Assembly (NCBI GenBank): GCA_045863295.1
Contig: BTWA01000005.1
Coordinates: 64,001 to 128,000, forward strand
Reading direction: 5' to 3'
Length of the DNA: 64,000 nucleotides
Source: Candidatus Hydrogenedentota bacterium
GTDB taxonomy: Bacteria > Hydrogenedentota > Hydrogenedentia > Hydrogenedentales > SLHB01
How positions within the stretch are numbered: position 1 is the first letter of the stretch; each line of letters opens with the position of its first letter. Positions 1-64,000 of this stretch are shown piece by piece. The translations under genes were made by a program, and so were the position numbers. The notes beneath the pieces are model-generated. The model saw only the letters and a program-made list of their open reading frames with translations. It did no database searches and had not been told where the DNA came from.

Positions 1-188
1 TGGGACTCGTCCAGCCCCTGTGTTTCCAGGGTCTCCGAGTTGGTGTAGAAGCCGGCATCGTAGTTCTGCCAACCCGTGAAATAGTAGGAAATCCAGAGAT
101 TGACTTCCTCCGCCTGGGCGGCAGGTGCGGTCCCCAGGCAGAGCAGCCCGATGACCAGGCAAACCAGCAGGCGTTTGTAATTGAACAC
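1..188 (-). CDS. Secreted protein, 5' part only (runs off the window)
   Basis: GTG at 188 with a GGAGG RBS upstream; reads MFNYKRLLVCLVIGLLCLGTAPAAQAEEVNLW..., a Sec signal peptide with an AQA cleavage site; frame open to base 1. Confidence 0.75.
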   Translation of the reverse strand, partial: MFNYKRLLVCLVIGLLCLGTAPAAQAEEVNLWISYYFTGWQNYDAGFYTNSETLETQGLDES

Positions 189-270
189 GGCTGTTCCTCC
201 TTGTTGAAACCATGGCCCCGGCGGGTAAAGCAACGTCGGCGGCACGACCGAGCCGGCAGGCTCAGGCTTG

Positions 271-299
271 AGTGTATCGGTTTAGGTGAATATTGTCAA
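271..299 (-). promoter_or_regulatory. Sigma-70-type promoter for the gene at 1..188
   Basis: Minus strand reads TTGACA-17 bp-TACACT. Confidence 0.6.
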
Positions 300-486
300 G
301 AGTTAAGTATACAATCAAATGGGTGCCTCAAATTCATGATAACAACATGTTGAATTAGATGCGGAATCGACCACGATCCATGCTCAACAAAAGGGGTTGC
401 CATTTTCGTGGCAGGCTGATATACTCTTGACAATATAACGGATTCGTGCCCCCGGTATCGCGCCGGAGAACGTGGAGAGGCCCCAT

Positions 487-1074
487 ATGAAAGCCATCGC
501 CCCCATACTGTGCATCGGTCTTCTGGCAGCCCTGGCACCGGCCAATGCGTCCGAAGCGTGCGACTGCTGCAAAGACAAGAAGAGCGCCGTCAATAAGGTC
601 GCCGTTTGCAAAGACTACCAGGGCGACACCGCCTTCGCGTCCGACGTCTGGTGGGGGCACAAGGAACGGTCCTTCGGCAACTATATCCAGTTCGCCAAGG
701 CCGAGATCCCGGCGCCGCGCGTGGCCCCAGACTACGGCATTATTTACTTCGATCTCGACAAGTCCGTGCTGAAGCCCGAAGGTGTCGCCATTGCCGACAA
801 GGTGCTGGCGCACATGCAGCAGTACCCCGAAGATCACCTGCTGGTGGAAGGCCACTGCTGCGACTTGGCCACAAATGAGTACAACATGAAGCTCGGCCAG
901 CGCCGTGCCGATGCTGTGAAGAAATATCTAGTCGAACACGGCATCGCCGCCGACCGCATTGAAACGGTCAGCTACGGCGAGGAAAAGCGCACCACCAATG
1001 GAAAGGCGGAGCGTCCGCTCAACCGCCGCGCGGTTCCGGTCATTTGCATCAGCGCCGGCGAACCCGCGAAATAG
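487..1074 (+). CDS. OmpA/Pal-family peptidoglycan-binding protein
   Basis: Signal peptide; OmpA C-domain motifs IYFDLDKS, VEGHC, YNMKLGQRRA, SYGE, NRRA; ATG 487 after GGAGAGG. Confidence 0.9.
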   Translation: MKAIAPILCIGLLAALAPANASEACDCCKDKKSAVNKVAVCKDYQGDTAFASDVWWGHKERSFGNYIQFAKAEIPAPRVAPDYGIIYFDLDKSVLKPEGVAIADKVLAHMQQYPEDHLLVEGHCCDLATNEYNMKLGQRRADAVKKYLVEHGIAADRIETVSYGEEKRTTNGKAERPLNRRAVPVICISAGEPAK

Positions 1075-1095
1075 CTGCAGCAAGACTACTGAATC

Positions 1096-1137
1096 AAGCC
1101 TCTGGCATTCACCCGAATGCCAGAGGCTTTTCGTTTT
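1096..1137. terminator. Intrinsic terminator between convergent genes
   Basis: Perfect 15-bp stem AAGCCTCTGGCATTC/GAATGCCAGAGGCTT, 4-nt loop, T-rich tail. Confidence 0.8.
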
Positions 1138-1742
1138 CAGAGGGGCTGCTTGCCGGTAACCGAGGCATTCGCGCATTCAATAAAGATGTCGCCGCTGTCC
1201 CCACCCGGCAAGGTAAATACGATGCGCACCGGCGTGCCAACAATCCACTCGCGCACGCTGGTTTCCTGATTGCGTACTCCGTACGAGACTACTTGGCTGG
1301 AAACATCGACTGCGCCGTTGGCGAAGTCAGGCCCTTGAGTCATGGCCGCGTATCCGATAAAGGGTGATTGAGCGGAATAGCCCAAACCTTGAAGATAGGA
1401 TTCCACCGAGCTCGAAACAAACTCCGCATGAAACATTTCCGATACGATGCCGGGATTCACTGCATTGAGCGCATCGATTTGAAATAGCAAGGGCTGCAGC
1501 AATGGGCTGGTGGGCCGTTCATTCAAAACCACTTTGGTCGTCAAAGTCACGGTATCACCGATTTGAGGAGCGTCCGCCTTCGTCTCTCCTTCGGAAACGT
1601 TTGCCGTGGTCACGGTACCTGAGAACGTGAACAAGAACGGCTCAGGCGGCAGTGTCGAGAGCGGACACCCCACGCCCATGGTCAATAGCGTGGTGGAAAG
1701 CAACGTTGCGATGATGGCCGGATAGCGCATTCTCCGTGACAT
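1137..1742 (-). CDS. Hypothetical lipoprotein, paralog A
   Basis: ATG 1742 after CAGGAGA; lipobox-like MGVGC; clear similarity to 2223..2837. Confidence 0.8.
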   Translation of the reverse strand: MSRRMRYPAIIATLLSTTLLTMGVGCPLSTLPPEPFLFTFSGTVTTANVSEGETKADAPQIGDTVTLTTKVVLNERPTSPLLQPLLFQIDALNAVNPGIVSEMFHAEFVSSSVESYLQGLGYSAQSPFIGYAAMTQGPDFANGAVDVSSQVVSYGVRNQETSVREWIVGTPVRIVFTLPGGDSGDIFIECANASVTGKQPL

Positions 1743-1797
1743 GATTTTCTCCTGCGGTTGTTGATGTTGGCGCACTCGCGGCGCTTGTGGAAACGAC

Positions 1798-1817
1798 TTA
1801 GCAAGGTCCGATCCCGC
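1798..1817 (-). promoter_or_regulatory. Putative sigma-54 promoter of paralog A
   Basis: Minus strand GGGATCGGACCTTGCT is GG-N10-GC with TTGCT; the 20 bp are identical to 2895..2914. Confidence 0.5.
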
Positions 1818-2179
1818 TATTCGTGCATGCCAACGCAGACTCTTGCCGGACAATGAGTTGAGGCGTGTGTGCGACCACGGTCTGCCGTGAGATCAACCTG
1901 GTTGAAACGGCGCTCTGTTTAGATTTTGGCCACACCGTGTACGGAATCTGACTCGGCACGGAAATTGTCCATCCCCGGCGACAGATATCTGTTACTTCCG
2001 ATGGCCGCGTTGCATACCGGAAGGAAATTCCGCGGCGAACATTAAGTCACATTCAAAGTGTTGTCGCACACGGTGGGTGAAGCGGTAGGTCCGTTCGCGC
2101 TACCCGTTGATAAATCTTATTTCGTAACCGCCAACGGAGATTTCTTGAATATGCTTTTGTCTGACCCTACGAGTCCTTG

Positions 2180-2216
2180 ACCCCGGCGCACACCCATGCG
2201 CCGGGGTTTTATTATT
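2180..2216 (+). terminator. Hairpin with its T-tract on the + strand
   Basis: ACCCCGGCGCA-caccca-TGCGCCGGGGT followed by TTTATTATT. Confidence 0.6.
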
Positions 2217-2222
2217 GCGTTC

Positions 2223-2837
2223 TTAGAGCGGTTGAATGGAGGTAACCGTTGCGTTTCCGCAGGTAACCCACACCGAGTCTCCCGCCGGGGGATAGGAGAG
2301 CGGTAGCGAGAATTCGATTTTCACCGGCGTGCCAACCTGCCAATCACGCAACCCGACGGAATCATTGTAAATTACATGCGATACAACTTGGCTGGCGGTG
2401 TCAATTCGGCCCTGGTTTCCACTTGGAGTCACGCCATTGGTTGCGTAGCTCAAGAAGGACACCTGTGGCTCATATCCCAACCCAACCAAAAAGCTCTCCA
2501 GGGAACTGGACACGAAATCGGCTTTGAAAATCTCCAAGGTGCTATCGGGTGTTACCGCATTAATCGCGGCAATCTGGAGCACGAACGGTTGAAGCAACGG
2601 GTTGTCGGGAGTTTGATTGAAGACAATGTCCACCGTTAGTGTGACGGTATCGCCGACTGAGACCCCTTGAGCCTTTTCTCCTCCCCCGGATTCCTGCACG
2701 GACGTCACTTGTCCCGAAAATGTAAACCGGAACGGATCGGGCGGCTGCGTCGAGAACGGACACCCTGCCCCCATGGTCAATGATGCGGTTGCAAGCAGCA
2801 TCGTGGCACTGATTGTGAAGCGGATTCCCCGTGGCAT
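2223..2837 (-). CDS. Hypothetical lipoprotein, paralog B
   Basis: ATG 2837 after CAGGAGA; MGAGC lipobox; shares FTFSG, GDTVTLT, PLLQP, FVSSS, GLGY, SQVVS, VGTPV and terminal QPL with paralog A. Confidence 0.8.
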   Translation of the reverse strand: MPRGIRFTISATMLLATASLTMGAGCPFSTQPPDPFRFTFSGQVTSVQESGGGEKAQGVSVGDTVTLTVDIVFNQTPDNPLLQPFVLQIAAINAVTPDSTLEIFKADFVSSSLESFLVGLGYEPQVSFLSYATNGVTPSGNQGRIDTASQVVSHVIYNDSVGLRDWQVGTPVKIEFSLPLSYPPAGDSVWVTCGNATVTSIQPL

Positions 2838-2894
2838 GATTGTCTCCTGTGGTCGATGAAGTGAATGCACGCGCCGCGCGTGCGAAAAGGTGAG

Positions 2895-2914
2895 TTAGCA
2901 AGGTCCGATCCCGC
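2895..2914 (-). promoter_or_regulatory. Putative sigma-54 promoter of paralog B
   Basis: Identical to 1798..1817 and at nearly the same distance from the start codon. Confidence 0.5.
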
Positions 2915-3079
2915 CATACGCGCACGCTAGTGCAGATCGTTGCCTGACAACGAGTTGACGCACACGTGCGACTGCGAACTATCGAAGAACGTGAGCGGTT
3001 GAATCGGCGGACTGTTTAGAATTTGGCCATGCAGTGTATGAAATCTGGCTCGGCACGGATCTTGTCGATATCGGCAAAA

Positions 3080-3108
3080 TTGATCTGAGTCCGCCGATGG
3101 GCTACACT
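3080..3108 (+). promoter_or_regulatory. Sigma-70-type promoter for bioY
   Basis: TTGATC-17 bp-TACACT ending 8 nt before the ATG; no SD sequence. Confidence 0.45.
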
Positions 3109-3116
3109 TTCGCCCC

Positions 3117-3626
3117 ATGCACTACCAACTCACACTTCCCGCTCAATTGGTGTCCCGAGGCCGTGCGGCCGCGTGGATTGAAGTTCCCGTGGTCGCAGGG
3201 CTGATCGCCCTCGGCGCGCACGCGAAGATACCTTTCGAACCCGTGCCCATGACACTGCAAACCCTGCCCGTGCTGCTCGCGGGGTACGCAATTGGCCGTG
3301 AACGCGCCGTGAGCGCGGTCGCCCTCTATGTCGTGCTCGGGCTGTTGGGAGCGCCGGTTTTTACCGCCGTCACACTGGGTGCCACGGCCGGATACATCAT
3401 GTCCTGGTTTTTCGTGCCCTATGTCGTCACGTTCTTCAAGAATCCCGCATGGGGCCTTCTTGCCGGCACCGCGTTCATCTATCTCTGCGGCGCAAGCTGG
3501 CTTGCCTTTTACCTGGGACTGACCCCAACACAGGCGATCGGCGCGGGCGTCCTCCCCTTCCTCGCCGGCGATATGCTGAAAGCCGTCGTAGGATATAAAC
3601 TGCTGCCGTACCTGCGGCAGGGGTAA
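3117..3626 (+). CDS. bioY: Biotin transporter BioY (solitary S-component)
   Basis: PVPMTLQTL, YVVLGLLGAPVF, TAGYI and GVLPFLAGD motifs; hydrophobic. Confidence 0.9.
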   Translation: MHYQLTLPAQLVSRGRAAAWIEVPVVAGLIALGAHAKIPFEPVPMTLQTLPVLLAGYAIGRERAVSAVALYVVLGLLGAPVFTAVTLGATAGYIMSWFFVPYVVTFFKNPAWGLLAGTAFIYLCGASWLAFYLGLTPTQAIGAGVLPFLAGDMLKAVVGYKLLPYLRQG

Positions 3627-3645
3627 GAAGCAAATTCAAGTATTC

Positions 3646-3693
3646 GCGACCGGGCAGCGACTCAAGTAGTCGCCCCGGTCGCGTCTCGTTTTT
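3646..3693 (+). terminator. Probable terminator after bioY
   Basis: GCGACCGGG..GCGACT/AGTCGC..CCCGGTCGC stem followed by a T run. Confidence 0.55.
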
Positions 3694-3807
3694 GGCACGT
3701 CGTACTACTGATCCCTTTCTGTTTGAAACCAGTTCACCCTGCTATAATTCTGCCGTGGAAATCCAGACCATACCCTGGTAACGTTCGATTGCCTGGAGGG
3801 GTTTCGA

Positions 3808-5136
3808 ATGATCTGCCGCAATTCCCCAATCCTCACGTCGGCGATTCTTATTTTGTTAATGCTCGCATTGCGAGTCCACTCAGATTCGATTTCCGATCAG
3901 GCGGTTTTCGAGAGTTTTAGCCAATCAAATCCCGAACTTGTCAATCTAGTTGTGCTGAATCGCGCATCTGTTGGCGATTCTCTCGAATTGGTGATAGCCC
4001 TTGGCAGCCCGAATGCCAACGCAAGAGATCCCGAAGGGTGGGTTTGGTGGAGCGACGGCACGAAAATTGGCTTGTTTCTTCAGGAAGTGGCCACGCCCGC
4101 CAACGTACATGCTTTGGGACCCGCGATCGAATCCGGACATCGGGATTGCATGGCGCGTATTGAACGCGTAACGGCGACGGATGTTGTTCTCTCGTGCGTT
4201 GCGGAGAAGGTTCACAGATATCCGAACCAAAAATGGGTTTTTGATGCCGGCGAAAAGCGCCTGATCAAACAGTTTTCCTATCAGCCGTTCTCGATGGACC
4301 GCGTGCATACGACAGACGATCGCTTAGTGGTCGTGGGGAACAATCAAGAGGAATCGATTGCCGTCGAATTCCGCCCCGGACGCAACCCGGAGTTTGAGAT
4401 TCTACATGGCGCGAATGCAACAAAGTGGACAGCGCCACTGGAAGCAACCGGTGCAAAGCCAGGACAAGTTACACGAACGGATGCGCCCGATACTCCTCAC
4501 TTCGGACCCTCCAGTTCATTCAGCCTGGAAAAAGTAGACAGTCCCTTTGGGGGATCCGTGAACGGGGCCATACGGGAAGCCATTGGCGCTGAATCAAAGA
4601 TGTTTCTCATGCCGCAGTCCACGTACGATGAATTCGCGGTCGCGAGGTCAAGGCGTGTAGAGGACGGACATAGCAGAAGTACTACAACGATTGTCGAATG
4701 GATTGGTCCCTGGCAAATCGAGGGCGACAAATTCTGGTTTGGAAAGACCTTTTACGACGGCGAGGGCAACAGCGGAGTCGGTGGATTCGGCTATTTCGAT
4801 CCGAGTGACCAGATCTATCATATGTTTGCCCCGCCGGAAATCGCGGATTGGTCTGTTTCAGCCATCCATGTGACCGCGAACGCCGTTTGGCTTGCACTGA
4901 AGGATCGCGGCGAATATCGGGAATCCAGCGGCGGGCTGTTACGCTATGACCGCAATTCCGGTGTCGTTCGCAAGTTTGACCTTCGCGATATCACCAATCG
5001 GCTTGTCTCCATTGGCGACAGCACTCTGGCCGCGACGGAGATCGGCGTCGCCGTAGTCAAAAGAGGCACGGTGAAAAGGTACTTCGTCGACCGTGCCGCA
5101 GATAATGAACTATGCATTTCTGAGGCAACGGAATGA
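3808..5136 (+). CDS. Hypothetical exported protein, probably a beta-propeller
   Basis: 442-aa ORF with GGAGG RBS and N-terminal hydrophobic segment; blade-like strings (VSAIHVTANAVWLA, GGLLRYDR, LAATEIGVAVV). Confidence 0.7.
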   Translation: MICRNSPILTSAILILLMLALRVHSDSISDQAVFESFSQSNPELVNLVVLNRASVGDSLELVIALGSPNANARDPEGWVWWSDGTKIGLFLQEVATPANVHALGPAIESGHRDCMARIERVTATDVVLSCVAEKVHRYPNQKWVFDAGEKRLIKQFSYQPFSMDRVHTTDDRLVVVGNNQEESIAVEFRPGRNPEFEILHGANATKWTAPLEATGAKPGQVTRTDAPDTPHFGPSSSFSLEKVDSPFGGSVNGAIREAIGAESKMFLMPQSTYDEFAVARSRRVEDGHSRSTTTIVEWIGPWQIEGDKFWFGKTFYDGEGNSGVGGFGYFDPSDQIYHMFAPPEIADWSVSAIHVTANAVWLALKDRGEYRESSGGLLRYDRNSGVVRKFDLRDITNRLVSIGDSTLAATEIGVAVVKRGTVKRYFVDRAADNELCISEATE

Positions 5137-5166
5137 GGTTTTCGGAATGCCGGATTAATTTCCGCG

Positions 5167-6699
5167 TCAGTTCGGCCTTTCCTTGTGTATCAGCCAGCCT
5201 TCGTCAAACGCTACGTGTTTGATCGAATAGCGCCGATAGGTATACGTCACGTGCACCATGCCGTCGCTATCTTCGATGACGCAGGGATATGAAAACTCGC
5301 CCCAGTCGGCTTCCAATACTTTCGGTTCGCCCCACGTGAGGCCCCCGTCAGTAGACTGCTTCAATACCAGCGGCGTGCGATCTGATTGATCGGTGTCGTT
5401 GTACACCAGCACCAGGCGGCCGCTCTTCAATTTCGTCATTGCGATGCCGGAGTCCGGACATTTCAATTCGGTGCGTTCGGGCATGGTCCAGGATTGGCCG
5501 GCGTCGGTCGAGACGCTCTGCAAAATGCGCGGTTCGCTTCGCATCAGGCTCAACAGTTCACCGTTGTCTCGCTGTATCACGGTCGGCTGTTCGCCGCCCG
5601 GCATCACACCCGGCAACCTCGACCACGATCCGTCCTTGTTAAGGGTAACCAGGAACCCCGCATACTTCCCATCCACACGTCCGCTTAGCGGAACCGCGAT
5701 GGTTCCATCCGACAGCGTCAGCGCGGCGTTTCGCGGCAGCCACGCATACCCGTCCGGCATTTCCACGTCCTTGCTCCAAGTCTTGCCGTTGTCTTTCGAC
5801 GTGCGCACCATGATGCGGCATTGGCCCCACCCCGATCCGCGGCGAAGCGGCCGTGTGCTTTCCATGCGGCCCCAGAGGATGATCATCTCGTCGCCGTAGC
5901 CGCGCAGAATCAGGGCATTTCCCGGAGGCTGGTCTTGATTGGCAAGCATGCTTTCCGGTTTCGACCATATGCGCTCGCCTTTCTTCAACCGCGACAGAAA
6001 AAGCGCTTGGTCTTCCGCCGATTCGTAGCTCCCCCCGTACCACAGGCAAAGGAGGTCACCGTTCGGCGCTTCGGCGATAGTAGAGCAGTGATGGACAGGG
6101 GCTCCGGGGATAATGGAGAAGATGAGCTCAGATGAAAACGCCATGGTGCCGTACGGGTTCGGGATTTCCTTTCTTGCACCCCGCTCACCAATGGGAGTGG
6201 TCTTGAGCTCTTTCTCCCCGAGAAGTCCCAGGATGGCTGCTTCCAAGCCCGTAACCGGCCCGTGATACTCCAGTGTGCCATCGCCATCGATCAGGAAGAA
6301 TTCCGGCGTGACGGTCGCCCCGAATTGTGCAGCAGATTTCCCCGAAGGGTCCCGGTAAACGGGAAAGCGACATCCCTTGTTCTGCTGAAAAGCCCGAATC
6401 TCATCGCCGCTTTCCTCGGGATTGACCACAATGCCCACGAACAAGATATCTCTCAGGCGGTATTCTTCGTGAAGCAGATTGAATATAGGGAATTGCTGCT
6501 CCGTGCCCTCACAACGCGTGGAGAGAAAGGTAACGACCGTGCCTGCCCTTTCGCCGTAGTTGTTCATTGACCGGGGCAACCCGTCCAACGTCTCTATGGC
6601 CACGGCTCCCGGCGATTTGCCCAATTCCAGCGCTGCGGCCGAACCGGTCGCCCAGAATCCAAAGGCACAGGCAAGCAAGAGTGTCCACCGGTAAATCAT
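5167..6699 (-). CDS. Redoxin (AhpC/TSA-like) fused to a BNR/Asp-box sialidase-like propeller
   Basis: Signal peptide; redoxin-like FLSTRC...FPVYRD...TPEFFLID...YHG; Asp-boxes [31 protein letters not shown] 6699 after GGAGG. Confidence 0.85.
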
Positions 6700-6884
6700 A
6701 CGTACCTCCCTCCGCATTTCGTTCACGCCTCCATGATGGCGCTCCAAAAGCAGGAATGCAACGCCGCCGCACCCCAGGCGCTGCACACGCGCTCTGGTGA
6801 TGCAATTCGATACATATCCTGCTCGGTTATGCGACAGTTTCCTGGCGGGCCGCTCGTAACTCCCGTGAATTCATGGGATAATAG

Positions 6885-6900
6885 TGGCACGGTAGTTGCC
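6885..6900 (+). promoter_or_regulatory. Sigma-54 (-24/-12) promoter upstream of clpB
   Basis: TGGCACG-GTAG-TTGC matches the TGGCACG-N4-TTGC core, about 40 bp before the ATG. Confidence 0.75.
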
Positions 6901-6939
6901 CTTGGGAAAGCAGAGTTATTTCTAAGGGAGGGATTGTAC

Positions 6940-9537
<2,598 letters not shown>

Positions 9538-9605
9538 TTGTTCGTCTTGATCTCGTGACACTATTCACCGGCCCCGATGAATAGACCGTACAGAACGACC
9601 TCACG

Positions 9606-9673
9606 CCTGGCTCCCCCCAGCCAGGTTTTCCCCTGAAGGGCGGCGCCCTCCCCCGCGCCGCCCTTCCTTTTTT
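9606..9673 (+). terminator. Tandem hairpins; the second is an intrinsic terminator downstream of clpB
   Basis: CCTGGCT/AGCCAGG stem, then GAAGGGCGGCGC/GCGCCGCCCTTC stem followed by CTTTTTT. Confidence 0.75.
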
Positions 9674-9766
9674 AACGGTTGCCATGCACCGGGACAACCG
9701 TTTGAGGTACCCTATGCGTTTCCAGACCGACCCAAAAACCAACGCACGACCTTGGGGATACGCACC

Positions 9767-10399
9767 ATGAATCCGTTGCCTCCGCAGGCAATTCGAAAAG
9801 CGGCCGCCGGCACACTCGATATCGCGATCCGGAGCGTGTTTGAACCGTCCATTGCCCACGTCGGCCCTATCAATACCATTGGCTGCTTCTTTCTCAAGCA
9901 CCTCACGAAGTGCAACTTCGTACCCATGGCGGGGTCGATTTGGGTGCCCGTTCAGGGCGGCAACGTCAGCCTGCAGGCATCCCTGGATCAGGTGGAGGAC
10001 CACCAATACTACGTCTGGTCAGAATGCGAGATGCCGGATGGAAACGTCGTCCTGGTCGATTTTGCCGCCCGGTATTGGCCGGCGTGGGCGGCGGAATTTG
10101 GACTCTCCTGGCCCGGAAAGCCCCTCCCGTACCTGTGGCAGCCCCGTGACAGCATTGCCCCGGAAACGGCGGTCTACACCCTTCACCCGGAAATTACAGA
10201 CTCGGTCCGTCACGGAATCAATCAAGCCATTGAGTCTTACGACGGGGACGAGCCCGTGGCGACATGGGAAGCGGTGATAAACGATGCCCTGGAGCGGATA
10301 GCCAACCGGATGCAGAGCAACGACGAAGGCTGGGACTATCTGATGGAGACCGGAGTCGTTACGCCCGAGGACGAAGAAGAACAATCGTCTCCGAACTGA
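9767..10399 (+). CDS. Hypothetical protein, possibly DUF2026/transglutaminase-like fold
   Basis: About 210 aa with protein-like composition; YYVWSE...DG..VLVDFAA pattern. Confidence 0.7.
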   Translation: MNPLPPQAIRKAAAGTLDIAIRSVFEPSIAHVGPINTIGCFFLKHLTKCNFVPMAGSIWVPVQGGNVSLQASLDQVEDHQYYVWSECEMPDGNVVLVDFAARYWPAWAAEFGLSWPGKPLPYLWQPRDSIAPETAVYTLHPEITDSVRHGINQAIESYDGDEPVATWEAVINDALERIANRMQSNDEGWDYLMETGVVTPEDEEEQSSPN

Positions 10400-10422
10400 A
10401 CAAAGAGCGAACTTCCGGCAGC

Positions 10423-10460
10423 AAACGAAATGGGCTGTTCCGTCATCCGGAACAGCCCAT
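10423..10460 (-). terminator. Terminator between convergent genes
   Basis: Perfect 13-bp stem ATGGGCTGTTCCG/CGGAACAGCCCAT with an A-rich left flank. Confidence 0.7.
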
Positions 10461-10483
10461 GATCGCTGTGTGCCACAAATCGA

Positions 10484-12073
10484 CTAGAACGAAATCTTCG
10501 TGTCAAAGTAGAAGTAGTCGCCATCGTCTTCCGCGGTGCCGCCCGTGAAGCTGGTCCCGTTGAAGTCGACAAAGTTGCCGTCGGTCAGGCCGTCGCCCGT
10601 GAACATGTGCGACCAGCCAGCTTCGAAAACCAAATCTTCGCTGTAGTGGTAGCGCGCCCAGATGCCCGCTTCCCAGCCGAGATCGTCGTCGGTACCCTGG
10701 GTCCAAAAGCTTAAAGCCGGGGCCAAGGGCACTTTGAATCCGCCCAAGGAAAAGCTTGCCGGTTGATCAAAGGTTTCATTGGCTTGGAAGTAAGCAAGAT
10801 AAATACCCGCTTCAATGGCTTCCGTCGGTTTCACATCGACACCGGCTTGCACTGTCCACGCATTGGTCAACTGGTGCCACTCGTCTATGAAGTAACTATA
10901 GTGCTTGTTGGAAAACAACCGGTTGAAACTAATGCTCGATTCCGGCCGCGTGAAAGGATTCAGCCATTCAACAAAGCTGATTTCGCGATTGTCCTCACCA
11001 CCGAAATAGGCGCCGTTTAGCCACGCCCGCGGTTGCCACGCAACATCAAACGTGTAACCAACTTCCACGTCGCCCGCCCACGCGCTGAATTCCGCGTCGT
11101 CGTCTCCGTACAAGAAAGGCTTGAAGAATTGGCCGTATTGGCCCGCCTCGCCAAACTGATATGCGGCTTCCGCCGAGAAGTCGAAGGCGCCGATTGTACC
11201 GGCAGCCCGCAACCCTACCGTATGCAGATTGGTGGGGTCGTAGTCGTCGAGATTGAATAGATCTTCCGCCCACTCCAGCGGCGCCACGAAATTCGTGTCG
11301 TTGATCCGCTGGGCATCGCGCAGCCAGAGCCAGTACGCGTCAAACGTAATGTCCTCAAGCGCGGTGCATGTCAGGTAGATGCCCGCGAAGTCCATGTCGG
11401 CATCTTGTTCCACCGAAAACCGTTCCGCCAGCTTCGCCCAAAAGACGTCGATGCTATACGATTCCCCGCTGTACGTCAGGCGAAACGCGTCAAACGAAAG
11501 GCCCGGAAATTCCGGATTCAGTTGATTATTGCCCACCAGCCATTGGTTGCCCAGCAGGATTTCCTGGCGGCCAATGCGCGCGCGCAAGGGCATGCCAAAC
11601 ATGTCCCGTGCTTCTATATAGGATTGGTAGATCTCCACGTCGTCGTTGGACACCGACCGGCGATCAAACCCGGTCACGTAGTTGGACCGGAAATCCTCGC
11701 CCCACACGTCGTAGCTTTCCAACTCGATAAACGCGTTCACGTCGTTGGTGAATTGCGCATTGAAGCTCAGCGTCGTGCGCTGTTCAATGGTTGCATAATC
11801 CGAACGGGAATCGTCCCAATCGTAAAACGAGATTACGGCATTGCCGCCGAACAAATCCCCAATGGGACGTTTGGGAAGAAAGAACCCCGGAATCCGGATC
11901 TCCGGCGATATGAAGGCCGGACGGTTGCCGGGCGTGAATACGCTATTGTAATAAAGGCCGCGAATATGAATTTCGCCGCCAATTTCAACGTTCTGCAATT
12001 CTGCCGATGCGGTGCCCAAACCGGCCAGCATCAACAGGGTAGCGGCAACGCATGCCCGATACATGGCGCCCAT
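10484..12073 (-). CDS. Alginate-export-family outer-membrane beta-barrel
   Basis: Signal peptide; EIYQSYIE, RIGRQEILLG, FDAFRL, EAAYQFG strands; C-terminal Phe. Confidence 0.85.
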   Translation of the reverse strand: MGAMYRACVAATLLMLAGLGTASAELQNVEIGGEIHIRGLYYNSVFTPGNRPAFISPEIRIPGFFLPKRPIGDLFGGNAVISFYDWDDSRSDYATIEQRTTLSFNAQFTNDVNAFIELESYDVWGEDFRSNYVTGFDRRSVSNDDVEIYQSYIEARDMFGMPLRARIGRQEILLGNQWLVGNNQLNPEFPGLSFDAFRLTYSGESYSIDVFWAKLAERFSVEQDADMDFAGIYLTCTALEDITFDAYWLWLRDAQRINDTNFVAPLEWAEDLFNLDDYDPTNLHTVGLRAAGTIGAFDFSAEAAYQFGEAGQYGQFFKPFLYGDDDAEFSAWAGDVEVGYTFDVAWQPRAWLNGAYFGGEDNREISFVEWLNPFTRPESSISFNRLFSNKHYSYFIDEWHQLTNAWTVQAGVDVKPTEAIEAGIYLAYFQANETFDQPASFSLGGFKVPLAPALSFWTQGTDDDLGWEAGIWARYHYSEDLVFEAGWSHMFTGDGLTDGNFVDFNGTSFTGGTAEDDGDYFYFDTKISF

Positions 12074-12181
12074 AGCTCGTGGTCCTCCCTTCCGAGGTCA
12101 GCCTTCTCCCAGAAATCCGCCAAGTCGAACTAATCAAAGGCGGTAGTTCCTGCCCCCATACCAGCAGGTAATCAATAGACA

Positions 12182-12210
12182 AAATTAGCACTCTTTCACT
12201 TCTGGGTCAA
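12182..12210 (-). promoter_or_regulatory. Sigma-70-type promoter for the porin gene
   Basis: Minus strand TTGACC-17 bp-TAATTT with an extended TG. Confidence 0.55.
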
Positions 12211-12262
12211 GTTAGTTTTTCCATGCGGTGGCCGCAATCCTACACCGATACACCGACTCCCA

Positions 12263-13240
12263 TCAATTGGGCTCCCGGTTAAACTCCTCGCCCTCATCCT
12301 CGTATGCTTCTTCGTCGAAAGTCTCCTCCGACTCTTCATCGGATCCTTCCTCATACACTTCGTCCGCATCTTCATAATCGGAATCCGCGTAATCGTTGTA
12401 CCGTTTTGGGCTTACAAGGTACATGTTTGTAGCCTGAAACCCGTTGTCGCGGCCCTCCGCCTGACTCAGGTCAAACTCGAACACCAGGTTTCGACTCGGC
12501 AACTCGCTGGAATGCACCACATTAGGCAGTCTCGAATCGTGGAAAAAAACACTCTGATACGGCGAATCCGCCTGCCGTGTATCCACTTTCCACAATTCCG
12601 ATGAAATCGACTTCATGAATCGCAGAAATCCGAACCCCCGGTCGTGATTGTGGCTGTAACATACGCCCCGTACCCGCGACCCCAACTCGCCCCAAGGTGG
12701 CGAATCCCAAGAGGCCTTGGTCGGCAACAGGTTGGGTATCAGATAGCCCGGAGTGAACAAGTCCGCTTCACGGCGCAATTCCAATGAGACATTCTCGAAC
12801 GCCACCACCTCGACCCGGCACCCCTTGTTCTGCAGCGCACGAACCACCTGCACAAAATCGCCGTCACCGGTTGCCAACAGTACCCGATCCACCCCTTGCG
12901 ACTGCAACAGGGCATCCACCGCCAAATCGAGGTCCGCATTCGCTTTGCCGTACCGGTTACCGGCATCATCCTCGTACCACTTGATGTTTTTTTGAATAAC
13001 CTTGTAGCCAAAATCGCGCAATATCGAAAAAAAACCGTATTGACCCTGCCGGTAGACCGGATCTTCCTTGGCCCTTTGTTCGTCGTATTGCACGTACGTG
13101 TTCAGGCGCATGGGCTCGGCCCCGCCCCGGCATGCAAAATCCCGCAGCACGTCGTAGCGCATGCCGTATCCCCCGTTCCGGGCGAGATTGGCGACATCCA
13201 CATACACCCCCACACGAAGACCCGACTGGCGAGGCGGCAT
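12263..13240 (-). CDS. NYN (LabA/DUF88) domain protein with a cold-shock/OB-like domain and acidic tail
   Basis: VYVDVAN, KANADLDLAVD, TGDGDF, LRREADLF; then RGFGFL...VFFHDS; ATG 13240 after AAGGAG. Confidence 0.88.
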   Translation of the reverse strand: MPPRQSGLRVGVYVDVANLARNGGYGMRYDVLRDFACRGGAEPMRLNTYVQYDEQRAKEDPVYRQGQYGFFSILRDFGYKVIQKNIKWYEDDAGNRYGKANADLDLAVDALLQSQGVDRVLLATGDGDFVQVVRALQNKGCRVEVVAFENVSLELRREADLFTPGYLIPNLLPTKASWDSPPWGELGSRVRGVCYSHNHDRGFGFLRFMKSISSELWKVDTRQADSPYQSVFFHDSRLPNVVHSSELPSRNLVFEFDLSQAEGRDNGFQATNMYLVSPKRYNDYADSDYEDADEVYEEGSDEESEETFDEEAYEDEGEEFNREPN

Positions 13241-13790
13241 ATAACACACTCCTTCTTTACTTCAGCCAATAAAATCAACCCGTTACGCACACTGCGAAAC
13301 ATGTGAACCAGGGAATCCGCGGCGAAGAACGGGGCAGTATCCGGCCCCAGAATTCTTTAACAAGCAGGTGGAAACGTCCGCCCTTAAACCATGTCATCCC
13401 AAACCCACAATAAAACAACCCAAGCGTCCGCATGGTAAAAGGTGGAATCGCGGCGAGTCAAGAATTCACCTAGCCCGAAACCCGAAGGGGTGTTCTCCGA
13501 GGCAACCATTCCCTGGCTGCACGGCAAGGTGTAATAGTTTACCCTAGCCGAGCTTTCCATGCGTGGGCGACTACAGCCATACGGAAAATAAGACAGGAGA
13601 AGTGGGGATCTACGCCCAGTCATCGCCAAACACATGATATGTCGGCATTTAGTGTCGCCGTCGACGGCATCGGAGGCCACCATTCTTGTGGAGAATGGAC
13701 AGGTACTCTACCGGTAATTGGGGTTCTATTTGGAACACGTACGATTAGTTGTAGTGACTAATAGTTTACAAACTTCTAATACTCTGCATA

Positions 13791-13819
13791 TTGACAATAG
13801 CCAAAATAAGTGGTACCTT
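13791..13819 (+). promoter_or_regulatory. Sigma-70-type promoter of the glycosylation operon
   Basis: TTGACA-17 bp-TACCTT with TG extension and AT-rich upstream DNA. Confidence 0.6.
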
Positions 13820-13927
13820 GGCGTCAACTATCGGGACATCGTATCGAGGACGATCGGCGTCGGGGGCTGATTGATCCTGTCCTTCCTTACGACTGCGCTT
13901 CCGACCTATCTTGGGGGTCCGAAATGT

Positions 13928-14710
13928 ATGGGGCTAACGTCTGGCGCTGTGGATGTGAGCGTCGTTATTGCGTGTTACAACGAGGAGGGACACCTGCGGC
14001 AGAGCGTTCAGGAGATACTGGAAATCCTGGACGCGACCCGTTGGACGTACGAAATCATCTTTGTCGAGGATTGCAGCACGGATTCCACGCGCGGCATTGT
14101 GGAATCGTTGCTGACCGAGTATCCGGACAAGAACCTGCAAGCCATCTTTCATGAAAACAACACCGGACGCGGCCGTACGGTATCCGACGGGTTTCGCGCG
14201 GCAAAAGGAGACGTTGTCGGATATCTGGACATCGATCTTGAGGTTCATGCGCGTTACATTCCTTCCTGTGTGTTGGCCATTCTGAACGGTGCGGACGTCG
14301 CGGTGGGTTGGCGTGAGTACCGGCTTCACGTGTCATTGTTCCACCGGCATGTACTGAGCCGCGGCTACGTGTTTGTGATGCAGCGTATGCTTGCGCTTCC
14401 ATTGCACGACACGGAATCCGGATTCAAATTCTTCCGGCGCGAACGATTGTTGCCCGTGCTGGATGAGGTGATGGATCCGGGCTGGTTCTGGGACACGGAA
14501 GTCATGGCGCGTTCACACTACAAGGGATATGCGATTTCGGAAATTCCCTGCCTGTTCATTCGCCGTAGTGACAAGAAATCGACGGTGCGCGTGATTCGCG
14601 ATTCGATCGATTATTTTTCCAAGTTGCGGTCGTTTCGGAAGGAATTGCTCAAGTCGCCCGCGTCCGCGGCGAAAGGTCTGGAACCAGGCAAAACGAAAAG
14701 GTTGCCATGA
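13928..14710 (+). CDS. GT2 glycosyltransferase (polyprenol-phosphate sugar synthase-like)
   Basis: SVVIACYNE, VEDCSTD, YLDIDL (DxD), DTESGFKFF, WFWDTE. Confidence 0.9.
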   Translation: MGLTSGAVDVSVVIACYNEEGHLRQSVQEILEILDATRWTYEIIFVEDCSTDSTRGIVESLLTEYPDKNLQAIFHENNTGRGRTVSDGFRAAKGDVVGYLDIDLEVHARYIPSCVLAILNGADVAVGWREYRLHVSLFHRHVLSRGYVFVMQRMLALPLHDTESGFKFFRRERLLPVLDEVMDPGWFWDTEVMARSHYKGYAISEIPCLFIRRSDKKSTVRVIRDSIDYFSKLRSFRKELLKSPASAAKGLEPGKTKRLP

Positions 14711-15327
14711 GTAACTCTTCTTCGTGGATTTATTCCAGTCCCTGGGTGTACGGCCTTGTCATGCGTTTGCTTTACGGGTCTCACTACGGTTCGCGGTACG
14801 AATCGTTGGCGGGCATGATTCCCGCGGGGGTCTCGCTCGTGGATGTCTGCGCGGGCGATTGCCGCCTGTATACGCACTACCTGAAATCAAAGGGCGTGTC
14901 GTACACCGCGCTCGACATATCTCCGGGTTTTGTGAATAGTGCCCGGAAGTCGGACATCGATGCACGCCAATTTGACGCCAACGTCGACCCGATTCCCGCC
15001 GCAGATTTTATTGTGATGCAAGCCAGTCTGTATCAGTTTCTGCCCGATGCCGCGCCCATTGTCCGAAGAATGCTCGAATCGGCCCGCCAACGCGTGTTGA
15101 TTGCGGAACCCGTCCGGAATCTCTCGGACTCAAATGTGCCGGTGCTGTCCGGGCTGTCGCGTTGGTTGACCAAGCCGCAATCCGGCCGCGCGGGCCAGCA
15201 CGGGGACCGGTTCACTGACGAGAGTTTTCGATCGTTTGTGTGCGGATTTTCCGAACTGGACCAAATAGTTCCCATACCGGGCGGCCGTGAGTTGATCGCC
15301 GTGTTCAGGCGAGATCATGGCGCATGA
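14707..15327 (+). CDS. Class I SAM-dependent methyltransferase
   Basis: LVDVCAGD motif I, YTALDIS, SLYQF; ATGA overlap with the upstream gene. Confidence 0.8.
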   Translation: MSNSSSWIYSSPWVYGLVMRLLYGSHYGSRYESLAGMIPAGVSLVDVCAGDCRLYTHYLKSKGVSYTALDISPGFVNSARKSDIDARQFDANVDPIPAADFIVMQASLYQFLPDAAPIVRRMLESARQRVLIAEPVRNLSDSNVPVLSGLSRWLTKPQSGRAGQHGDRFTDESFRSFVCGFSELDQIVPIPGGRELIAVFRRDHGA

Positions 15328-16073
15328 AGCAGGAGATTTACGCGCTAGCGTTTCAGGAGGAGGACACGCATTGGTGGTACGCGGCACGCCGCCGGATCCT
15401 GGTCGAACTTGTTGCGCGATTGGCGCGTGCATCGGGGGAGCCGAATCGAATACTCGACTACGGTTGCGGCACGGGGTCAATTCTAAAGGCGATGCAGCCG
15501 CTGGGCGAGGCCTACGGAATCGACATGTCGGGCGAGGCGGTTCAACACTGCCGGCAGCGCGGTCTGGACCGCGTGGCGCATGTGCCGCTGGAAGAACTGA
15601 TCCGTTACGAGAATCCGTTCGATCGACGATTCCATATCGTGACCATGCTTGACGTGCTTGAGCATATCCCCGGCGACGTTGGCGCGTTGCGGGGAATCGG
15701 GGAGTGGATTGAACCGGGGGGAAGGGTCGTGATTGCGGTTCCTGCCTATGAGTTTTTGTGGAGCGGCGAGGATTACGTATCCGAGCACGTCCGGCGCTAT
15801 ACGGCTTCCGGGCTGAAGCGCGTGGTGCGCGAAGCCGGTTTTCACGTCGAGCGCTGCACGTACTTCAACGCGTTTCTATTGCCGGTGCAGTTGGCCGTGG
15901 TATTGGCGAAGCGCGTGTTTGATCCCCGATCGATGTACGTGTCAATGGTCCGGCCCACAAGCCCGATAGTGAACACCGTGCTTCGCACTGTATTCGAGTC
16001 CGAGCGGTTCTTTCTGCCCTGGATGCGCTTTCCTGCGGGCGGGTCCCTCGTGTGTATCGGTGTGAAGCGATAG
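15324..16073 (+). CDS. Class I SAM-dependent methyltransferase
   Basis: ILDYGCGTG, LDVLEHI, VPAY..LWS..D..SEHVRRY; ATGA overlap. Confidence 0.9.
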   Translation: MKQEIYALAFQEEDTHWWYAARRRILVELVARLARASGEPNRILDYGCGTGSILKAMQPLGEAYGIDMSGEAVQHCRQRGLDRVAHVPLEELIRYENPFDRRFHIVTMLDVLEHIPGDVGALRGIGEWIEPGGRVVIAVPAYEFLWSGEDYVSEHVRRYTASGLKRVVREAGFHVERCTYFNAFLLPVQLAVVLAKRVFDPRSMYVSMVRPTSPIVNTVLRTVFESERFFLPWMRFPAGGSLVCIGVKR

Positions 16074-16151
16074 CGAACCGGAAATTCATCGGCACGTGTG
16101 ATTTCAACACGCGATACTGACAATCGCGGCACAGCGGAAAAAGGCACAACA

Positions 16152-18758
16152 ATGACATCGGCACCTGAAGTGAAATCGCGAATGCACCGGGCTGGACAGG
16201 TTGTTCTGGCACTTGCGGCCCTGGGGATATTGGCTTTTACGCTTCAACGTTTTTATCTCGCGGGGGCCAGCTTTGGCGAACCATTCCTTTTACATCCCGA
16301 CGAGGACATGACCGCCGGAGTGGCGTTGGAGATGGTTCGCAAGGGAGAATTCAACCCCAAGTTCTTCGGGTATCCGTCGCTCTATCTCTACGTGCTAGGG
16401 GCCAATCATGCCGTCAGTCATCTCCGGTTTTTGACCTCGGGCGAATACCGGAAAGATTATTCCGATCCCCAGGGCAAACCTGCTTCCCGCACCTGGCCCG
16501 ACATCAACGAGCACGATCAGTTTCTTTTCTATCGCGAGGCGCGAAAGCTGAATGCCTTGTTCATCGCCGCCATGGCGTTCTTTGTTTTTCTGACTGGACG
16601 TGAGTTGTTCAATGCTTGGTTTGGTCTGGTTGCAGCGGCGTGGTCTCTCTATTTTCCGAATCTTGTTGAAGAAGGCCATTATGCCGTTCCCCAGGCGATA
16701 ATCGTGTGCATAGTTTCCGCGTCCGTGTACGTGGCGGTCCTGTATGTGCGGACCGGAAAGCTTTCCCACCTGTACCTTGGCGCAATCGTGGCGGGACTTG
16801 CCTTTGGCACGAAGTACAACTACGTGCCGCTCGCGGTGACGGTCGCGGCGCTGCTGGTGCGCGGACCGATCGTGCGGTGGAAACATCTGCCGCTCCTTGT
16901 GCTGACTTTTCTCGGCACGTTTGTCGTCACCACGCCATTTTCCGTAATCGATCTTCCCAAGTTTCTCGAGACTTTCGGCGCGGAAATCTTTGTGCACAAA
17001 TGGGGTAGTCCCTTTATGACCCATGAGGGCAGGCCTTTGCTGTGGTACTGGAAAACCTGGGCATCCCATGGGGCCGTGTACTTCTACACTGCGTGGATTG
17101 GGCTTTTGATCACGCCATTTCTCGTAGGGCGTAAAGGCATTGTATTTGCCGTGTTTCCGTTGCTGTTCATCCTGGCCATGGCTGAAGTGAAGCTTTTGTT
17201 CGAACGGAATTCGTTGCCGTTGGTGCCGTTTTTTGGTCTTGGCTTTGCCGGGGCGTGCTTCGCGCTCTTTGTTTCGTCTCGCTGGATTGCGGAGCGGGTG
17301 ATCAAGCACAACCGAGTCGCAATGGCCGCGGGCGCGCTTGCGCCGGCGCTACTTCTGGTGCTGGCCATGCCGGAACCGGTGAAGCAAAGCCAGGAGATTG
17401 TGAAACGCTTGCGCACGCGGGCCACGTTTACGGAAGCAAACACATGGATATGGAAGACCCTGCCCGCCAAGTCGCGGATCGTCTGCGACAACACCTGGCT
17501 TCCGGCGGTCGTTCCACTCGGGCTCGATAAGTACACCGTCACCAAGGGTCCATTATTTCTTTTTGCCAAACCGTACATTGCATACCTCGATCAGGATTAC
17601 GCCGTGAGCGCCTACGGCGCCGTATACGACAACCTGGGGGCCATCCGTCAATACAATTTGAACGTTTTGGCGCAAACTACCAGCCGGATATCCACCAAGC
17701 CGATAGAAGACTATCTGGCGCGTAATCGCGACCTGATTTACAATCGCTTTCGTATGTTGAAAAATGTGCAGCATCTGCCACCCGAGCAGAACAACCGGAT
17801 CAGCGTGTTCAATTTCGACATTGAAGTGTTTGAAGTGCCCGAGTTCACGCTTCACACGTACGAGGCGGAAACGTTCATGCCGGATGCAGCCATCGCACAA
17901 CGGATGCAGGCCGATGGCGTGGTTCCCAAGGATGCTTTTCCGTTGGAATGGAATGGAAGCATTGGCCAAACCGTAGAGTTGCCGCGCGGGGTATACGACG
18001 TGTTCATGCGTGCGTCCTGCGACGTGGGCAACCGGGATGCCAGCCAGACTGTCCTTTTCCGTATTGGCGCGGATCACTACGAAGCAGAGGTGTTCAGTTA
18101 TGAAAGCCTCGATTACTACATTGGCACCCTGCCGTTAGTCGCGGGAGGCCCAGTGTCCATTGCGATTGAGAAAGTCGATCCCATGCCGGTTTACGTGGAC
18201 AAAGTCATCTTCGTGCAAACCGGGCTCGATCCGGAGAAGACAGCCGCGGAGGCAACCGACAAGAGCCGTTTTTCGAGCGCCAATCTGATGAAGAACGGCG
18301 GTTTTGAGTACGGCGATTCCCCGTATATCGGATGGAACTACAAGCCGACCGGCGGCGTGGCCCTGCACCGGGACAAGGTGGAACGCGCCGGCGGCGATGC
18401 AAGCCTGTACGTCGAGTTGACGCCAGACGTAAACCTGGGGATATCGCAAAACATCCTGGATGTAAAAGCGGGCACGCGCTACCTGCTCCGGGGAAAGATC
18501 AAGGTCGAGGCGTTGAAGCACTATGCGTGTCTGGAAGTGCAGGACATGAACACCGGGTTCAAGACCTTCAATGCGCAGACCAAACGCATCTCGGGCACCA
18601 CCCCGTGGGTGCAGGTGGAGGTGGAGTTTACCGTGCCCGAAGGCACCAAGAATCTGTCGATCTTCCTTCGGCGGCCCTGCGTCGCGCCGGGCGAAAAAGG
18701 CGATGGCCGCATCTGGTTTGACGACGTCGAAATGTACGCGCTGAAACCGCAGCCGTAG
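16152..18758 (+). CDS. GT-C (ArnT/PMT-like) membrane glycosyltransferase with C-terminal CBM-like domains
   Basis: HPDE motif, NPKFFGYPSLY, GLAFGTKY, many TM helices; C-terminal NLMKNGGFE...IWFDDV (CBM4/9-like). Confidence 0.85.
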   Translation: MTSAPEVKSRMHRAGQVVLALAALGILAFTLQRFYLAGASFGEPFLLHPDEDMTAGVALEMVRKGEFNPKFFGYPSLYLYVLGANHAVSHLRFLTSGEYRKDYSDPQGKPASRTWPDINEHDQFLFYREARKLNALFIAAMAFFVFLTGRELFNAWFGLVAAAWSLYFPNLVEEGHYAVPQAIIVCIVSASVYVAVLYVRTGKLSHLYLGAIVAGLAFGTKYNYVPLAVTVAALLVRGPIVRWKHLPLLVLTFLGTFVVTTPFSVIDLPKFLETFGAEIFVHKWGSPFMTHEGRPLLWYWKTWASHGAVYFYTAWIGLLITPFLVGRKGIVFAVFPLLFILAMAEVKLLFERNSLPLVPFFGLGFAGACFALFVSSRWIAERVIKHNRVAMAAGALAPALLLVLAMPEPVKQSQEIVKRLRTRATFTEANTWIWKTLPAKSRIVCDNTWLPAVVPLGLDKYTVTKGPLFLFAKPYIAYLDQDYAVSAYGAVYDNLGAIRQYNLNVLAQTTSRISTKPIEDYLARNRDLIYNRFRMLKNVQHLPPEQNNRISVFNFDIEVFEVPEFTLHTYEAETFMPDAAIAQRMQADGVVPKDAFPLEWNGSIGQTVELPRGVYDVFMRASCDVGNRDASQTVLFRIGADHYEAEVFSYESLDYYIGTLPLVAGGPVSIAIEKVDPMPVYVDKVIFVQTGLDPEKTAAEATDKSRFSSANLMKNGGFEYGDSPYIGWNYKPTGGVALHRDKVERAGGDASLYVELTPDVNLGISQNILDVKAGTRYLLRGKIKVEALKHYACLEVQDMNTGFKTFNAQTKRISGTTPWVQVEVEFTVPEGTKNLSIFLRRPCVAPGEKGDGRIWFDDVEMYALKPQP

Positions 18759-18881
18759 TTGAGTCGTTCAAGCCGATCGGCGGCATCGTTTTGCGCGCCG
18801 TTCTTCGTGAACGATTAAGATAATGGCGTGTTGTGTCTGATTGACGTTTCCTACGCCTTACCGCCTCAATCAGGGCTGGCG

Positions 18882-18915
18882 CGGACGCGACAGTTCCCGC
18901 TTTCGCGGGAATGAC
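18882..18915. repeat. REP-like palindrome, copy 1
   Basis: GTTCCCGCTTTCGCGGGAATGAC preceded by CGGACGCG; near-identical to 25884..25918. Confidence 0.7.
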
Positions 18916-18927
18916 ATATCGCGTCTA

Positions 18928-20043
18928 CTAGAGCTGCGACGATCCGCGGTTTTTGAGTTCGGCCACGGTGTGGCGCACGTCTTGCGCGCGATCTTTGGGC
19001 AGCACGAGGACGGCGTCTTCGGTCACGACAACGATAAGATCGTCCACGCCCACCACGCCCACCGCCATCCGTTTTCCGCCGGGTTCATTGTAGACGATGC
19101 ACCCTTTCGCATCGTGCACCACGGGATCGCCCACGCACACGTTGCCACTGGCGTCTTTGGGATAGGAGCGATCGAGGGCGGTCCATGCGCCGACGTCGTC
19201 CCACGGGAAGTCGGCGCGCACGAGGGCGACTCGCTTCGCATGTTCCATCAACGCGTAATCGATGGAAATGTTTTCGAGGGACTCGAATAGCGATTTGGTT
19301 TCGGCCGCGTTCCCGGCGCGGATGGCCTCGGCCAACGCGCGGACCGTTGCCGCCATTTCGGGCCGGATGGCCTCGAGTTCCCGGAGGAACGCCGAGATCG
19401 TCCAGAAGAACATACCGGCGTTCCAGTAGTAGTTGCCTTGGAGAATAAAATCCTCGGCCTTTTCGCGGCTGGGTTTTTCATGGAAGGCGGTGACGCCGTA
19501 CGCGGTGATGCCGTTGATGGACAGCAACTCCTGGCCGGCCTGGATGTAGCCGTAGCCCGTTTCGGGGCGTGTGGGCTTGACGCCGAGCGTGGCGAGCCTG
19601 TTATCTCTCTCCGCCGTATCCATGGCGACGGCAACGGTGCGCCGGAACAGATCCGGTTCGCCAATGTGATGATCGGCGGTGGTCACGGCCATGGTGATGT
19701 TGTCACCGTTGCCGCCAAAGCGCGCGAGGAGACAGGCGGCGGCGTAGACCAGCGCGCCGGCGGTGTTGCGCTTGGCCGGTTCCGCGAGGATGTTGGCGCC
19801 AGGCAGGCCGAGATTTGCGTTGCGAATGGGATCGATCAGGTGTTCGCCCGTGACCACGAACACGCACTCGGACGGGATCAGGGGCGACAGCCGGTTCACG
19901 GCTTCGCCAAGCATGGTCTCGTCCGGGCTGGTCAGCTTGAGCAATTGCTTGGGCCGGGATTTGCGCGACACGGGCCAGAAGCGTTCGCCGGAACCGCCGG
20001 CCATGATGACACCTACGCGAATGGGTTTTTGTTGTGCGGACAT
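18928..20043 (-). CDS. manC: Mannose-1-phosphate guanylyltransferase
   Basis: IMAGGSGERFWP.SR...PKQ, EPAKRNTA, PETGYGYI, FHEKP, WNAGMF, SIDYALME, WDDVGAW; start 20043 after GGGAG. Confidence 0.93.
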   Translation of the reverse strand: MSAQQKPIRVGVIMAGGSGERFWPVSRKSRPKQLLKLTSPDETMLGEAVNRLSPLIPSECVFVVTGEHLIDPIRNANLGLPGANILAEPAKRNTAGALVYAAACLLARFGGNGDNITMAVTTADHHIGEPDLFRRTVAVAMDTAERDNRLATLGVKPTRPETGYGYIQAGQELLSINGITAYGVTAFHEKPSREKAEDFILQGNYYWNAGMFFWTISAFLRELEAIRPEMAATVRALAEAIRAGNAAETKSLFESLENISIDYALMEHAKRVALVRADFPWDDVGAWTALDRSYPKDASGNVCVGDPVVHDAKGCIVYNEPGGKRMAVGVVGVDDLIVVVTEDAVLVLPKDRAQDVRHTVAELKNRGSSQL

Positions 20044-20190
20044 GGATACTCCCTGCGATTCAATTCCGTGAGGCCTGATGCCGCTTTGCGCCGTGCGTTG
20101 CCCGTCCTTGCGGACAGGGTACGATTTATCGTGGCCCGATATGCCATTATGGCTCAATTCACGGGGGCAATTCACACGAGGTTTGAAGCG

Positions 20191-22065
20191 ATGCGCAGAC
20201 GGCAATTCCTGAAAACGGCGGGGGCGGGTCTGGGGAGCCTGTGCGGACTTGCGCACTCGACGCCCGGGGGCGCGCCGCCCAATATCCTTTGGCTGACGTG
20301 CGAGGACATGAGCCCGAATCTCGGCTGCTACGGCGACGGCTTCGCGGCAACGCCGAACGTCGACGCATTCGCCACGCGGAGTCTGCGCTACACCCATTGC
20401 TGGTCGAACGCGCCGGTGTGCGCGCCCGCGCGCACCACGATCATCACGGGGATGTATCCGCCGAGCCTTGGCGCGGAACACATGCGGAGCAGCGTGGGGT
20501 TGCCGCCGGAGATCCGGCTGTATCCGCAATACCTTCGCGACGCGGGCTATTACTGCACCAACAACGTGAAGGAGGATTTCAATGTCGTGCCCAACGGCCC
20601 GGTGTGGGACGACGTGAGCAAGGATGCGCATTGGAAGAATGCCCCCGAGGGCAAACCGTTCTTCGCCATCTTCAATCAGACCTGCACGCATGAAAGCCAG
20701 ATCCGCACCCGGCCGCACCCGGCGATCAGCGATCCTGCCAAGGTGCCCGTGCCGCCGTATCATCCCGATGCGCCGGAAGTGCGGCAGGATTGGGCGCAGT
20801 ATTACGACAACATCCGCGAGATGGATGCGTGGGTGGGCGAGCGGCTGAAGGAATTGGAAGAGGCCGGGCTGGCGGACGACACGATCGTGTTTTTCTACAG
20901 CGATCACGGATCGGGCATGCCGCGAAGCAAGCGATGGTTGTATCAATCGGGGTTGCATGTGCCGATGATCGTGCACGTGCCCGAGAAGTTCCGGCATCTC
21001 GCGCCGGAAGGCTATGAGGCCCATGCAGTCAGCGATCGATTGATTGGCTTTGTCGATCTTGCGCCCACCGTGCTGAGCCTTGCGGGCCTGACCGCGCCGG
21101 AGCATATGCAGGGCGCGGCGTTCATGGGGGCGCATGCGAAACCGGAACCGGCGCATCTGTACGGGTTCCGCGGGCGCATGGACGAGCGGCCCGATTTGTC
21201 GCGGGCCGTGCGCGACAAGAACTATTTGTATATTCGAAACTATATGCCGCACCGGCCGCAGGGACAGCATCAGGCGTACATGTTCGAAACGCCCACGACG
21301 GCGGTGTGGAAGCGCATGTACGACGAGGGGAAACTGGACACGCATCAGCGCCGCTTCTGGGAAGCGAAAGCGCCGGAGGAGTTGTACGATCTCGCGGCCG
21401 ATCCGTTTCAATTGACGAATCTCGCGGGGCGGGACACCTCCAAGGACGTGCTGGAGGGGTTGCGGCAGGCGCACAGGCAGTGGGCGATCGCGTCGCGCGA
21501 TTTGTCTCTGCTGCCGGAACCGGAAATGCTGGCGATGGGCGCGGAAAGCACGCCGTACGCCGCGGCGCAGGATCCTGATGCGTATCCGATCGAGGATGTG
21601 CTTGCCATGGCGGATCGGGCGGCGGGGTTCGACTCGGACGCGATTCGCGATCTGGTGCGCGGGATGAGCGATGCCACCCGCGCGGTGCGGTTCTGGGCCG
21701 CGACCGGGTTGACGATTCGCGGCGCGGAGGCCGTGGCGGCGGGGCGCGAGGACCTGCGCCGGGCGATGGCCGAAGACGTTTCGCATGCGGTGCGCACGGC
21801 GGCGGCGGAAGCGCTCGGACTGCATGGCAACGAAGAGGACGTGTCCGCCGCGTTGTCCGTCCTGATCGAATTGGCGGATGCGAGGAAGCACGGCTACCTC
21901 GCGGCGCTGCCCGCGGTGGATGCGCTGGACCGGATGGACGGGAAGGCCAAGCCCGCCGCGGACGCCATCGCGAAACTCGTCGAGGGTGAATCCGTAGCGC
22001 CGGAACGCAGCAGCACGTACCTTAAGCGGATCGTGGACAAGGCAATGGCGGATTTGGCGGACTGA
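20191..22065 (+). CDS. Tat-exported sulfatase with C-terminal HEAT-like repeats
   Basis: MRRRQFLK Tat signal; PNILW, CAPAR (CxPxR), SDHG, EELYDL..DP; helical repeats VRFWAA/VRTAAAEALG. Confidence 0.92.
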   Translation: MRRRQFLKTAGAGLGSLCGLAHSTPGGAPPNILWLTCEDMSPNLGCYGDGFAATPNVDAFATRSLRYTHCWSNAPVCAPARTTIITGMYPPSLGAEHMRSSVGLPPEIRLYPQYLRDAGYYCTNNVKEDFNVVPNGPVWDDVSKDAHWKNAPEGKPFFAIFNQTCTHESQIRTRPHPAISDPAKVPVPPYHPDAPEVRQDWAQYYDNIREMDAWVGERLKELEEAGLADDTIVFFYSDHGSGMPRSKRWLYQSGLHVPMIVHVPEKFRHLAPEGYEAHAVSDRLIGFVDLAPTVLSLAGLTAPEHMQGAAFMGAHAKPEPAHLYGFRGRMDERPDLSRAVRDKNYLYIRNYMPHRPQGQHQAYMFETPTTAVWKRMYDEGKLDTHQRRFWEAKAPEELYDLAADPFQLTNLAGRDTSKDVLEGLRQAHRQWAIASRDLSLLPEPEMLAMGAESTPYAAAQDPDAYPIEDVLAMADRAAGFDSDAIRDLVRGMSDATRAVRFWAATGLTIRGAEAVAAGREDLRRAMAEDVSHAVRTAAAEALGLHGNEEDVSAALSVLIELADARKHGYLAALPAVDALDRMDGKAKPAADAIAKLVEGESVAPERSSTYLKRIVDKAMADLAD

Positions 22066-22080
22066 GCGCGCGAGGGTTTC

Positions 22081-22626
22081 ATGCATATCCAATACGAGAT
22101 GACCGTGGACGATATTGTCGATGCGCAGATCCGGAGCATCCGGCGATCGGGCGTGCATCAGCAGTGGCGCGTCGAGTCGGCGGTATACATGGCCTTCATT
22201 TCGGCGTTGCTGGTGCTTGTGCTGGTGCGCGATCCGATTGTTGTGGCGGTATTCATGGCCGTCGCCGCGGGTGTACTCGGGGCTATTCTCCAATGGTTCG
22301 TCTATGAAGGTTCCATGCGCAAACGCATGAAGAAGTATGTGCTGGAGGCGTACAAAGGCAATGCTCCGAAATTGTTTCAGGTGGAATTGCGGCCCGATGC
22401 CATTTGGACGCAATCCGGCTACACGCAAATTGTCTTCGACTGGCGCGATGTGAACGAGATTGTGGAAGACGAAGAGGTCATCGAATTCCTGATGAACGGC
22501 GGCTACTTCCTAGTGCGGAAAGCGCGCCTAAGCAGCGCCACCACCGCCGCCGATTTCGTCGCCCTCGCCAAACGTTACCTTCTCCAATCCAAGAGCACGA
22601 CCCCGCCGCCGGTGTCCGGGAACTAA
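22081..22626 (+). CDS. YcxB-like membrane protein
   Basis: Two TM helices followed by the FDWRDVNEIVED...LVRK pattern. Confidence 0.7.
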   Translation: MHIQYEMTVDDIVDAQIRSIRRSGVHQQWRVESAVYMAFISALLVLVLVRDPIVVAVFMAVAAGVLGAILQWFVYEGSMRKRMKKYVLEAYKGNAPKLFQVELRPDAIWTQSGYTQIVFDWRDVNEIVEDEEVIEFLMNGGYFLVRKARLSSATTAADFVALAKRYLLQSKSTTPPPVSGN

Positions 22627-22887
22627 AGCCGGAGCGGCCTATTTCGTATCGGGCCCGTTCGTGCGTTGGAGTTGTCTCCTATTAAATACCCGCAGCTTGT
22701 TGCATCGTGGGGCGCATTTTGTTAGCGGATTTGGAACAAGGGGTTTTTCGGGCGGTTCACCTTATTCGTAGAGCGTGTACAGGCCGGGCTCGTTCCGGCG
22801 CGTGGGGTACGAAACGCTTGTCTTGTAATCCACGAGAACGGCGAAACTCAAGAGTGGAAAATGAGGAGACCATTCTGGTCCGGGTGC

Positions 22888-22916
22888 GTGCCGGGGTCGG
22901 GAAACCCCGGCACAAC
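22888..22916. repeat. REP-like hairpin at the pseudogene breakpoint
   Basis: GTGCCGGGGT-cgggaa-ACCCCGGCAC followed by AAC. Confidence 0.5.
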
Positions 22917-22919
22917 GGG

Positions 22920-23507
22920 GGACTGCTTTTGTTTGCGCCTGGGGAGGGGTATGAATACACGACGCACGGGTATCTATTGCTGGGCGCCGCGGTGGAGTAG
23001 GCCGCGGACATGCCGTTGCGGGAATACCTGCGCCATCATGTGTGGGAACCGGCGGGGATGTCGTCCACGGACTTCGAAACCTTTGGGAAGCCGCTTCCCA
23101 ATCAGGCCGTGGGGTATAGCCATGGCAACGGGAAAGTCGTGGTGGCGAAGAAGACCAACGTGAGCAGCAAGTATCCCGGGGGCGGGATGGTTTCGACGGC
23201 GGAGGATCTGGTGCGGTTCGCGGCGAAGTTGCAGGACGGCACTTTGGTGAAGGCGGAGACCTTTGAGTCGATGCTGGTCCCTCCGCGCCTTCCCGCGCCG
23301 AAAAAGTCGAGCTATGGGTTTGGGTTCAGCGTGAGCAAGGAACCGGAGTACGGGCGGGTCGTATCGCACTCCGGGGAGATCGTGGGGGCGTGCACGCACC
23401 TGCGGATCCTTCGCGATCATGGAATTGTCGTGGCGGTCATTTCGAACACGCGGGAGGACAGCGTAAGAGACGTGGCTGTGTCGATCGGCAAGCTGGCGAT
23501 GGATTGA
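22920..23507 (+). pseudogene. Truncated serine hydrolase (beta-lactamase family) relic
   Basis: LLFAPGEGYEYTTHGY, GGMVSTAEDLVRF and HSG present; N-terminal SxxK half absent; in-frame TAG at 22998..23000. Confidence 0.8.
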
Positions 23508-23696
23508 ATGCCCGCATAACGCGGTATTGAAGTTATTTTGCCGAGGGCTGGCATCGTTTGGTATTCTGTCTGGATACAGTAAAAAGAAGGATTTGAATCT
23601 TGGTATGGACGGAGCGGTCCGGCCTGGATTGGTTGGTTTGGCGTAAGGCGCTGTGATACAAGCCGTTGCAGGTGAAAGGCTTAGCCCTTGCCGGGA

Positions 23697-23725
23697 TTGT
23701 CCGGGGGGGTGGCGTGTGTTATGAT
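23697..23725 (+). promoter_or_regulatory. Sigma-70-type promoter for ftsH
   Basis: TTGTCC-17 bp-TATGAT with TG extension. Confidence 0.5.
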
Positions 23726-23790
23726 TGCAGCGGCATGGGCCCGTAGTTTGGCCGTAATCGATTGTCCGTGAAAAGGATACCTACCATCTC

Positions 23791-25758
23791 ATGAGCGGTT
23801 TTGTGAAGCAAGTCTCGCTGTGGATCGTGTTGTTGATCATTCTGGTGTTGCTGCTGACGCAGTTGTCGAACAATCAGGCGACGAAGGAAGTGCTTTCGCC
23901 GCGCGACTTTGCCGAGCAGCTTACGGCGAAGAATATCGGCGACAAGGTGACGGCGACGGTTATGGGGACGAACCTGTACCGGTTCAAGGCGGATTTCAAG
24001 CAGGAGTACCGGGGCCACAAGTCCATTACCTTTAACTACCACCGGGTTCCGGAAGAGTGGGAAAAGGAGATGGAGGCGCAGGGGATCAACCTGAATGTCG
24101 AGGATCAGCCGGTGTTGTTGTACAACCTGCTGACCGGGATCCTTCCGATTATCATTATCTTCGCCATTTTCTGGTTCTTCATGATCCGGCAGATGCAGGG
24201 CGGGAACAACAAGGCGCTTTCGTTTGGCAAGAGCCGGGCGCGTCTGGTGAACCACAGCGACAAGGTGGTGACGTTCAACGACGTGGCGGGAGTGGACGAG
24301 GCGAAGGAAGAGTTGCAGGAGATCATTGAGTTCCTGCGCGATCCGAAGAAGTTTTCGCGTCTGGGCGGCAAGATTCCGAAGGGTGTGCTGCTGGTGGGGC
24401 CTCCGGGGTCTGGCAAGACGTTGTTGGCGCGAGCGGTGGCGGGCGAGGCGCACGTGCCGTTTTTCAGCATCAGCGGTTCGGATTTCGTGGAGATGTTCGT
24501 GGGCGTGGGCGCGAGCCGCGTTCGCGATTTGTTTCAGCAGGGCCAGAAGCATGCGCCGTGCATTATCTTCATTGATGAAATTGACGCGGTGGGCCGGCAG
24601 CGAGGCGCGGGCCTTGGCGGCGGCCATGATGAGCGGGAGCAGACGCTGAACCAGTTGCTCGTGGAAATGGACGGGTTCAACACGAGCGAAGGCGTGATAT
24701 TGATGGCGGCCACGAACCGGCCGGATGTGTTGGACAAGGCGTTGCTGCGGCCGGGCCGGTTTGACCGGCAGGTGGTGGTGGCGAATCCGGATATCCGCGG
24801 GCGCGAGGCGATACTACATATTCACATCCGCAACAACGGAGTGCCGTTGGACGAGACCGTGGCGGTGACGACGCTGGCGCGCGGCACGTCGGGATTTTCG
24901 GGCGCGGATTTGGCGAACATGGTGAATGAAGCGGCGCTTCTTGCGGCGCGGCGCAGCCAGGACAAGGTGACGATGCAGGACTTTGAGGACGCGAAAGATC
25001 GCGTGCTGATGGGTCCGGAGCGGCGGAGCCTGGTGCTGAGCGCGGCGGAGAAGCGGAACACCGCGTATCACGAAGCGGGGCATACGCTGATAGGGCGGTT
25101 GTTGCCGGATGCGGATCCAGTGCACAAGGTGACGATTATTCCGCGTGGTCCGTCATTGGGTTTGACGAGTATGCTGCCGACGGAAGACCGGCATTGCATT
25201 TCGAAGGCGTATTGTCTTGCGGCATTACGCGTGGCGATGGGCGGGCGCGCGGCGGAAGAGATCATATTCGGTATGTTCAGCAGCGGCGCTTCAAACGATT
25301 TGAAGCGGTCGACGGAATTGGCGCATGCGATGGTGTGCCAGTGGGGCATGAGCGACCTCGGGCCGATTTCGTTCGGCACGAACGCGGAAGTGTTCCTTGG
25401 GCGGGACATCGTGCGCGAGCGCGATTACAGCGAAGAGACGGCGTCGGCGGTGGACAAGGCGATTCACCGGTTTCTCGAAGATGCCTATACGGATGCGAAG
25501 CGGTTGCTGGAAGAGCACAAGGATTTGTTGATCGCGATTGCCGAAGGACTGGTGGAGCGCGAGACGCTGGATTCGGAAGAAATCGATGACACCATTCGTA
25601 AGAATGGCGGATCGCATCTCCTGCCCGAGCCAGTGAAGAAAGAAACCGTGCCGGTAGTCAAACGCCCAGCCGAAGTTGCGCGTCCGGTGCGTCCGGTGGA
25701 TGAAGGCGAGCGCGGGCTGGACATTGGACCGGGCGAGATCTTGCCGGGCACGGCGTGA
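23791..25758 (+). CDS. ftsH: ATP-dependent zinc metalloprotease FtsH
   Basis: Two TMs, [24 protein letters not shown]. Confidence 0.98.
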
Positions 25759-25862
25759 GTCCTGACTGGGGACGGCGTTGTGCCGCGTTTGATTCCGGCC
25801 TGCTGCCGCGATGGTGAAGTCACTTTCGAGTCAGCGCGCTTTGGAACGAGGGCCGCGCGTTT

Positions 25863-26747
25863 ATGAGCTTTCCACACGTGGAACGGACGCGGCAGGTTCC
25901 CGCCTTCGCGGGAATGACGGCCGCGTCTACTTCCAGTACACTTATTATGGGCGTGATGAATATCACGCCCGATTCTTTTTTTGACGGGGGACGGATTCAA
26001 TCGCCGGAGGAGGCCGCGACGCGTGCGCGGCAACTTATCGCGGATGGGGCGGATATCCTCGACGTGGGCGCGGAATCGACGCGGCCGGGAGCGGAGCCGG
26101 TGAGCGCGGAGGCGGAATGGGCCCGTTTGGCGCCGGTGTTGGAGGCCTTGTGCGCAATCGATAGCGCGCGCGTTTCTGTGGATACGTACAAGGCCGAGGT
26201 GGCGCGAAAGGCCATTTCGTCTGGCGCTTCGATGGTCAATGACATTAGCGGGTTGCGCGGCGATCCGGCGATGGCGGAGACGGTGGCGGAGGCGGGTTGC
26301 GAATGTGTGATCATGCACATGCAGGGCGCGCCCAAGACGATGCAAGAGGCTCCGCGCTATGACGACGTGGTGGGGGATATCAAGGCGTTCTTCGAAGAGC
26401 GCATCGCCTATGCCGAAGCTCAGGGCATCCGGCGGGAACGGATCTGGATCGATCCGGGATTCGGTTTCGGCAAGACGCCGCCGCAGAACCTCGAACTGAT
26501 TCGCCGCTTGCGCGAGTTTAAGGTGTTTGGCGTTCCCATTCTGGTTGGCACTTCCAACAAATCGACGATTGGCGCGGTGCTCGATGTGCCTGTGCATGAG
26601 CGGATGGAAGGCACGGCGGCGACGGTGGCCATTTCAATATGGAATGGGGCGGATGCGGTGCGCGTGCATGATGTGAAAGCGATGGCACGCGTGGCGAAGA
26701 TGACGGATGCGCTTGCGCGGGTGCAGATCATTTCCGATCAATTATGA
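25863..26747 (+). CDS. folP: Dihydropteroate synthase (start at 25863 or 25914)
   Basis: MGVMNITPDSF.DGG, GAESTRPG, SVDTYK, IDPGFGFGK, VRVHDV. Confidence 0.96.
   Translation: MSFPHVERTRQVPAFAGMTAASTSSTLIMGVMNITPDSFFDGGRIQSPEEAATRARQLIADGADILDVGAESTRPGAEPVSAEAEWARLAPVLEALCAIDSARVSVDTYKAEVARKAISSGASMVNDISGLRGDPAMAETVAEAGCECVIMHMQGAPKTMQEAPRYDDVVGDIKAFFEERIAYAEAQGIRRERIWIDPGFGFGKTPPQNLELIRRLREFKVFGVPILVGTSNKSTIGAVLDVPVHERMEGTAATVAISIWNGADAVRVHDVKAMARVAKMTDALARVQIISDQL
25884..25918. repeat. REP-like palindrome, copy 2, overlapping the 5' end of folP
   Basis: GTTCCCGCCTTCGCGGGAATGAC; translates as VPAFAGMT in the folP frame. Confidence 0.7.
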
Positions 26748-26805
26748 AACTCAGGGCGTTCTCCCTTGTGCTATCATGAAAGTGGATGAATTGAGGCGGA
26801 ATGCC

Positions 26806-27456
26806 ATGCGGCCGTTACTCCTCTCAATGACTTTGCTGGTCTTCCTCGCGGGCTGCGACGGATCGATTGCCGATGTCGAAGCCGCGAAGACATTTCCAAT
26901 TCCGTTAAACGTTGACTCGCCTACTGACGGTTATTGTCTGCGACTTCCTGCCGATCCACTCATCGCGTATCCGAGGGAGCTCCCGGACTTGCGTCGAACC
27001 GCCGAGGGGTCGAGTCCTTACGGAAAACCCGAAAGCGGTGGAATTCGAATCGCCGTTTCCGCCAACGCCAACCAACTTTTTGACGAGAAGTATCAGGGCC
27101 GGGAAGTGGAGATTCTGAACGAGTCCGACACTATCAAGAAAGTGCCTGTGCATGATTTCCGCCTTTGGATGGTTCAAGAGGCGTTGGACGGTGAAGGTCA
27201 ATGGCGCCCCATTGAGCGTCTGCGGCTAAGCGGGTGTGGGCTGAGCGATTTTCACGCCGCTCTTGCGCCGGGTCAGTACTGGGTCCTGACTGTACCGGTT
27301 TACGAAGGCGAAATTCGGACTTGGCTGCGAATTCGATTGGAGTTGTACGATAGTGAAGTCGTTTACTCCGAGCCCTATCTTGGAGGCGTTAATCCAGGGC
27401 AGTTTTTGCCTGCGGAAACAATCAGTGGTCCAAGGGACACCACTGCGTCTTCATGA
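26806..27456 (+). CDS. Hypothetical lipoprotein
   Basis: MRPLLLSMTLLVFLAGC lipobox; globular-looking C-half (VQEALDGEGQWRPIE...GCG...LAPGQYW). Confidence 0.7.
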   Translation: MRPLLLSMTLLVFLAGCDGSIADVEAAKTFPIPLNVDSPTDGYCLRLPADPLIAYPRELPDLRRTAEGSSPYGKPESGGIRIAVSANANQLFDEKYQGREVEILNESDTIKKVPVHDFRLWMVQEALDGEGQWRPIERLRLSGCGLSDFHAALAPGQYWVLTVPVYEGEIRTWLRIRLELYDSEVVYSEPYLGGVNPGQFLPAETISGPRDTTASS

Positions 27457-27565
27457 GCAATCGCTGTGCATGTCATTGACGCGTGTTTTCCGCTAGAATG
27501 ATCCTTGATCTTGGCATGGGTTGGTGCCGGGCAGTATAGGCAGCGTACAGGGAAATTGACGGGCA

Positions 27566-28909
27566 ATGATAAAAGAGCGGCTATTCGGCACGGACGGGAT
27601 ACGCGGGGTGGCGAATCAGCACCCGATGACGGCGGAGGTGGCGCTTCGCGTGGGTCGCGCGGTGGGGTATATCTTTCAGAAGGAAGACCGACCCTATACG
27701 ATTCTCATTGGGAAGGACACGCGCATCTCCGGGTACATGATCGAGAACGCGCTGACGGCCGGGCTGTGTTCGATGGGGTGCCATGTGTTGCTGGTGGGGC
27801 CGCTTCCGACGCCTGGCGTTTCGTACATTATGCGGAGTCTGCGGTGCGACGCGGCGATCATGATTTCCGCGTCCCACAATGAATACCACTACAACGGCAT
27901 CAAGTTTTTCGGAAGCGACGGCTATAAGATTGCGGATGAAGTGGAAGACGAGATCCAGCGGCTGGTTCAGAACGGCGAGTTGGACAATGTTGGGCCCATT
28001 GCCGAGCGGGTGGGCACGGCGCGGCGCATCGATGATGCGGTGGGACGGTACGTGGAGTTCGCGAAATCGTCTTTTCCCAAGGGCATGCGTCTGGATGGGC
28101 TCCGCATTGTGTGCGACTGCGCGAACGGCGCTTCGTACAAGGTGGGGCCGTATACGCTGTCGGAACTTGGGGCGGAAGTGATTCCGATTCACAACCAGCC
28201 CAATGGCAGGAACATCAATGCGGAATGCGGGTCCGTGTATCCCGACGACATGCGCGCGACGGTGATCAAGGAGCGCGCTGACCTGGGCCTATGTTTTGAC
28301 GGTGATGGCGACCGGCTGGTGATGTCCGATGAAGAAGGCCGGTTGCTTGATGGGAACGCCATACTCTCCATGCTGGCGGTGGACCTGCTTGAACGGGATG
28401 CGATGCCCAAGAAGATGCTGGCGACGACGATCATGGCGAATGGCGGATTGCATCGGGCGATCGCGCCGTACGGCGGGTCGGTGGTGTGGACCAAGGTGGG
28501 CGACCGGTATGTGGTGGAAGCGATGCGCGAGCACGGGTTGGTGCTCGGGGGCGAGTCTTCCGGGCATCTGGTGATGCTGGAACACAATGTGACGGGCGAT
28601 GCGTTGATTGCCTGCCTGCAAGTGCTTGCGGCGCTTATTCGTCATGACCAGCCATTGTCGGCGCTGGGTGCGGCGTACCGGCCCATGCCGGAGGCTCATG
28701 CAAAGGTGCCGGTGAACGGGGCAAAGCCGAGTGACGAGAAGATTGCGGCGTTGTCGCAGGAAGCTGAAGACGACCTGAAGGGTGCGGGGCGTGTGGTTAT
28801 TCGCGCGTCGGGCACGGAACCGATTATCCGGGTGATGGTTCAACACGACACGCAACGCGTGGCCGATGAGTTGGTAAAGGTTTTGGCGGACCGAGTGGCG
28901 AAGTTGTAG
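27566..28909 (+). CDS. glmM: Phosphoglucosamine mutase
   Basis: LFGTDGIRG, GKDTRISG, ISASHN, FDGDGDR, GGESSGH, RASGTEP. Confidence 0.96.
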   Translation: MIKERLFGTDGIRGVANQHPMTAEVALRVGRAVGYIFQKEDRPYTILIGKDTRISGYMIENALTAGLCSMGCHVLLVGPLPTPGVSYIMRSLRCDAAIMISASHNEYHYNGIKFFGSDGYKIADEVEDEIQRLVQNGELDNVGPIAERVGTARRIDDAVGRYVEFAKSSFPKGMRLDGLRIVCDCANGASYKVGPYTLSELGAEVIPIHNQPNGRNINAECGSVYPDDMRATVIKERADLGLCFDGDGDRLVMSDEEGRLLDGNAILSMLAVDLLERDAMPKKMLATTIMANGGLHRAIAPYGGSVVWTKVGDRYVVEAMREHGLVLGGESSGHLVMLEHNVTGDALIACLQVLAALIRHDQPLSALGAAYRPMPEAHAKVPVNGAKPSDEKIAALSQEAEDDLKGAGRVVIRASGTEPIIRVMVQHDTQRVADELVKVLADRVAKL

Positions 28910-28918
28910 GCAGAGATC

Positions 28919-31330
28919 TCACGCATTGCTGTCAGGAATTATTGACAGCGTTTTCCCTTCGTCCTCTCGCAATTGCCAGTTGTGTTCCCGGCATATGGTT
29001 TCGATAATGCTCCACAGTGTGTATTCGCCGGCGGGCAACGTTATCGAGGTGCTCATTCGATCGGCCTGCGCCGCAATGGTCATATTTTGTTCCGTCGCTT
29101 CGGTCATCTGTTTGCAGAGCGATTCCATAGTTACCGGCGAACCATCGAGCTGAATTCGGCGATTCAAATAGTAGTACCGAATCACGCCGCCACTAATGAC
29201 GGGGTCCTTCCACGGCAATGTGATGCTCGTCTCCTTCCCTTCGGCCATTTCGGCGATCCCGCTTCGCACCCATACGCCGCTACCCAGAATGAACACGGCG
29301 CAGACCGCGTATGAGCCCGGAGGGAAGTTGTTGAACTCGTACGAGGACAACTCTCCAGGCTGCAACCGCCCCAGTGCAACGCTTTGCAACCGGCCGAGCC
29401 GCTCGTCTTCAACGTGCAGGACGGCCATATCTGTCCACAACAGCACGCCGGTATCCCGTGTAATCACGATCAGTCGTGGTGATTTGGACCATTCATCCGG
29501 TCCCGGCTCCACAGTCACGGTCAAGTGCGAATCGCGGCGCTGCATCATTAACTCCGCTGTCACTTGCTGTCCGGTCCCGACTTCAATGGAGGGTATTGCG
29601 CCCCAATACGTCATGGAGCGATCCGTAATGCCGAATGCGTCTACGGCATATTGGCCTTCCCTCAAATCGCTGAAGTGGACCTTGCCATCGGTCTGCTTTT
29701 CCATGCGCCAGGTCTGCCCCGGCCAGTCCTCACGAATGGGATAGAACAAGCCGCCGTTCAAGTCCTCCAGCCGGACGCCAATACTCTGGGCCGCACGCCC
29801 ATCCGGGTCTTTGGTCAAATCGACGTCAATCGTCGCCCCCGGTGTCAGCGACACATCCACAGAGAGTGCGGGAGTGTTTTCCGTAATCGAAAGCGTCTGC
29901 TGATGGCGCACGTAATTCTCGCACGTGACCAGAAATGGGCTTACTTCGTTCATGGCAACCTGTTCCAGCATGAACCGCCCTTGGTCGTCGGTCTCGTCAT
30001 CCACAAGTAGGCCGTCGCGACGTATCCATTCCAGGTTTGCACCGCCGGAGTCTCCGGAATGATCAATACGTACATATGCGCCTTTTATGGGTTGGCCTGT
30101 GGCCGCGTCGGTTACTTTGCCACTTACAGTTCCACGGGGAGACTCAGCGGCCTCTTGCGACGAGGCGACTTGTTCGGAGGCGGTGTCAGCGACAGGTACT
30201 TGGGGCTGCGCGGGAAATGGATTTGGCTCAACCGCAATAGCCACGGGAAGGAATGTGGGCAAGACAACCAAAGCAAAGGCAAAAGTGCCGATCAGGCCCA
30301 GACGCGTGAGCGCGGGACTCCTGTGAACAGTATCGTCAAGAATACGAACCAATCGGCGGCCCAGCGGATGCAAGTTGTCAGCGCATCCGAAAGATAATGT
30401 ATCGTTTTGCGGCCGGATAAGTTCCCGGGCAGCGCGTAGTAGCGTGTCGCTGTATGCATCACCTTCGGCGACTTTCAGTCCAAGGACGACATCGTCGCAG
30501 CAGTTCTCCCGAGTCCGATGCAGGGTGCGGACCAGCAGCCACACGACGGGATTGAACCACCAGATCAACAAGATCAATTTTTCTAACCAGATGAATGCCA
30601 GATCCAGCCTGCGATGATGAGCCAACTCGTGTGCGAGAATCGCCTCCAGGTCGGCAGTGGGCAGCGCATGGGCCAGCCGATCGGGAAGAATCACACCGGG
30701 AGAGAAGATGCCCACCGCGATTGGTGCGCATGCCGAGCGCGAAACCATAAGCCGGACAGACCGGCGCACATTGAGTCTTTTCGCGACCATCACATGCAGA
30801 TCGTAAAGAGGGCCTGAAGTTAACGTCACAGTCTGTTTTAAGAGACGGCCCAATTTCAGATAACTCGCGATCATTGCCATTCCGATGAGCAGCGTACCGA
30901 AGAAATGCGCCGTGAAAAGCGAGAGTTTCCAGTAGTCGGCGGCAACATTCGCCGCTCGCGTTGTAACGCTCTGCGACATTTCATTGGATCGAGGCAAGAG
31001 TCGCGCTTCACTGCCGCCAACAGGGTCAATCGACGGTCCGCGCTTTGCGGAGGCGATTGTTTCCGTGATCGGCTGCGGCCATTCTGTCTGCGAGGTCAAC
31101 GCAGGAGCCGTGTTGTTCAAAATGGGCAACTGTAATGCGGGTGGAATGAGAAACTTGATTGTCGCGACCATGAGCACAGCGTAAAGAAAAGACGCTGAAC
31201 GTTTCTTGAATGCATGCACTGCCGCCATGGCCAGAATTGCCGCCAGACTGGATTGCCAGAGGCAGGGCCATACAACAGCCCACCAGTTTTCCGCGGCTAT
31301 TTCCATCCACAAACGGGTATACATGATCAC
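28919..31330 (-). CDS. BlaR1/MecR1-type peptidase M56 sensor with carboxypeptidase-regulatory-like repeats and a C-terminal STN-like domain
   Basis: TM helices, HELAH, WWFNP, RENCCD; periplasmic GTVSGKVTDAATGQPIKGAYV...TDDQGRF. Confidence 0.9.
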   Translation of the reverse strand: MIMYTRLWMEIAAENWWAVVWPCLWQSSLAAILAMAAVHAFKKRSASFLYAVLMVATIKFLIPPALQLPILNNTAPALTSQTEWPQPITETIASAKRGPSIDPVGGSEARLLPRSNEMSQSVTTRAANVAADYWKLSLFTAHFFGTLLIGMAMIASYLKLGRLLKQTVTLTSGPLYDLHVMVAKRLNVRRSVRLMVSRSACAPIAVGIFSPGVILPDRLAHALPTADLEAILAHELAHHRRLDLAFIWLEKLILLIWWFNPVVWLLVRTLHRTRENCCDDVVLGLKVAEGDAYSDTLLRAARELIRPQNDTLSFGCADNLHPLGRRLVRILDDTVHRSPALTRLGLIGTFAFALVVLPTFLPVAIAVEPNPFPAQPQVPVADTASEQVASSQEAAESPRGTVSGKVTDAATGQPIKGAYVRIDHSGDSGGANLEWIRRDGLLVDDETDDQGRFMLEQVAMNEVSPFLVTCENYVRHQQTLSITENTPALSVDVSLTPGATIDVDLTKDPDGRAAQSIGVRLEDLNGGLFYPIREDWPGQTWRMEKQTDGKVHFSDLREGQYAVDAFGITDRSMTYWGAIPSIEVGTGQQVTAELMMQRRDSHLTVTVEPGPDEWSKSPRLIVITRDTGVLLWTDMAVLHVEDERLGRLQSVALGRLQPGELSSYEFNNFPPGSYAVCAVFILGSGVWVRSGIAEMAEGKETSITLPWKDPVISGGVIRYYYLNRRIQLDGSPVTMESLCKQMTEATEQNMTIAAQADRMSTSITLPAGEYTLWSIIETICREHNWQLREDEGKTLSIIPDSNA

Positions 31331-31800
31331 CCCTCCCTTATTCGGCGACGGGTCTCGGGTTTGCCTTTGAGTTGTCTCACCAATTCATCCAAGGCACGCA
31401 ACTCGTCTTGATTGGGCGGATTTCCATCGAAAAGGGAAGCCATCATGGAAACGAGGCTTCCACCAAAGATGCGTTCGCGCATGCGATTCAAGATGCCTTT
31501 GTAGGTGGATTCCGGCGCGTGATCCGCGCGGTACACAAAGGCCTTGCCCACATTCGCCTTTTCCTTCGAGACGAGACGCTTTTCTTCAAGTCGCTTTAAC
31601 AACGTTACTATGGCGCCATGACTCATGGGGCGGTAAGGCTTCATGATTTCGCGCAGTTGGCGAGCCGTTGCCATTTGTTCTCGCCAAAGGCAGGCCAGTA
31701 CTTCCAGCTCGGCGGTAGGTAGATCTTCAAGCGAAATGGTGGACCCTTTCTTGGGGGTATCCCTGCGGGGCTTATTGTCACGAGTTCCCATGTGCGCCAC
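31327..31800 (-). CDS. BlaI/MecI/CopY-family repressor
   Basis: ELEVLACLW, TLLKRLEEK, GKAFVY, FGGS; ATGA overlap with the M56 gene. Confidence 0.92.
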   Translation of the reverse strand: MAHMGTRDNKPRRDTPKKGSTISLEDLPTAELEVLACLWREQMATARQLREIMKPYRPMSHGAIVTLLKRLEEKRLVSKEKANVGKAFVYRADHAPESTYKGILNRMRERIFGGSLVSMMASLFDGNPPNQDELRALDELVRQLKGKPETRRRIREG

Positions 31801-31876
31801 TCAAAATTGGGCAATACTTTAAATTTATACTGTGTTTTATATTTTGAAATGGGGTTGTTTTGCGGGGTAAATTCTT

Positions 31877-31919
31877 AAAAACAAAAGCGCCGCCGCCCAG
31901 AGGATCCGGGCGGCGGCGC
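31877..31919 (-). terminator. Terminator of the 31941..34202 gene
   Basis: GCGCCGCCGCCC/GGGCGGCGGCGC stem with an A-tract on the left. Confidence 0.75.
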
Positions 31920-31940
31920 GGACGGTCAATGCCTTTTTGT

Positions 31941-34202
31941 CTAGAATCCCATATCCGGCCTCGGCGGTCCGTCGTAGGGTTTTGCTCCGAGGTGCAGGCC
32001 TCGGTGTTCGACGGTCAGCAGGTCTTTGTCCTTGGTGTCAGGCGGCAGGATCATGCCGTAATAGCGTGCCATCCAGTAGGCATCGAGGAATGCCGACGGG
32101 TCGGCCACAGCTTTTCCACCCGCGCCGCCGTCGAGGCGGAGAAAGTCGCTGTCCCACCGGCAGACGCCGATGTCACGCGCGGTCATGCTTTTCCAATCGG
32201 CGACGTAGTTGACGTATTCCTCGGGCACGCTCAAGTCAGTGCGGATGGAGTTTTTGTGGGTGTAGCTTCGGCAGTCGAGCGGCCATGCCTGCAGGTTTTT
32301 CAGCGAGCGTTCGTTGTCCATGGCGTTTCCGGTGAGTGCTCCGTAGATGTAGTTGAACCACACCATATTTTCCACGCGCTTGAGTTCCCACGAGCGTTCG
32401 AGGCTGCGCACGTAAATGGATCGCAATTCCGGGTCGGTTTCGTAGGTCAGCAACGGGTGATATGCAAGAAATGCGAGGCGGTCGTCGAAGTGGGTTATGA
32501 ATGGGAAGGTGATTTTCTGCCGCAACACGGGTAAGTGATATTCCCATTCCAGCAGTTGTTGCTTTCCGTTGCTGAACTTCTCGTTGCCTGTGATGGCATG
32601 TGCCATGGTAATCATGGAGAGGGCTTCGGTGCCGTTCAGGCCCAACTGCACGAGACCGTCGCGGCTATGGAGGTATTCGGGATCCCAGCGAGCCCAACGG
32701 GTGGGTTTTCCGTCGAGATCGCGCAGGGTCCAGCCGTGGTCGACAATGTGGCCTACGACACGGTTTATGTGTTCAATGACAGCGACCTTCGATTTTCCGT
32801 GCGAGGCCAGTTCGTAAAAGATCATGCAGGATTGAATGTGGGAATCCACTTCATCGCTGGAGGTATCGCCTTTCCACAGCCACAGTCCGTCGGGGGTGGG
32901 GTTCCATTCCGAGGGCAGGCCCGCTGAGCCGGTGGCGGCGAGTTGTGACGGTTCGCTGACGGTGGCTATGGCGCGCGCGGGGAATCCGTCGATGGGCGTG
33001 ATTTCCTCGCACCATTTGATGGTGCGGAACACTTCGATGGCTTGTTCGCGCACTTTGGGGTCTTTGGTGACGGCGTATTTGAAGCAATAGGCGTTCATGA
33101 GGTGCGCGGCCCAGCCGCCGTCGTTGTCACTGATGAACCGAACCCATTCGCCGCGGTCCTCGTCCCATGTGAGGGTGCAGATGAATCCGACGCGGCGCAT
33201 GCCCCATTCCTCTATCCATCGCTCGTAGTACGCAGCCTTCTTCTGCAGCGTATACGGTTCATATCGAATGATTCCGAGTCCTCCGTCGGTGGCGATGTAG
33301 GCGACCTTGTCGCCGCATGCGATGGCATTCACCTTATCGTTGGGGATCCAGCGCTGATAGCCGAAGTACTGGTATTCTCCGTCGACATATCGAATGGCGC
33401 CGCGCGTTGTGCCGACCCAGTAGTCTTCCTTTTCAAAGCCGCGGGCGACGCAGGTGGTGTCTTCATAACAGAGGCCTTGTTTGCCTGTAATCGCGATCCA
33501 GCTCATGCCGCGCAGTTCGGCGAGACCTTTGTCAGTTGGGACCATTAAGGCACTGCCGAATGACATCAAGTCACGCGTGACGGAGCCGAGGGGCAGGTGT
33601 CCCCAGTCTTTGACGTCGTCATATTCCAAGGCGCCGTCAATGAGGAAACCGACCTGGGCCTGGTGACGGACATAGATAGTTTCTGCGTACGACGCGACTC
33701 CCAGGATGGGGAGACGGGAGGGGGCCTTGAGGAGGGGAGCGGGTTGGCCGTCGTTTAATCGGTACAGTTGCGTGGGGGAGGCCAATATCACGTTGCCGAG
33801 GTGCACACACGCATCGACGGCGGGTTCCAATTGGAGTTGGTTCCAGGTGCCGTCCGTGAACTGCCATGTTGCCTCGGGCGTGAAGGCGTACAGGGACCCA
33901 TTCAGGGCCTTCAGCCGGTTTACCGCGCTGGAGGGGCCGCCGGCCGCGACGAGGGATTCCCCCTCGAGCCGCAGTACGCCGTTACCCGCGCCCACGTACA
34001 GGACATTTTCCAATACGGCCGCAGCGGTTAACGGGTAGGTGGTTTCCAGGCGGCCTTCGACTTCCTGCAGATATACTTCGTCGCGGACAGGGGTCCATTG
34101 TGGATTTTCGGGTATGGGCAATTCCGCGGGTGCCTGCCCGGGCCACATGCAGAATATTCCGATGACAGCGACGAGTACGCGAACAGACCGATTCGGTTTC
34201 AT
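31941..34202 (-). CDS. Exported protein with beta-propeller N-half and helical (glycoside-hydrolase-like toroid) C-half
   Basis: Signal peptide; propeller blades (WVGTTRGA, YIATDGGL); SDNDG, WKGDTSSDE and AYWMARYYG motifs. Confidence 0.75.
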   Translation of the reverse strand: MKPNRSVRVLVAVIGIFCMWPGQAPAELPIPENPQWTPVRDEVYLQEVEGRLETTYPLTAAAVLENVLYVGAGNGVLRLEGESLVAAGGPSSAVNRLKALNGSLYAFTPEATWQFTDGTWNQLQLEPAVDACVHLGNVILASPTQLYRLNDGQPAPLLKAPSRLPILGVASYAETIYVRHQAQVGFLIDGALEYDDVKDWGHLPLGSVTRDLMSFGSALMVPTDKGLAELRGMSWIAITGKQGLCYEDTTCVARGFEKEDYWVGTTRGAIRYVDGEYQYFGYQRWIPNDKVNAIACGDKVAYIATDGGLGIIRYEPYTLQKKAAYYERWIEEWGMRRVGFICTLTWDEDRGEWVRFISDNDGGWAAHLMNAYCFKYAVTKDPKVREQAIEVFRTIKWCEEITPIDGFPARAIATVSEPSQLAATGSAGLPSEWNPTPDGLWLWKGDTSSDEVDSHIQSCMIFYELASHGKSKVAVIEHINRVVGHIVDHGWTLRDLDGKPTRWARWDPEYLHSRDGLVQLGLNGTEALSMITMAHAITGNEKFSNGKQQLLEWEYHLPVLRQKITFPFITHFDDRLAFLAYHPLLTYETDPELRSIYVRSLERSWELKRVENMVWFNYIYGALTGNAMDNERSLKNLQAWPLDCRSYTHKNSIRTDLSVPEEYVNYVADWKSMTARDIGVCRWDSDFLRLDGGAGGKAVADPSAFLDAYWMARYYGMILPPDTKDKDLLTVEHRGLHLGAKPYDGPPRPDMGF

Positions 34203-34305
34203 GGTGTCCCCTCCCCAGAGTCAGAAAACGTGCGCTATTCAGCTTCCATCATAGGGGTCGTGACGGGCGAGGGCAAGTGGCGGGTTCGGTCCGCGTTCGC
34301 GGTGC

Positions 34306-34334
34306 TTTTCAACGAGGCGCCCGGTATCTATAAT
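34306..34334 (+). promoter_or_regulatory. Sigma-70-type promoter of the oxidoreductase operon
   Basis: TTTTCA-17 bp-TATAAT. Confidence 0.55.
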
Positions 34335-34374
34335 GGCGGGGTATCCGTTTCAAGGCAGCGAAGGAGGGAGAATC

Positions 34375-35541
34375 ATGGCCAAGAAGAAACTCAATGTGGC
34401 ACTCATCGGCACCAAGTTCATGGGAAAGACGCACAGCAACGCGTTCCGGCAGGTGAACAAGTTTTTCGATTTGCCGTATGAGGTGGTGCCGAAAGTGATT
34501 TGCGGCCGCAATCCGAAAGAGACGCAGGATGCGGCGGACACGATGGGATGGGAAGAAGCGAGCACGAACTGGGAAGAGGTGGTGCAGCGGAAGGACATCG
34601 ACATTGTCGATGTATCCTCTCCCGGCAATTTACATGCGCCTATGGCGATTGCAGCGGCGAAGGCAGGCAAGCACATTCTTTGCGAGAAGCCATTAGCCAA
34701 CACGACCAAAGAATCCAAAGAGATGCTCAAGGCGGTTGAAAAGGCCGGCGTGAGCCACATGTGCGGATTTTCCTACCGGTTCGCGCCAGCGGTGGCGACG
34801 ATCAAGAATTTGATTCAGTCGGGCAAGCTGGGAGATATCTTTCATTTTCGTGCGGCGTATCAGCAGGACTGGATTGTCGATCCCGAGTTTCCGCTGGTGT
34901 GGCGGTTGCAGAAGGATTTGGCGGGTTCCGGCGCGCTTGGGGATATCGGCGCGCATATTATTGATATGTGCCACAACCTGATTGGTCCGATTGCGGAAGT
35001 CAGTTCCGCGATGCAGACGTTTGTTACGGAGCGCCCGATTGCGGAGGCGGACACCGGTATCACCAAGAGCCAAGGTAAGACGACGAAGAAGCGGGGCAAA
35101 GTGACCGTTGATGACGCTGCGATTTTTCTTGCGCGTTTTGCGGGTAAGCCGACGCTTGCGACGTTCGAGGCGACGCGCTTTGCTCCGGGTCGGCGAAATC
35201 ACCATGTATTTGAAGTGTACGGCAGCAAGGGATCGGTGGTGTGGAATTTGGAAAACATGAACGTGTTTCAGTACTACAATTCCGCGGACCCCGAGACGCT
35301 TCAAGGTTTCCGCACGATACACGCGACCGATCCGGGGCATCCGTACGCTGGCGCGTGGTGGCCTTCGGCGCACATCATCGGTTATGAGCACCTGTTTGTA
35401 CACGAGGTGTATGACTTCGTGAGTCAGTTGGGCAAAAAGAAAGTGACCTATCCCACGTTTGCGGATGGCGTGCAGTGTCAGCTGGTGCTGGATGCGGTTG
35501 AGAAGTCTGCTAAGACGCGAAAGTGGGAGGCGGTGAAATAA
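34375..35541 (+). CDS. Gfo/Idh/MocA-family oxidoreductase
   Basis: VALIGTKFMG, CEKPLA, GALGDIGAHIID, WWPSAHIIGYEH; strong RBS AAGGAGGGAG. Confidence 0.93.
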   Translation: MAKKKLNVALIGTKFMGKTHSNAFRQVNKFFDLPYEVVPKVICGRNPKETQDAADTMGWEEASTNWEEVVQRKDIDIVDVSSPGNLHAPMAIAAAKAGKHILCEKPLANTTKESKEMLKAVEKAGVSHMCGFSYRFAPAVATIKNLIQSGKLGDIFHFRAAYQQDWIVDPEFPLVWRLQKDLAGSGALGDIGAHIIDMCHNLIGPIAEVSSAMQTFVTERPIAEADTGITKSQGKTTKKRGKVTVDDAAIFLARFAGKPTLATFEATRFAPGRRNHHVFEVYGSKGSVVWNLENMNVFQYYNSADPETLQGFRTIHATDPGHPYAGAWWPSAHIIGYEHLFVHEVYDFVSQLGKKKVTYPTFADGVQCQLVLDAVEKSAKTRKWEAVK

Positions 35542-35550
35542 CGTAGCGCA

Positions 35551-35916
35551 ATGTGGTGGCCGTGGCAATCGCATCAGGCAAAGGTACTTTGCGGCGCGCT
35601 CAGCGTGGCCGAGCGCGCAGGGTTGGGAGTTGTGATGGCCGTGTATCCGGCATGGCTTGTGTATGCGGTAGGCATGCCTTTGGTCCGTCTGCTGTTGAAT
35701 CCCGGGCTGCCGGCCGCACTCAGTGCGTTGTATTTTCTGGCGCTTACGGTCTGTTTCACGTACGTGTACCTGTGTGTGGCGAAGTGTTATTTGCTGTTGA
35801 CGAGAGAAGGGCGGCGACTCGCGTACCGGGCCGACGCCTTGGCACTGTTTCGATTTGACGAACGAGAAGGGGAACCGCGCCACGACGGCGCAACTGGAGG
35901 GAGGACCGAAACATGA
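35551..35916 (+). CDS. Small membrane protein
   Basis: Two hydrophobic segments; exactly fills the gap between flanking genes; ATGA overlap downstream. Confidence 0.55.
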   Translation: MWWPWQSHQAKVLCGALSVAERAGLGVVMAVYPAWLVYAVGMPLVRLLLNPGLPAALSALYFLALTVCFTYVYLCVAKCYLLLTREGRRLAYRADALALFRFDEREGEPRHDGATGGRTET

Positions 35917-36878
35917 AGTTAGGCGTGTTGACGGTTTTGTTCAGCGACAAAAGCCTCAAGGATGTACTGGAGATTTTGCGGCCGTTTGGACTTGATACCG
36001 TGGAGTTGGGCACCGGCAACTACCCTGGCAGCGCGCATTGCCCGGCGAAGGAGTTGCTTGCGTCCAAGCCGAAGCGCGACGAATTGAAGGCGCTGCTGAA
36101 GGGCGAGGGACTTGAGATCAGCGCGTTGAGCTGCCATGGCAATTGTCTGCACCCCGATGCTGCGTTCGCGAAGAAGAACATCGAAGTGCAGACCGACACG
36201 ATCAAGCTCGCCAAAGAGTTGGGCGTGAAGACCGTGATCGATTTTTCGGGCTGTCCCGGATCGGACGAAAAGTCGACCAAGCCGAATTGGGTGACGTGTC
36301 CGTGGCCGCCGGATTACCTCGAGATTTTGAATTGGCAGTGGGAAAAGAAGGTGATTCCGTATTGGAAGAAGCAGGCGCAGTTTGCGAAAGACAACGGTGT
36401 ACAGGTTGCGTTTGAAGCGCATCCTGGTTTTGTTGTTTACAACCCGGAGACGATATTGAAGATTCGCAAGGAGTGTGGGACGAATCTCGGGGCCAACTTC
36501 GATCCCAGCCACTTTTTCTGGCAGGGCATCGATCCGGTGGATGCGGTGCGCGCGCTGGGCGGCAAGGCCATTTTCCACGTGCACGCGAAGGATTCGAAAG
36601 TCTACGAGCAAAACGCGAAAGTCAACGGGGTGCTTGACACGAAGCACTACGGGGACGAGCTGAACCGGTCGTGGCTGTTCCGCACGTGCGGGTATGGGCA
36701 TGGCTTCGACTGGTGGAACGATTTCGTCTCGACACTGCGGATGGTGGGTTACGACGGCGTCCTGTCGATCGAGCATGAAGACAGCCTGATGTCGAGCTTC
36801 GAAGGGTTGTCCAAGGCCGTTGATTTCCTGAAGAAGGTGCTGATTTTCCAGAAGAAATCGGCGATGACCTGGGCGTAA
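35913..36878 (+). CDS. Sugar phosphate isomerase/epimerase (xylose-isomerase-like TIM barrel)
   Basis: FEAHPG, NFDPSH, HVHAKD, SIEHED metal-site motifs. Confidence 0.93.
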   Translation: MKLGVLTVLFSDKSLKDVLEILRPFGLDTVELGTGNYPGSAHCPAKELLASKPKRDELKALLKGEGLEISALSCHGNCLHPDAAFAKKNIEVQTDTIKLAKELGVKTVIDFSGCPGSDEKSTKPNWVTCPWPPDYLEILNWQWEKKVIPYWKKQAQFAKDNGVQVAFEAHPGFVVYNPETILKIRKECGTNLGANFDPSHFFWQGIDPVDAVRALGGKAIFHVHAKDSKVYEQNAKVNGVLDTKHYGDELNRSWLFRTCGYGHGFDWWNDFVSTLRMVGYDGVLSIEHEDSLMSSFEGLSKAVDFLKKVLIFQKKSAMTWA

Positions 36879-36896
36879 GTGCAATTGGATTGATTG

Positions 36897-36935
36897 AAGC
36901 GAGGGCCATCCCGGTGGGATGGCCCTCGCTTTTTT
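36897..36935 (+). terminator. Intrinsic terminator, possibly bidirectional
   Basis: AAGCGAGGGCCATCCC/GGGATGGCCCTCGCTT stem followed by a T run. Confidence 0.85.
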
Positions 36936-36937
36936 GG

Positions 36938-37921
36938 CTATTCCACGATCTTGCCGGTGACGACCACGAACATGGCGTCCTCTCCGCCGGAGAGGTTGCT
37001 CTTGCCAACGACCACGCTTTGTCCGACCTTCAAGTCCACGTTGGCGCGAATGCCGGTTTCCGACATGGAACCCGCAGGGACCCGCATGGGCGGACGCGCG
37101 GGCGATCCTTCCGGTAGCGGAGTTGGGGGCGAGATGTATTCCGTGCCAAAGACAAAGTCGTCGAGTTGAATGCGACTGTTCTCGCCGGAGCCGGCGATGC
37201 GTAGCTGATTCACCATCAGGTTGTAGTTTCGCTTAGCGCCTTCGACGTCGACCGGCAAGACGCCTGAAGTCGAAGTTTCGGAATCTTCCCGCCCCCGAAT
37301 CCACAGCGTGTCGATCAATTTGTATGATTTGTAGGGGAAAGTTTCCGTCAATTGATAGACGACTTCACCCAGTGCGTCGGGCAATGTTTGCGGTTCGCCT
37401 TCCATAGTCCCTTGCAGTAAGTACATGGTCAGCTCGACATTTCGATCGGTATTCTCCGAATCGGGATCTTTTCTCACCACGTCGAGGCTGTCAATCATCG
37501 CCTCCACAGCCGGCATGAGACGGGCCGGCCCGATGACGACGATACTGTTGGAACTGGCGGCCTCGACGGCTCTTACGTTGAGTAGGCTGACCATCTGGGC
37601 GATTTCCTGCGCTTCCGCATGGGAGAGTTGAAAAACGCGCGTTTCAGCCGTCAAGGATTCAGCCGCCTTTTTTGCGAAATTGAGGACCTCGTACACTTCA
37701 TCCGTTTCGCGTTTTGCCTCGGCATCGGGAGTGTCTGCCGATTTTTGCGCAAAGGCGTTCATATGGGTTTGCGCCAATGTGGCCAAGTGGGCTAATTCTT
37801 CATCCGTGTAGTCCAAGGCGGCAGGCACAGGTTTTCTCTGTTCCTGGGCTTCCGCGTTCAGTGCTTCCGAACACACAAAGCTACAAGCCAGCATAAAAAC
37901 CAGCAGCGGATATTGTTTCAT
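36938..37921 (-). CDS. Small secretin-like exported protein (one N3/NolW-like domain plus reduced secretin-like core)
   Basis: Signal peptide; TRVFQLSHAEAQEI...SNSIVVIGP...MIDSLDV; NVELTMYLL; IRANVDLKVGQSVVVG...MFVVVTGKIVE. Confidence 0.65.
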   Translation of the reverse strand: MKQYPLLVFMLACSFVCSEALNAEAQEQRKPVPAALDYTDEELAHLATLAQTHMNAFAQKSADTPDAEAKRETDEVYEVLNFAKKAAESLTAETRVFQLSHAEAQEIAQMVSLLNVRAVEAASSNSIVVIGPARLMPAVEAMIDSLDVVRKDPDSENTDRNVELTMYLLQGTMEGEPQTLPDALGEVVYQLTETFPYKSYKLIDTLWIRGREDSETSTSGVLPVDVEGAKRNYNLMVNQLRIAGSGENSRIQLDDFVFGTEYISPPTPLPEGSPARPPMRVPAGSMSETGIRANVDLKVGQSVVVGKSNLSGGEDAMFVVVTGKIVE

Positions 37922-38475
37922 GACGAACCTCCTTCGTTGTCGGTCACCAGAATAATGACCACATTGGGATCATCTGTTGCCAGACGGATCTGTGAAAGTT
38001 TCAAGGGTGTACGCGGGGATTTGGGCGCATCGACGGGGGCCAGATCCGAGTCAGGGACAATTCTCTCCTGGGGTACCGGATCGTACTTTGCGATGGACCT
38101 TTGCGAGGTGGATTCAATTCCCGCGTCGTTGACGTTGCTCTCCTGGGTGATCCAATAGAGCGCGGCGCCGCATGCAATAAACGCTGTGACTGCAACCCAG
38201 CCAATTTGCGCCGCGGGAGACCAACGAAACGACTTCTGCGGCGTCTCCTTGAGGATTGCGGCACGCACCTGTTCCCGCAGTTCTTTGCAGTCCGCCTCGT
38301 CTATGCGCGAGGTGTGCATTGCCTTATACATTTCCTGACTTTGCCTCAACTCATTTGCGAATTGTTTGCAATGCCCGCATTGCGCGAGATGACTCCTGAT
38401 TGCCAGTGAAACGAGTTTACCCGTATCGCCCGCCACCCAGAGGGCGATCTGCTTTTCGCAGGTCTTACACGTCAT
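37918..38475 (-). CDS. Zinc-finger (ZAS) anti-sigma factor, single TM
   Basis: MTC...HLAQCGHC (HxxxCxxC); one TM helix; overlaps the sigma stop. Confidence 0.85.
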   Translation of the reverse strand: MTCKTCEKQIALWVAGDTGKLVSLAIRSHLAQCGHCKQFANELRQSQEMYKAMHTSRIDEADCKELREQVRAAILKETPQKSFRWSPAAQIGWVAVTAFIACGAALYWITQESNVNDAGIESTSQRSIAKYDPVPQERIVPDSDLAPVDAPKSPRTPLKLSQIRLATDDPNVVIILVTDNEGGSS

Positions 38476-39076
38476 GAGATCGTTCCTTTTCGGCTTCATA
38501 GAACCGTTTCATCTTCAGGCGCGCTCTGCGCAGGTACGTCCGCACCGTTACTTCGAAACAGTTCATGGCTTTCGCCACTTCGCGGGCAGGCAGTTCTTCC
38601 AAATCGCGAAGTACAACGGCCGTGCGCTCACGTTCAGTCAGTGTGTGAAGGGCGCGTTGCAGAAATGACTCGCGCTCTTCGCGCCGCAATCCGGCGTCGG
38701 CGGCGCCTGGTGTTCCCCGCGTGGCCGACGCTTCCACGCGGGACAGCGTAACCGCCGTTCGCATTCTCCTGCGGGCGGCGTCGCGACAGGCATTGACCGT
38801 CAACCGGTAGAGCCAGGGTTCCAGCGGGCGCGACCCGTCGAACCGGTCAAAGTGGCGAAAGAGCCGCAGGAACACCTCTTGCGCGGCATCCTGAGCGTCT
38901 TCGCGGTTTCCGAGCAGGCGTAGCGCCGTTCGCAAGACCAGCGCCTCGTGGCGGACCAGCAGGGCGTCGAAGGCGGACAAATCCCCCGTTTTGGCGGCGC
39001 TCACCCAGGCCGATTCTTCCGAATCGCCTGAAGGCGCTGTCATGAGCCACGCGAGTTGTCCGTTTTTCGCTTCCAC
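38465..39076 (-). CDS. ECF sigma factor
   Basis: GDLSAFDAL, DAQDAAQEVFLRL, WLYRLTVN, region-4 HTH TVRTYLRRAR. Confidence 0.93.
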   Translation of the reverse strand: MEAKNGQLAWLMTAPSGDSEESAWVSAAKTGDLSAFDALLVRHEALVLRTALRLLGNREDAQDAAQEVFLRLFRHFDRFDGSRPLEPWLYRLTVNACRDAARRRMRTAVTLSRVEASATRGTPGAADAGLRREERESFLQRALHTLTERERTAVVLRDLEELPAREVAKAMNCFEVTVRTYLRRARLKMKRFYEAEKERSHDV

Positions 39077-39281
39077 TTAGGGGTCCCCGGTTGCCTCTCA
39101 CTTATACATACTCTGCCACATGGGGAAATGATGACAAGGCTGTAGTGGAACGCGATCTCGCGGCGGCGGCGGCACGACCGGTTGATTGTCCACGCTGCAC
39201 GTCCGGCGGGTATATGATTCCCCTGAAAATGCTGGCGTGCTACACTCACGCGCGATTAACTTGAGGAGGGTTTTCGACTTC

Positions 39282-40517
39282 GTGGACGGGATTCAATACC
39301 GCTTTATCAGTTTAATTGGCCTTGGCGCCATGGTGATGCTGGCGTGGGTGCTGTCCGAGAACCGCAAGGCGGCGCCATGGCGGCTGGTGGTCTGGGGTGT
39401 TGCACTGCAGTTTGCGATTGGTCTCGTCATCCTGAAGACACCCCTTAAAGGCGCTGTTTTTTCGGGTATGCAACAGACGGTTCATATATTGACGTCGTCC
39501 ACGCTGGAGGGGGCCACGATGGTGTTCGGATCCCTGTCCACTGATGCCAATCTCGGGGCCCTGTTTGCGTTTCAGGTGCTGCCTGTGATCATTTTTGTTT
39601 CCACGCTTGCCGCCATTTTACACCACCTGCGCGTAATCCAGTTCCTGGTAACGGGGATTGCGTGGGTGATGCGGCGCACCTTGAAGACCTCCGGCGCGGA
39701 GACGTTCGCGGCGGGGCTGCTCATCTTCATGGGCATCGAAGCGGTTTCGGCGGTCCGCGGTTATGTGAAAGGTATGACGCGATCGGAGCTGTTTACCGTG
39801 TTGTCCACGTTTATGGCGACGATTGCCGGGAGCGTGCTGGTGATTTACGCCAGTTTTGGCGCGGAGCCGGGACATCTGCTGTCGGCGTCGCTTATGAGTG
39901 CGCCCGCGGCGATTGTAATTGCAAAGATCATGGTGCCGGAGTTGGGCACACCTGCAACTTCCGGTGAAACGCGGGTTGCGGTAGAGGTCGAAAGCACGAA
40001 CCTGATTGATGCGGCCGCGCGAGGGGTGTCGCAGGGGTTGAATATGGCGCTGCAGGTGGGCGCCATGGTGTTGGCGTTTGTGGCCACGGTTTATCTTTTG
40101 GACCTCCTTTTGAAAGGGGCCACGGGTTGGTTTTTGGACGAGCCGCTTACATTTTCCCGGCTGATGGCATTTGTGTTCTATCCGTTTGCTGTATTGCTGG
40201 GCGTGCCGCTTGGCGATGCGGGCGCGGTTGCGCAGTTAATAGGCAAGAAGACGGTGCTGAACGAATTTCTGGCGTACCTGGATTTGAAGGCCATGATTGA
40301 ACAAAGCGCCATTTCCCCTCGGGCACGCATGATTGCCACGTATGCCCTGTGCGGTTTTGCCAATCCCGGGAGCATGGCGATTGGCATTGCCGGATTGGAC
40401 GTGCTTGCACCGGAGCGGCGGTCGGAGATTTGCGCGCTAAGCGTAAAGTCGCTGGTGGCGGGTACGCTTGCTTGTTTGATGACCGCGTGCGTGGCGGGGG
40501 TGATTTCCTATGAGTGA
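39282..40517 (+). CDS. Concentrative nucleoside transporter (CNT/NupC family)
   Basis: FAFQVLPVIIF, TSGAE, MATIAG, ASLMSAPA, NEFLAY, YALCGFAN. Confidence 0.92.
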   Translation: MDGIQYRFISLIGLGAMVMLAWVLSENRKAAPWRLVVWGVALQFAIGLVILKTPLKGAVFSGMQQTVHILTSSTLEGATMVFGSLSTDANLGALFAFQVLPVIIFVSTLAAILHHLRVIQFLVTGIAWVMRRTLKTSGAETFAAGLLIFMGIEAVSAVRGYVKGMTRSELFTVLSTFMATIAGSVLVIYASFGAEPGHLLSASLMSAPAAIVIAKIMVPELGTPATSGETRVAVEVESTNLIDAAARGVSQGLNMALQVGAMVLAFVATVYLLDLLLKGATGWFLDEPLTFSRLMAFVFYPFAVLLGVPLGDAGAVAQLIGKKTVLNEFLAYLDLKAMIEQSAISPRARMIATYALCGFANPGSMAIGIAGLDVLAPERRSEICALSVKSLVAGTLACLMTACVAGVISYE

Positions 40518-41319
40518 GGCCCTCATTCCCAAGGCGTTGACCATTGCGGGGAGCGATTCCGGCGGTGGTGCGGGCATCCAAGCCGATTTGAAGACCTTTG
40601 CCGCGCTTGGCGTGTATGGCATGTCCGCGATTGCTGCGGTGACATCGCAGAACACGTACGGCGTCAGCGGTGTGGTGGAAATGCCGCCGGCGTTTGTTGC
40701 GCAACAAATTGACGACGTAGCGGCCGATATTGGTGTGGATGCTGCCAAGACAGGCATGTTGTCCAATGCGGAAATCGTGGAAGCTGTGGCGGATGCCGTA
40801 ACGCGCAACGGAATCACGAAATTGGTTGTGGATCCGGTGATGGTCGCGAAAAGCGGTGATTCCCTATTGCGGGAAAGCGCGCGCGAAGCGATTGTCCGTG
40901 TACTTCTACCGCGCGCATTGGTGATCACGCCGAATCTGCCGGAGGCGGCGGTATTAACCGGCATTGAACTCACCGGGGAGGACAGCTATAAGGAAGCCGC
41001 ACGACGCCTTCATGGCTTCGGGATACGGCATGTACTCATCAAGGGCGGTCATGCGGCCGGTCCGGATGCGGTCGATTGGCTATACGACGGCGAGAATTTC
41101 GTCACGTTTACGGCGCCGCGCATCGAGACGAAGAACACGCATGGCACCGGCTGCACGTATTCCGCTGCCATCGCCGCCAATCTGGCCAAGGGGATGGACG
41201 TTGTCGAGTCCGTCGAAAGCGCCAAGATCTACCTGACCGAGGCCATTCGGCGCAGTCTTTCCATTGGCCATGGCCATGGCCCGCTAAATCATATGTGGCA
41301 ACAGGAGACTTCGACATGA
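40510..41319 (+). CDS. thiD: HMP/HMP-phosphate kinase
   Basis: TIAGSDSGGGAGIQADLKT, VVDPVM, TPNLPEA, IKGGH, THGTGCT. Confidence 0.96.
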   Translation: MSEALIPKALTIAGSDSGGGAGIQADLKTFAALGVYGMSAIAAVTSQNTYGVSGVVEMPPAFVAQQIDDVAADIGVDAAKTGMLSNAEIVEAVADAVTRNGITKLVVDPVMVAKSGDSLLRESAREAIVRVLLPRALVITPNLPEAAVLTGIELTGEDSYKEAARRLHGFGIRHVLIKGGHAAGPDAVDWLYDGENFVTFTAPRIETKNTHGTGCTYSAAIAANLAKGMDVVESVESAKIYLTEAIRRSLSIGHGHGPLNHMWQQETST

Positions 41320-42686
41320 AGCGGTTCGTGTTTTTTGGCCTGGCACTCTTTCTTGCATTGCCATTGACAGCCGACGCCCAGGAAGCCGCGCCGACGCTGG
41401 AGGCCGGTGCTGCCAAGCGCAGTATTGTGCCGCCGTTTCCGACGCGCATGGGTGGGTTTTTTGATCGAGTCACGGATTTCGAGGGCGTAAGTTCGCCTAT
41501 TCACGCACGCGCGTTGGTGTGCCGATCGGGCGGCGAGACCGTGGCTGTTGTGACCACTGATTTGGTTGCCGTGTCCAAAGATCTGGTGATTGCATCGCGC
41601 GAGGCGATTCACGGCGAATTGGGGATTCCCACGGAGAACATCCTCATCAGCGCCACCCATAGCCATTCGGGACCCTCGGGCATCGAGCGGCAATTGGAGT
41701 ACCGTGGCGAATTCAACGAGAAGCTGTTCACCTTTCTTCGCGACCAAATAGCGGAGGCCGTGAAGGAGGCGCATGCCGGTCTGACGCCCGCGCACGTGGG
41801 TTTTGCGTACGGCGAACTGGACGGCATCACGCGCAACCGGCAACAAAACAACGATCTGGTGGATCCGCAACTGGGTGTGTTGCGATTAACGGAGACCGAC
41901 GGATATACGACCATTGCAACGTTGATCAATTTCACGGGCCATCCCGTCATTCTGGGCGGCGGAAATCTTCTGCTGTCCAGCGAATATCCGGGTAAGGCGT
42001 CGGACACCGTCGAGGCGGTGTTGGGCGGAATTGCATTGTATACCCAGGGGGCATGCGGCGATGTGACGATGCATCGTCAGGGGGATCCGTTCAAAGAAGT
42101 GGAGCGGCTGGGGACCTTGGTGGCGGGTTGCGTAGTGGAGACTTCCATGCGTATTCGGCCCAAAGCAGATTCGCGCGTATTGTCCCAGTTCGAGGAAGTG
42201 ACTGTGGGCCTTCGCGAGGTTCCGCCGGTACCCGAAGCAGAGGCGCGCTTGGAAGCCGCCAAAGCGGCGGCCGAAAAGGCCAAAGCGGATGGCGCGGACG
42301 AGCGAACCGTTGCAAAATTATTGCGCGCGGCCGACGCGGCGGAAACCACGGCGATGGTGGCAGGTTGGATCGAAAAGAATCCCGATGGTATGCGCGACGC
42401 GGCGAATGCTTCGGCGCACGTGATACAGATTGGACCGATGGTGTCTGTAGGGATACCCGGCGAACTATTTGTAGAGTACGGATTAGAAATGAAGCGACGG
42501 ATACGAGAAACCCTTGATCGGCCGATGATTCTGGTTGGCTATGCAAATGGCTATATTGGTTACATTGTCACTCCGAGGGCCGTGTTTACCGGAGGATACG
42601 AACAGGCGGTCGCGCGCGTGGATCAACACGCGGGACGATTGTTGACGGAAGCAGCCATGGAAGCGGCGGCAAATCTTGTTCGATAA
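41316..42686 (+). CDS. Neutral/alkaline ceramidase-like exported protein
   Basis: Signal peptide; ISATHSHSGP, NFTGHP, SSEYPG, QGACGD, PGELF, GYANGYIGY. Confidence 0.85.
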   Translation: MKRFVFFGLALFLALPLTADAQEAAPTLEAGAAKRSIVPPFPTRMGGFFDRVTDFEGVSSPIHARALVCRSGGETVAVVTTDLVAVSKDLVIASREAIHGELGIPTENILISATHSHSGPSGIERQLEYRGEFNEKLFTFLRDQIAEAVKEAHAGLTPAHVGFAYGELDGITRNRQQNNDLVDPQLGVLRLTETDGYTTIATLINFTGHPVILGGGNLLLSSEYPGKASDTVEAVLGGIALYTQGACGDVTMHRQGDPFKEVERLGTLVAGCVVETSMRIRPKADSRVLSQFEEVTVGLREVPPVPEAEARLEAAKAAAEKAKADGADERTVAKLLRAADAAETTAMVAGWIEKNPDGMRDAANASAHVIQIGPMVSVGIPGELFVEYGLEMKRRIRETLDRPMILVGYANGYIGYIVTPRAVFTGGYEQAVARVDQHAGRLLTEAAMEAAANLVR

Positions 42687-42726
42687 CCGTTGCCATACGC
42701 GTTCGCGGGTTCATGGGTGACGCGGG

Positions 42727-43518
42727 ATGTCCATGGACGTATTAACCCCCTACCTTTTTTCCGGGGCGCTCATGATTGCCGTCGCCGCCTGCGTATTAAT
42801 TGGGTGGCGTTTCGGCACCGGCGCGGCATGGCGATGGTTTGCATTGGGCGCGCTGACGTGGTTTGTTGCGATGCTGGGCAAAGTGGTCAGCGCTTGGATT
42901 TTTCATCCGTTGTTGCTTCCCATACTATCCGAGAACCTCTCTTATGCCTTCTACATGGTGGCCGGGTCCATTTATATCGGTGCGCTTACGGGCGTGTTCG
43001 AAGTAGGATTTGTGTGGGTGTTGGGCAGGCTTATTCCCAACGCCTTTCGACATCGATCTGCCGCCATTGCCGTCGGAGTCGGCGCGGGCGCGGTCGAGGC
43101 ATTTCTGTTGGGTGCCGGCATGGTGCTGGGGTACGCGGCATCCCTGGGTTCTGAGCAGGTGCATTCTCAACTTTCGGCGATGCTTCACGGATCGTACGAA
43201 TTGAATCCCGTAGGTTGGGCCATTGCGCCGGTGGAGCGTGTATTGGCAATTGCCTGTCATGTTGGATCCCGGGCGCTGGTATTTTACGGTCTCGCTACGG
43301 GACGCGGCCGTTATTTCTGGTGGGGCTTTTTGCTGCTCACCGCCATTGATGTCGTTGCCGGTTACGTCCATCTCAGCGGATTCATGCAGTTGCATTCGAC
43401 TTGGTGGGTGGAGCTTGCCTTATTGCCGTTCGCGCTGGTTTCCATTGTCATCACTCGCGCGCTCTACGCCACCTGGCCCTCGCCGTCCGTCAGCGCCACC
43501 GAACGCACCGGAGCTTGA
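42727..43518 (+). CDS. YhfC/PrsW-like intramembrane protease-family protein
   Basis: Multi-TM; GVFE, GVGAGAVEA, ERVLAIACH motifs. Confidence 0.75.
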   Translation: MSMDVLTPYLFSGALMIAVAACVLIGWRFGTGAAWRWFALGALTWFVAMLGKVVSAWIFHPLLLPILSENLSYAFYMVAGSIYIGALTGVFEVGFVWVLGRLIPNAFRHRSAAIAVGVGAGAVEAFLLGAGMVLGYAASLGSEQVHSQLSAMLHGSYELNPVGWAIAPVERVLAIACHVGSRALVFYGLATGRGRYFWWGFLLLTAIDVVAGYVHLSGFMQLHSTWWVELALLPFALVSIVITRALYATWPSPSVSATERTGA

Positions 43519-43519
43519 T

Positions 43520-45139
43520 TCACCGCGATACCGGCGCCACGATGGGTGTTCGACTCACGGTAAATTCGCGGTTGCGCTCACCGAGATACACAAACGGCGA
43601 ACTGGCTTTTCGAAATGCACTTGCCGCCAGGGGCGACGTTTCAACGACATCCGCCAGGAACGGCGCAGCTAAGTAATATGCGCTCACGATGCCTTGCCCC
43701 ATCGCAGTCGGCTGCAACGTCTGGTCGCGGAAACTACGCAGGGCCTCAATTGCGCCAGGGTAATCCTTGAATGCCTTTTCCGCGGGGCAGATGCCGGTGT
43801 CCGTTCCGGGTCCCGGACCCGGATTGGTACCCTTCACATAATTCTGAATGGTCGGGTAAAAATCGCGAAACGAGGTGTAGTAATCTTCGTTGAAACGGGT
43901 ATCGGTGCAACTGTGCGTAGGGCCGTTGCTGAGTGTGCCTGTGATGCGATAGGCGGACGCGACCAGCAGCAATGGACTTCCCGACGACCCTCCTTCCGTT
44001 ACGCCGTTGTTCCAGTCCACATACGTCTGTTTTACAAACCCGGAGGAAGCCTGGTTGATGGCTTTTACCTGGCCATACGAAATGCGCATGTATTCGCCGC
44101 GCGGGAAGTGAATGCCTACAAGGTTTTCATTGACGACCGGGGCGCGCGTTTCCCAACCCAAATAGGCACGCCCCAAGGGGCCGCCGGGGACTTGATCGAG
44201 CCGCATCAACGTGAGGTCCAAGGTGCTGCTTGTGCCCAGCACGGACACACCGTTGCTTCGAGGCAGCGAAGAAAAAGACGGAGGATCGTTTGCGTTGCAA
44301 CTTGACGTTCGAAAGTCCCAGAGGATGTCCACTTGATTTGCATTGGCGTAACTGGGCACGCAATGCCACGACGTGAGATAGTAGGGCTCGTTTTCCGCCG
44401 TATCCGGATTATTGATGAGCGCGCCTGAGCACAGCGCACTGTCGAAATTACCGCTCGGGATAACCATCACGCCCACGCCGGTGGACAGGTTCTGGACCGT
44501 GGAATTGGACTCGCAATTCACGTCGATGTTGCACGACAGGGCCGCTTTGAGTTCGGCCGCCGATCGGAAGAAATGCGATACGCCCTGGAGTTCAATGGCT
44601 GGAGGGGTGTTGCCGGGTGTGCGCGCGACCAGCAACGCTGTATCGCCCTCGGTTGTGGGGAGCCAGTTGCCTTCGGGGATGCTGTCCTCTTGCGTATACG
44701 GTCCGAATGCACGTCCTCCCACGGTGTCGACCACATAGATCTCCTCGCCCTCGGCAAGTTGAGACAAGTCGACGATGAGGCGGAGTGCCGTGGCATCTGC
44801 CGAAACGATGGCGGCCAAGAAGACCGTGTATTCCTGGTCTTGGAAACTCGAGCCGAAGAGCGGGATGCCGGACATGTCCGCGGCGAATCCGGCGCCGACG
44901 CGCAGGACTTTTCGGTCGGTTTCAAAGGATTTCAGGGCTTCGTTCTTTCCCAGGTATGGCGCGAACGCGTGCACTTGATCGACCTGGGTTAGATAATTCT
45001 GTACGGTTTCCAACGGTAATGCGCTTAATGTGTCAAGCGATTTGGCCGCGACGGGCGCCTGATACGCGTAATCTGCGAATTGGCCGGCTTGCGCGTAGGC
45101 CGTAGATGCGATAAGTATTGCTAAACCCAGTTGGCGCAA
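43520..45139 (-). CDS. Secreted trypsin-like (lysyl endopeptidase-type) protease with CFI-box-CTERM-like tail, paralog 1
   Basis: CSGALINN, LTSWHC, DLTLMRL, EGGSSGSPL triad; LRSFRD...G...V..YY tail; TTG start after AAGGAG. Confidence 0.88.
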   Translation of the reverse strand: MRQLGLAILIASTAYAQAGQFADYAYQAPVAAKSLDTLSALPLETVQNYLTQVDQVHAFAPYLGKNEALKSFETDRKVLRVGAGFAADMSGIPLFGSSFQDQEYTVFLAAIVSADATALRLIVDLSQLAEGEEIYVVDTVGGRAFGPYTQEDSIPEGNWLPTTEGDTALLVARTPGNTPPAIELQGVSHFFRSAAELKAALSCNIDVNCESNSTVQNLSTGVGVMVIPSGNFDSALCSGALINNPDTAENEPYYLTSWHCVPSYANANQVDILWDFRTSSCNANDPPSFSSLPRSNGVSVLGTSSTLDLTLMRLDQVPGGPLGRAYLGWETRAPVVNENLVGIHFPRGEYMRISYGQVKAINQASSGFVKQTYVDWNNGVTEGGSSGSPLLLVASAYRITGTLSNGPTHSCTDTRFNEDYYTSFRDFYPTIQNYVKGTNPGPGPGTDTGICPAEKAFKDYPGAIEALRSFRDQTLQPTAMGQGIVSAYYLAAPFLADVVETSPLAASAFRKASSPFVYLGERNREFTVSRTPIVAPVSR

Positions 45140-45143
45140 TGGA

Positions 45144-46853
45144 TTACTCCTTTGTGGGCGCTTCGAGTCCGCTTTGCGCGGGCAAAGTTGGGTTCATTGT
45201 ACCATGTATAGACCTTGTACCGGCCTGGCTTTGGCCTGTTACATCCATTCGATTTCCCCATTCCGCTACGGGAAGCGCGATCGCCGTGAACGCGTTTCGT
45301 GCCACACCCGGTGTCGCTACCCAGCGGGCCATCTCCGGTGCGACTTTGTAGTATCCGTTTACCACGACGCGACCCGCAGCGTATTTGTTCAAACCCAAAT
45401 CCCTGAACGAGCGCAGTCCTGCCAGGATACCCGGATTGTCTTTGAACAGGAGTGCCGCGGGACACAGGGGTTGTACCGGATTCCAGCTTGCACAATAGCC
45501 GTGGGGCACGGAGTCGGGCTGAGGCGGGGTGGTGCCGCTGAGGAATCCGGATGCCTGTAACGCGAAATCCGGCACTGAGCCCAGCCAGTCGTCATTGTAT
45601 GTGGTAACCGTACAGGACATGTCCGGTCCGTTGCTCGTTACGCCTACGATGCGGTAATCCTTGCCGGGCAGCAGCACAGGCGATCCGGACGAGCCTTGTT
45701 CGGTAGTGCCGTTTGTGTAGTTGACGTGGATTTGCTGGACGAAGCAATCGGAGAATTCGTTGGTGCCTCGAACGGTTCCATAGGTGATTCGCATGTGCGA
45801 CCCGTTGGGGTGATGAATTGCGAGAACCGCCTCGCCTATTGACGGTGTTTCGGCCACCCATCCGAGATAGGCCCGGCCCAGCGAACCCACAGGCACGGAC
45901 GACAACCGCATGAGGGTTACGTCGAGGCTTGCGTTGGAAGAGAGGACGACTTCACCGTCACTTCGAGGCAGGCTTGCCAAGCCGGGCGGATCGTCCAATC
46001 CGCATCCCGAGGCGCGATAGTCCCATATAATGTCCACCTGGCCGGGAAAGAGGTAGTCGGGCACGCAATGCCATGCAGTGAGGAAATACGGTTCAAATGC
46101 TTGCGTGTCCGGATTGTTGATCAACGCGCCCGAGCATACCGTGCTGTCCAGCGTGGTGCCGCCGGACGTGACCATCAATCCGATACCAGTGGAGACTTGT
46201 TGCGCCATCGAGTCGTTGTCGCATGCGATGTTGTTGTGACAGGGCAACAATTTCAACGTGTCCGAAAGCGGCCGAAAGAAGTGGGACAATCCCAGGATCT
46301 CGAACGACGGAAGCGATTGTGTCGATCCGGTTGCGATAATAATTGCGGTGTCGCCTTGGATTGTGGGGGTCCAGCGGCCTCCCTCGACGGCGTCGGATTT
46401 TGTAAACGGTCCGAAGGCGCGTGGGCCGGTAGGATCTACCACGTAGATTTCCTCGCCCTGGTTGAGGGTGGATAAATCCAGGAACAAGCGCATGCCTTCG
46501 GCGTCGGCGGATTGAAGCGCGGCCGAACGAAAATAGACCGGGCCATCCCATTTGCCTTCGCCGAACAAATCGGCGGACAGGATATGTAGAGGCAATCCGC
46601 GCCCCACTTGATGAACGCCGGACGGTTCTGTTTCGGTTTCCAGCAGGGCGTTTTTGCCTTGGAAAGAAGTTATCACGTGGACGGCATCCACGTAGTTCAG
46701 ATAGGTTTGCAGCGTCCCGTCGGCAATCGATTTGGGGCCAGGCTGGACGTTGAGCGGAGAGTCCGGGGGGATGAATGCATGGGGAGCGGACATTTGGGCA
46801 CAAAGGTTCGCACATACAAAGGCGGCCGACACGACAATTGACGAAACGCGCAT
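45144..46853 (-). CDS. Secreted trypsin-like (lysyl endopeptidase-type) protease, paralog 2
   Basis: CSGALINN, LTAWHC, DVTLMRL, EQGSSGSPV; same tail. Confidence 0.88.
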   Translation of the reverse strand: MRVSSIVVSAAFVCANLCAQMSAPHAFIPPDSPLNVQPGPKSIADGTLQTYLNYVDAVHVITSFQGKNALLETETEPSGVHQVGRGLPLHILSADLFGEGKWDGPVYFRSAALQSADAEGMRLFLDLSTLNQGEEIYVVDPTGPRAFGPFTKSDAVEGGRWTPTIQGDTAIIIATGSTQSLPSFEILGLSHFFRPLSDTLKLLPCHNNIACDNDSMAQQVSTGIGLMVTSGGTTLDSTVCSGALINNPDTQAFEPYFLTAWHCVPDYLFPGQVDIIWDYRASGCGLDDPPGLASLPRSDGEVVLSSNASLDVTLMRLSSVPVGSLGRAYLGWVAETPSIGEAVLAIHHPNGSHMRITYGTVRGTNEFSDCFVQQIHVNYTNGTTEQGSSGSPVLLPGKDYRIVGVTSNGPDMSCTVTTYNDDWLGSVPDFALQASGFLSGTTPPQPDSVPHGYCASWNPVQPLCPAALLFKDNPGILAGLRSFRDLGLNKYAAGRVVVNGYYKVAPEMARWVATPGVARNAFTAIALPVAEWGNRMDVTGQSQAGTRSIHGTMNPTLPAQSGLEAPTKE

Positions 46854-46913
46854 AGTCCCGCTACCTGTTTGAAAACAGCACACCCCAACCCCGCGTTGCG
46901 CGTGTACTATACT

Positions 46914-47477
46914 CTATGCAGTCAATTCTGTTACCTGCAAACGCGGGGCCGGACCTTTTACGTCGAGAGCACCTTTCCAGAGTTCGCCGTAGTGCAATTC
47001 AATCCTATTCGCGAGCGCATCGAGGTCCAGTCCCAGGCGTTGTTCTTCGGTTAAGATTCCCGAAGCTTTCACGGTCGCGATCCTGTCCATGGCTCGTTTG
47101 CTGTGAATGCGGGCACCGCGATCGCTACCCAAGTGAGCCTTAAGTTGGGCCGCACTGTTGAAGATTAGCGCTTGCAGCAGGTAACGGTCGGTGGAGCCCT
47201 CGCGAGTGCGTTGCCAGAGGTTCTCCCAGGCTTCATGCGCTTCCCAGAAATAGCCGTTGTGGTACAAGTCGATTCCCCAGAGGTAGTCTATGCAATCGCG
47301 CCAGGGATGCAGCGGCAGGGGTGTGAGATGTGCGCCGCGCGAATGCCCCCGCGGATGTCCCGTCGGGTGCGGATTCAGACCCGGCACAAACCGGTAGGGT
47401 GGAAACGCCCGGTCTGGCGCGAGACGCGGGGCGTTTGGCCAGACCGGTTCCGGCTCGCATTTTGGCGGCAAACTCAT
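46914..47477 (-). CDS. DUF309-domain protein
   Basis: GIDLYHNGYFWEAHEAWENLW...LQALI signature; ATG after GGGAGA. Confidence 0.85.
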   Translation of the reverse strand: MSLPPKCEPEPVWPNAPRLAPDRAFPPYRFVPGLNPHPTGHPRGHSRGAHLTPLPLHPWRDCIDYLWGIDLYHNGYFWEAHEAWENLWQRTREGSTDRYLLQALIFNSAAQLKAHLGSDRGARIHSKRAMDRIATVKASGILTEEQRLGLDLDALANRIELHYGELWKGALDVKGPAPRLQVTELTA

Positions 47478-47519
47478 CGTGAGTTCTCCCAGGCGGTTCA
47501 TCCTGCTACCATGCTGCCG

Positions 47520-48461
47520 ATGAGTGACCGCGAATACAATTTGATTGTGGTATTGGGACCCACGGCATCCGGCAAAACCCGGCTTGCAGTAGAGCTTGCG
47601 CGAACGTTTGGGGGGGAAATCATTTCCGCCGACTCGCGGCAGGTGTACCGTGGATTGGATATTGGAGCCGGGAAAGACCTGAGCCTATACGGCGCCGGGC
47701 CGAATGCCGTGCGATACCACCTGATCGACGTGGCCGGACTGGAAGAAGAGTACAGCGTATTCCGGTTCCAGCGGGACTGTTTTGGCACACTTGCTGATTT
47801 ATTCTCACGAGGAGTTGTTCCAATTGTCGCTGGCGGCACGGGACTTTACCTCGACGCGGTGCTGAGCCGGTACCGTATGGTTGACGTACCGGAGAACGCC
47901 GAATTGCGGCGGGAAATGGCCGCCTTGTCCGATGAGGCTTTGCGCGCGCGCTTGAGCCGGTTAAAGCCTGACATGCACAACAGCACCGACATTACCGAGC
48001 GATCGCGTCTTGTCCGGGCGGTCGAGATTGCGGAATACAGCCGGATTCACGAGCCCGAACCGGCGCCGCGTTTCAAGGCCATACTATTGGGCGCGCGTTG
48101 GCCGCGCGAGGATCTTCGACAACTGATAGGCGAGCGCTTGAAGCATCGGCTGGAGCATGGATTGATTGACGAGGTGAGCGGACTGATCCGGCAAGGGGTG
48201 CCTCGCGAAAAGCTGCAATTTCTCGGGCTGGAATACCGTTATGTCGAAGACTACCTCTCGGGCCGAATCGCCAGCAAACAAGCGTTGCATCAGCAGCTTC
48301 ACGTTGCAATCGGCCAATTCGCCAAGCGACAGGAGACCTGGTTTCGCCGCATGGAGCGCCAAGGGCATGTGATTCACTGGATAGCGCGGGGCGATGCCAA
48401 GACGGCGGTTGGGATCCTCGCCGCACACGGTTTCAGGCCGCGCGAAACGTCTTTCCAATGA
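47520..48461 (+). CDS. miaA: tRNA dimethylallyltransferase
   Basis: GPTASGKT, SADSRQVY, GGTGLY, AKRQETWF. Confidence 0.93.
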   Translation: MSDREYNLIVVLGPTASGKTRLAVELARTFGGEIISADSRQVYRGLDIGAGKDLSLYGAGPNAVRYHLIDVAGLEEEYSVFRFQRDCFGTLADLFSRGVVPIVAGGTGLYLDAVLSRYRMVDVPENAELRREMAALSDEALRARLSRLKPDMHNSTDITERSRLVRAVEIAEYSRIHEPEPAPRFKAILLGARWPREDLRQLIGERLKHRLEHGLIDEVSGLIRQGVPREKLQFLGLEYRYVEDYLSGRIASKQALHQQLHVAIGQFAKRQETWFRRMERQGHVIHWIARGDAKTAVGILAAHGFRPRETSFQ

Positions 48462-49774
48462 CGAAAGATGCCCGATCGCTTATTCACCGGTATTTGAAGA
48501 ATCACGGGAGCTGCGGCGAGTGGCCCATGAGCAACGTGAATACTTTGGATGCCGACACCGTTGTTGTGATTCCCGCGTACAACGAGCGCAACACGCTGCC
48601 GCGCACATTGAAAAGCCTGGCAGACAATCCGGCGCATTTTCTTTGCAAGACTCTTGTGTTGTGCGTGGTGAACAACCGTGCCCCGGACCGCACGCCGGCG
48701 TCGGTGCTTCATTCCAATCAAGATACCTTGGAATTTTTGCGCGACGTAGCCGGCAATCCAAATTCTCCAGTGCGGGTTAGCTTTGTCGACGCTTCCTCGC
48801 CGGGCCGTGAACTGCCTGCAAAGGGGGGCGTCGGGCTTGCCCGCAAGATTGGCATGGACTGGGCGCTGCACATTCTTGCGGAGGCGGAGCAAGACCGCGC
48901 CACGATTGTCTGCCTTGACGCCGACACGCAGGTAGACAGAGATTACCTGCCGGCCATCCACGCGTGGAGGCGCGGTAGAGACGCATGGGGCGCGGTGCTG
49001 CGTTATGCGCATCCAATGGAAGAGGACGAAAAACTAAACTGGGGCATCACGCAGTACGAATTGTTTCTGCGGTATCATGTACTTGGATTGCGCTATGCCC
49101 GATCACCGTATGCCTTTCACACGGTGGGGTCTTGCATGGCCTGTACCGCGCAGGCCTACGCCGTGGTTCGTGGAATGAGCAAGCTTCAAGCCGGCGAGGA
49201 TTTCTACTTTCTGGAGAAGCTGGCGAAGACGGGTCCGATTCACGGCATTGAAGACACCGTAGTGCAACCGTCGCCGCGCCCTTCCGACCGGGTTCCGTTT
49301 GGCACGGGGGCTCGCATGCAGCAGTTTCTGGAGCAGCCGGAGGAGACGTATACGGTCTATCGTCCGGAATGTTATCGCGTGGTGCGCGCATGGATAGCGG
49401 CCGTCCAGCCGGATGCTACGGATTTGGAATTGATCCATCTCGCGGAACGTATTCATCCTGCGTTGCGCGCGTTTCTGGAGCAGGTGCAATTCTCGCTGGT
49501 CTGGCAGCGGATACAGTCGAATGCCGCGGATGACCGGACGATTATGGGTCAATATCATCGTTGGTTCGGGGCGTTTATGACGCTAAAGCTGATTCACCAT
49601 TTGCGTGACACTGTTTTTGCGCCGGTCCCATTGGAAGAGGCGCTCCAGTATGCGGAATGGGTTCCTTCGGGATGGTTTGGCATGAGCGCGGCGCTGGCAC
49701 GCGTGCGGGAGGTTGACATTATGAAGGAGCCCTCAGGGCTGGGGCGTGGCGCGCGAAATGGATTCCCCGAATAG
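48458..49774 (+). CDS. GT2-family glycosyltransferase
   Basis: VVIPAYNE, GVGLARKIGMD, LDAD, AGEDFYFL; ATGA overlap with miaA. Confidence 0.85.
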   Translation: MTKDARSLIHRYLKNHGSCGEWPMSNVNTLDADTVVVIPAYNERNTLPRTLKSLADNPAHFLCKTLVLCVVNNRAPDRTPASVLHSNQDTLEFLRDVAGNPNSPVRVSFVDASSPGRELPAKGGVGLARKIGMDWALHILAEAEQDRATIVCLDADTQVDRDYLPAIHAWRRGRDAWGAVLRYAHPMEEDEKLNWGITQYELFLRYHVLGLRYARSPYAFHTVGSCMACTAQAYAVVRGMSKLQAGEDFYFLEKLAKTGPIHGIEDTVVQPSPRPSDRVPFGTGARMQQFLEQPEETYTVYRPECYRVVRAWIAAVQPDATDLELIHLAERIHPALRAFLEQVQFSLVWQRIQSNAADDRTIMGQYHRWFGAFMTLKLIHHLRDTVFAPVPLEEALQYAEWVPSGWFGMSAALARVREVDIMKEPSGLGRGARNGFPE

Positions 49775-49782
49775 CCGCTATC

Positions 49783-50106
49783 TTACCTTCGCACCTTCTT
49801 TATCATTGCATAGGCTTCGTTGACTGCCCGCATCATGTCTTCATCGCCGCCAAGATCGGGGTGGAATTGTTTGGCTTTCCGGCGGTATGCCTTCTCTATT
49901 TCTTCCCAGGCCGACGTGGGGGAGACGCCCAGGATGCGGTAGCACAGCTCCAGATCGGATTTGCCGGTTGCGGGGGCTTGTTGCTGCGGCGCTTCGCCCC
50001 GGAACTCGCGTAGTGCGCGGATGAACGGGGTCCACAGGCCGGTGATCACGAGAAACAGGATCAGTCCGACGACCATCAGCAATTCCTGAAAACCAACGTT
50101 GAGCAC
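49783..50106 (-). CDS. Membrane-anchored J-domain protein with TatA/B-like N-terminus
   Basis: YRILGV...AYRRKAKQFHPDLGG...VNEAY (HPD motif); GTG start after GAGGGG. Confidence 0.88.
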   Translation of the reverse strand: MLNVGFQELLMVVGLILFLVITGLWTPFIRALREFRGEAPQQQAPATGKSDLELCYRILGVSPTSAWEEIEKAYRRKAKQFHPDLGGDEDMMRAVNEAYAMIKKVRR

Positions 50107-50122
50107 GGATCCCCTCGCGCTG

Positions 50123-50896
50123 CTATTTGCGGCGGCCCTTTTGTTCGAATTTAAAGATATTGTCGACGGCCTCTCCGAGGCGCTCCAAGCCGTCTTTCGG
50201 CTTCACTTCATTTTGCAGGCGCTTTTCCTGCCAGTCGCGCAGTTTTGGCACGGCTTTCATATACAGAAAGCCTGCCGCCATGCCGCCGAGGTGTGCCGGC
50301 ACAGACACGCCTTTCGTATCGCCGCTCATGAAGACATTCATGAACAGGATAATGACCACCAGAAACCACGCCTTTATGGGCACTGGAAATGGGAAGATGA
50401 ACACTTCGCGATGTGGATAGGCCACCGCAAAGGCCACCATAATCCCCGAGACCGCGCCGCTGGCGCCGACGATAGAGACGGCGTTTGCGCGCAGCACGGC
50501 CCATGCAATGGCCGCGGCGGCGCCGCCGAGGCCGCAGAAGACATAGAAGCGGTAGAATTTGCGCGTGCTTAGAATTCGTTCCACATCGGGGCCGAAGAAA
50601 AACAACACCAGCATGTTGCCGAACAGATGCATCAGCCCGTCGTGCAAGAAGAGATACGTGATTGGCTGCCAGATCCACCCCTGCAACACGAGATGGGGCT
50701 GGAGTGCAAACCATTGGGTCACCAACGACGCCGAGGGAGCCAGCGAGTTGCCGAGTTTGAACCCGAAAGGGATCAAGATCAGCAGTTGCAGGCTGAACGT
50801 GAGCGTGGTCAGCAATATCAGCCTCTGAACCGCACGTGTAATGCGGTTCTGTTGCGAATACTGCCGCCATTCAAATTGGTAATACGCGTTGCTCAT
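50123..50896 (-). CDS. Rhomboid intramembrane serine protease
   Basis: WQPITYLFLH, HLFGNM, GASGA, AHLGG. Confidence 0.95.
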   Translation of the reverse strand: MSNAYYQFEWRQYSQQNRITRAVQRLILLTTLTFSLQLLILIPFGFKLGNSLAPSASLVTQWFALQPHLVLQGWIWQPITYLFLHDGLMHLFGNMLVLFFFGPDVERILSTRKFYRFYVFCGLGGAAAAIAWAVLRANAVSIVGASGAVSGIMVAFAVAYPHREVFIFPFPVPIKAWFLVVIILFMNVFMSGDTKGVSVPAHLGGMAAGFLYMKAVPKLRDWQEKRLQNEVKPKDGLERLGEAVDNIFKFEQKGRRK

Positions 50897-51094
50897 ACAA
50901 TCCTGTTGGCGAGCCGCCCCGAATTCTCAGTAATGCAGCCCGCCCGCCTTGGCGAACCGTAATCATAGCATGAACAGGGAGATGCCGCATCCCTGCGCAC
51001 GATCCGTGGAAACGGCACCCCGGGATTCGTTACTTCCACATTCAGTGGAATGGGCGACTCTTGCGGGGGTGGCCAAGGTACGGCGAGCATTCGC

Positions 51095-52444
51095 CTACTT
51101 CAATGCTTCAGCGAGGGCCGTTTCCATTATCTCCGCCACATCGGGATTCACCCAGCACCAGTCGTGGGCCTGGATAAATCCTTCTTCGATGGCGCGTGGG
51201 GTGGGAATGTATCCCGGAGCGCATTCACCATACCCTGCCACGAAGACGAGCCGGTCCGGACGGATTGCCTGTGCGCGCAGTTGCCAGCCCACGAAAGATT
51301 CGGCCGGCATTAACAGATAGATGGCTTTGCCAAAATCGACGGCCGGAAAATCGACGGGTTGCCCGGAGGCGACCCGGCTTTGCCAACTGAGTCCCATTGC
51401 GGCGAGTATGCGGTCAAAGGTTTTGCGGGACGGATCGGCCAGTGTACTTTTCAATACTTCCGGCGCGTAATCGCCGGTATCCCGTGCGGGAATCATGATT
51501 TTCGCCACGTTCACTCGCACGGCGTCCAAGGGTTCCCTCGCCGTACTTTCCAATGCGGTGTTCATTCCCGCATACAGTTTATCCGCGAGGACTTGCCTAT
51601 TCTTGGGATTTCCGTCGTTCCACTTGCCGGCAATGGTGTCGCCGCTGCATCCAGAGAAATAGATCTGGAACGTTTCGGGATGTTCGGCGTGCATGCGCGT
51701 GCGTGCCATACCCACGAAGTCGGCGGATACATCGCCTCGGCCATAGTAACTCATTGGGTGGATTGAGAACGCATACATGGCGACGACGGGCGTATCGCCA
51801 TTCCAGAAACTTATGGATTTTACCATGGGGTCGTTATCCCCCGCCGGCCGATCCCGCATGGCCGCGTCGGCGGTGGCGCTTGTGCGGTTGTAGTTTACGC
51901 CATCCGGCATTTCGACACGGCGGTTCGAGGCCAGTTCGTGCGTTTCGCCTTCGCCGTAGCCATAGTGGGTGATTGGCACGGCGTTGGGTAACGCCTCCCG
52001 CACCGCGCTTGCCACACGCTGTACGCAGTCTTCGTGATAGTCCGTAAACACGAGCGCGCCCTTCAGACCGTGTTCATCTAGGAGGCGTTGCGCCTCCAGA
52101 TCGGCGATGGGGGTGTCATGCTGATGGATGCACGACATCAGTACGTGATCCGGCTGGGTGCCGGCGGCCGCGGAAATTTCGCTTCGCCACCGGTCGTAGG
52201 CGTCGTTGCGGACTTCGCACCAGTCGAGAGCAAGAAAGACAATCGGTTTCTCCGCACCGAGCAATACGCAGCCTTTGGCAAACAGCGAATCGATGACTTG
52301 ATCCGCCGGCGCGATGCCGCCTCCCATCAGCGCGTGGCCCATGGGGGCCGTGATATCCACGTTGAATGTGGCCACTGAGAATTCGGCATGCGCCCCAAGC
52401 GAAGAAACAGCGAGTACTATGATGGCCGCGATGTACTTCTTCAT
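51095..52444 (-). CDS. Ceramidase-like exported hypothetical protein
   Basis: Signal peptide MKKYIAA; HQHDTP, SNRR, HPMSYY, SADFVG, GCSGD, PAESF, GYGE. Confidence 0.8.
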   Translation of the reverse strand: MKKYIAAIIVLAVSSLGAHAEFSVATFNVDITAPMGHALMGGGIAPADQVIDSLFAKGCVLLGAEKPIVFLALDWCEVRNDAYDRWRSEISAAAGTQPDHVLMSCIHQHDTPIADLEAQRLLDEHGLKGALVFTDYHEDCVQRVASAVREALPNAVPITHYGYGEGETHELASNRRVEMPDGVNYNRTSATADAAMRDRPAGDNDPMVKSISFWNGDTPVVAMYAFSIHPMSYYGRGDVSADFVGMARTRMHAEHPETFQIYFSGCSGDTIAGKWNDGNPKNRQVLADKLYAGMNTALESTAREPLDAVRVNVAKIMIPARDTGDYAPEVLKSTLADPSRKTFDRILAAMGLSWQSRVASGQPVDFPAVDFGKAIYLLMPAESFVGWQLRAQAIRPDRLVFVAGYGECAPGYIPTPRAIEEGFIQAHDWCWVNPDVAEIMETALAEALK

Positions 52445-52791
52445 GCCGTTTTGCTTTCTGGTTTTGCCGCACGCGATCGTTCGATCACCCAGGCTACGGT
52501 CAGGATTAACATCCAGATTCCGCTGAAGGCCAACCCACCGGATTCGCGGGCCTGTTCCGTTTCCAGAAAAGGCTTTTCCAACACGGGAAACCACCACCAT
52601 GCGACGCCTAGAAATGCGAGCGCGCCTGTAGCCGCGAACGCAATGTCGGTTCGCTTCAATCCCACGAGCGTCACGACAAACGGATAGAGATAAATGAGCA
52701 TCCAGATAACACCATCGGGATCGTTGTATTGCACGATGATGCTGGCGGCAAATGGGATGAGCATCAGTCCGCAGGAAATTTTTCTCAACAT
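52441..52791 (-). CDS. TMEM220-like membrane protein
   Basis: VQYNDPD and EQARESGGL motifs; about four TMs. Confidence 0.75.
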   Translation of the reverse strand: MLRKISCGLMLIPFAASIIVQYNDPDGVIWMLIYLYPFVVTLVGLKRTDIAFAATGALAFLGVAWWWFPVLEKPFLETEQARESGGLAFSGIWMLILTVAWVIERSRAAKPESKTA

Positions 52792-52897
52792 AAAGTCGGC
52801 TCCATCTTGGCTTTCTCACAGAGGTGGTCGAAACCGACTGCGTGCGTTTGCGAGTCGGGTTTCCGGCACTTTCCACGTACATTATCGAGCCAAGGTA

Positions 52898-53542
52898 TCA
52901 TTCCACGTCGGTCACCGGCCATTCCAACGGCAATGACACGCCCAGAGGCTGCATAAAATCCACGATGATTCGATAGGTCAAGCCCCAGATAGTGTACCCT
53001 TGGTAGTGGAAGCTGGGAAAAAGTCTTCGCAGTGGATCGGGAGGAAATATATATTCGCGCACGTTGGCCGAATCGCTGAAATGGGATACCGGTACCCATA
53101 CCGCAGCGGCGACTTCGTGGTTCAAAACGAGGTCGTGTTTCACCGGGCAATGGTAAACATAGGGTGATACCGATAGTTGAAAGTCCGCCAGGCGGCCGCC
53201 GGTTACATCGCTTAACCTCGCCAGTAGCGAATCCGGAGCAATTCTTAAACCGACTTCCTCATAGGTCTCGCGGCGCGCCGCTGCCTCGGTGGAGTCGTCC
53301 TCCGGGTCCTGTCGGCCACCGGGAAACGCCATATGGCCCGACCATGGATCCTCGGGATGATGCGCGCGTTGGATGAACAGCATTTCCAGGCCATCCGTGC
53401 CGTCGTGCAATGCGACCGCGACCGCGGCCTTTCGTTGCGCATCCTGCGATGGGATGGCTTTGTGAGCACGGGAGTTGAACGCCCGTTGGATTTCCGCGAG
53501 CGTTAGCTTCGGAGGTGAAATGGGATCGGGCACAGCAGACAT
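52898..53542 (-). CDS. Nudix hydrolase, CoA pyrophosphatase type
   Basis: WSGHMAFPGG, AARRETYEEVGL, IWGLT. Confidence 0.92.
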   Translation of the reverse strand: MSAVPDPISPPKLTLAEIQRAFNSRAHKAIPSQDAQRKAAVAVALHDGTDGLEMLFIQRAHHPEDPWSGHMAFPGGRQDPEDDSTEAAARRETYEEVGLRIAPDSLLARLSDVTGGRLADFQLSVSPYVYHCPVKHDLVLNHEVAAAVWVPVSHFSDSANVREYIFPPDPLRRLFPSFHYQGYTIWGLTYRIIVDFMQPLGVSLPLEWPVTDVE

Positions 53543-53615
53543 CCGAGGGTTCTATTGCTACTGACCACACACACCGCATCAGTATACATTCGAAGCCCTC
53601 GAACTTTCGAACCGC

Positions 53616-55301
53616 CTATTCCGCCCGCGTGGGCGGAGGAGGAGCGTATACGCCACGGGGCACGAATGGCACCGGCTCTGTATTTCCGTCTCCATCGACG
53701 TCTCTCAGCCTGAATTCCGTGGGTGTACCGGAGTAGATGGGTATTTCGGTATGAGCCACTTCTTCGATCGTAAGCACAATGGCCAAAAGCGACTTTTCTC
53801 CCATGGGTGTGGTGAAGATGTATATATCGCCCTTGGAATACTCGTAATCTGCACGAAGCGAAGCGGTGTTGTATGCGGGGAGTGGTTTCAATACCACTTG
53901 CTGCCGGTGATATGCCAGCATTTCCACGCGAAACGTGTCCATGGAGTTGGTTGGATGGATTCGTAGTCCGAGCAGGATTCCAGTGGGGAAGAGTTTCTCG
54001 ACGCCGTCCGCCGTAGCGGAGGCCACATCAGCAATTAAGGCTCCTCGATTTCCCATGAATTCAACAATCTCCGGATCCATTTTGAGCAACGGTTTAAAAG
54101 AATCCGATTCGCGGATGCTGGATGAAGTCACTACTTTGGATGCGTACCCCCGCGCGTTGTCGGCAAGCAACGTAGTCACACGAGGAGCGGAAAGCGTTTC
54201 AGTATCTTTATGGCGCGAAAAAGAATCCAGGATAGACTGTTTATACTCGGCCGTCTTTTCTGGATCGACGGGTACCCGGTAGGCTTTGAATTGACCCTTG
54301 TGAGTGACAATAGAGTCTGCTTCAGGGAGCGATCTCAATGCGGTTTCCGCAGTAGCCACATTCACTTTGCAGAATGCAGCTTCTATCGAAACCTGCCGGG
54401 ATGGAGTACCGGTGGGGACATTGGATTGAACCCGCAGCAAGTGGATGGAGTAGACCGCATTGTTTTCCTCGGCGGAAATTGGCATACCGCCAAATCCTCC
54501 TTTGCTCATGCCACCGCCGAATGATCCTCCTCCGAAGCTGCCACCTCCGAACCCCCCACCCCCGATTCCGCCATGGGCCCCTGTGCCATTGGCAGACTTA
54601 CCCATAGAATCCGCGGGCACCGTGTTCTTCAGCACGATTTTGAAAAGCGTATCCACTTCAGTCGCCGTCCGCACCGTTTCGTTGCTTTCCAATTCAGGCA
54701 GTTCGCGCTTTAAAACAAAGATCCACCGGCCGAGCTTTGCTTCTGTGAGCGTGTCCCATTCCGACTTTGAGAATTTCGGCATCCCAACCTCGGGCATCAC
54801 GCCTTCCAGGGGAACGCGCCCCGCCAAAACCGAGTCGGTTCCTTTCATAGCAACCTTGACTGATTGGTCGTCTGAGCCCGGTTGAATCGTAAGTTCTATG
54901 CGGGATACCGGTGCGGACTCCGAATGTTTCAGCCGATAGAGGTTATCCTTTTCCAGTTCGAAATACTCGATTGGTTCGCCTTCGCTTACTATCTGGTATC
55001 GCTTCCCCGCGTCAGCCGCGATCTTTGCATCGGTCACCTGCTCCGCGAATTCATTACCCGGAGCCCAATCGGGATGCCACTTCAAGAAGCCATTTAATTC
55101 CGCGGACAGCTTTAATCCAGGCATCAACTCCACCGGGACATCTTCAATTACTCCCGTCACAACGGCACCATCCACTTTGGGGTGAAACGCCTCGCCCGCC
55201 GGCGCTTTCAAACGAAAACTCTGATACACCACGGTATATTGCGATTCTCCCCAAGCCAAGGCGCCTATCATGCCCAAGGCGGCCATCCATGCGGTTCGCA
55301 T
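53616..55301 (-). CDS. Exported protein with two secretin-core-like modules and a Gly-rich linker
   Basis: Signal peptide; QVSIEAAFCKV, ETLSAPRVTTL, TGILLGLRIHP; N-half homologous to 55335..56033. Confidence 0.6.
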   Translation of the reverse strand: MRTAWMAALGMIGALAWGESQYTVVYQSFRLKAPAGEAFHPKVDGAVVTGVIEDVPVELMPGLKLSAELNGFLKWHPDWAPGNEFAEQVTDAKIAADAGKRYQIVSEGEPIEYFELEKDNLYRLKHSESAPVSRIELTIQPGSDDQSVKVAMKGTDSVLAGRVPLEGVMPEVGMPKFSKSEWDTLTEAKLGRWIFVLKRELPELESNETVRTATEVDTLFKIVLKNTVPADSMGKSANGTGAHGGIGGGGFGGGSFGGGSFGGGMSKGGFGGMPISAEENNAVYSIHLLRVQSNVPTGTPSRQVSIEAAFCKVNVATAETALRSLPEADSIVTHKGQFKAYRVPVDPEKTAEYKQSILDSFSRHKDTETLSAPRVTTLLADNARGYASKVVTSSSIRESDSFKPLLKMDPEIVEFMGNRGALIADVASATADGVEKLFPTGILLGLRIHPTNSMDTFRVEMLAYHRQQVVLKPLPAYNTASLRADYEYSKGDIYIFTTPMGEKSLLAIVLTIEEVAHTEIPIYSGTPTEFRLRDVDGDGNTEPVPFVPRGVYAPPPPTRAE

Positions 55302-55334
55302 TAGCGCATCTCCTTGACGTGTACGGCGTGAATT

Positions 55335-56033
55335 CTATTCCGCCTTGGAGTCCTGTGGTTTGTACTCGGTCACGCGGAAGTAGACTGCAATCTTTACCTG
55401 AGCCTCGGCCGGGGTGCTCGCCTCCGATTGTATTGCCTGATCGTCTTGCACCGTCAAAACCATCCACTTACCCAGTTCAATTGCTTCCGGCGTGTCCAGC
55501 GTACTCGCCAACGTGCGAATGTCGGGTTTACCCACTGGCAACTGTGTTCCTTCAACCGGCGCGCGTGCCGCGACGGCGGCAACGTTGCAGGTCATTCGCA
55601 ATGCGACCTTGGCTGGATTGTCCAGTGGAGTGAACGAGGCGGCCAATTCTATGCCGGGCGCCGTATCGGAGTTTTTCAATTCATAGCGGTTATCGCCGAC
55701 AAACTCGAAGTACTGCAAGGGTACGTCGCCGCCAATGCGGATGTTTGCTTCCGCCCCTTCGAGGGTCACGATTCTGGGCGCCGCAAGGACGGTGTAGGAC
55801 TGGTGTATCCAGGCGTGATCTATTTCGCCTCCGTTTACATCTACGGGCTCCAGAATTGATGGGTTCCGTTGTGAGTTTTCAGTTGCCTCATCCGAGACGT
55901 TTTTCTCACTGTGCTCGGGAATTTTCTGGGCTATCACAAATTCCGCTGAATATTGGATCTCCGCCGCGAGACAGAGGGTAGAAAACCCACTGAGTCCCAA
56001 CACGGCCAATTGTCTGTAAACAGTGCGTCTCAT
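55335..56033 (-). CDS. Stand-alone minimal secretin-core-like exported protein
   Basis: Signal peptide; VLAAPRIVTLEGAEANIRIGGDVP, GIEL, PDIRT, IAVYFRVT. Confidence 0.65.
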   Translation of the reverse strand: MRRTVYRQLAVLGLSGFSTLCLAAEIQYSAEFVIAQKIPEHSEKNVSDEATENSQRNPSILEPVDVNGGEIDHAWIHQSYTVLAAPRIVTLEGAEANIRIGGDVPLQYFEFVGDNRYELKNSDTAPGIELAASFTPLDNPAKVALRMTCNVAAVAARAPVEGTQLPVGKPDIRTLASTLDTPEAIELGKWMVLTVQDDQAIQSEASTPAEAQVKIAVYFRVTEYKPQDSKAE

Positions 56034-56416
56034 GTGGACGGACTCCTTTCTTGATTGGGCTGCTCTGGTTCTTCCAGTTCGATTACATAGGCGCGGTTAC
56101 GCCTGGGCTTGTCCGTGGATTGGAAACGTGCGGGCAGGTCAAATACGTTTGCGCTGCCCTGGGTTTCCTGGACGATATATATAATTTCACGACTGGGTGT
56201 AGCCTGCTGTCCGCGATAGAGCCAGGTTGCCGCTCCAAACCCGAGGGCAAGACATACGGCACATGCGCCCAGCATCGCGCGAAGTGTCACTCTCGATCCG
56301 TGCATTCTCTGCCGGCCGATGGCCGATTTCAGCAATAAGGCTTCCACGCGGCGATCGAGTTGATCGGAAGGGCTGCACAGTGCCCGTTGCCGCAACCGGT
56401 CTTCCATGTCGTTCAT
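56030..56416 (-). CDS. Putative single-TM anti-sigma factor
   Basis: ATGA overlap with the sigma gene; short helical N-terminus (MEDRLR...PSDQLDRRV), one TM. Confidence 0.7.
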   Translation of the reverse strand: MNDMEDRLRQRALCSPSDQLDRRVEALLLKSAIGRQRMHGSRVTLRAMLGACAVCLALGFGAATWLYRGQQATPSREIIYIVQETQGSANVFDLPARFQSTDKPRRNRAYVIELEEPEQPNQERSPST

Positions 56417-56892
56417 GCTTCATTCTCCCGGGTCATTGCCTGGAGTTTTTCAAGGCCGCGCCGGTACCACGATGCCGCTGTGCTCACCGGCACACCGCGC
56501 ACGTCGGCGATTTCCTGAAACGTGAGGCCGTTGTACAGTTTCATCACGATGCATTCGCGCTCGTCGTCGCCGAGATGAGTCAACATAAATTCAATGTCAT
56601 GTCCGGCACCGGCCGCAGGGGGTTCCGTGTGCCGGCCGTTGAATATGAACTGATCGCGGTTTCTGACCGTGTTGCGGCGTAGATCGTCCATTGCCGCATT
56701 ACGGACCATGCGAAACACATAGGGGCGGAGGTCTTCCGGCGGTTGTCTAAGCTCCAGCAACCGGGCAATCGCACCATGCACAATATCTTCCGCCACTTCC
56801 CGGTTTTTTGCCAGCGCGAGCGCGTAGGTGAACAGGGCGTCCCGATGGGATTCGTAGAATCGGCGCACGATATCGGTTAATTCCGCGTTCAG
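56413..56892 (-). CDS. ECF sigma factor (start CTG 56892 or GTG 56868)
   Basis: AEDIVH, YVFRMVRNAAMD, GLTFQEIA...STAASWYRRGL. Confidence 0.92.
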   Translation of the reverse strand: MNAELTDIVRRFYESHRDALFTYALALAKNREVAEDIVHGAIARLLELRQPPEDLRPYVFRMVRNAAMDDLRRNTVRNRDQFIFNGRHTEPPAAGAGHDIEFMLTHLGDDERECIVMKLYNGLTFQEIADVRGVPVSTAASWYRRGLEKLQAMTRENEA

Positions 56893-57099
56893 CGTGTCGA
56901 TCTCCCGCGAGTTGCCAGTCTGCTTGTACCACGCACCAGCATGGTCGATTTGTGCGGCCCGGTAAAAACGTACTGCGACGACCTTGGAGAGTCGGATGTT
57001 TTTTGTGTCAATAAACTACCTTGAAAAACGTGCTCAATGTTTGAAGAGTGCATTGGAATTACCGCATAAAAGCAATAAAAAGTAGGCGAGAGTGTAATA

Positions 57100-57138
57100 A
57101 ATTGACTCAGTTTCAGGTCGCTGGAGAATTGACTCAGT
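57100..57138. repeat. 12-bp direct repeat in an AT-rich divergent intergenic region
   Basis: AATTGACTCAGT at 57100..57111 and 57127..57138. Confidence 0.6.
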
Positions 57139-57341
57139 AAGGTTGTGAGGTAATAGGCTTTCTGAGTTGTGGTCAAAACGGTGTTGGCTGCCCCGTGATG
57201 ACCTTGTCAAACCAAATTCACAAAGCATTGTAGTGCAAGAGCTTGTGCTTGCTATCGCAATTGTGTGGCACGGGGCATTTGTGCTTGGAGCCAAGCAAGT
57301 TTGGAATCGAGAATGTAGTTACTTGATATAATGACATAAAT

Positions 57342-59918
57342 ATGCTAAATTATCTAAAAGATGCAATACTAAACTGGTTGGCCGAGGCACACCGGGGGCT
57401 CCCCGCCAAAGCGTGGGAATGCGGATTTCAAGCTCCAACGGGTTTCTGGCACGACACCACTTCGAGAGCACTAGTGGATCCTCTACACGATCGGCTGTAC
57501 GCGCGAAACAATGCCGGTGCCACGTCGCGGATTAGTGTGATCGTTTTCGGGGTGCTGTTGTTTGCGTTGTGCTTTGAGGTGCTGGCCCATATCGTGAAGC
57601 AGGCGTATCCGGAGTTGTCCCTTTTGTCGGGCACGCTGACGCTTGTTGCCGTCATTACGTTACTGTTGCCCGCCGTTTACCTGATTGTCCGTTACGACGG
57701 TACTCCAGTGCTGAAATCGACGATAGTTTCGTCGTTCGTCTTACTGCTCTTGTCCCAACTGATCCAAGTCACGGCTTCGATCGACTATTTTGACGGTTGG
57801 CCTGTTATCAGCGAGTCGTCGCCGTTGCACGATATGTCACGGTGGGTGTGTCTTGTACTCGGCCTTGTCCTTATGATGGCCAGCCTTTACTTCGCGTTGC
57901 TGGAAACGGTCATGACCCGCAGCCGGCTGATGGAAGAACACGCACAACTTCGACAGGAAGCGGCGATACGAAGCCGTGCCGAGCAGGCTTTGGTGGAGCG
58001 GGAGGATCTGTACCGTCAGGCCATTACGCAAGCGGGTGCGATTCCCTACCGCGTGAATTGGACCCGCAAGGAGTATACATTCTACGACGACACTGTATCC
58101 CGGTTGACTGGTTTCACACGCGACGAATTGACCTTTGAAAAGCTGCAATCGCTTCCGATCGAGAGGCGGTTTATAGGTGTCTTGTCCGGTCTTTCCCAGC
58201 AGGAAGTCGATTCGGGATTCGCGAACGGAACGTTGAACCGCTGGCAGTGCGAGTACCGCTTTAAGACAAAATCCGGTGAGGAACGATGGATTCTTGACAG
58301 CTCGATTGAGATTCCCGGCCCTGATGGGTCGATTGCGGAAACGGTTGGCTTGTTTCAAGACATTACCGATCGAAAACGCGAGGAGGAGGCGATAAAGCGG
58401 AATGAGCGGTACTTCCGCGCACTTACCGAGAAGGCGCAAGATCTTATTACGGTATTAAATGCCGACGGTACCATCCGCTACGAAAGCCCTTCCATAGAGA
58501 GTGTTCTGGGCTATGGCCAGGACGAGTTGACTGGCCGCAATGTGTTTGACTTCATACATCCCGACGATCGGTCCCGGGCGCTTGACACGTTTGTCCATGC
58601 GGTTGCGGAACCCAATGCGTCGGCGACCGTTAATTTCCGGTGTCTCCACCAGGACGGTACGTACCGGATGCTGGAATCGATTGGCATCAACCGGCTTTCC
58701 GATCCCGACGTGATGGGCGTGGTTATCAATTCTCGCGACGTAACCGATCGTCTGGCGTTGGAGCAGCAACTGTTGCAGTCGCAGAAAATGGAAGGCATTG
58801 GACGTCTGGCGGGCGGTATCGCGCACGATTTCAACAATCTTCTCACGTGCATTATGGGGTATAGCGAGTATATTACGGCGAAATCACTGCCCGGCGATTG
58901 GTACGTGCCGCATGTCACCGAGATTACTCAGGCGTCCCGCCGGGCTTCGGAGCTGACGCGCCAACTGCTTGCATTCGCCCGCAAGCAGATATCCGAGCCG
59001 CGCAACACGAATTTAAATGCACTCTTGACGAACATCGACAAGATGCTGTGCCGATTGATTGGCGAAGACATCGAGTTGGTGACCATACCCAGTACGGAAC
59101 CGTCGGTGGCTTTAATCGATCCAGTACAATTCGAACAGGTGGTGTTGAATCTGATTGTGAACGCGCGTGATGCGATGCCTGAGGGTGGAAAGATCACGGT
59201 TGAGCTGGATCACGTCGAACTGGATGATGAGTATTCGAAGTCGCACCCGGAAGTATTGCCCGGACCTTACATCTTATTTGCGGTAAGCGATACCGGTGCA
59301 GGTATGACAGAGGAAGTCAAGAGCCACATTTTCGAACCCTTCTTTACCACCAAAGGTCCGGGCAAGGGTACCGGTCTGGGTCTTGCCATGTGCTACGGCA
59401 TCGTGAAGCAGTCCGGCGGTCACATCTGGGTTTACAGCGAACCCGGAAGAGGCACCACGTTCAAGATCTATCTACCCCGCGTGGCTGATGCCGTTCCCGC
59501 GGCGGAGCGCACCACTGGGCGTAACATCGCCAAGGGCGGCACCGAGACCATACTGGTCGTGGAAGATGAGCCGGGGGTCCGGTCTATTGCAGAGAGAACG
59601 TTAAGTGACCGGGGCTATACCGTCATCGTCGCGCCCGACGGGGCCGCGGCTCTGGAAATAGCCTTGCGGGAAGGTACGCGCATTGACCTGTTGCTGACGG
59701 ACGTGGTGTTGCCCCATCTCAACGGGCCGGAGTTGGTTGCCCGGTTGAATGGAGACCTTCCGGGGCTGAAGGTGTTGTACATGTCGGGATATACCGAAGA
59801 CGCCATCGTGCATCGCGGCGTGCTGCAGAATTCCATCGATTTTTTGCCCAAGCCGTTTACGTCCGAAACGCTTGCCCACAAAGTCCGGGATGTTCTGGAT
59901 CAGTCCGTGGTTTCCTGA
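57342..59918 (+). CDS. Membrane PAS-PAS hybrid histidine kinase/receiver (CckA-like); start uncertain
   Basis: About four TMs, two [31 protein letters not shown], receiver LLLTDVV...KPF. Confidence 0.93.
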
Positions 59919-59999
59919 GCCTGATTCGCCGGGGGATGCTGCCGCGATCATTCCCATGTGTTATGATTCCGCCTCAAAACAGGGGAGGGTCAGAGTGCC

Positions 60000-60803
60000 A
60001 TGAGCGAATCTTTGGTTTCTACTCGTACCGTCGGTGTCCTTCACTATATCTCGCTCAATAGGCCCTCCAAGCGGAATGCCGTTACGATGGAGATGTTGGC
60101 CCAACTGGAGTCGGCATTTCGCCATGCCGACCAACAGACCGGTGTACGGGCCATTCTGGTCACTGCCGAGGGTCCCATCTTTTCCGCCGGTGTGGATGTA
60201 TTGGGGCTGGCCCAGATGCGCGCGGAAGCCGGCGATCAAAATCCCTCGCGTTGGCTCCGCCGCGTGGCGGAACAGATGCAGCAGACGTTGAACGTTATTG
60301 AATCCACGGAAGTGCCCGTCATCGGTGTCCTTCACGGTCAGGTATTGGGTTTGGGGCTGGAATTAGCGCTGTCTTTCGATTTCCGCGTGGCGACATCGGA
60401 CTGCAAGTTGGGGCTGCCCGAAACGCGTCTGGGTCTCATTGCCGATGTAGGGGGTACCACCCGTCTCACCAAATTGGTCGGACCCAGCCGGACGAAAGAT
60501 CTGTTGATGACCGCCCGAACTGTGAGCGCGGAGGAAGCGCTTCAGTGGGGACTTGTCAATCGCGTTGCTTCGCCCGATCAAGCGTTGACTGAGGCGGAGA
60601 AGTTGGCGGGCCAGATTTCCGCGAACGCGCCCATTGCCGTGGGTCTGGCGAAACTGGTCGTTGACCAGGGCGACGGATTGCCCAAGCATACACAGATGGC
60701 GATTGAGCGGTGGGCCCAGAGTCAACTTATCGCGACGGACGACCTGGGCGAGGCGTTCGGCGCTTTTATGGAGAAGCGTCCGCCCGTGTTCAAAGGGAAA
60801 TGA
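60000..60803 (+). CDS. Enoyl-CoA hydratase/isomerase family protein
   Basis: LNRPSKRNA, FSAGVD, GLGLEL, LPETRLG, EKRPPVFKG. Confidence 0.93.
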   Translation: MSESLVSTRTVGVLHYISLNRPSKRNAVTMEMLAQLESAFRHADQQTGVRAILVTAEGPIFSAGVDVLGLAQMRAEAGDQNPSRWLRRVAEQMQQTLNVIESTEVPVIGVLHGQVLGLGLELALSFDFRVATSDCKLGLPETRLGLIADVGGTTRLTKLVGPSRTKDLLMTARTVSAEEALQWGLVNRVASPDQALTEAEKLAGQISANAPIAVGLAKLVVDQGDGLPKHTQMAIERWAQSQLIATDDLGEAFGAFMEKRPPVFKGK

Positions 60804-60865
60804 GCAACGTCTCATTCCGTTGGGGGTACACTTTGTATCGGAAAGACTTTCCTTGGAGAGCGCAG

Positions 60866-62464
60866 ATGGTTTTGCGATGGGGCCTATTGTGCGCATTGGG
60901 ATCCTTGTGCCTGGGGTGTCCTCTGTTTGCGCCTCCTCAAGAATCAACTTTCAGCGAGGCAGGCGAGGACGCCCTGAACCCGCCTGTTATTCAGGGGGCG
61001 CATCTCTTTCGGTTTGCCCACATTACTGACACTCAGTTGGTCGACGACGAAAGCCCTGCGCGGACCGTGCTGGTGGATAGTCTTGTCAATTCGGCGTGGC
61101 GTCCGCAGGAAGCACACGGCACGCAAACGCTCGACGCCACATTGCGGGTTATCAATGATTACCACATGAATCAAGTAGGAGGATTTCCAATAGATTTTCT
61201 GGTTGCTACGGGCGACCTCGCCGACTGTGCGCAGAAGAATGAGATCCGATGGTTCATTGATGTCATGGATGGGAAGGCGGTTTTGCCCGACAGCGGAACT
61301 CCAGACGGACAGAACCGGCCGGTCGCTCCGGCGGACAATCCAAAACTTGCGTTTCAGGCGGAAGGTCTGCATCCCGATATCCCGTGGTATACGGTGTTCG
61401 GCAACCATGACGGGCTTGCGGTGGGTGTTTTTCCCATCTCCGACCAGGACGCCGATCCCGCGAATTGGTATGCGCCGTTGTTTGATCCAGTGGCCAACGT
61501 ACTCGGCTTTTTTGCGTTGTCCCCGCCCGTTTCCGCGATGATGCCGACCTTGCCGCAGAGTCCGGCGGCCATATTTGGCACGGAGCCGCCGATGAACCCA
61601 AGCACGCTACAGTTATTAACGGAACAGCTCTTTCCTGATCGCATCGTGCCTGACCCGGACCGTCATTTCTTGAACCAGAAACTATTTATCAAGGAGCATT
61701 TCGATACGTCGACATTTCCTGTTGGCCACGGGTATACCGATGAAAAGCGGGTGAACGGCCAGGCGTTTTATAGTGCAAGGCCAATCAACGGCGTACCGTT
61801 GCGGCTGGTTGTGTTGGATACCGTATCGCCTTTGCCCGTGTTTGGCTTTCCGGTTGAATATGGCGTGCTGACGCGCGATCAATTTGAGACCTTTGTGAAG
61901 CCTGAATTCGAGGCGGCAAAAACTGCCGGCGAGTGGGTGATAGTTTTGTCACATCATCCGAGCAGCGACTTTGGCCGTTTCTATCCTGGTGACAACGTCA
62001 GCGACGTGGAGTTCAGGGACTATCTGAGCACGCAATCCAATATCATTGCCCATGTTTGCGGCCACGTACACGTCAATAAGGTATATCGTATCGACGGTGC
62101 TTATCCGTATTTTGAAATTCTGACCAGTTCGATTATCGATTATCCGCAGGAGGCGCGGATACTCGATGCCTACTACGATCAATCCACGGAAACGCTTACT
62201 TTGGTAAGCGATCTTATCAGCCACATGGACAATCCCACGGTCCTTTCGCAGGAGTCGTTTCGGAGGTCGGTTGTCGACAAGGATAACCGCACCGGCTTTT
62301 TGAAGCAGGGTATGTCCTGGAATGAACTGGTGGAATCCACCGGAGCGCCGGTATTTCACACCACGACACACACGCATGCGCCTTCTTCGGTTGAGAAGTT
62401 TGGAATGGAAGAAGATCGGCATTTCGTGGCGAGATTTCACCGGCCCAATCCAACGAAACCATAG
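60866..62464 (+). CDS. Metallophosphoesterase lipoprotein
   Basis: LGC lipobox; ITDTQ, TGD, GNHD, SHHP, GHVH; ATG after GGAGAG. Confidence 0.88.
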   Translation: MVLRWGLLCALGSLCLGCPLFAPPQESTFSEAGEDALNPPVIQGAHLFRFAHITDTQLVDDESPARTVLVDSLVNSAWRPQEAHGTQTLDATLRVINDYHMNQVGGFPIDFLVATGDLADCAQKNEIRWFIDVMDGKAVLPDSGTPDGQNRPVAPADNPKLAFQAEGLHPDIPWYTVFGNHDGLAVGVFPISDQDADPANWYAPLFDPVANVLGFFALSPPVSAMMPTLPQSPAAIFGTEPPMNPSTLQLLTEQLFPDRIVPDPDRHFLNQKLFIKEHFDTSTFPVGHGYTDEKRVNGQAFYSARPINGVPLRLVVLDTVSPLPVFGFPVEYGVLTRDQFETFVKPEFEAAKTAGEWVIVLSHHPSSDFGRFYPGDNVSDVEFRDYLSTQSNIIAHVCGHVHVNKVYRIDGAYPYFEILTSSIIDYPQEARILDAYYDQSTETLTLVSDLISHMDNPTVLSQESFRRSVVDKDNRTGFLKQGMSWNELVESTGAPVFHTTTHTHAPSSVEKFGMEEDRHFVARFHRPNPTKP

Positions 62465-62546
62465 CCGGATCTTGTAAGGCGAAGGCGGGAGCCATTAGAG
62501 TAGTGGTTCCTGTATCACGCATGACAGACCGGGGAGAGAACGTCCG

Positions 62547-63308
62547 ATGAAAAAGTTACTTTGTTATACCATGGGTGCTTTTGCCTTCGTTGCCTTGACC
62601 TTTGTGGCCCTAGCCGATCCTGTTGAGTGGGTCAAGGGCGGCCTAATCACCCAAGGGGAAGCCGACGAGGGTTTTGTCCCCATTTTTAATGGAAAGGATT
62701 TGAACGGTTGGTGGATTCGCGGCGAAAACAAGGACGCGTACTATGTCAAAGATGGCAATCTGGTGGTTACCGGCAAGGAAGGCGGAGACTGGATTTTCAC
62801 TAACGAGGAATACGGGGATTTTGTGCTGCGCTATGAGTACCGTTGTGTAAGCGGCGAAGGGAACTCCGGTGTCGGAATACGGGCGCCCAAAGAGGGCAAT
62901 CCCGCGTTTGACGGGTTTGAGATTCAAGTGATACGAGCCGGCTGGGAGACGCCGTATCAACGGGCCGGCGCGTTGTATTCCGTGGTGCCTCCAAAGGTTG
63001 AAGCGGACAAGCCCTTTGGCGAATGGAACAGCGTCGAGATTCTTTGTGCCGGCGCGCGCGTGCGCACCCTGTTGAATGGGCAGGAACTGTACGACATCAA
63101 AGTGACCGACTATACCAAAGACACCGAAACCGAAGAGTGGCAGAAGCCCGCGGATACACGTCCGCTTAAAGGGTTTATTGGATTGCAGGACCATTCTGAC
63201 GAAGTGTGGTTTCGTAATCTACGCGTCAAGGCGTTGCCGGATACGGCCGAAGTGGACCCGCCCGCTACAACGGATGCGCCGAAACGCCGAGATAAAGAAG
63301 AAGGATGA
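62547..63308 (+). CDS. DUF1080 (3-keto-disaccharide hydrolase-like) exported protein
   Basis: IFNGKDLNGW, GNSGV, EIQV, GEWN, GFIGLQDH, VWFRN. Confidence 0.92.
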   Translation: MKKLLCYTMGAFAFVALTFVALADPVEWVKGGLITQGEADEGFVPIFNGKDLNGWWIRGENKDAYYVKDGNLVVTGKEGGDWIFTNEEYGDFVLRYEYRCVSGEGNSGVGIRAPKEGNPAFDGFEIQVIRAGWETPYQRAGALYSVVPPKVEADKPFGEWNSVEILCAGARVRTLLNGQELYDIKVTDYTKDTETEEWQKPADTRPLKGFIGLQDHSDEVWFRNLRVKALPDTAEVDPPATTDAPKRRDKEEG

Positions 63309-63985
63309 GGAGTGTGGGGGCGTCCCACGAGCGATCGAAAGTCACGTTAGCCCGCCGGACATTTTTGGCCGCGACGGTTGCGGGCAGTTTGTTGCCCGTC
63401 GGGGCATCGGCGGCGGCGCTGCCGGTCAGCGGTTATTTTTCAGCTTCCATTTTGCTTGCGGCGCGCGAGTACGTGATGCGCGCGAATCTGGGCAGGATTA
63501 CCCATATAAGCGCCGGTCTGCCTAACTCGGTGGTGGGGGACTTGGCCCGTACGATTGCGTTCAAAAACGATCCTTCGGCCAGCCCGGCTTTTTATGCCAT
63601 GCGCTACTATTTGCGTGATATTTATACCGTCGTCGGGCCGGTGGAACCGCTCCATGTGTCCGTTGCGGGCGGTACTTCCGGGAAAGCCACTGCACCAGAC
63701 CGCCTCCTGATGGAGACTGTTTTGCCGGGTGGCAATCGCATGGTGTTGGCTACGGGCACTATGAACGCCGAGGATGCCTTTATTGGCGTGCGATATGACA
63801 AGGGAATGCTCTTGGTCACGTCTGATGAGCTTCTCTGGGACTCGTACGCCCAACAGTCGACGCGTATGTTGGCCGCCAGCCGCGATCGATCGCCATTGAC
63901 TCTAGGTCCGCAGTCGCCTGCCTGCCTGGCAGCGGATGCCACCTTGGCCATGGCGTGGAGGGCGTGGCAAAACCGGCACGCATGA
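63305..63985 (+). CDS. Tat-signal protein resembling a Gfo/Idh/MocA C-terminal domain without the NAD-binding fold
   Basis: ARRTFL Tat motif; AREYVMRANLGRITHI, PLHVSVAGG, APD; ATGA overlap with the DUF1080 gene. Confidence 0.55.
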   Translation: MRSVGASHERSKVTLARRTFLAATVAGSLLPVGASAAALPVSGYFSASILLAAREYVMRANLGRITHISAGLPNSVVGDLARTIAFKNDPSASPAFYAMRYYLRDIYTVVGPVEPLHVSVAGGTSGKATAPDRLLMETVLPGGNRMVLATGTMNAEDAFIGVRYDKGMLLVTSDELLWDSYAQQSTRMLAASRDRSPLTLGPQSPACLAADATLAMAWRAWQNRHA

Positions 63986-64000
63986 CCAACCGCATTCAGT
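63982..64000 (+). CDS. Possible start of the next coupled gene (partial)
   Basis: ATGA overlap at 63982; frame open to the window end. Confidence 0.3.

Follow-up and report, generated by a model that had tools for sequence, protein, structure and literature searches.

An ECF sigma-factor switch joined to a cut-down relative of the outer-membrane secretins in two small operons of a sludge bacterium

Two small operons of a sludge bacterium, here called loci B and C, join a sigma-factor switch to a cut-down relative of the outer-membrane secretins. Both lie within the 64,000-nucleotide stretch of DNA that was analysed as a whole (the window), and in each of them the gene for an ECF sigma factor is followed by those for an anti-sigma protein and for one or two exported secretin-like proteins. 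Since this gene order is kept across many genomes it is more than a matter of chance, and the conservation of the trio points to an undescribed mode of cell-envelope sensing; our literature searches turned up no description of a sigma/anti-sigma/mini-secretin arrangement. With regard to function, we regard it as an even call whether loci B and C are separate families of one three-part envelope module, in which the secretin-like protein would hold the tail of the anti-sigma. The original prediction had listed three loci pairing membrane-controlled regulators with secretin modules, and its notion that regulators are tied to secretin-derived modules holds for loci B and C, whereas the third, a BlaI/BlaR1 locus (locus A), cannot yet be counted with them.

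Gene content and predicted folds of loci B and C

Locus B had been described as an ECF sigma factor, a ZAS anti-sigma and a mini-secretin, which agreed with the open reading frames, the Pfam matches, an H-x3-C-x2-C motif and the fold found here (Table 1). Neighbouring genes overlap by 35 and 4 nt, all on the minus strand. Using NCBIfam, the sole model above cut-off for the sigma factor was the generic TIGR02937. The anti-sigma scored 19.8 bits with the Pfam zf-HC2 model, under the cut-off of 22.2, and carries its zinc motif at residue 37, a feature kept in the consensus of those homologues (A4-type) that are positioned between sigma and mini-secretin genes; a hydropathy scan gave one membrane helix, at residues 96–117. 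The mini-secretin starts with a signal peptide and a helical extension of about 60 residues, followed by a Secretin_N domain (residues 94–149), which is N3-like, and a shortened core (residues ≈158–327). Structure comparison placed this protein within the secretin-core fold. The Pfam Secretin model (PF00263) gave no match to it at E ≤ 0.01, nor is it among the eight PF00263 matches of the genome, and the family profile matched PDB secretins via the N domain only.

Table 1. Features of loci A, B and C, with positions in the window
Feature	Locus	Position	Strand	Basis
BlaI-type repressor, 157 aa	A	31327..31800	-	Penicillinase_R (PF03965) 66 bits
BlaR1-type M56 membrane protease/transducer, 803 aa	A	28919..31330	-	Peptidase_M56 (PF05569) 109.6 bits
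BlaR1 C-terminal domain, ~88 aa, residues 716-803, candidate STN/N0-like	A	28922..29185	-	ESM Atlas lead
ECF sigma factor, 203 aa	B	38465..39076	-	Sigma70_r2 63.9 bits, Sigma70_r4_2 50.3 bits (Pfam)
ZAS-type zinc-finger anti-sigma, 193 aa	B	37918..38499	-	zf-HC2 sub-threshold, zinc motif, one helix
C-terminal hairpin motif of anti-sigma, residues 166-187, core T-x-D-P-x-V-V-I	B	37939..38004	-	
Mini-secretin, 327 aa	B	36938..37921	-	Secretin_N 34.9 bits (cut-off 28.2) and predicted fold
ECF sigma factor, 151 aa from GTG start	C	56413..56868	-	Sigma70_r4_2 42.9 bits, Sigma70_r2 36.2 bits
Anti-sigma-like protein, 128 aa	C	56030..56416	-	One membrane helix, residues 43-67 (hydropathy)
Bare secretin domain, exported, without N domains, 232 aa	C	55335..56033	-	Predicted secretin-core fold
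Exported protein, 561 aa	C	53616..55301	-	N-half paralogue of 232-aa protein; C-half ESM Atlas lead
Glycine-rich linker of 561-aa protein	C	residues 241-272, nt 54486-54581	-	

The description of locus C as an ECF sigma factor, an anti-sigma and two secretin-core proteins was likewise borne out by the open reading frames, the predicted fold and the paralogy between the 232- and 561-residue proteins, with a correction of its outer border: position 56892 is an in-frame CTG, and the first ATG, GTG or TTG start is found at 56868. The 128-residue protein, with a periplasmic tail of about 60 residues, matched no family in Pfam or NCBIfam, and 18 homologues from related loci all show a short helical stretch at the N-terminus, then the membrane helix, and a conserved T-V-Y-I-V-like strand. 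Its gene shares 4-nt overlaps with both neighbours, and such overlaps in loci B and C read as translational coupling. For the 232-residue protein, structure prediction gave the secretin-core fold, while PF00263 reached 23.0 bits (threshold 27.5) over profile positions 7–90 of 169, and the family profile found secretins of the PDB, as GspD chains, only at E values of 0.077–0.6. The 561-residue protein, with no match in Pfam, is laid out as a secretin-type domain (residues ≈20–235), the glycine-rich linker and a second secretin-like domain (residues ≈280–556). Its N-terminal half is 31% identical to the 232-residue protein (E 5e-13); its C-terminal half matched Secretin-carrying clusters of the ESM Atlas with TM-scores by query of 0.50–0.57 over 179–210 residues, to be taken as a lead, with a pLDDT of 0.53 for the Atlas model.

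Similarity to the secretin fold, a check set beforehand, was thus present for the third genes of both loci. TM-scores of the loci B and C proteins to solved secretins were low (0.24–0.37), with large rmsd. Aligning the two families to each other with hhalign gave a probability of 6.6%, with no detectable sequence kinship beyond the last strands.

Conservation of the gene order

Homologues of the third genes were found next to ECF/anti-sigma pairs in both families, as the original prediction had asked. For family B, an ECF sigma gene lies upstream, on the same strand and within 1.5 kb, in 63 of 67 loci, mostly from Acidobacteriota, although many of these 63 syntenic loci belong to relatives in which they share a single chromosomal site behind pheT and do not represent independent counts. 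The set comprised 68 species-level genomes, of which one locus lacked a match to the mini-secretin ORF and was left out of the 67; among the four loci without a sigma gene, two have no upstream DNA. Flanking genes differ between loci, including PheT, an S9 peptidase and MacB, with a nucleoside transporter in the window. Within the window's own order, a sigma and/or anti-sigma gene was found upstream in 9 of 17 other family-B loci. Family C has a member in 26 of the 133 genomes of the order; setting aside the window's own genome, 22 of the remaining 25 have a sigma gene ahead of the secretin-domain genes. In these 63 of 67, 9 of 17 and 22 of 25 loci, sigma factor, membrane regulator and envelope protein stay together as one unit.

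Seven family-B-like genes of the window's order, each preceded by 1 kb or more of DNA, had no sigma gene, anti-sigma gene or tail motif in any frame of that DNA; a further such gene, L153, has 227 nt between it and the start of its contig, and another, L163, is cut by a contig end. With seven to eight such stand-alone mini-secretins in relatives, coupling to the sigma pair is therefore frequent and not obligatory, and the mini-secretin can work without the switch.

Secretion-machine genes in the window and the genome

No ATPase, pilin or platform gene had been noticed in the window, and our scan agreed: the 51 window ORFs scanned included no T2SSE, T2SSF or pilin family, nor any gene for type II secretion or a pilus. 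The genome as a whole has 19 T2SSE and 18 T2SSF matches, none of them within C5:64001-128000, with the nearest T2SSE match located about 12 kb past the window end. It also encodes seven full secretin genes, the genome's own secretins being open frames of 427–1122 residues. The canonical ones adjoin T2SSE and T2SSF genes elsewhere (for example C1:258425 with C1:259723 and C1:261151), which loci B and C do not.

These numbers bear upon the possibility that the secretin-fold proteins serve the genome's canonical type II secretion or type IV pilus machines as spare or accessory parts, such as caps, assembly factors or alternative subunits of the ring, with their genes set apart from those machines and placed under stress control. 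The full secretins and the T2SSE and T2SSF matches of the genome speak for it, as do the folds, which are the same. We nevertheless hold this possibility to be highly improbable, considering the lack of machine genes in the window, the distance to the nearest T2SSE match and that the constant neighbours in 63 of 67 loci are the sigma pair, not machine genes.

The anti-sigma tail and its predicted contact with the mini-secretin

The core of the hairpin motif, T-x-D-P-x-V-V-I, stands at the C-terminal end in 57 of the 63 family-B anti-sigmas, with the other six probably being wrongly picked frames. Residues T175, D177, P178 and V180 are nearly invariant among the A4-type anti-sigmas, and the motif is retained in eight relatives from the window's own order. 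Elsewhere the periplasmic part varies, leaving the terminal hairpin as its sole conserved element, and hairpin and mini-secretin co-occur across two phyla. Family-C anti-sigmas have tails of about 55 residues with a conserved strand. Tails of 55–75 residues are too short to hold a sensor domain, and since those of both families nonetheless carry conserved strand motifs, there is indirect support for the secretin-like protein as the envelope partner of the anti-sigma.

When residues 150–193 of the locus B anti-sigma were co-folded with residues 89–327 of the mini-secretin, the score was 0.50, compared to 0.00 for the best of three controls, with at least 81% of contacts agreeing between runs and a partner pLDDT of at least 52. 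In the calibration the mark was reached by 116 of 157 solved complexes and by 2 of 215 mismatches, and those that reached it with a score of 0.60 or lower were no more than 18 of the 157 solved complexes together with both mismatches, which places 0.50 in a weak band. The co-folding check proposed earlier was hence passed weakly, and the model lends weak support to binding of the tail to the mini-secretin.

If loci B and C do encode one kind of module, its genes would be transcribed together and specify an ECF sigma factor, an anti-sigma that crosses the membrane once and has a very short tail in the periplasm, and cut-down secretins, one or two in number and exported, designed as one N3-type domain with a shortened core in locus B and as bare cores in locus C. 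The secretin-like protein would assemble, presumably as an oligomer, in the outer part of the envelope, where the anti-sigma tail could dock on it through its conserved terminal strand or hairpin. With the tail docked, the anti-sigma would be stable and would keep the sigma factor silent. Any altered state of the secretin-like protein, such as occupancy, damage or failed assembly, might then release the tail, upon which the anti-sigma would be degraded, possibly by proteolysis, and the sigma factor would activate its own operon.

Promoter, expression and the direction of control

Of 64 family-B sigma genes, 41 are preceded by a TCAAC(G)-N17-CGTAT motif with constant spacing, with shuffled sequences giving at most 9 for any motif. 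This is an ECF-type promoter in the acidobacterial members of family B; the window's own locus B does not have the TCAAC-N17-CGTAT promoter. Across five genomes the strict promoter word gave 17 matches versus 8 for a reversed control, three of the 17 being the operons' own sites, and such slight enrichment would be expected if the regulon consists mainly of the operon itself. Support from RNA was minimal: transcripts were seen in two metatranscriptome runs of one study, each having one contig that covered the sigma gene and none on the other two genes of the trio.

A regulon of that kind also fits another direction of control, in which the secretin-like proteins are the regulated output, for instance a small outer-membrane pore or periplasmic ring acting as relief valve or scaffold, with an envelope stress that activates the sigma factor being sensed otherwise and the anti-sigma tail binding another thing or nothing. 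The operon is apparently self-activating and has the secretin-like genes in its downstream part; a gene transcribed together with the sigma factor may just as well be its output, and the stand-alone family-B members would be in line with such a role. We regard this as unlikely, in view of a terminal hairpin that is the only conserved periplasmic part of the anti-sigma and accompanies the mini-secretin in two phyla, of tails too short for a sensor domain and, with less weight, of the co-folding score.

Comparison with known signalling and secretin systems

The proposed tail-holding module would amount to cell-surface signalling with a secretin-fold protein in place of the TonB-dependent receptor. 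Secretins form gated outer-membrane rings of 12–15 subunits. Compared with GspD/PulD, PilQ, InvG/MxiD, f1 pIV, Tad RcpA and BfpB, the loci B and C proteins have a quarter to half of the size (232–327 residues), with N0, N1 and N2 missing in locus B and all N domains missing in locus C; the Pfam Secretin model misses the former and is sub-threshold for the latter, and their genes stand behind sigma/anti-sigma pairs with no ATPase, platform or pilin genes nearby.

The nearest likeness is to FecI-FecR-FecA, PupI-PupR-PupB and FoxI-FoxR-FoxA, which also combine an ECF sigma factor with a regulator that spans the membrane once and a protein of the outer envelope, the C-terminus of the regulator reading the periplasmic face of a protein from the secretin/TonB-receptor world. 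In PupR, a sigma regulator, the C-terminus is an STN subdomain, and this binds the signalling domain of the receptor (PMC7186176). Loci B and C differ in having no TonB-dependent barrel, plug, STN signalling domain or FecR/FecR_C domain: neither the loci nor the window ORFs scanned gave matches to TonB_dep_Rec, Plug or STN, and the anti-sigmas had no FecR or FecR_C domain in Pfam, with weak generic anti-sigma matches in NCBIfam. Their anti-sigma is instead ZAS-type or a minimal protein of 128 residues, with a tail of 55–75 residues as opposed to a folded domain of about 200, and the proposed partner is a secretin-core protein.

In the PUMA3 system of Pseudomonas aeruginosa (VreA-VreI-VreR), a variant of cell-surface signalling, the VreA receptor is small and lacks a beta-barrel while retaining only an STN-like domain (PMC2729926). 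PUMA3 shows that a reduced member of this domain world can serve a sigma/anti-sigma pair. VreA joins STN to a C-domain of TolA/TonB-like type and has no secretin core, and VreR resembles FecR. The proposed partner in loci B and C, by contrast, keeps the secretin core, has one N3 domain or none, and gives no STN match.

Locus A and the question of a common system

Locus A had been put forward as a BlaI/BlaR1 pair with an STN/N0-like end. Pfam confirmed the pair, whereas the end failed every sequence test used here and was left with one structural lead from the ESM Atlas. As in BlaI/BlaR1 and MecI/MecR1, the gene after that of a Penicillinase_R repressor encodes a membrane transducer of the M56 zinc-protease type, whose HExxH motif is intact (HELAH at residue 234). 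The difference lies in the periplasmic part, where beta-sandwiches of CarboxypepD_reg type (34.2 bits at residues 401–495, nt 29846–30130, besides further beta-sandwich-like stretches) and the 88-residue end replace the penicillin-binding sensor domain, for which Pfam gave no match. The NCBIfam blaR1_generic model covered profile positions 81–300 only, at 94 bits with a cut-off of 400, and the protein is therefore not a beta-lactam sensor equivalog.

Residues 716–803 gave no match in Pfam, including PF07660 and GspD N0, even at E ≤ 10, and no STN match in a scan of the own genome at E ≤ 0.1, where all five STN matches lie elsewhere. An hhalign comparison with 25 STN domains of relatives scored 14.5, with 15.1 for the best of 30 shuffles, and neither homologues nor a PDB match by sequence were detected. 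The ESM Atlas model of this end matched N-terminal parts of secretin, STN and TonB-receptor clusters with TM-scores by query of 0.63–0.74 over 82–86 residues, under the bar for naming a family, and the Atlas feature scores of 0.88–0.90 are leads only. Locus A may represent a related theme, a membrane transducer with an STN/N0-like end.

Together with the low hhalign probability between families B and C, the failure of the BlaR1 end in all STN sequence tests and its lack of detectable homologues would also suit there being no single system, in which case B and C would be unrelated families sharing a fold, A an ordinary BlaR1-like protein with a generic alpha/beta end, and their proximity in part coincidence; ECF pairs and BlaR1 paralogues are indeed numerous in the genome, with eight M56 matches. 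We consider this possible, if somewhat doubtful, as each family on its own keeps the order of sigma, short anti-sigma and secretin-fold genes, and as the Atlas model of the BlaR1 end does match STN-bearing clusters. Two other BlaI/BlaR1 pairs of the genome moreover gave sub-threshold matches to STN (18.5 and 21.6 bits) and GspD N0 (17.7 bits), and one ESM Atlas cluster joins M56 (100%), Secretin (67%) and STN (30%).

Regulatory loci of the window and their gene products

Of all alternative sigma factors, those of the ECF type form the largest class, and for most ECF groups we know of no identified signal or sensor. The window carries two ECF sigma operons that also encode exported proteins of predicted secretin type (loci B and C) and a BlaI/BlaR1 pair (locus A), as listed in the table. 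The original prediction had read locus B as ECF sigma, ZAS anti-sigma and mini-secretin, and locus C as ECF sigma, anti-sigma and two secretin-core proteins; both readings held up, the former by ORFs, Pfam matches, the zinc-binding-type motif and the one helix of the anti-sigma, the latter by ORFs, paralogy and predicted secretin folds.

Coordinates and products of the three regulatory loci in the window
Feature	Position	Strand	Description
Locus A	28919-31800		BlaI/BlaR1 pair, HExxH motif intact
Locus B	36938-39076	minus	three overlapping ORFs
Locus B, first gene			ECF sigma, 203 aa
Locus B, second gene			anti-sigma, 193 aa; H-x3-C-x2-C motif, single membrane helix at residues 96-117
Locus B, third gene			exported 327-aa protein; Secretin_N domain, 34.9 bits
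Locus C	53616-56868	minus	four proteins; 4-nt overlaps among the first three genes
Locus C, first gene			sigma, 151 aa
Locus C, second gene			128-aa protein; one membrane helix at residues 43-67, ~60-aa tail
Locus C, third and fourth genes			exported 232-aa and exported 561-aa proteins

None of the four accessory proteins has an NCBIfam model, and the full-text literature searched contained neither a mention of secretin-type genes adjoining ECF pairs nor the term 'mini-secretin'. In the supplement of the ECF re-classification (PMC7826278), in a version from which later groups may be missing, secretin-type genes beside ECF pairs were likewise not mentioned. New here are a second family (locus C), an anti-sigma tail motif with its counts, a promoter word and stand-alone members.

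The mini-secretin of locus B

The 327-aa protein has a secretin core of some 170 aa, about half as long as usual, which gave no match to the Pfam Secretin model, so that the name 'mini-secretin' is fair. The AlphaFold2 model, based on an alignment of 117 family sequences, had a pLDDT of 84.7, and a Foldseek search with this mini-secretin returned 39 matches at E<=1e-3; as had been foreseen for this gene, the matches listed were secretins, though with low TM-scores of 0.25-0.35. A shared-word homologue search found eight relatives, and a profile of family B (homologues of this mini-secretin) matched 5619 cluster representatives at E<=1e-3, most family-B representatives being 230-270 aa long. 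At E<=1e-30 there were still 667; these hundreds of clusters share a fixed partner of recognisable fold and, on the anti-sigma, a short conserved motif for putative docking.

Between its signal peptide and N domain the window's mini-secretin has a helical extension of some 60 aa (residues 27-90, window 37654-37843), which its same-order relatives (306-365 aa) share and the acidobacterial members of 230-270 aa lack. Several of the best matches to the mini-secretin profile, P0015, P0019, P0032 and P0047 among them, were giant proteins of 3396-5532 aa, each with 26-47 separate matches to the Secretin_N-like portion of the profile, that is, long N-domain repeat arrays.

Conservation of the sigma, anti-sigma and mini-secretin trio

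A scan for related loci, using one genome per species, returned 68 family-B loci, nearly all from Acidobacteriota (Bryobacterales and Terriglobia), with one labelled Rhodospirillales. The triplet arrangement anticipated from the window recurred, with a same-strand ECF sigma gene no more than 1.5 kb upstream at 63 of the 67 loci having a mini-secretin ORF, counts that are not independent since many of these loci lie behind pheT and are thus kin at a single chromosomal position; at two of the four loci lacking the sigma the upstream DNA was too short. The ORF upstream of the sigma was PheT (phenylalanyl-tRNA synthetase beta chain) in six of eight acidobacterial loci tested (upstream ORFs of L001, L002, L025, L035, L063 and L067), and the ORF downstream of the trio was a zinc alcohol dehydrogenase in four of four, which places the acidobacterial trio at a fixed core-genome position. 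The upstream ORF of about 750 aa and the downstream ORF were accordingly rejected as partners of the module, being housekeeping neighbours. The trio was found in further flanks too, and the window's copy belongs to a different phylum. It is also present in a cultured species, Paludibaculum fermentans (locus L037), so that experiments are feasible. For soil and sludge phyla, which are difficult to study, the trio offers a sensor hypothesis that is specific and can be tested.

The anti-sigma tail and its candidate partner

On the periplasmic side the family-B anti-sigmas have a variable linker rich in proline and arginine, followed by a conserved terminal hairpin-like motif with the core T-x-D-P-x-V-V-I-(Y/I)-W. 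The T-x-D-P-x-V-V-I part was present in 57 of 63 anti-sigmas, the six misses looking like wrong frame choices, and was preserved in eight Hydrogenedentota relatives; T175, D177, P178 and V180 were nearly invariant in the alignment. As the tail is short and the terminal hairpin is its only conserved part, its sequence suggests that it docks by strand addition on a partner, for which the mini-secretin, as its constant neighbour, is the first candidate. When anti-sigma residues 150-193 were co-folded with residues 89-327 of the mini-secretin, the score was 0.50, against 0.00 for the best of three controls, with at least 81% contact agreement between runs and a partner pLDDT of at least 52. This was graded as weak support; by calibration, passes at or below 0.60 are wrong in more cases than not unless the guess is likely beforehand.

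We give about even chances to the secretin-fold protein being the envelope partner of the anti-sigma in a signalling trio. The proposed trio would be analogous to cell-surface signalling, but would work without a TonB-dependent receptor. In PUMA3 the 'receptor' is likewise reduced, to a small protein without a barrel (PMC2729926), and transducers are reported to shield the anti-sigma from proteolysis when the signal is absent (PMC11637429). For the trio, ring formation, membrane location, signal and proteolysis are what we infer.

Promoter, expression and stand-alone members

Of 64 family-B sigma genes, 41 had the word TCAAC(G)-N17-CGTAT, with constant spacing, in front of them, the best motif in the shuffled-sequence control occurring in at most nine sequences. 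The word is an ECF-type -35/-10 pair and would fit self-activation of the operons by their own sigma; it was absent upstream of the window's own locus-B operon. The exact word was rejected as a means of defining a regulon, since its 17 genome-wide matches in five genomes, three of them the operons' own sites, were too near chance when compared with eight for the reversed control, and target genes could thus not be delimited. Metatranscriptome contigs on locus B, one error-free contig in each of two wastewater runs of one study, covered 38684-38998 within the sigma gene and neither of the two downstream genes; these contigs show neither strand nor level and may stem from DNA carry-over, and the uncovered anti-sigma and mini-secretin genes are uninformative.

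Such a self-contained operon also fits the main rival reading, that the secretin-like protein is merely an output of the sigma factor, and so do members lacking the switch. Full-length family-B members occurred in 17 other genomes of the window's order, with sigma and/or anti-sigma directly upstream in nine and absent in eight; among the loci lacking the switch, one started 227 nt from the contig start and one was cut by the contig end. Seven members lacking the sigma pair, four of them from one genus, had at least 1 kb of upstream DNA, and stand-alone mini-secretins therefore exist. We nevertheless consider the output reading less likely, and prefer the partner role set out for the anti-sigma tail.

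A second secretin-type family at locus C

The 232-aa protein reached 23.0 bits with Pfam Secretin, under the threshold of 27.5, and is paralogous to the N-terminal half of the 561-aa protein (E 5e-13). The AlphaFold2 model of the 232-aa protein (21 family sequences) had a pLDDT of 80.2 and a pTM of 0.74, and Foldseek gave 29 matches at E<=1e-3, with secretins making up all of the matches listed, in agreement with the fold expected for locus C. Sequence support was weak, in that the profile of family C (homologues of the locus-C secretin-domain protein) found GspD chains in the PDB only at E 0.077-0.6, and families C and B had no relationship detectable by hhalign (probability 6.6%). The C-terminal half of the 561-aa protein resembles ESM Atlas secretin clusters (TM by query 0.50-0.57), a likeness to be taken as a lead in view of the poor Atlas model (pLDDT 0.53). 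Between its two secretin-like halves lies a glycine-rich low-complexity linker (residues 241-272, window 54486-54581).

Neither the shared-word homologue search with the 232-aa protein nor the related-locus search with the locus-C sigma alone returned a relative. Genome searches located family C in 26 of 133 genomes of the window's order, and in 22 of the 25 other than the window's own a sigma gene lay upstream on the same strand, which extends the predicted triplets to this family; the three misses comprised a start at a contig end, a fetched flank that was too short, and 1.1 kb of upstream DNA lacking a sigma gene. Eighteen homologues of the 128-aa protein shared its plan and a conserved T-V-Y-I-V-like tail strand. 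A 470-nt AT-rich intergenic stretch (window 56869-57341) separates a divergent hybrid histidine kinase gene from the locus-C sigma, whose frame is open upstream of its GTG, with no canonical start there; the sigmas of relatives are about 10-20 aa longer.

The BlaR1 protein of locus A

The locus-A protein scored 94 bits with the NCBIfam BlaR1 model, whose cut-off is 400, and it carries no penicillin-binding domain; by the NCBI model it is thus not a beta-lactam sensor. Its periplasmic part contains a CarboxypepD_reg domain, weak prealbumin-like matches and an 88-aa end (residues 716-803). The BlaI/BlaR1 pair itself was as predicted, whereas the STN/N0-like domain proposed for this end was not seen by sequence and found a counterpart in the Atlas model alone. 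The end had no Pfam and no STN match, phmmer against the PDB gave E>=0.27 at best, to the unrelated YejM, and hhalign against 25 STN domains scored no higher than with shuffled sequences. It had no relatives by shared-word search, weak matches in just two of 132 other genomes (E 0.006-0.009) and no BLASTP match to two STN-bearing BlaR1 paralogues. In its ESM Atlas model it resembled secretin, STN and TonB-receptor clusters in their N-terminal parts, with a TM by query of 0.63-0.74. Sub-threshold matches to STN (18.5 and 21.6 bits) and GspD N0 (17.7 bits) occur in two other BlaI/BlaR1 pairs of the genome, one ESM Atlas cluster unites M56 with Secretin (67%) and STN (30%), and the sigma regulator PupR ends in an STN subdomain (PMC7186176); on these grounds a candidate STN/N0-like end on the locus-A BlaR1 is plausible. 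Another BlaR1 paralogue of the genome (1142 aa; ORF 737-4165 of L135, G000:C61:8800-13400), located behind its own BlaI, ends in SecDF_P1_head (68.5 bits) and has a sub-threshold STN match, which is uncommon as the sensor region of an M56 transducer.

More broadly, secretin-fold proteins might have been recruited repeatedly, across Acidobacteriota and Hydrogenedentota, into TonB-independent signalling devices, of which they would form the outer-envelope half; we hold this proposal only tentatively. Small secretin rings or plates would then grip the C-terminal hairpin of a membrane-tethered switch, be it a ZAS anti-sigma, a minimal anti-sigma or perhaps a BlaR1-type M56 protease, and would let transcription respond to whether they are assembled, occupied or damaged. 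If true, such devices would add a new class to cell-surface signalling, and the roles of the secretin fold would extend from export pores to signalling parts.

Genomic setting of the window

The host genome (6.3 Mb, 96% complete) contains 19 T2SSE matches, 18 T2SSF matches and seven full secretins, every one outside the window, and some of the full secretins adjoin T2SSE/T2SSF-type genes. Pfam assigned no ATPase, platform or pilin gene of T2SS, T4P or T3SS to any of the 51 ORFs scanned in the window, as had been noted from the sequence; ordinary chromosomal genes among them encode ClpB, FtsH, a folate enzyme, glycosyltransferases, sugar metabolism and a hybrid histidine kinase. The phosphoglucosamine-mutase-like gene is 70-80% identical to those of Candidatus Hydrogenedentota assemblies, and sludge and bioreactor metagenomes from several studies contain the stretch. 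At 43520-46883 lie tandem paralogues of 539 and 579 aa, each with a Trypsin_2 peptidase domain. A 165-aa ORF at 23010-23507 matches solely positions 162-313 of the 329-position Beta-lactamase profile (PF00144) and, with two short ORFs directly upstream, may be part of a split or frameshifted serine-hydrolase gene at 22404-23507.

Follow-up and report, generated by a model that had tools for sequence, protein, structure and literature searches.

The analysed window is a 64,000-nucleotide stretch of a Candidatus Hydrogenedentota genome (GenBank assembly GCA_045863295.1, contig BTWA01000005.1, positions 64,001 to 128,000). Within it, the ORF list contains three overlapping minus-strand genes, which lie exactly where the sequence-only reading had placed them and encode an ECF sigma factor of 203 aa (38465..39076), a single-pass anti-sigma factor of 193 aa (37918..38499) and an exported protein of 327 aa (36938..37921). 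As listed, the sigma gene, with its stop codon TAA at 38467-38465, runs 35 nt into the anti-sigma ORF; the overlap shrinks to 11 nt if the anti-sigma gene begins at the ATG at 38475. The anti-sigma stop and the start of the 327-aa ORF share the sequence ATGA, and GAAGGAGG sits 8 nt upstream of this junction. Next to the operon lie genes for a nucleoside transporter, a xylose-isomerase-like TIM barrel (sugar-phosphate isomerase-like), a GFO/IDH/MocA oxidoreductase and a phosphomethylpyrimidine kinase. No T2SS, T3SS, T4P, Tad or filamentous-phage assembly genes were found among the neighbours of the operon, and the canonical PF00263 secretin genes of the same genome, of which there are at least seven, all lie elsewhere. 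Two metatranscriptome runs from one study each contained a single contig, of 213 and 260 nt, at least 99% alike and located inside the sigma gene (38684-38998), for which DNA carry-over is a possible source. A third run, probably of DNA, contained two 151-nt contigs within the 327-aa gene. Contigs bridging two genes of the operon were absent from these three sequencing runs.

The product of the first gene (GTG start as listed, with a later start possible) matches Pfam Sigma70_r2 (63.9 bits) and Sigma70_r4_2 (50.3 bits), as well as the NCBIfam sigma70-ECF model TIGR02937 (103.6 bits against a cut-off of 42.9). It consists of regions sigma-2 and sigma-4 only, within about 200 aa, as is characteristic of ECF (group 4) sigma-70 factors. 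A candidate ECF-type promoter, TCATC-N17-AGTAT (39108..39134, minus strand), begins 58 nt upstream of the sigma GTG at 39076 and has one mismatch per element relative to TCAAC-N17-(C/G)GTAT. This motif emerged from an unbiased 6-mer count upstream of sigma genes, where TCAACG was found in 50 of 63 regions (5 of 58 controls) and GCGTAT in 36 of 63 (3 of 58 controls). The arrangement TCAAC-N17-CGTAT stands just ahead of the start codon in related loci and is present in six of the seven loci from Hydrogenedentota, the window's own phylum, that include the sigma upstream region. At the acidobacterial loci the -10 element stands only 6-8 nt ahead of the start codon, so that these starts would be leaderless. 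By our own rough estimate, the loose form of the pattern is expected by chance about 0.01 times per 260-nt region. Since a promoter of this type precedes the sigma genes, the operon reads as autoregulated, and the predicted promoter supports control of the operon by its own sigma factor. The classical GGAAC...CGT ECF promoter, which matched 7 of the 63 upstream regions, was dropped. A weight matrix built from 50 sites, mostly acidobacterial, was scanned across the window's own genome and returned nothing near the site median (best 23.2 against a median of 30.4 and a minimum of 20.6), and no regulon was called.

The anti-sigma gene probably starts at the ATG at 38475, giving a protein of 185 aa that begins MTCKTCE and resembles the MTCQECE of its homologues. 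The window protein scores 19.8 bits against the zf-HC2 model (PF13490, E 8.8e-4), for which the cut-off is 22.2, and zf-HC2 matches at E <= 0.01 occur in 13 of 36 relatives, the best at 4.2e-9. An HxxxCxxC (ZAS) motif was located from the anti-sigma alignment at residues 37-44 (38368..38391, minus strand), and H37, C41 and C44 are invariant in all 36 aligned relatives. A hydrophobic, transmembrane stretch is read from the translation at about residues 96-117. The protein thus shows the features of ZAS class I, an N-terminal HxxxCxxC followed by one transmembrane helix, with an adjoining sigma gene.

A variable proline-rich linker follows in the anti-sigma alignment and leads to a conserved C-terminal tail, LKLSQIRLATDDPNVVIILVTD (residues 166-187; 37939..38004, minus strand), which we propose to be a docking hairpin. 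In the 36-sequence alignment T175 and P178 of the tail are invariant and D177, V180, V181 and position 184 are at least 90% conserved; position 184 is W in most relatives and L in the window protein. The consensus is LxVKMLTxDPDVVIYW, and the window version reads IRLATDDPNVVIIL. Of 56 candidate anti-sigma ORFs, 49 have the strict tail pattern no more than 25 residues from the C-terminus; two of the others carry near-variants of the tail and the rest are mis-picked frames. It is also present at five loci of the window's own phylum (L071-L074 and L077). Pfam holds no model for the tail. A short conserved tail on a disordered linker has the appearance of a tethered docking peptide, as far as its sequence suggests.

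The 327-aa exported protein

The third product comprises a signal peptide, a helical N-terminal extension, a Secretin_N or N3-type domain (residues about 91-150; 37472..37651, minus strand) and a trimmed secretin-core domain of eight strands and one helix (residues 155-327; 36941..37459, minus strand). The signal peptide, already noticed in the first reading, is recognizable by eye from MKQ, a hydrophobic stretch and LNA before E at the cleavage site. It contains the letters MLAC, for which a lipoprotein interpretation was set aside, as the homologues have plain AxA/AFS-Q type peptides by eye. The N3/NolW-like segment that had been proposed corresponds to Pfam Secretin_N (PF03958) at residues 94-149, with 34.9 bits against a cut-off of 28.2. 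The secretin model PF00263 did not match the protein at E <= 1, nor is the protein among the PF00263 matches of the genome at E <= 1e-3. The same division runs through the family: 115 of 121 members have Secretin_N and one matches PF00263 (E 0.0038). Searched against PDB sequences, the family profile found N domains only, those of GspD at E 3.2e-17, with one insignificant stretch of 0.8 bits at the GQ strand.

We predicted the structure of the 327-aa protein with AlphaFold2 from a 121-sequence alignment. The model has a pLDDT of 84.2 overall and exceeds 90 in most 10-residue blocks between residues 90 and 327, the lowest being 70 (151-160) and 76 (271-280). It begins with a helical N-terminal extension of low confidence, followed by an N3-type alpha/beta domain at 92-146 and a C-domain of eight strands and a helix. 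Residues 155-327 modelled alone reached a pLDDT of 91.8 and a pTM of 0.85. When this core model was compared with 48,161 PDB representatives without Foldseek, the best 12 chains were all secretins, including InvG, GspD, pIV, PilQ, ExeD, RcpA, XcpQ, PulD and BfpB. With Foldseek, 29 of 29 matches at E <= 1e-3 were secretins. The core alone therefore resembles secretins, and the likeness is not confined to the N3-like piece, the outcome that the sequence-only reading had named as fatal to its proposal. As described in the f1 pIV structure paper (PMC8563730), a secretin subunit contributes four outer and four inner strands. The predicted model has such an outer and an inner four-stranded sheet, with Secretin_N directly ahead of the beta domain.

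Three pairs of secretin-like strands had also been suggested from the letters, and these were examined with hhalign, using seven of the genome's own canonical secretins. The first pair, rNVELTvYLL with rQVhIEAvIle, covers the end of N3 and the first strand and was recovered at a probability of 53% (E 1.3e-4). The second and third, EGQkVVVGK with dGqtlviGGL and ALflVvtAkVve with L.ifitP.i.d, were recovered weakly (P 0.0059, probability 6%). The alignment of the C-domain, which is weak but co-linear, places the helix, the GQxVVxG strand and the last strand in the expected order.

The elements that make a secretin a gated channel are missing from the predicted structure. PMC8563730 gives the beta-lip as 36 residues in phage secretins, 51-60 in T2SS and about 80 with a cap gate. 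No lip is present in the model, in which 9 residues separate strand 161-172 from helix 182-194; at this position the secretin profile has about 75 extra columns in hhalign. Gate loops are likewise absent from the model: the hairpins 199-211/216-222 and 230-243/250-263 turn within 4 and 6 residues, and hhalign has a 22-column gap at the gate position, the hairpins being assigned to the gate by co-linearity. The VPxLGDIPxLG motif is missing, with a gap at its stretch in the co-linear alignment. An S-domain, which the same paper (PMC8563730) describes as optional in secretins, and an N0 domain are absent from the 327-aa protein. Compared with GspD/PulD, PilQ, InvG/SctC, RcpA and f1 pIV, the trimmed beta domain is about half the size, and 122-132 of its residues align within stretches of about 220-270 residues of the secretin chains. 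Canonical secretins have PF00263, a lip, gate loops and a secretion-system context, whereas the 327-aa protein lacks them all. Judged from the model, it is a protein with a secretin fold but without the canonical secretin pore. By eye, E, T, K and Q are among the residues that the conserved strands turn outward, and we therefore infer a periplasmic rather than a membrane-spanning protein.

Distribution and genomic context of the family

Searched exhaustively with phmmer, 1.84 billion representatives yielded 917 clusters (50% identity) at E <= 1e-3, 435 of them at E <= 1e-10. Members of the 150 clusters listed are 168-391 aa long; thus, none of these is as long as a canonical secretin. All of the nearest Atlas clusters carry the annotation hypothetical protein, and they come mostly from Acidobacteriota. 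A word-indexed search gave nine proteins including the query, labelled hypothetical protein apart from one labelled GspD/PulD. The family alignments show conserved segments at NVELT, FPYxxY, GQKVVVGK and the C-terminal VVTxKVV. Fusions to other domains were absent among the eight proteins from the word-indexed profile search, and the long members inspected have signal peptides and helical or otherwise extra N-terminal parts, without anti-sigma domains.

To our knowledge, the only secretins described so far are giant gated outer-membrane channels that serve in secretion, pilus and phage-export machines. The large unnamed family seen here has retained no more than the N3 domain and the two-sheet core, and a dedicated ECF sigma/anti-sigma pair with a conserved anti-sigma tail accompanies most of its members. 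A pattern scan of 185,579 species genomes, seeded from an alignment of nine sequences of mostly acidobacterial type and thus biased to that branch, gave 68 loci. Nearly all of these are from Acidobacteriota MAGs (Bryobacterales, Terriglobia, Acidobacteriaceae), and they also include the cultured Paludibaculum fermentans and one Rhodospirillales MAG. A sigma homologue (phmmer E <= 1e-3) on the same strand and ending at most 1.6 kb upstream is present at 62 of the 68 loci. Of the other six, three have less than 800 nt of upstream sequence (L036, L059, L068) and three have no sigma homologue in that interval (L046, L063, L067). By a crude rule, a middle ORF was found at 51 loci, and 44 of these 51 ORFs contain [HC]xxxCxxC.

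Within Hydrogenedentota, full-length family matches occur in 19 of 135 species genomes, including this one, and the other matches in the phylum are N domains of long secretins. Eight of the 18 additional loci have an adjoining sigma and/or anti-sigma gene and ten do not. Among these ten, two are cut by contig ends (L076, L086) and one is a partial match from which no family ORF was recovered (L087), while five clearly lack the pair (L075, L079, L082-L084). Thus, some family members work without this pair, and the link to sigma, at 62 of 68 loci in the scan but 8 of 18 in the window's own phylum, is strong but not universal. Of the original proposal of a minimal orphan secretin under ECF control, the secretin fold and the ECF control have held up; a canonical pore and the status of an orphan have not.

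No published description of the trio was found in full-text literature searches covering sources outside subscription journals. A secretin context is not mentioned in the available portion of the main text of the ECF re-classification paper, nor in the one of its supplementary files that was searched.

A possible role in envelope signalling

The trio, which is met again in numerous soil bacteria, looks like an undescribed envelope-signalling unit and not like a secretion channel. We regard it as about an even prospect that the trimmed secretin is a periplasmic partner or sensor on which the anti-sigma tail docks, in analogy to CnrX and CnrY. Under this model, the ZAS-type single-pass anti-sigma factor would hold the ECF sigma factor at the inner membrane. 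Its periplasmic part would consist of a flexible proline-rich linker and a strand-turn-strand tail of about 20 residues (LxVKMxTxDPxVVIYW), with no folded sensor. The third product would be exported to the periplasm as an N3-type domain followed by a core of two four-stranded sheets and, acting as sensor or co-regulator, would dock the tail. The tail hairpin would probably be added to an exposed sheet edge, much as a neighbouring subunit makes contact in the secretin ring. A change of state of the trimmed secretin, such as ligand binding, oligomerisation or envelope damage, would alter this contact and lead to release of sigma, which would then transcribe its own operon from the promoter of TCAAC-N17-CGTAT type. 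We predicted the complex from residues 90-327 of the family protein and residues 120-193, the periplasmic part, of the anti-sigma factor, each with its own alignment. Three runs gave 0.38, 0.29 and 0.20, a median of 0.29 against a mark of 0.32 in a prediction made without folded controls.

If the tail does dock on the secretin core, three-component ECF signalling would gain a new class, one that is common among Acidobacteriota of soil and extends to at least one other phylum, and it would show the secretin fold at work outside transport. The trimmed secretin may also serve as a small, probably soluble model for the sheet-edge contacts of secretins.

The closest likeness is to CnrH-CnrY-CnrX of Cupriavidus metallidurans, in which one operon likewise encodes an ECF sigma factor together with a small single-pass anti-sigma factor and, as the third protein, one that faces the periplasm. 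CnrY, the anti-sigma factor, has a C-terminal part that docks in the sensor CnrX, a four-helix-bundle metal sensor anchored in the membrane, and CnrY belongs to class II of the anti-sigma factors, as described in PMC6851896. In contrast to CnrX, the third protein here has a predicted secretin-type beta fold and a cleavable signal peptide, and unlike CnrY the anti-sigma factor is ZAS-type with an HxxxCxxC motif. We use the CnrYXH system as a working analogy that implies no homology, the published descriptions setting the two apart. In the FecI-FecR-FecA and RpoE-RseA-RseB systems as well, a single-pass anti-sigma factor controls an ECF sigma factor and touches a third envelope protein with its periplasmic part. 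The TonB-dependent transporter FecA carries an STN signalling domain, and FecR and RseA have folded periplasmic domains. Compared with FecR and RseA, the anti-sigma factor described here has nothing beyond a linker and a short tail, and its partner would be a secretin derivative. RseA/RseB are mentioned together with ECF02 in PMC7826278.

The 327-aa protein might instead be a genuine minimal secretin under ECF control, forming a double-walled ring of 12-15 subunits through N3 and core and serving, in the periplasm or outer membrane, as a conduit or scaffold that stress induces. Canonical secretins form homo-multimeric rings of this size in the outer membrane, and these resist SDS and heat. The secretin fold does span both the N3 domain and the core, and the most conserved segments (NVELT, GQKVVVGK and the last strand) correspond to the subunit-contact strands of secretin barrels. 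Heptad-like N-terminal extensions, seen by eye in several long members, suggest self-association, and the gene is predicted to be co-transcribed with its own sigma factor. We nevertheless consider such a ring unlikely. The membrane-facing lip and the gate loops, as these features are described in PMC8563730, are missing, and a ring would therefore be an ungated hole without an evident membrane anchor. Secretion, pilus or phage-assembly genes do not adjoin the operon, the genome has its own set of at least seven canonical secretin genes elsewhere, and a minimal secretin would leave the conserved anti-sigma tail unexplained.

Because it is predicted to be co-transcribed with the sigma gene, the third gene could simply be output of the regulon, namely a binding or chaperone-like protein of the periplasm (for peptidoglycan, lipoproteins or misassembled secretins) that is induced by stress, is the main target of sigma and has no signalling role. 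It is common for ECF operons to include their targets, some family members in Hydrogenedentota have no adjoining sigma/anti-sigma pair, and N3/KH-like and beta-sandwich domains serve as binding modules of a generic kind. Against this, the periplasmic part of the anti-sigma factor lacks a folded sensor and its conserved tail calls for a partner, the tail and the family co-occur in two phyla, and the translationally coupled ATGA junction suggests a matched stoichiometry, so that we rate a pure output role as improbable. Although the gene is short and lacks the PF00263 signature, a decaying secretin remnant or a mis-called ORF is very hard to reconcile with 917 representative clusters at E <= 1e-3 (the 150 listed all at 168-391 aa), strongly conserved motifs, high-confidence models and conserved synteny.

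The docking model can be extended, with little confidence, to one in which the family has retained edge-to-edge self-assembly and the two-strand tail competes with it or completes it. Release of sigma would then report the assembly state of a gateless periplasmic ring, and, apart from any secretion machine, the secretin fold would have been turned to envelope sensing, possibly twice in the window. A second minus-strand operon (55335-56868) encodes a sigma factor (Sigma70_r2 and Sigma70_r4_2), a 128-aa single-pass protein and an exported protein of 232 aa. It differs in having no Secretin_N, HxxxCxxC motif or TxDP tail, and hhalign detected no significant similarity between the 232-aa protein and the 327-aa family (probability 0.2%). 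The second operon shares the layout of three genes with overlapping stops and starts, and its 232-aa product has a weak PF00263 match (E 6.7e-5, 23.0 bits against a cut-off of 27.5).

Promoter spacing and possible transcripts of the sigma gene

In the acidobacterial loci of the trimmed-secretin family (L001-L066), the -10-like CGTAT element of the candidate promoter TCAAC-N17-CGTAT is situated only ~6-8 nt 5' of the GTG or ATG start codon of the sigma gene. This short distance suggests that the sigma transcripts of these loci may be leaderless. For the sigma gene of the window itself, positions 38684-38998 were matched at ≥99% identity by single contigs from two metatranscriptome runs, both belonging to one study, which does not constitute proof of transcription.

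Variation within the trimmed-secretin family

Three long family members (P0075, P0076 and P0142; 365-381 aa) have N-terminal extensions following the signal peptide, in which many heptad-like E/Q/R/L repeats were recognized by eye. These repeats suggest that the extensions may form coiled coils and mediate self-association. A sub-branch from a single genus of the window's own phylum (L079, L082, L083 and L084) lacks the preceding sigma/anti-sigma pair, and the family gene is instead preceded by an ORF of ~430-440 aa. The first strand in this sub-branch, ANVVFSVDILTNVKELG, bears a closer likeness to the QVxIEAxIxEV...LG of canonical secretins.

A second sigma operon and canonical secretins in the same genome

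The window contains a further minus-strand operon (55335-56868) with the same layout as the studied sigma/anti-sigma/trimmed-secretin operon, its ORFs overlapping at 56413-56416 and 56030-56033. It encodes a 151-aa sigma factor with Sigma70_r2 and r4_2 domains and a 128-aa single-pass protein that has neither a Pfam match nor the HxxxCxxC motif. The remaining product, an exported protein of 232 aa, has a weak PF00263 match over residues 79-160 (E = 6.7e-5; 23.0 bits, below the 27.5 cut-off). We found no significant similarity between this exported protein and the studied family. Outside the window, the genome encodes at least seven canonical PF00263 secretins, on contigs C1, C2, C3, C28 and C31. 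Two short genes of this set, both on contig C3 (411 and 385 aa as called), for which a search for Secretin_N gave no match, are separated by ~1 kb.
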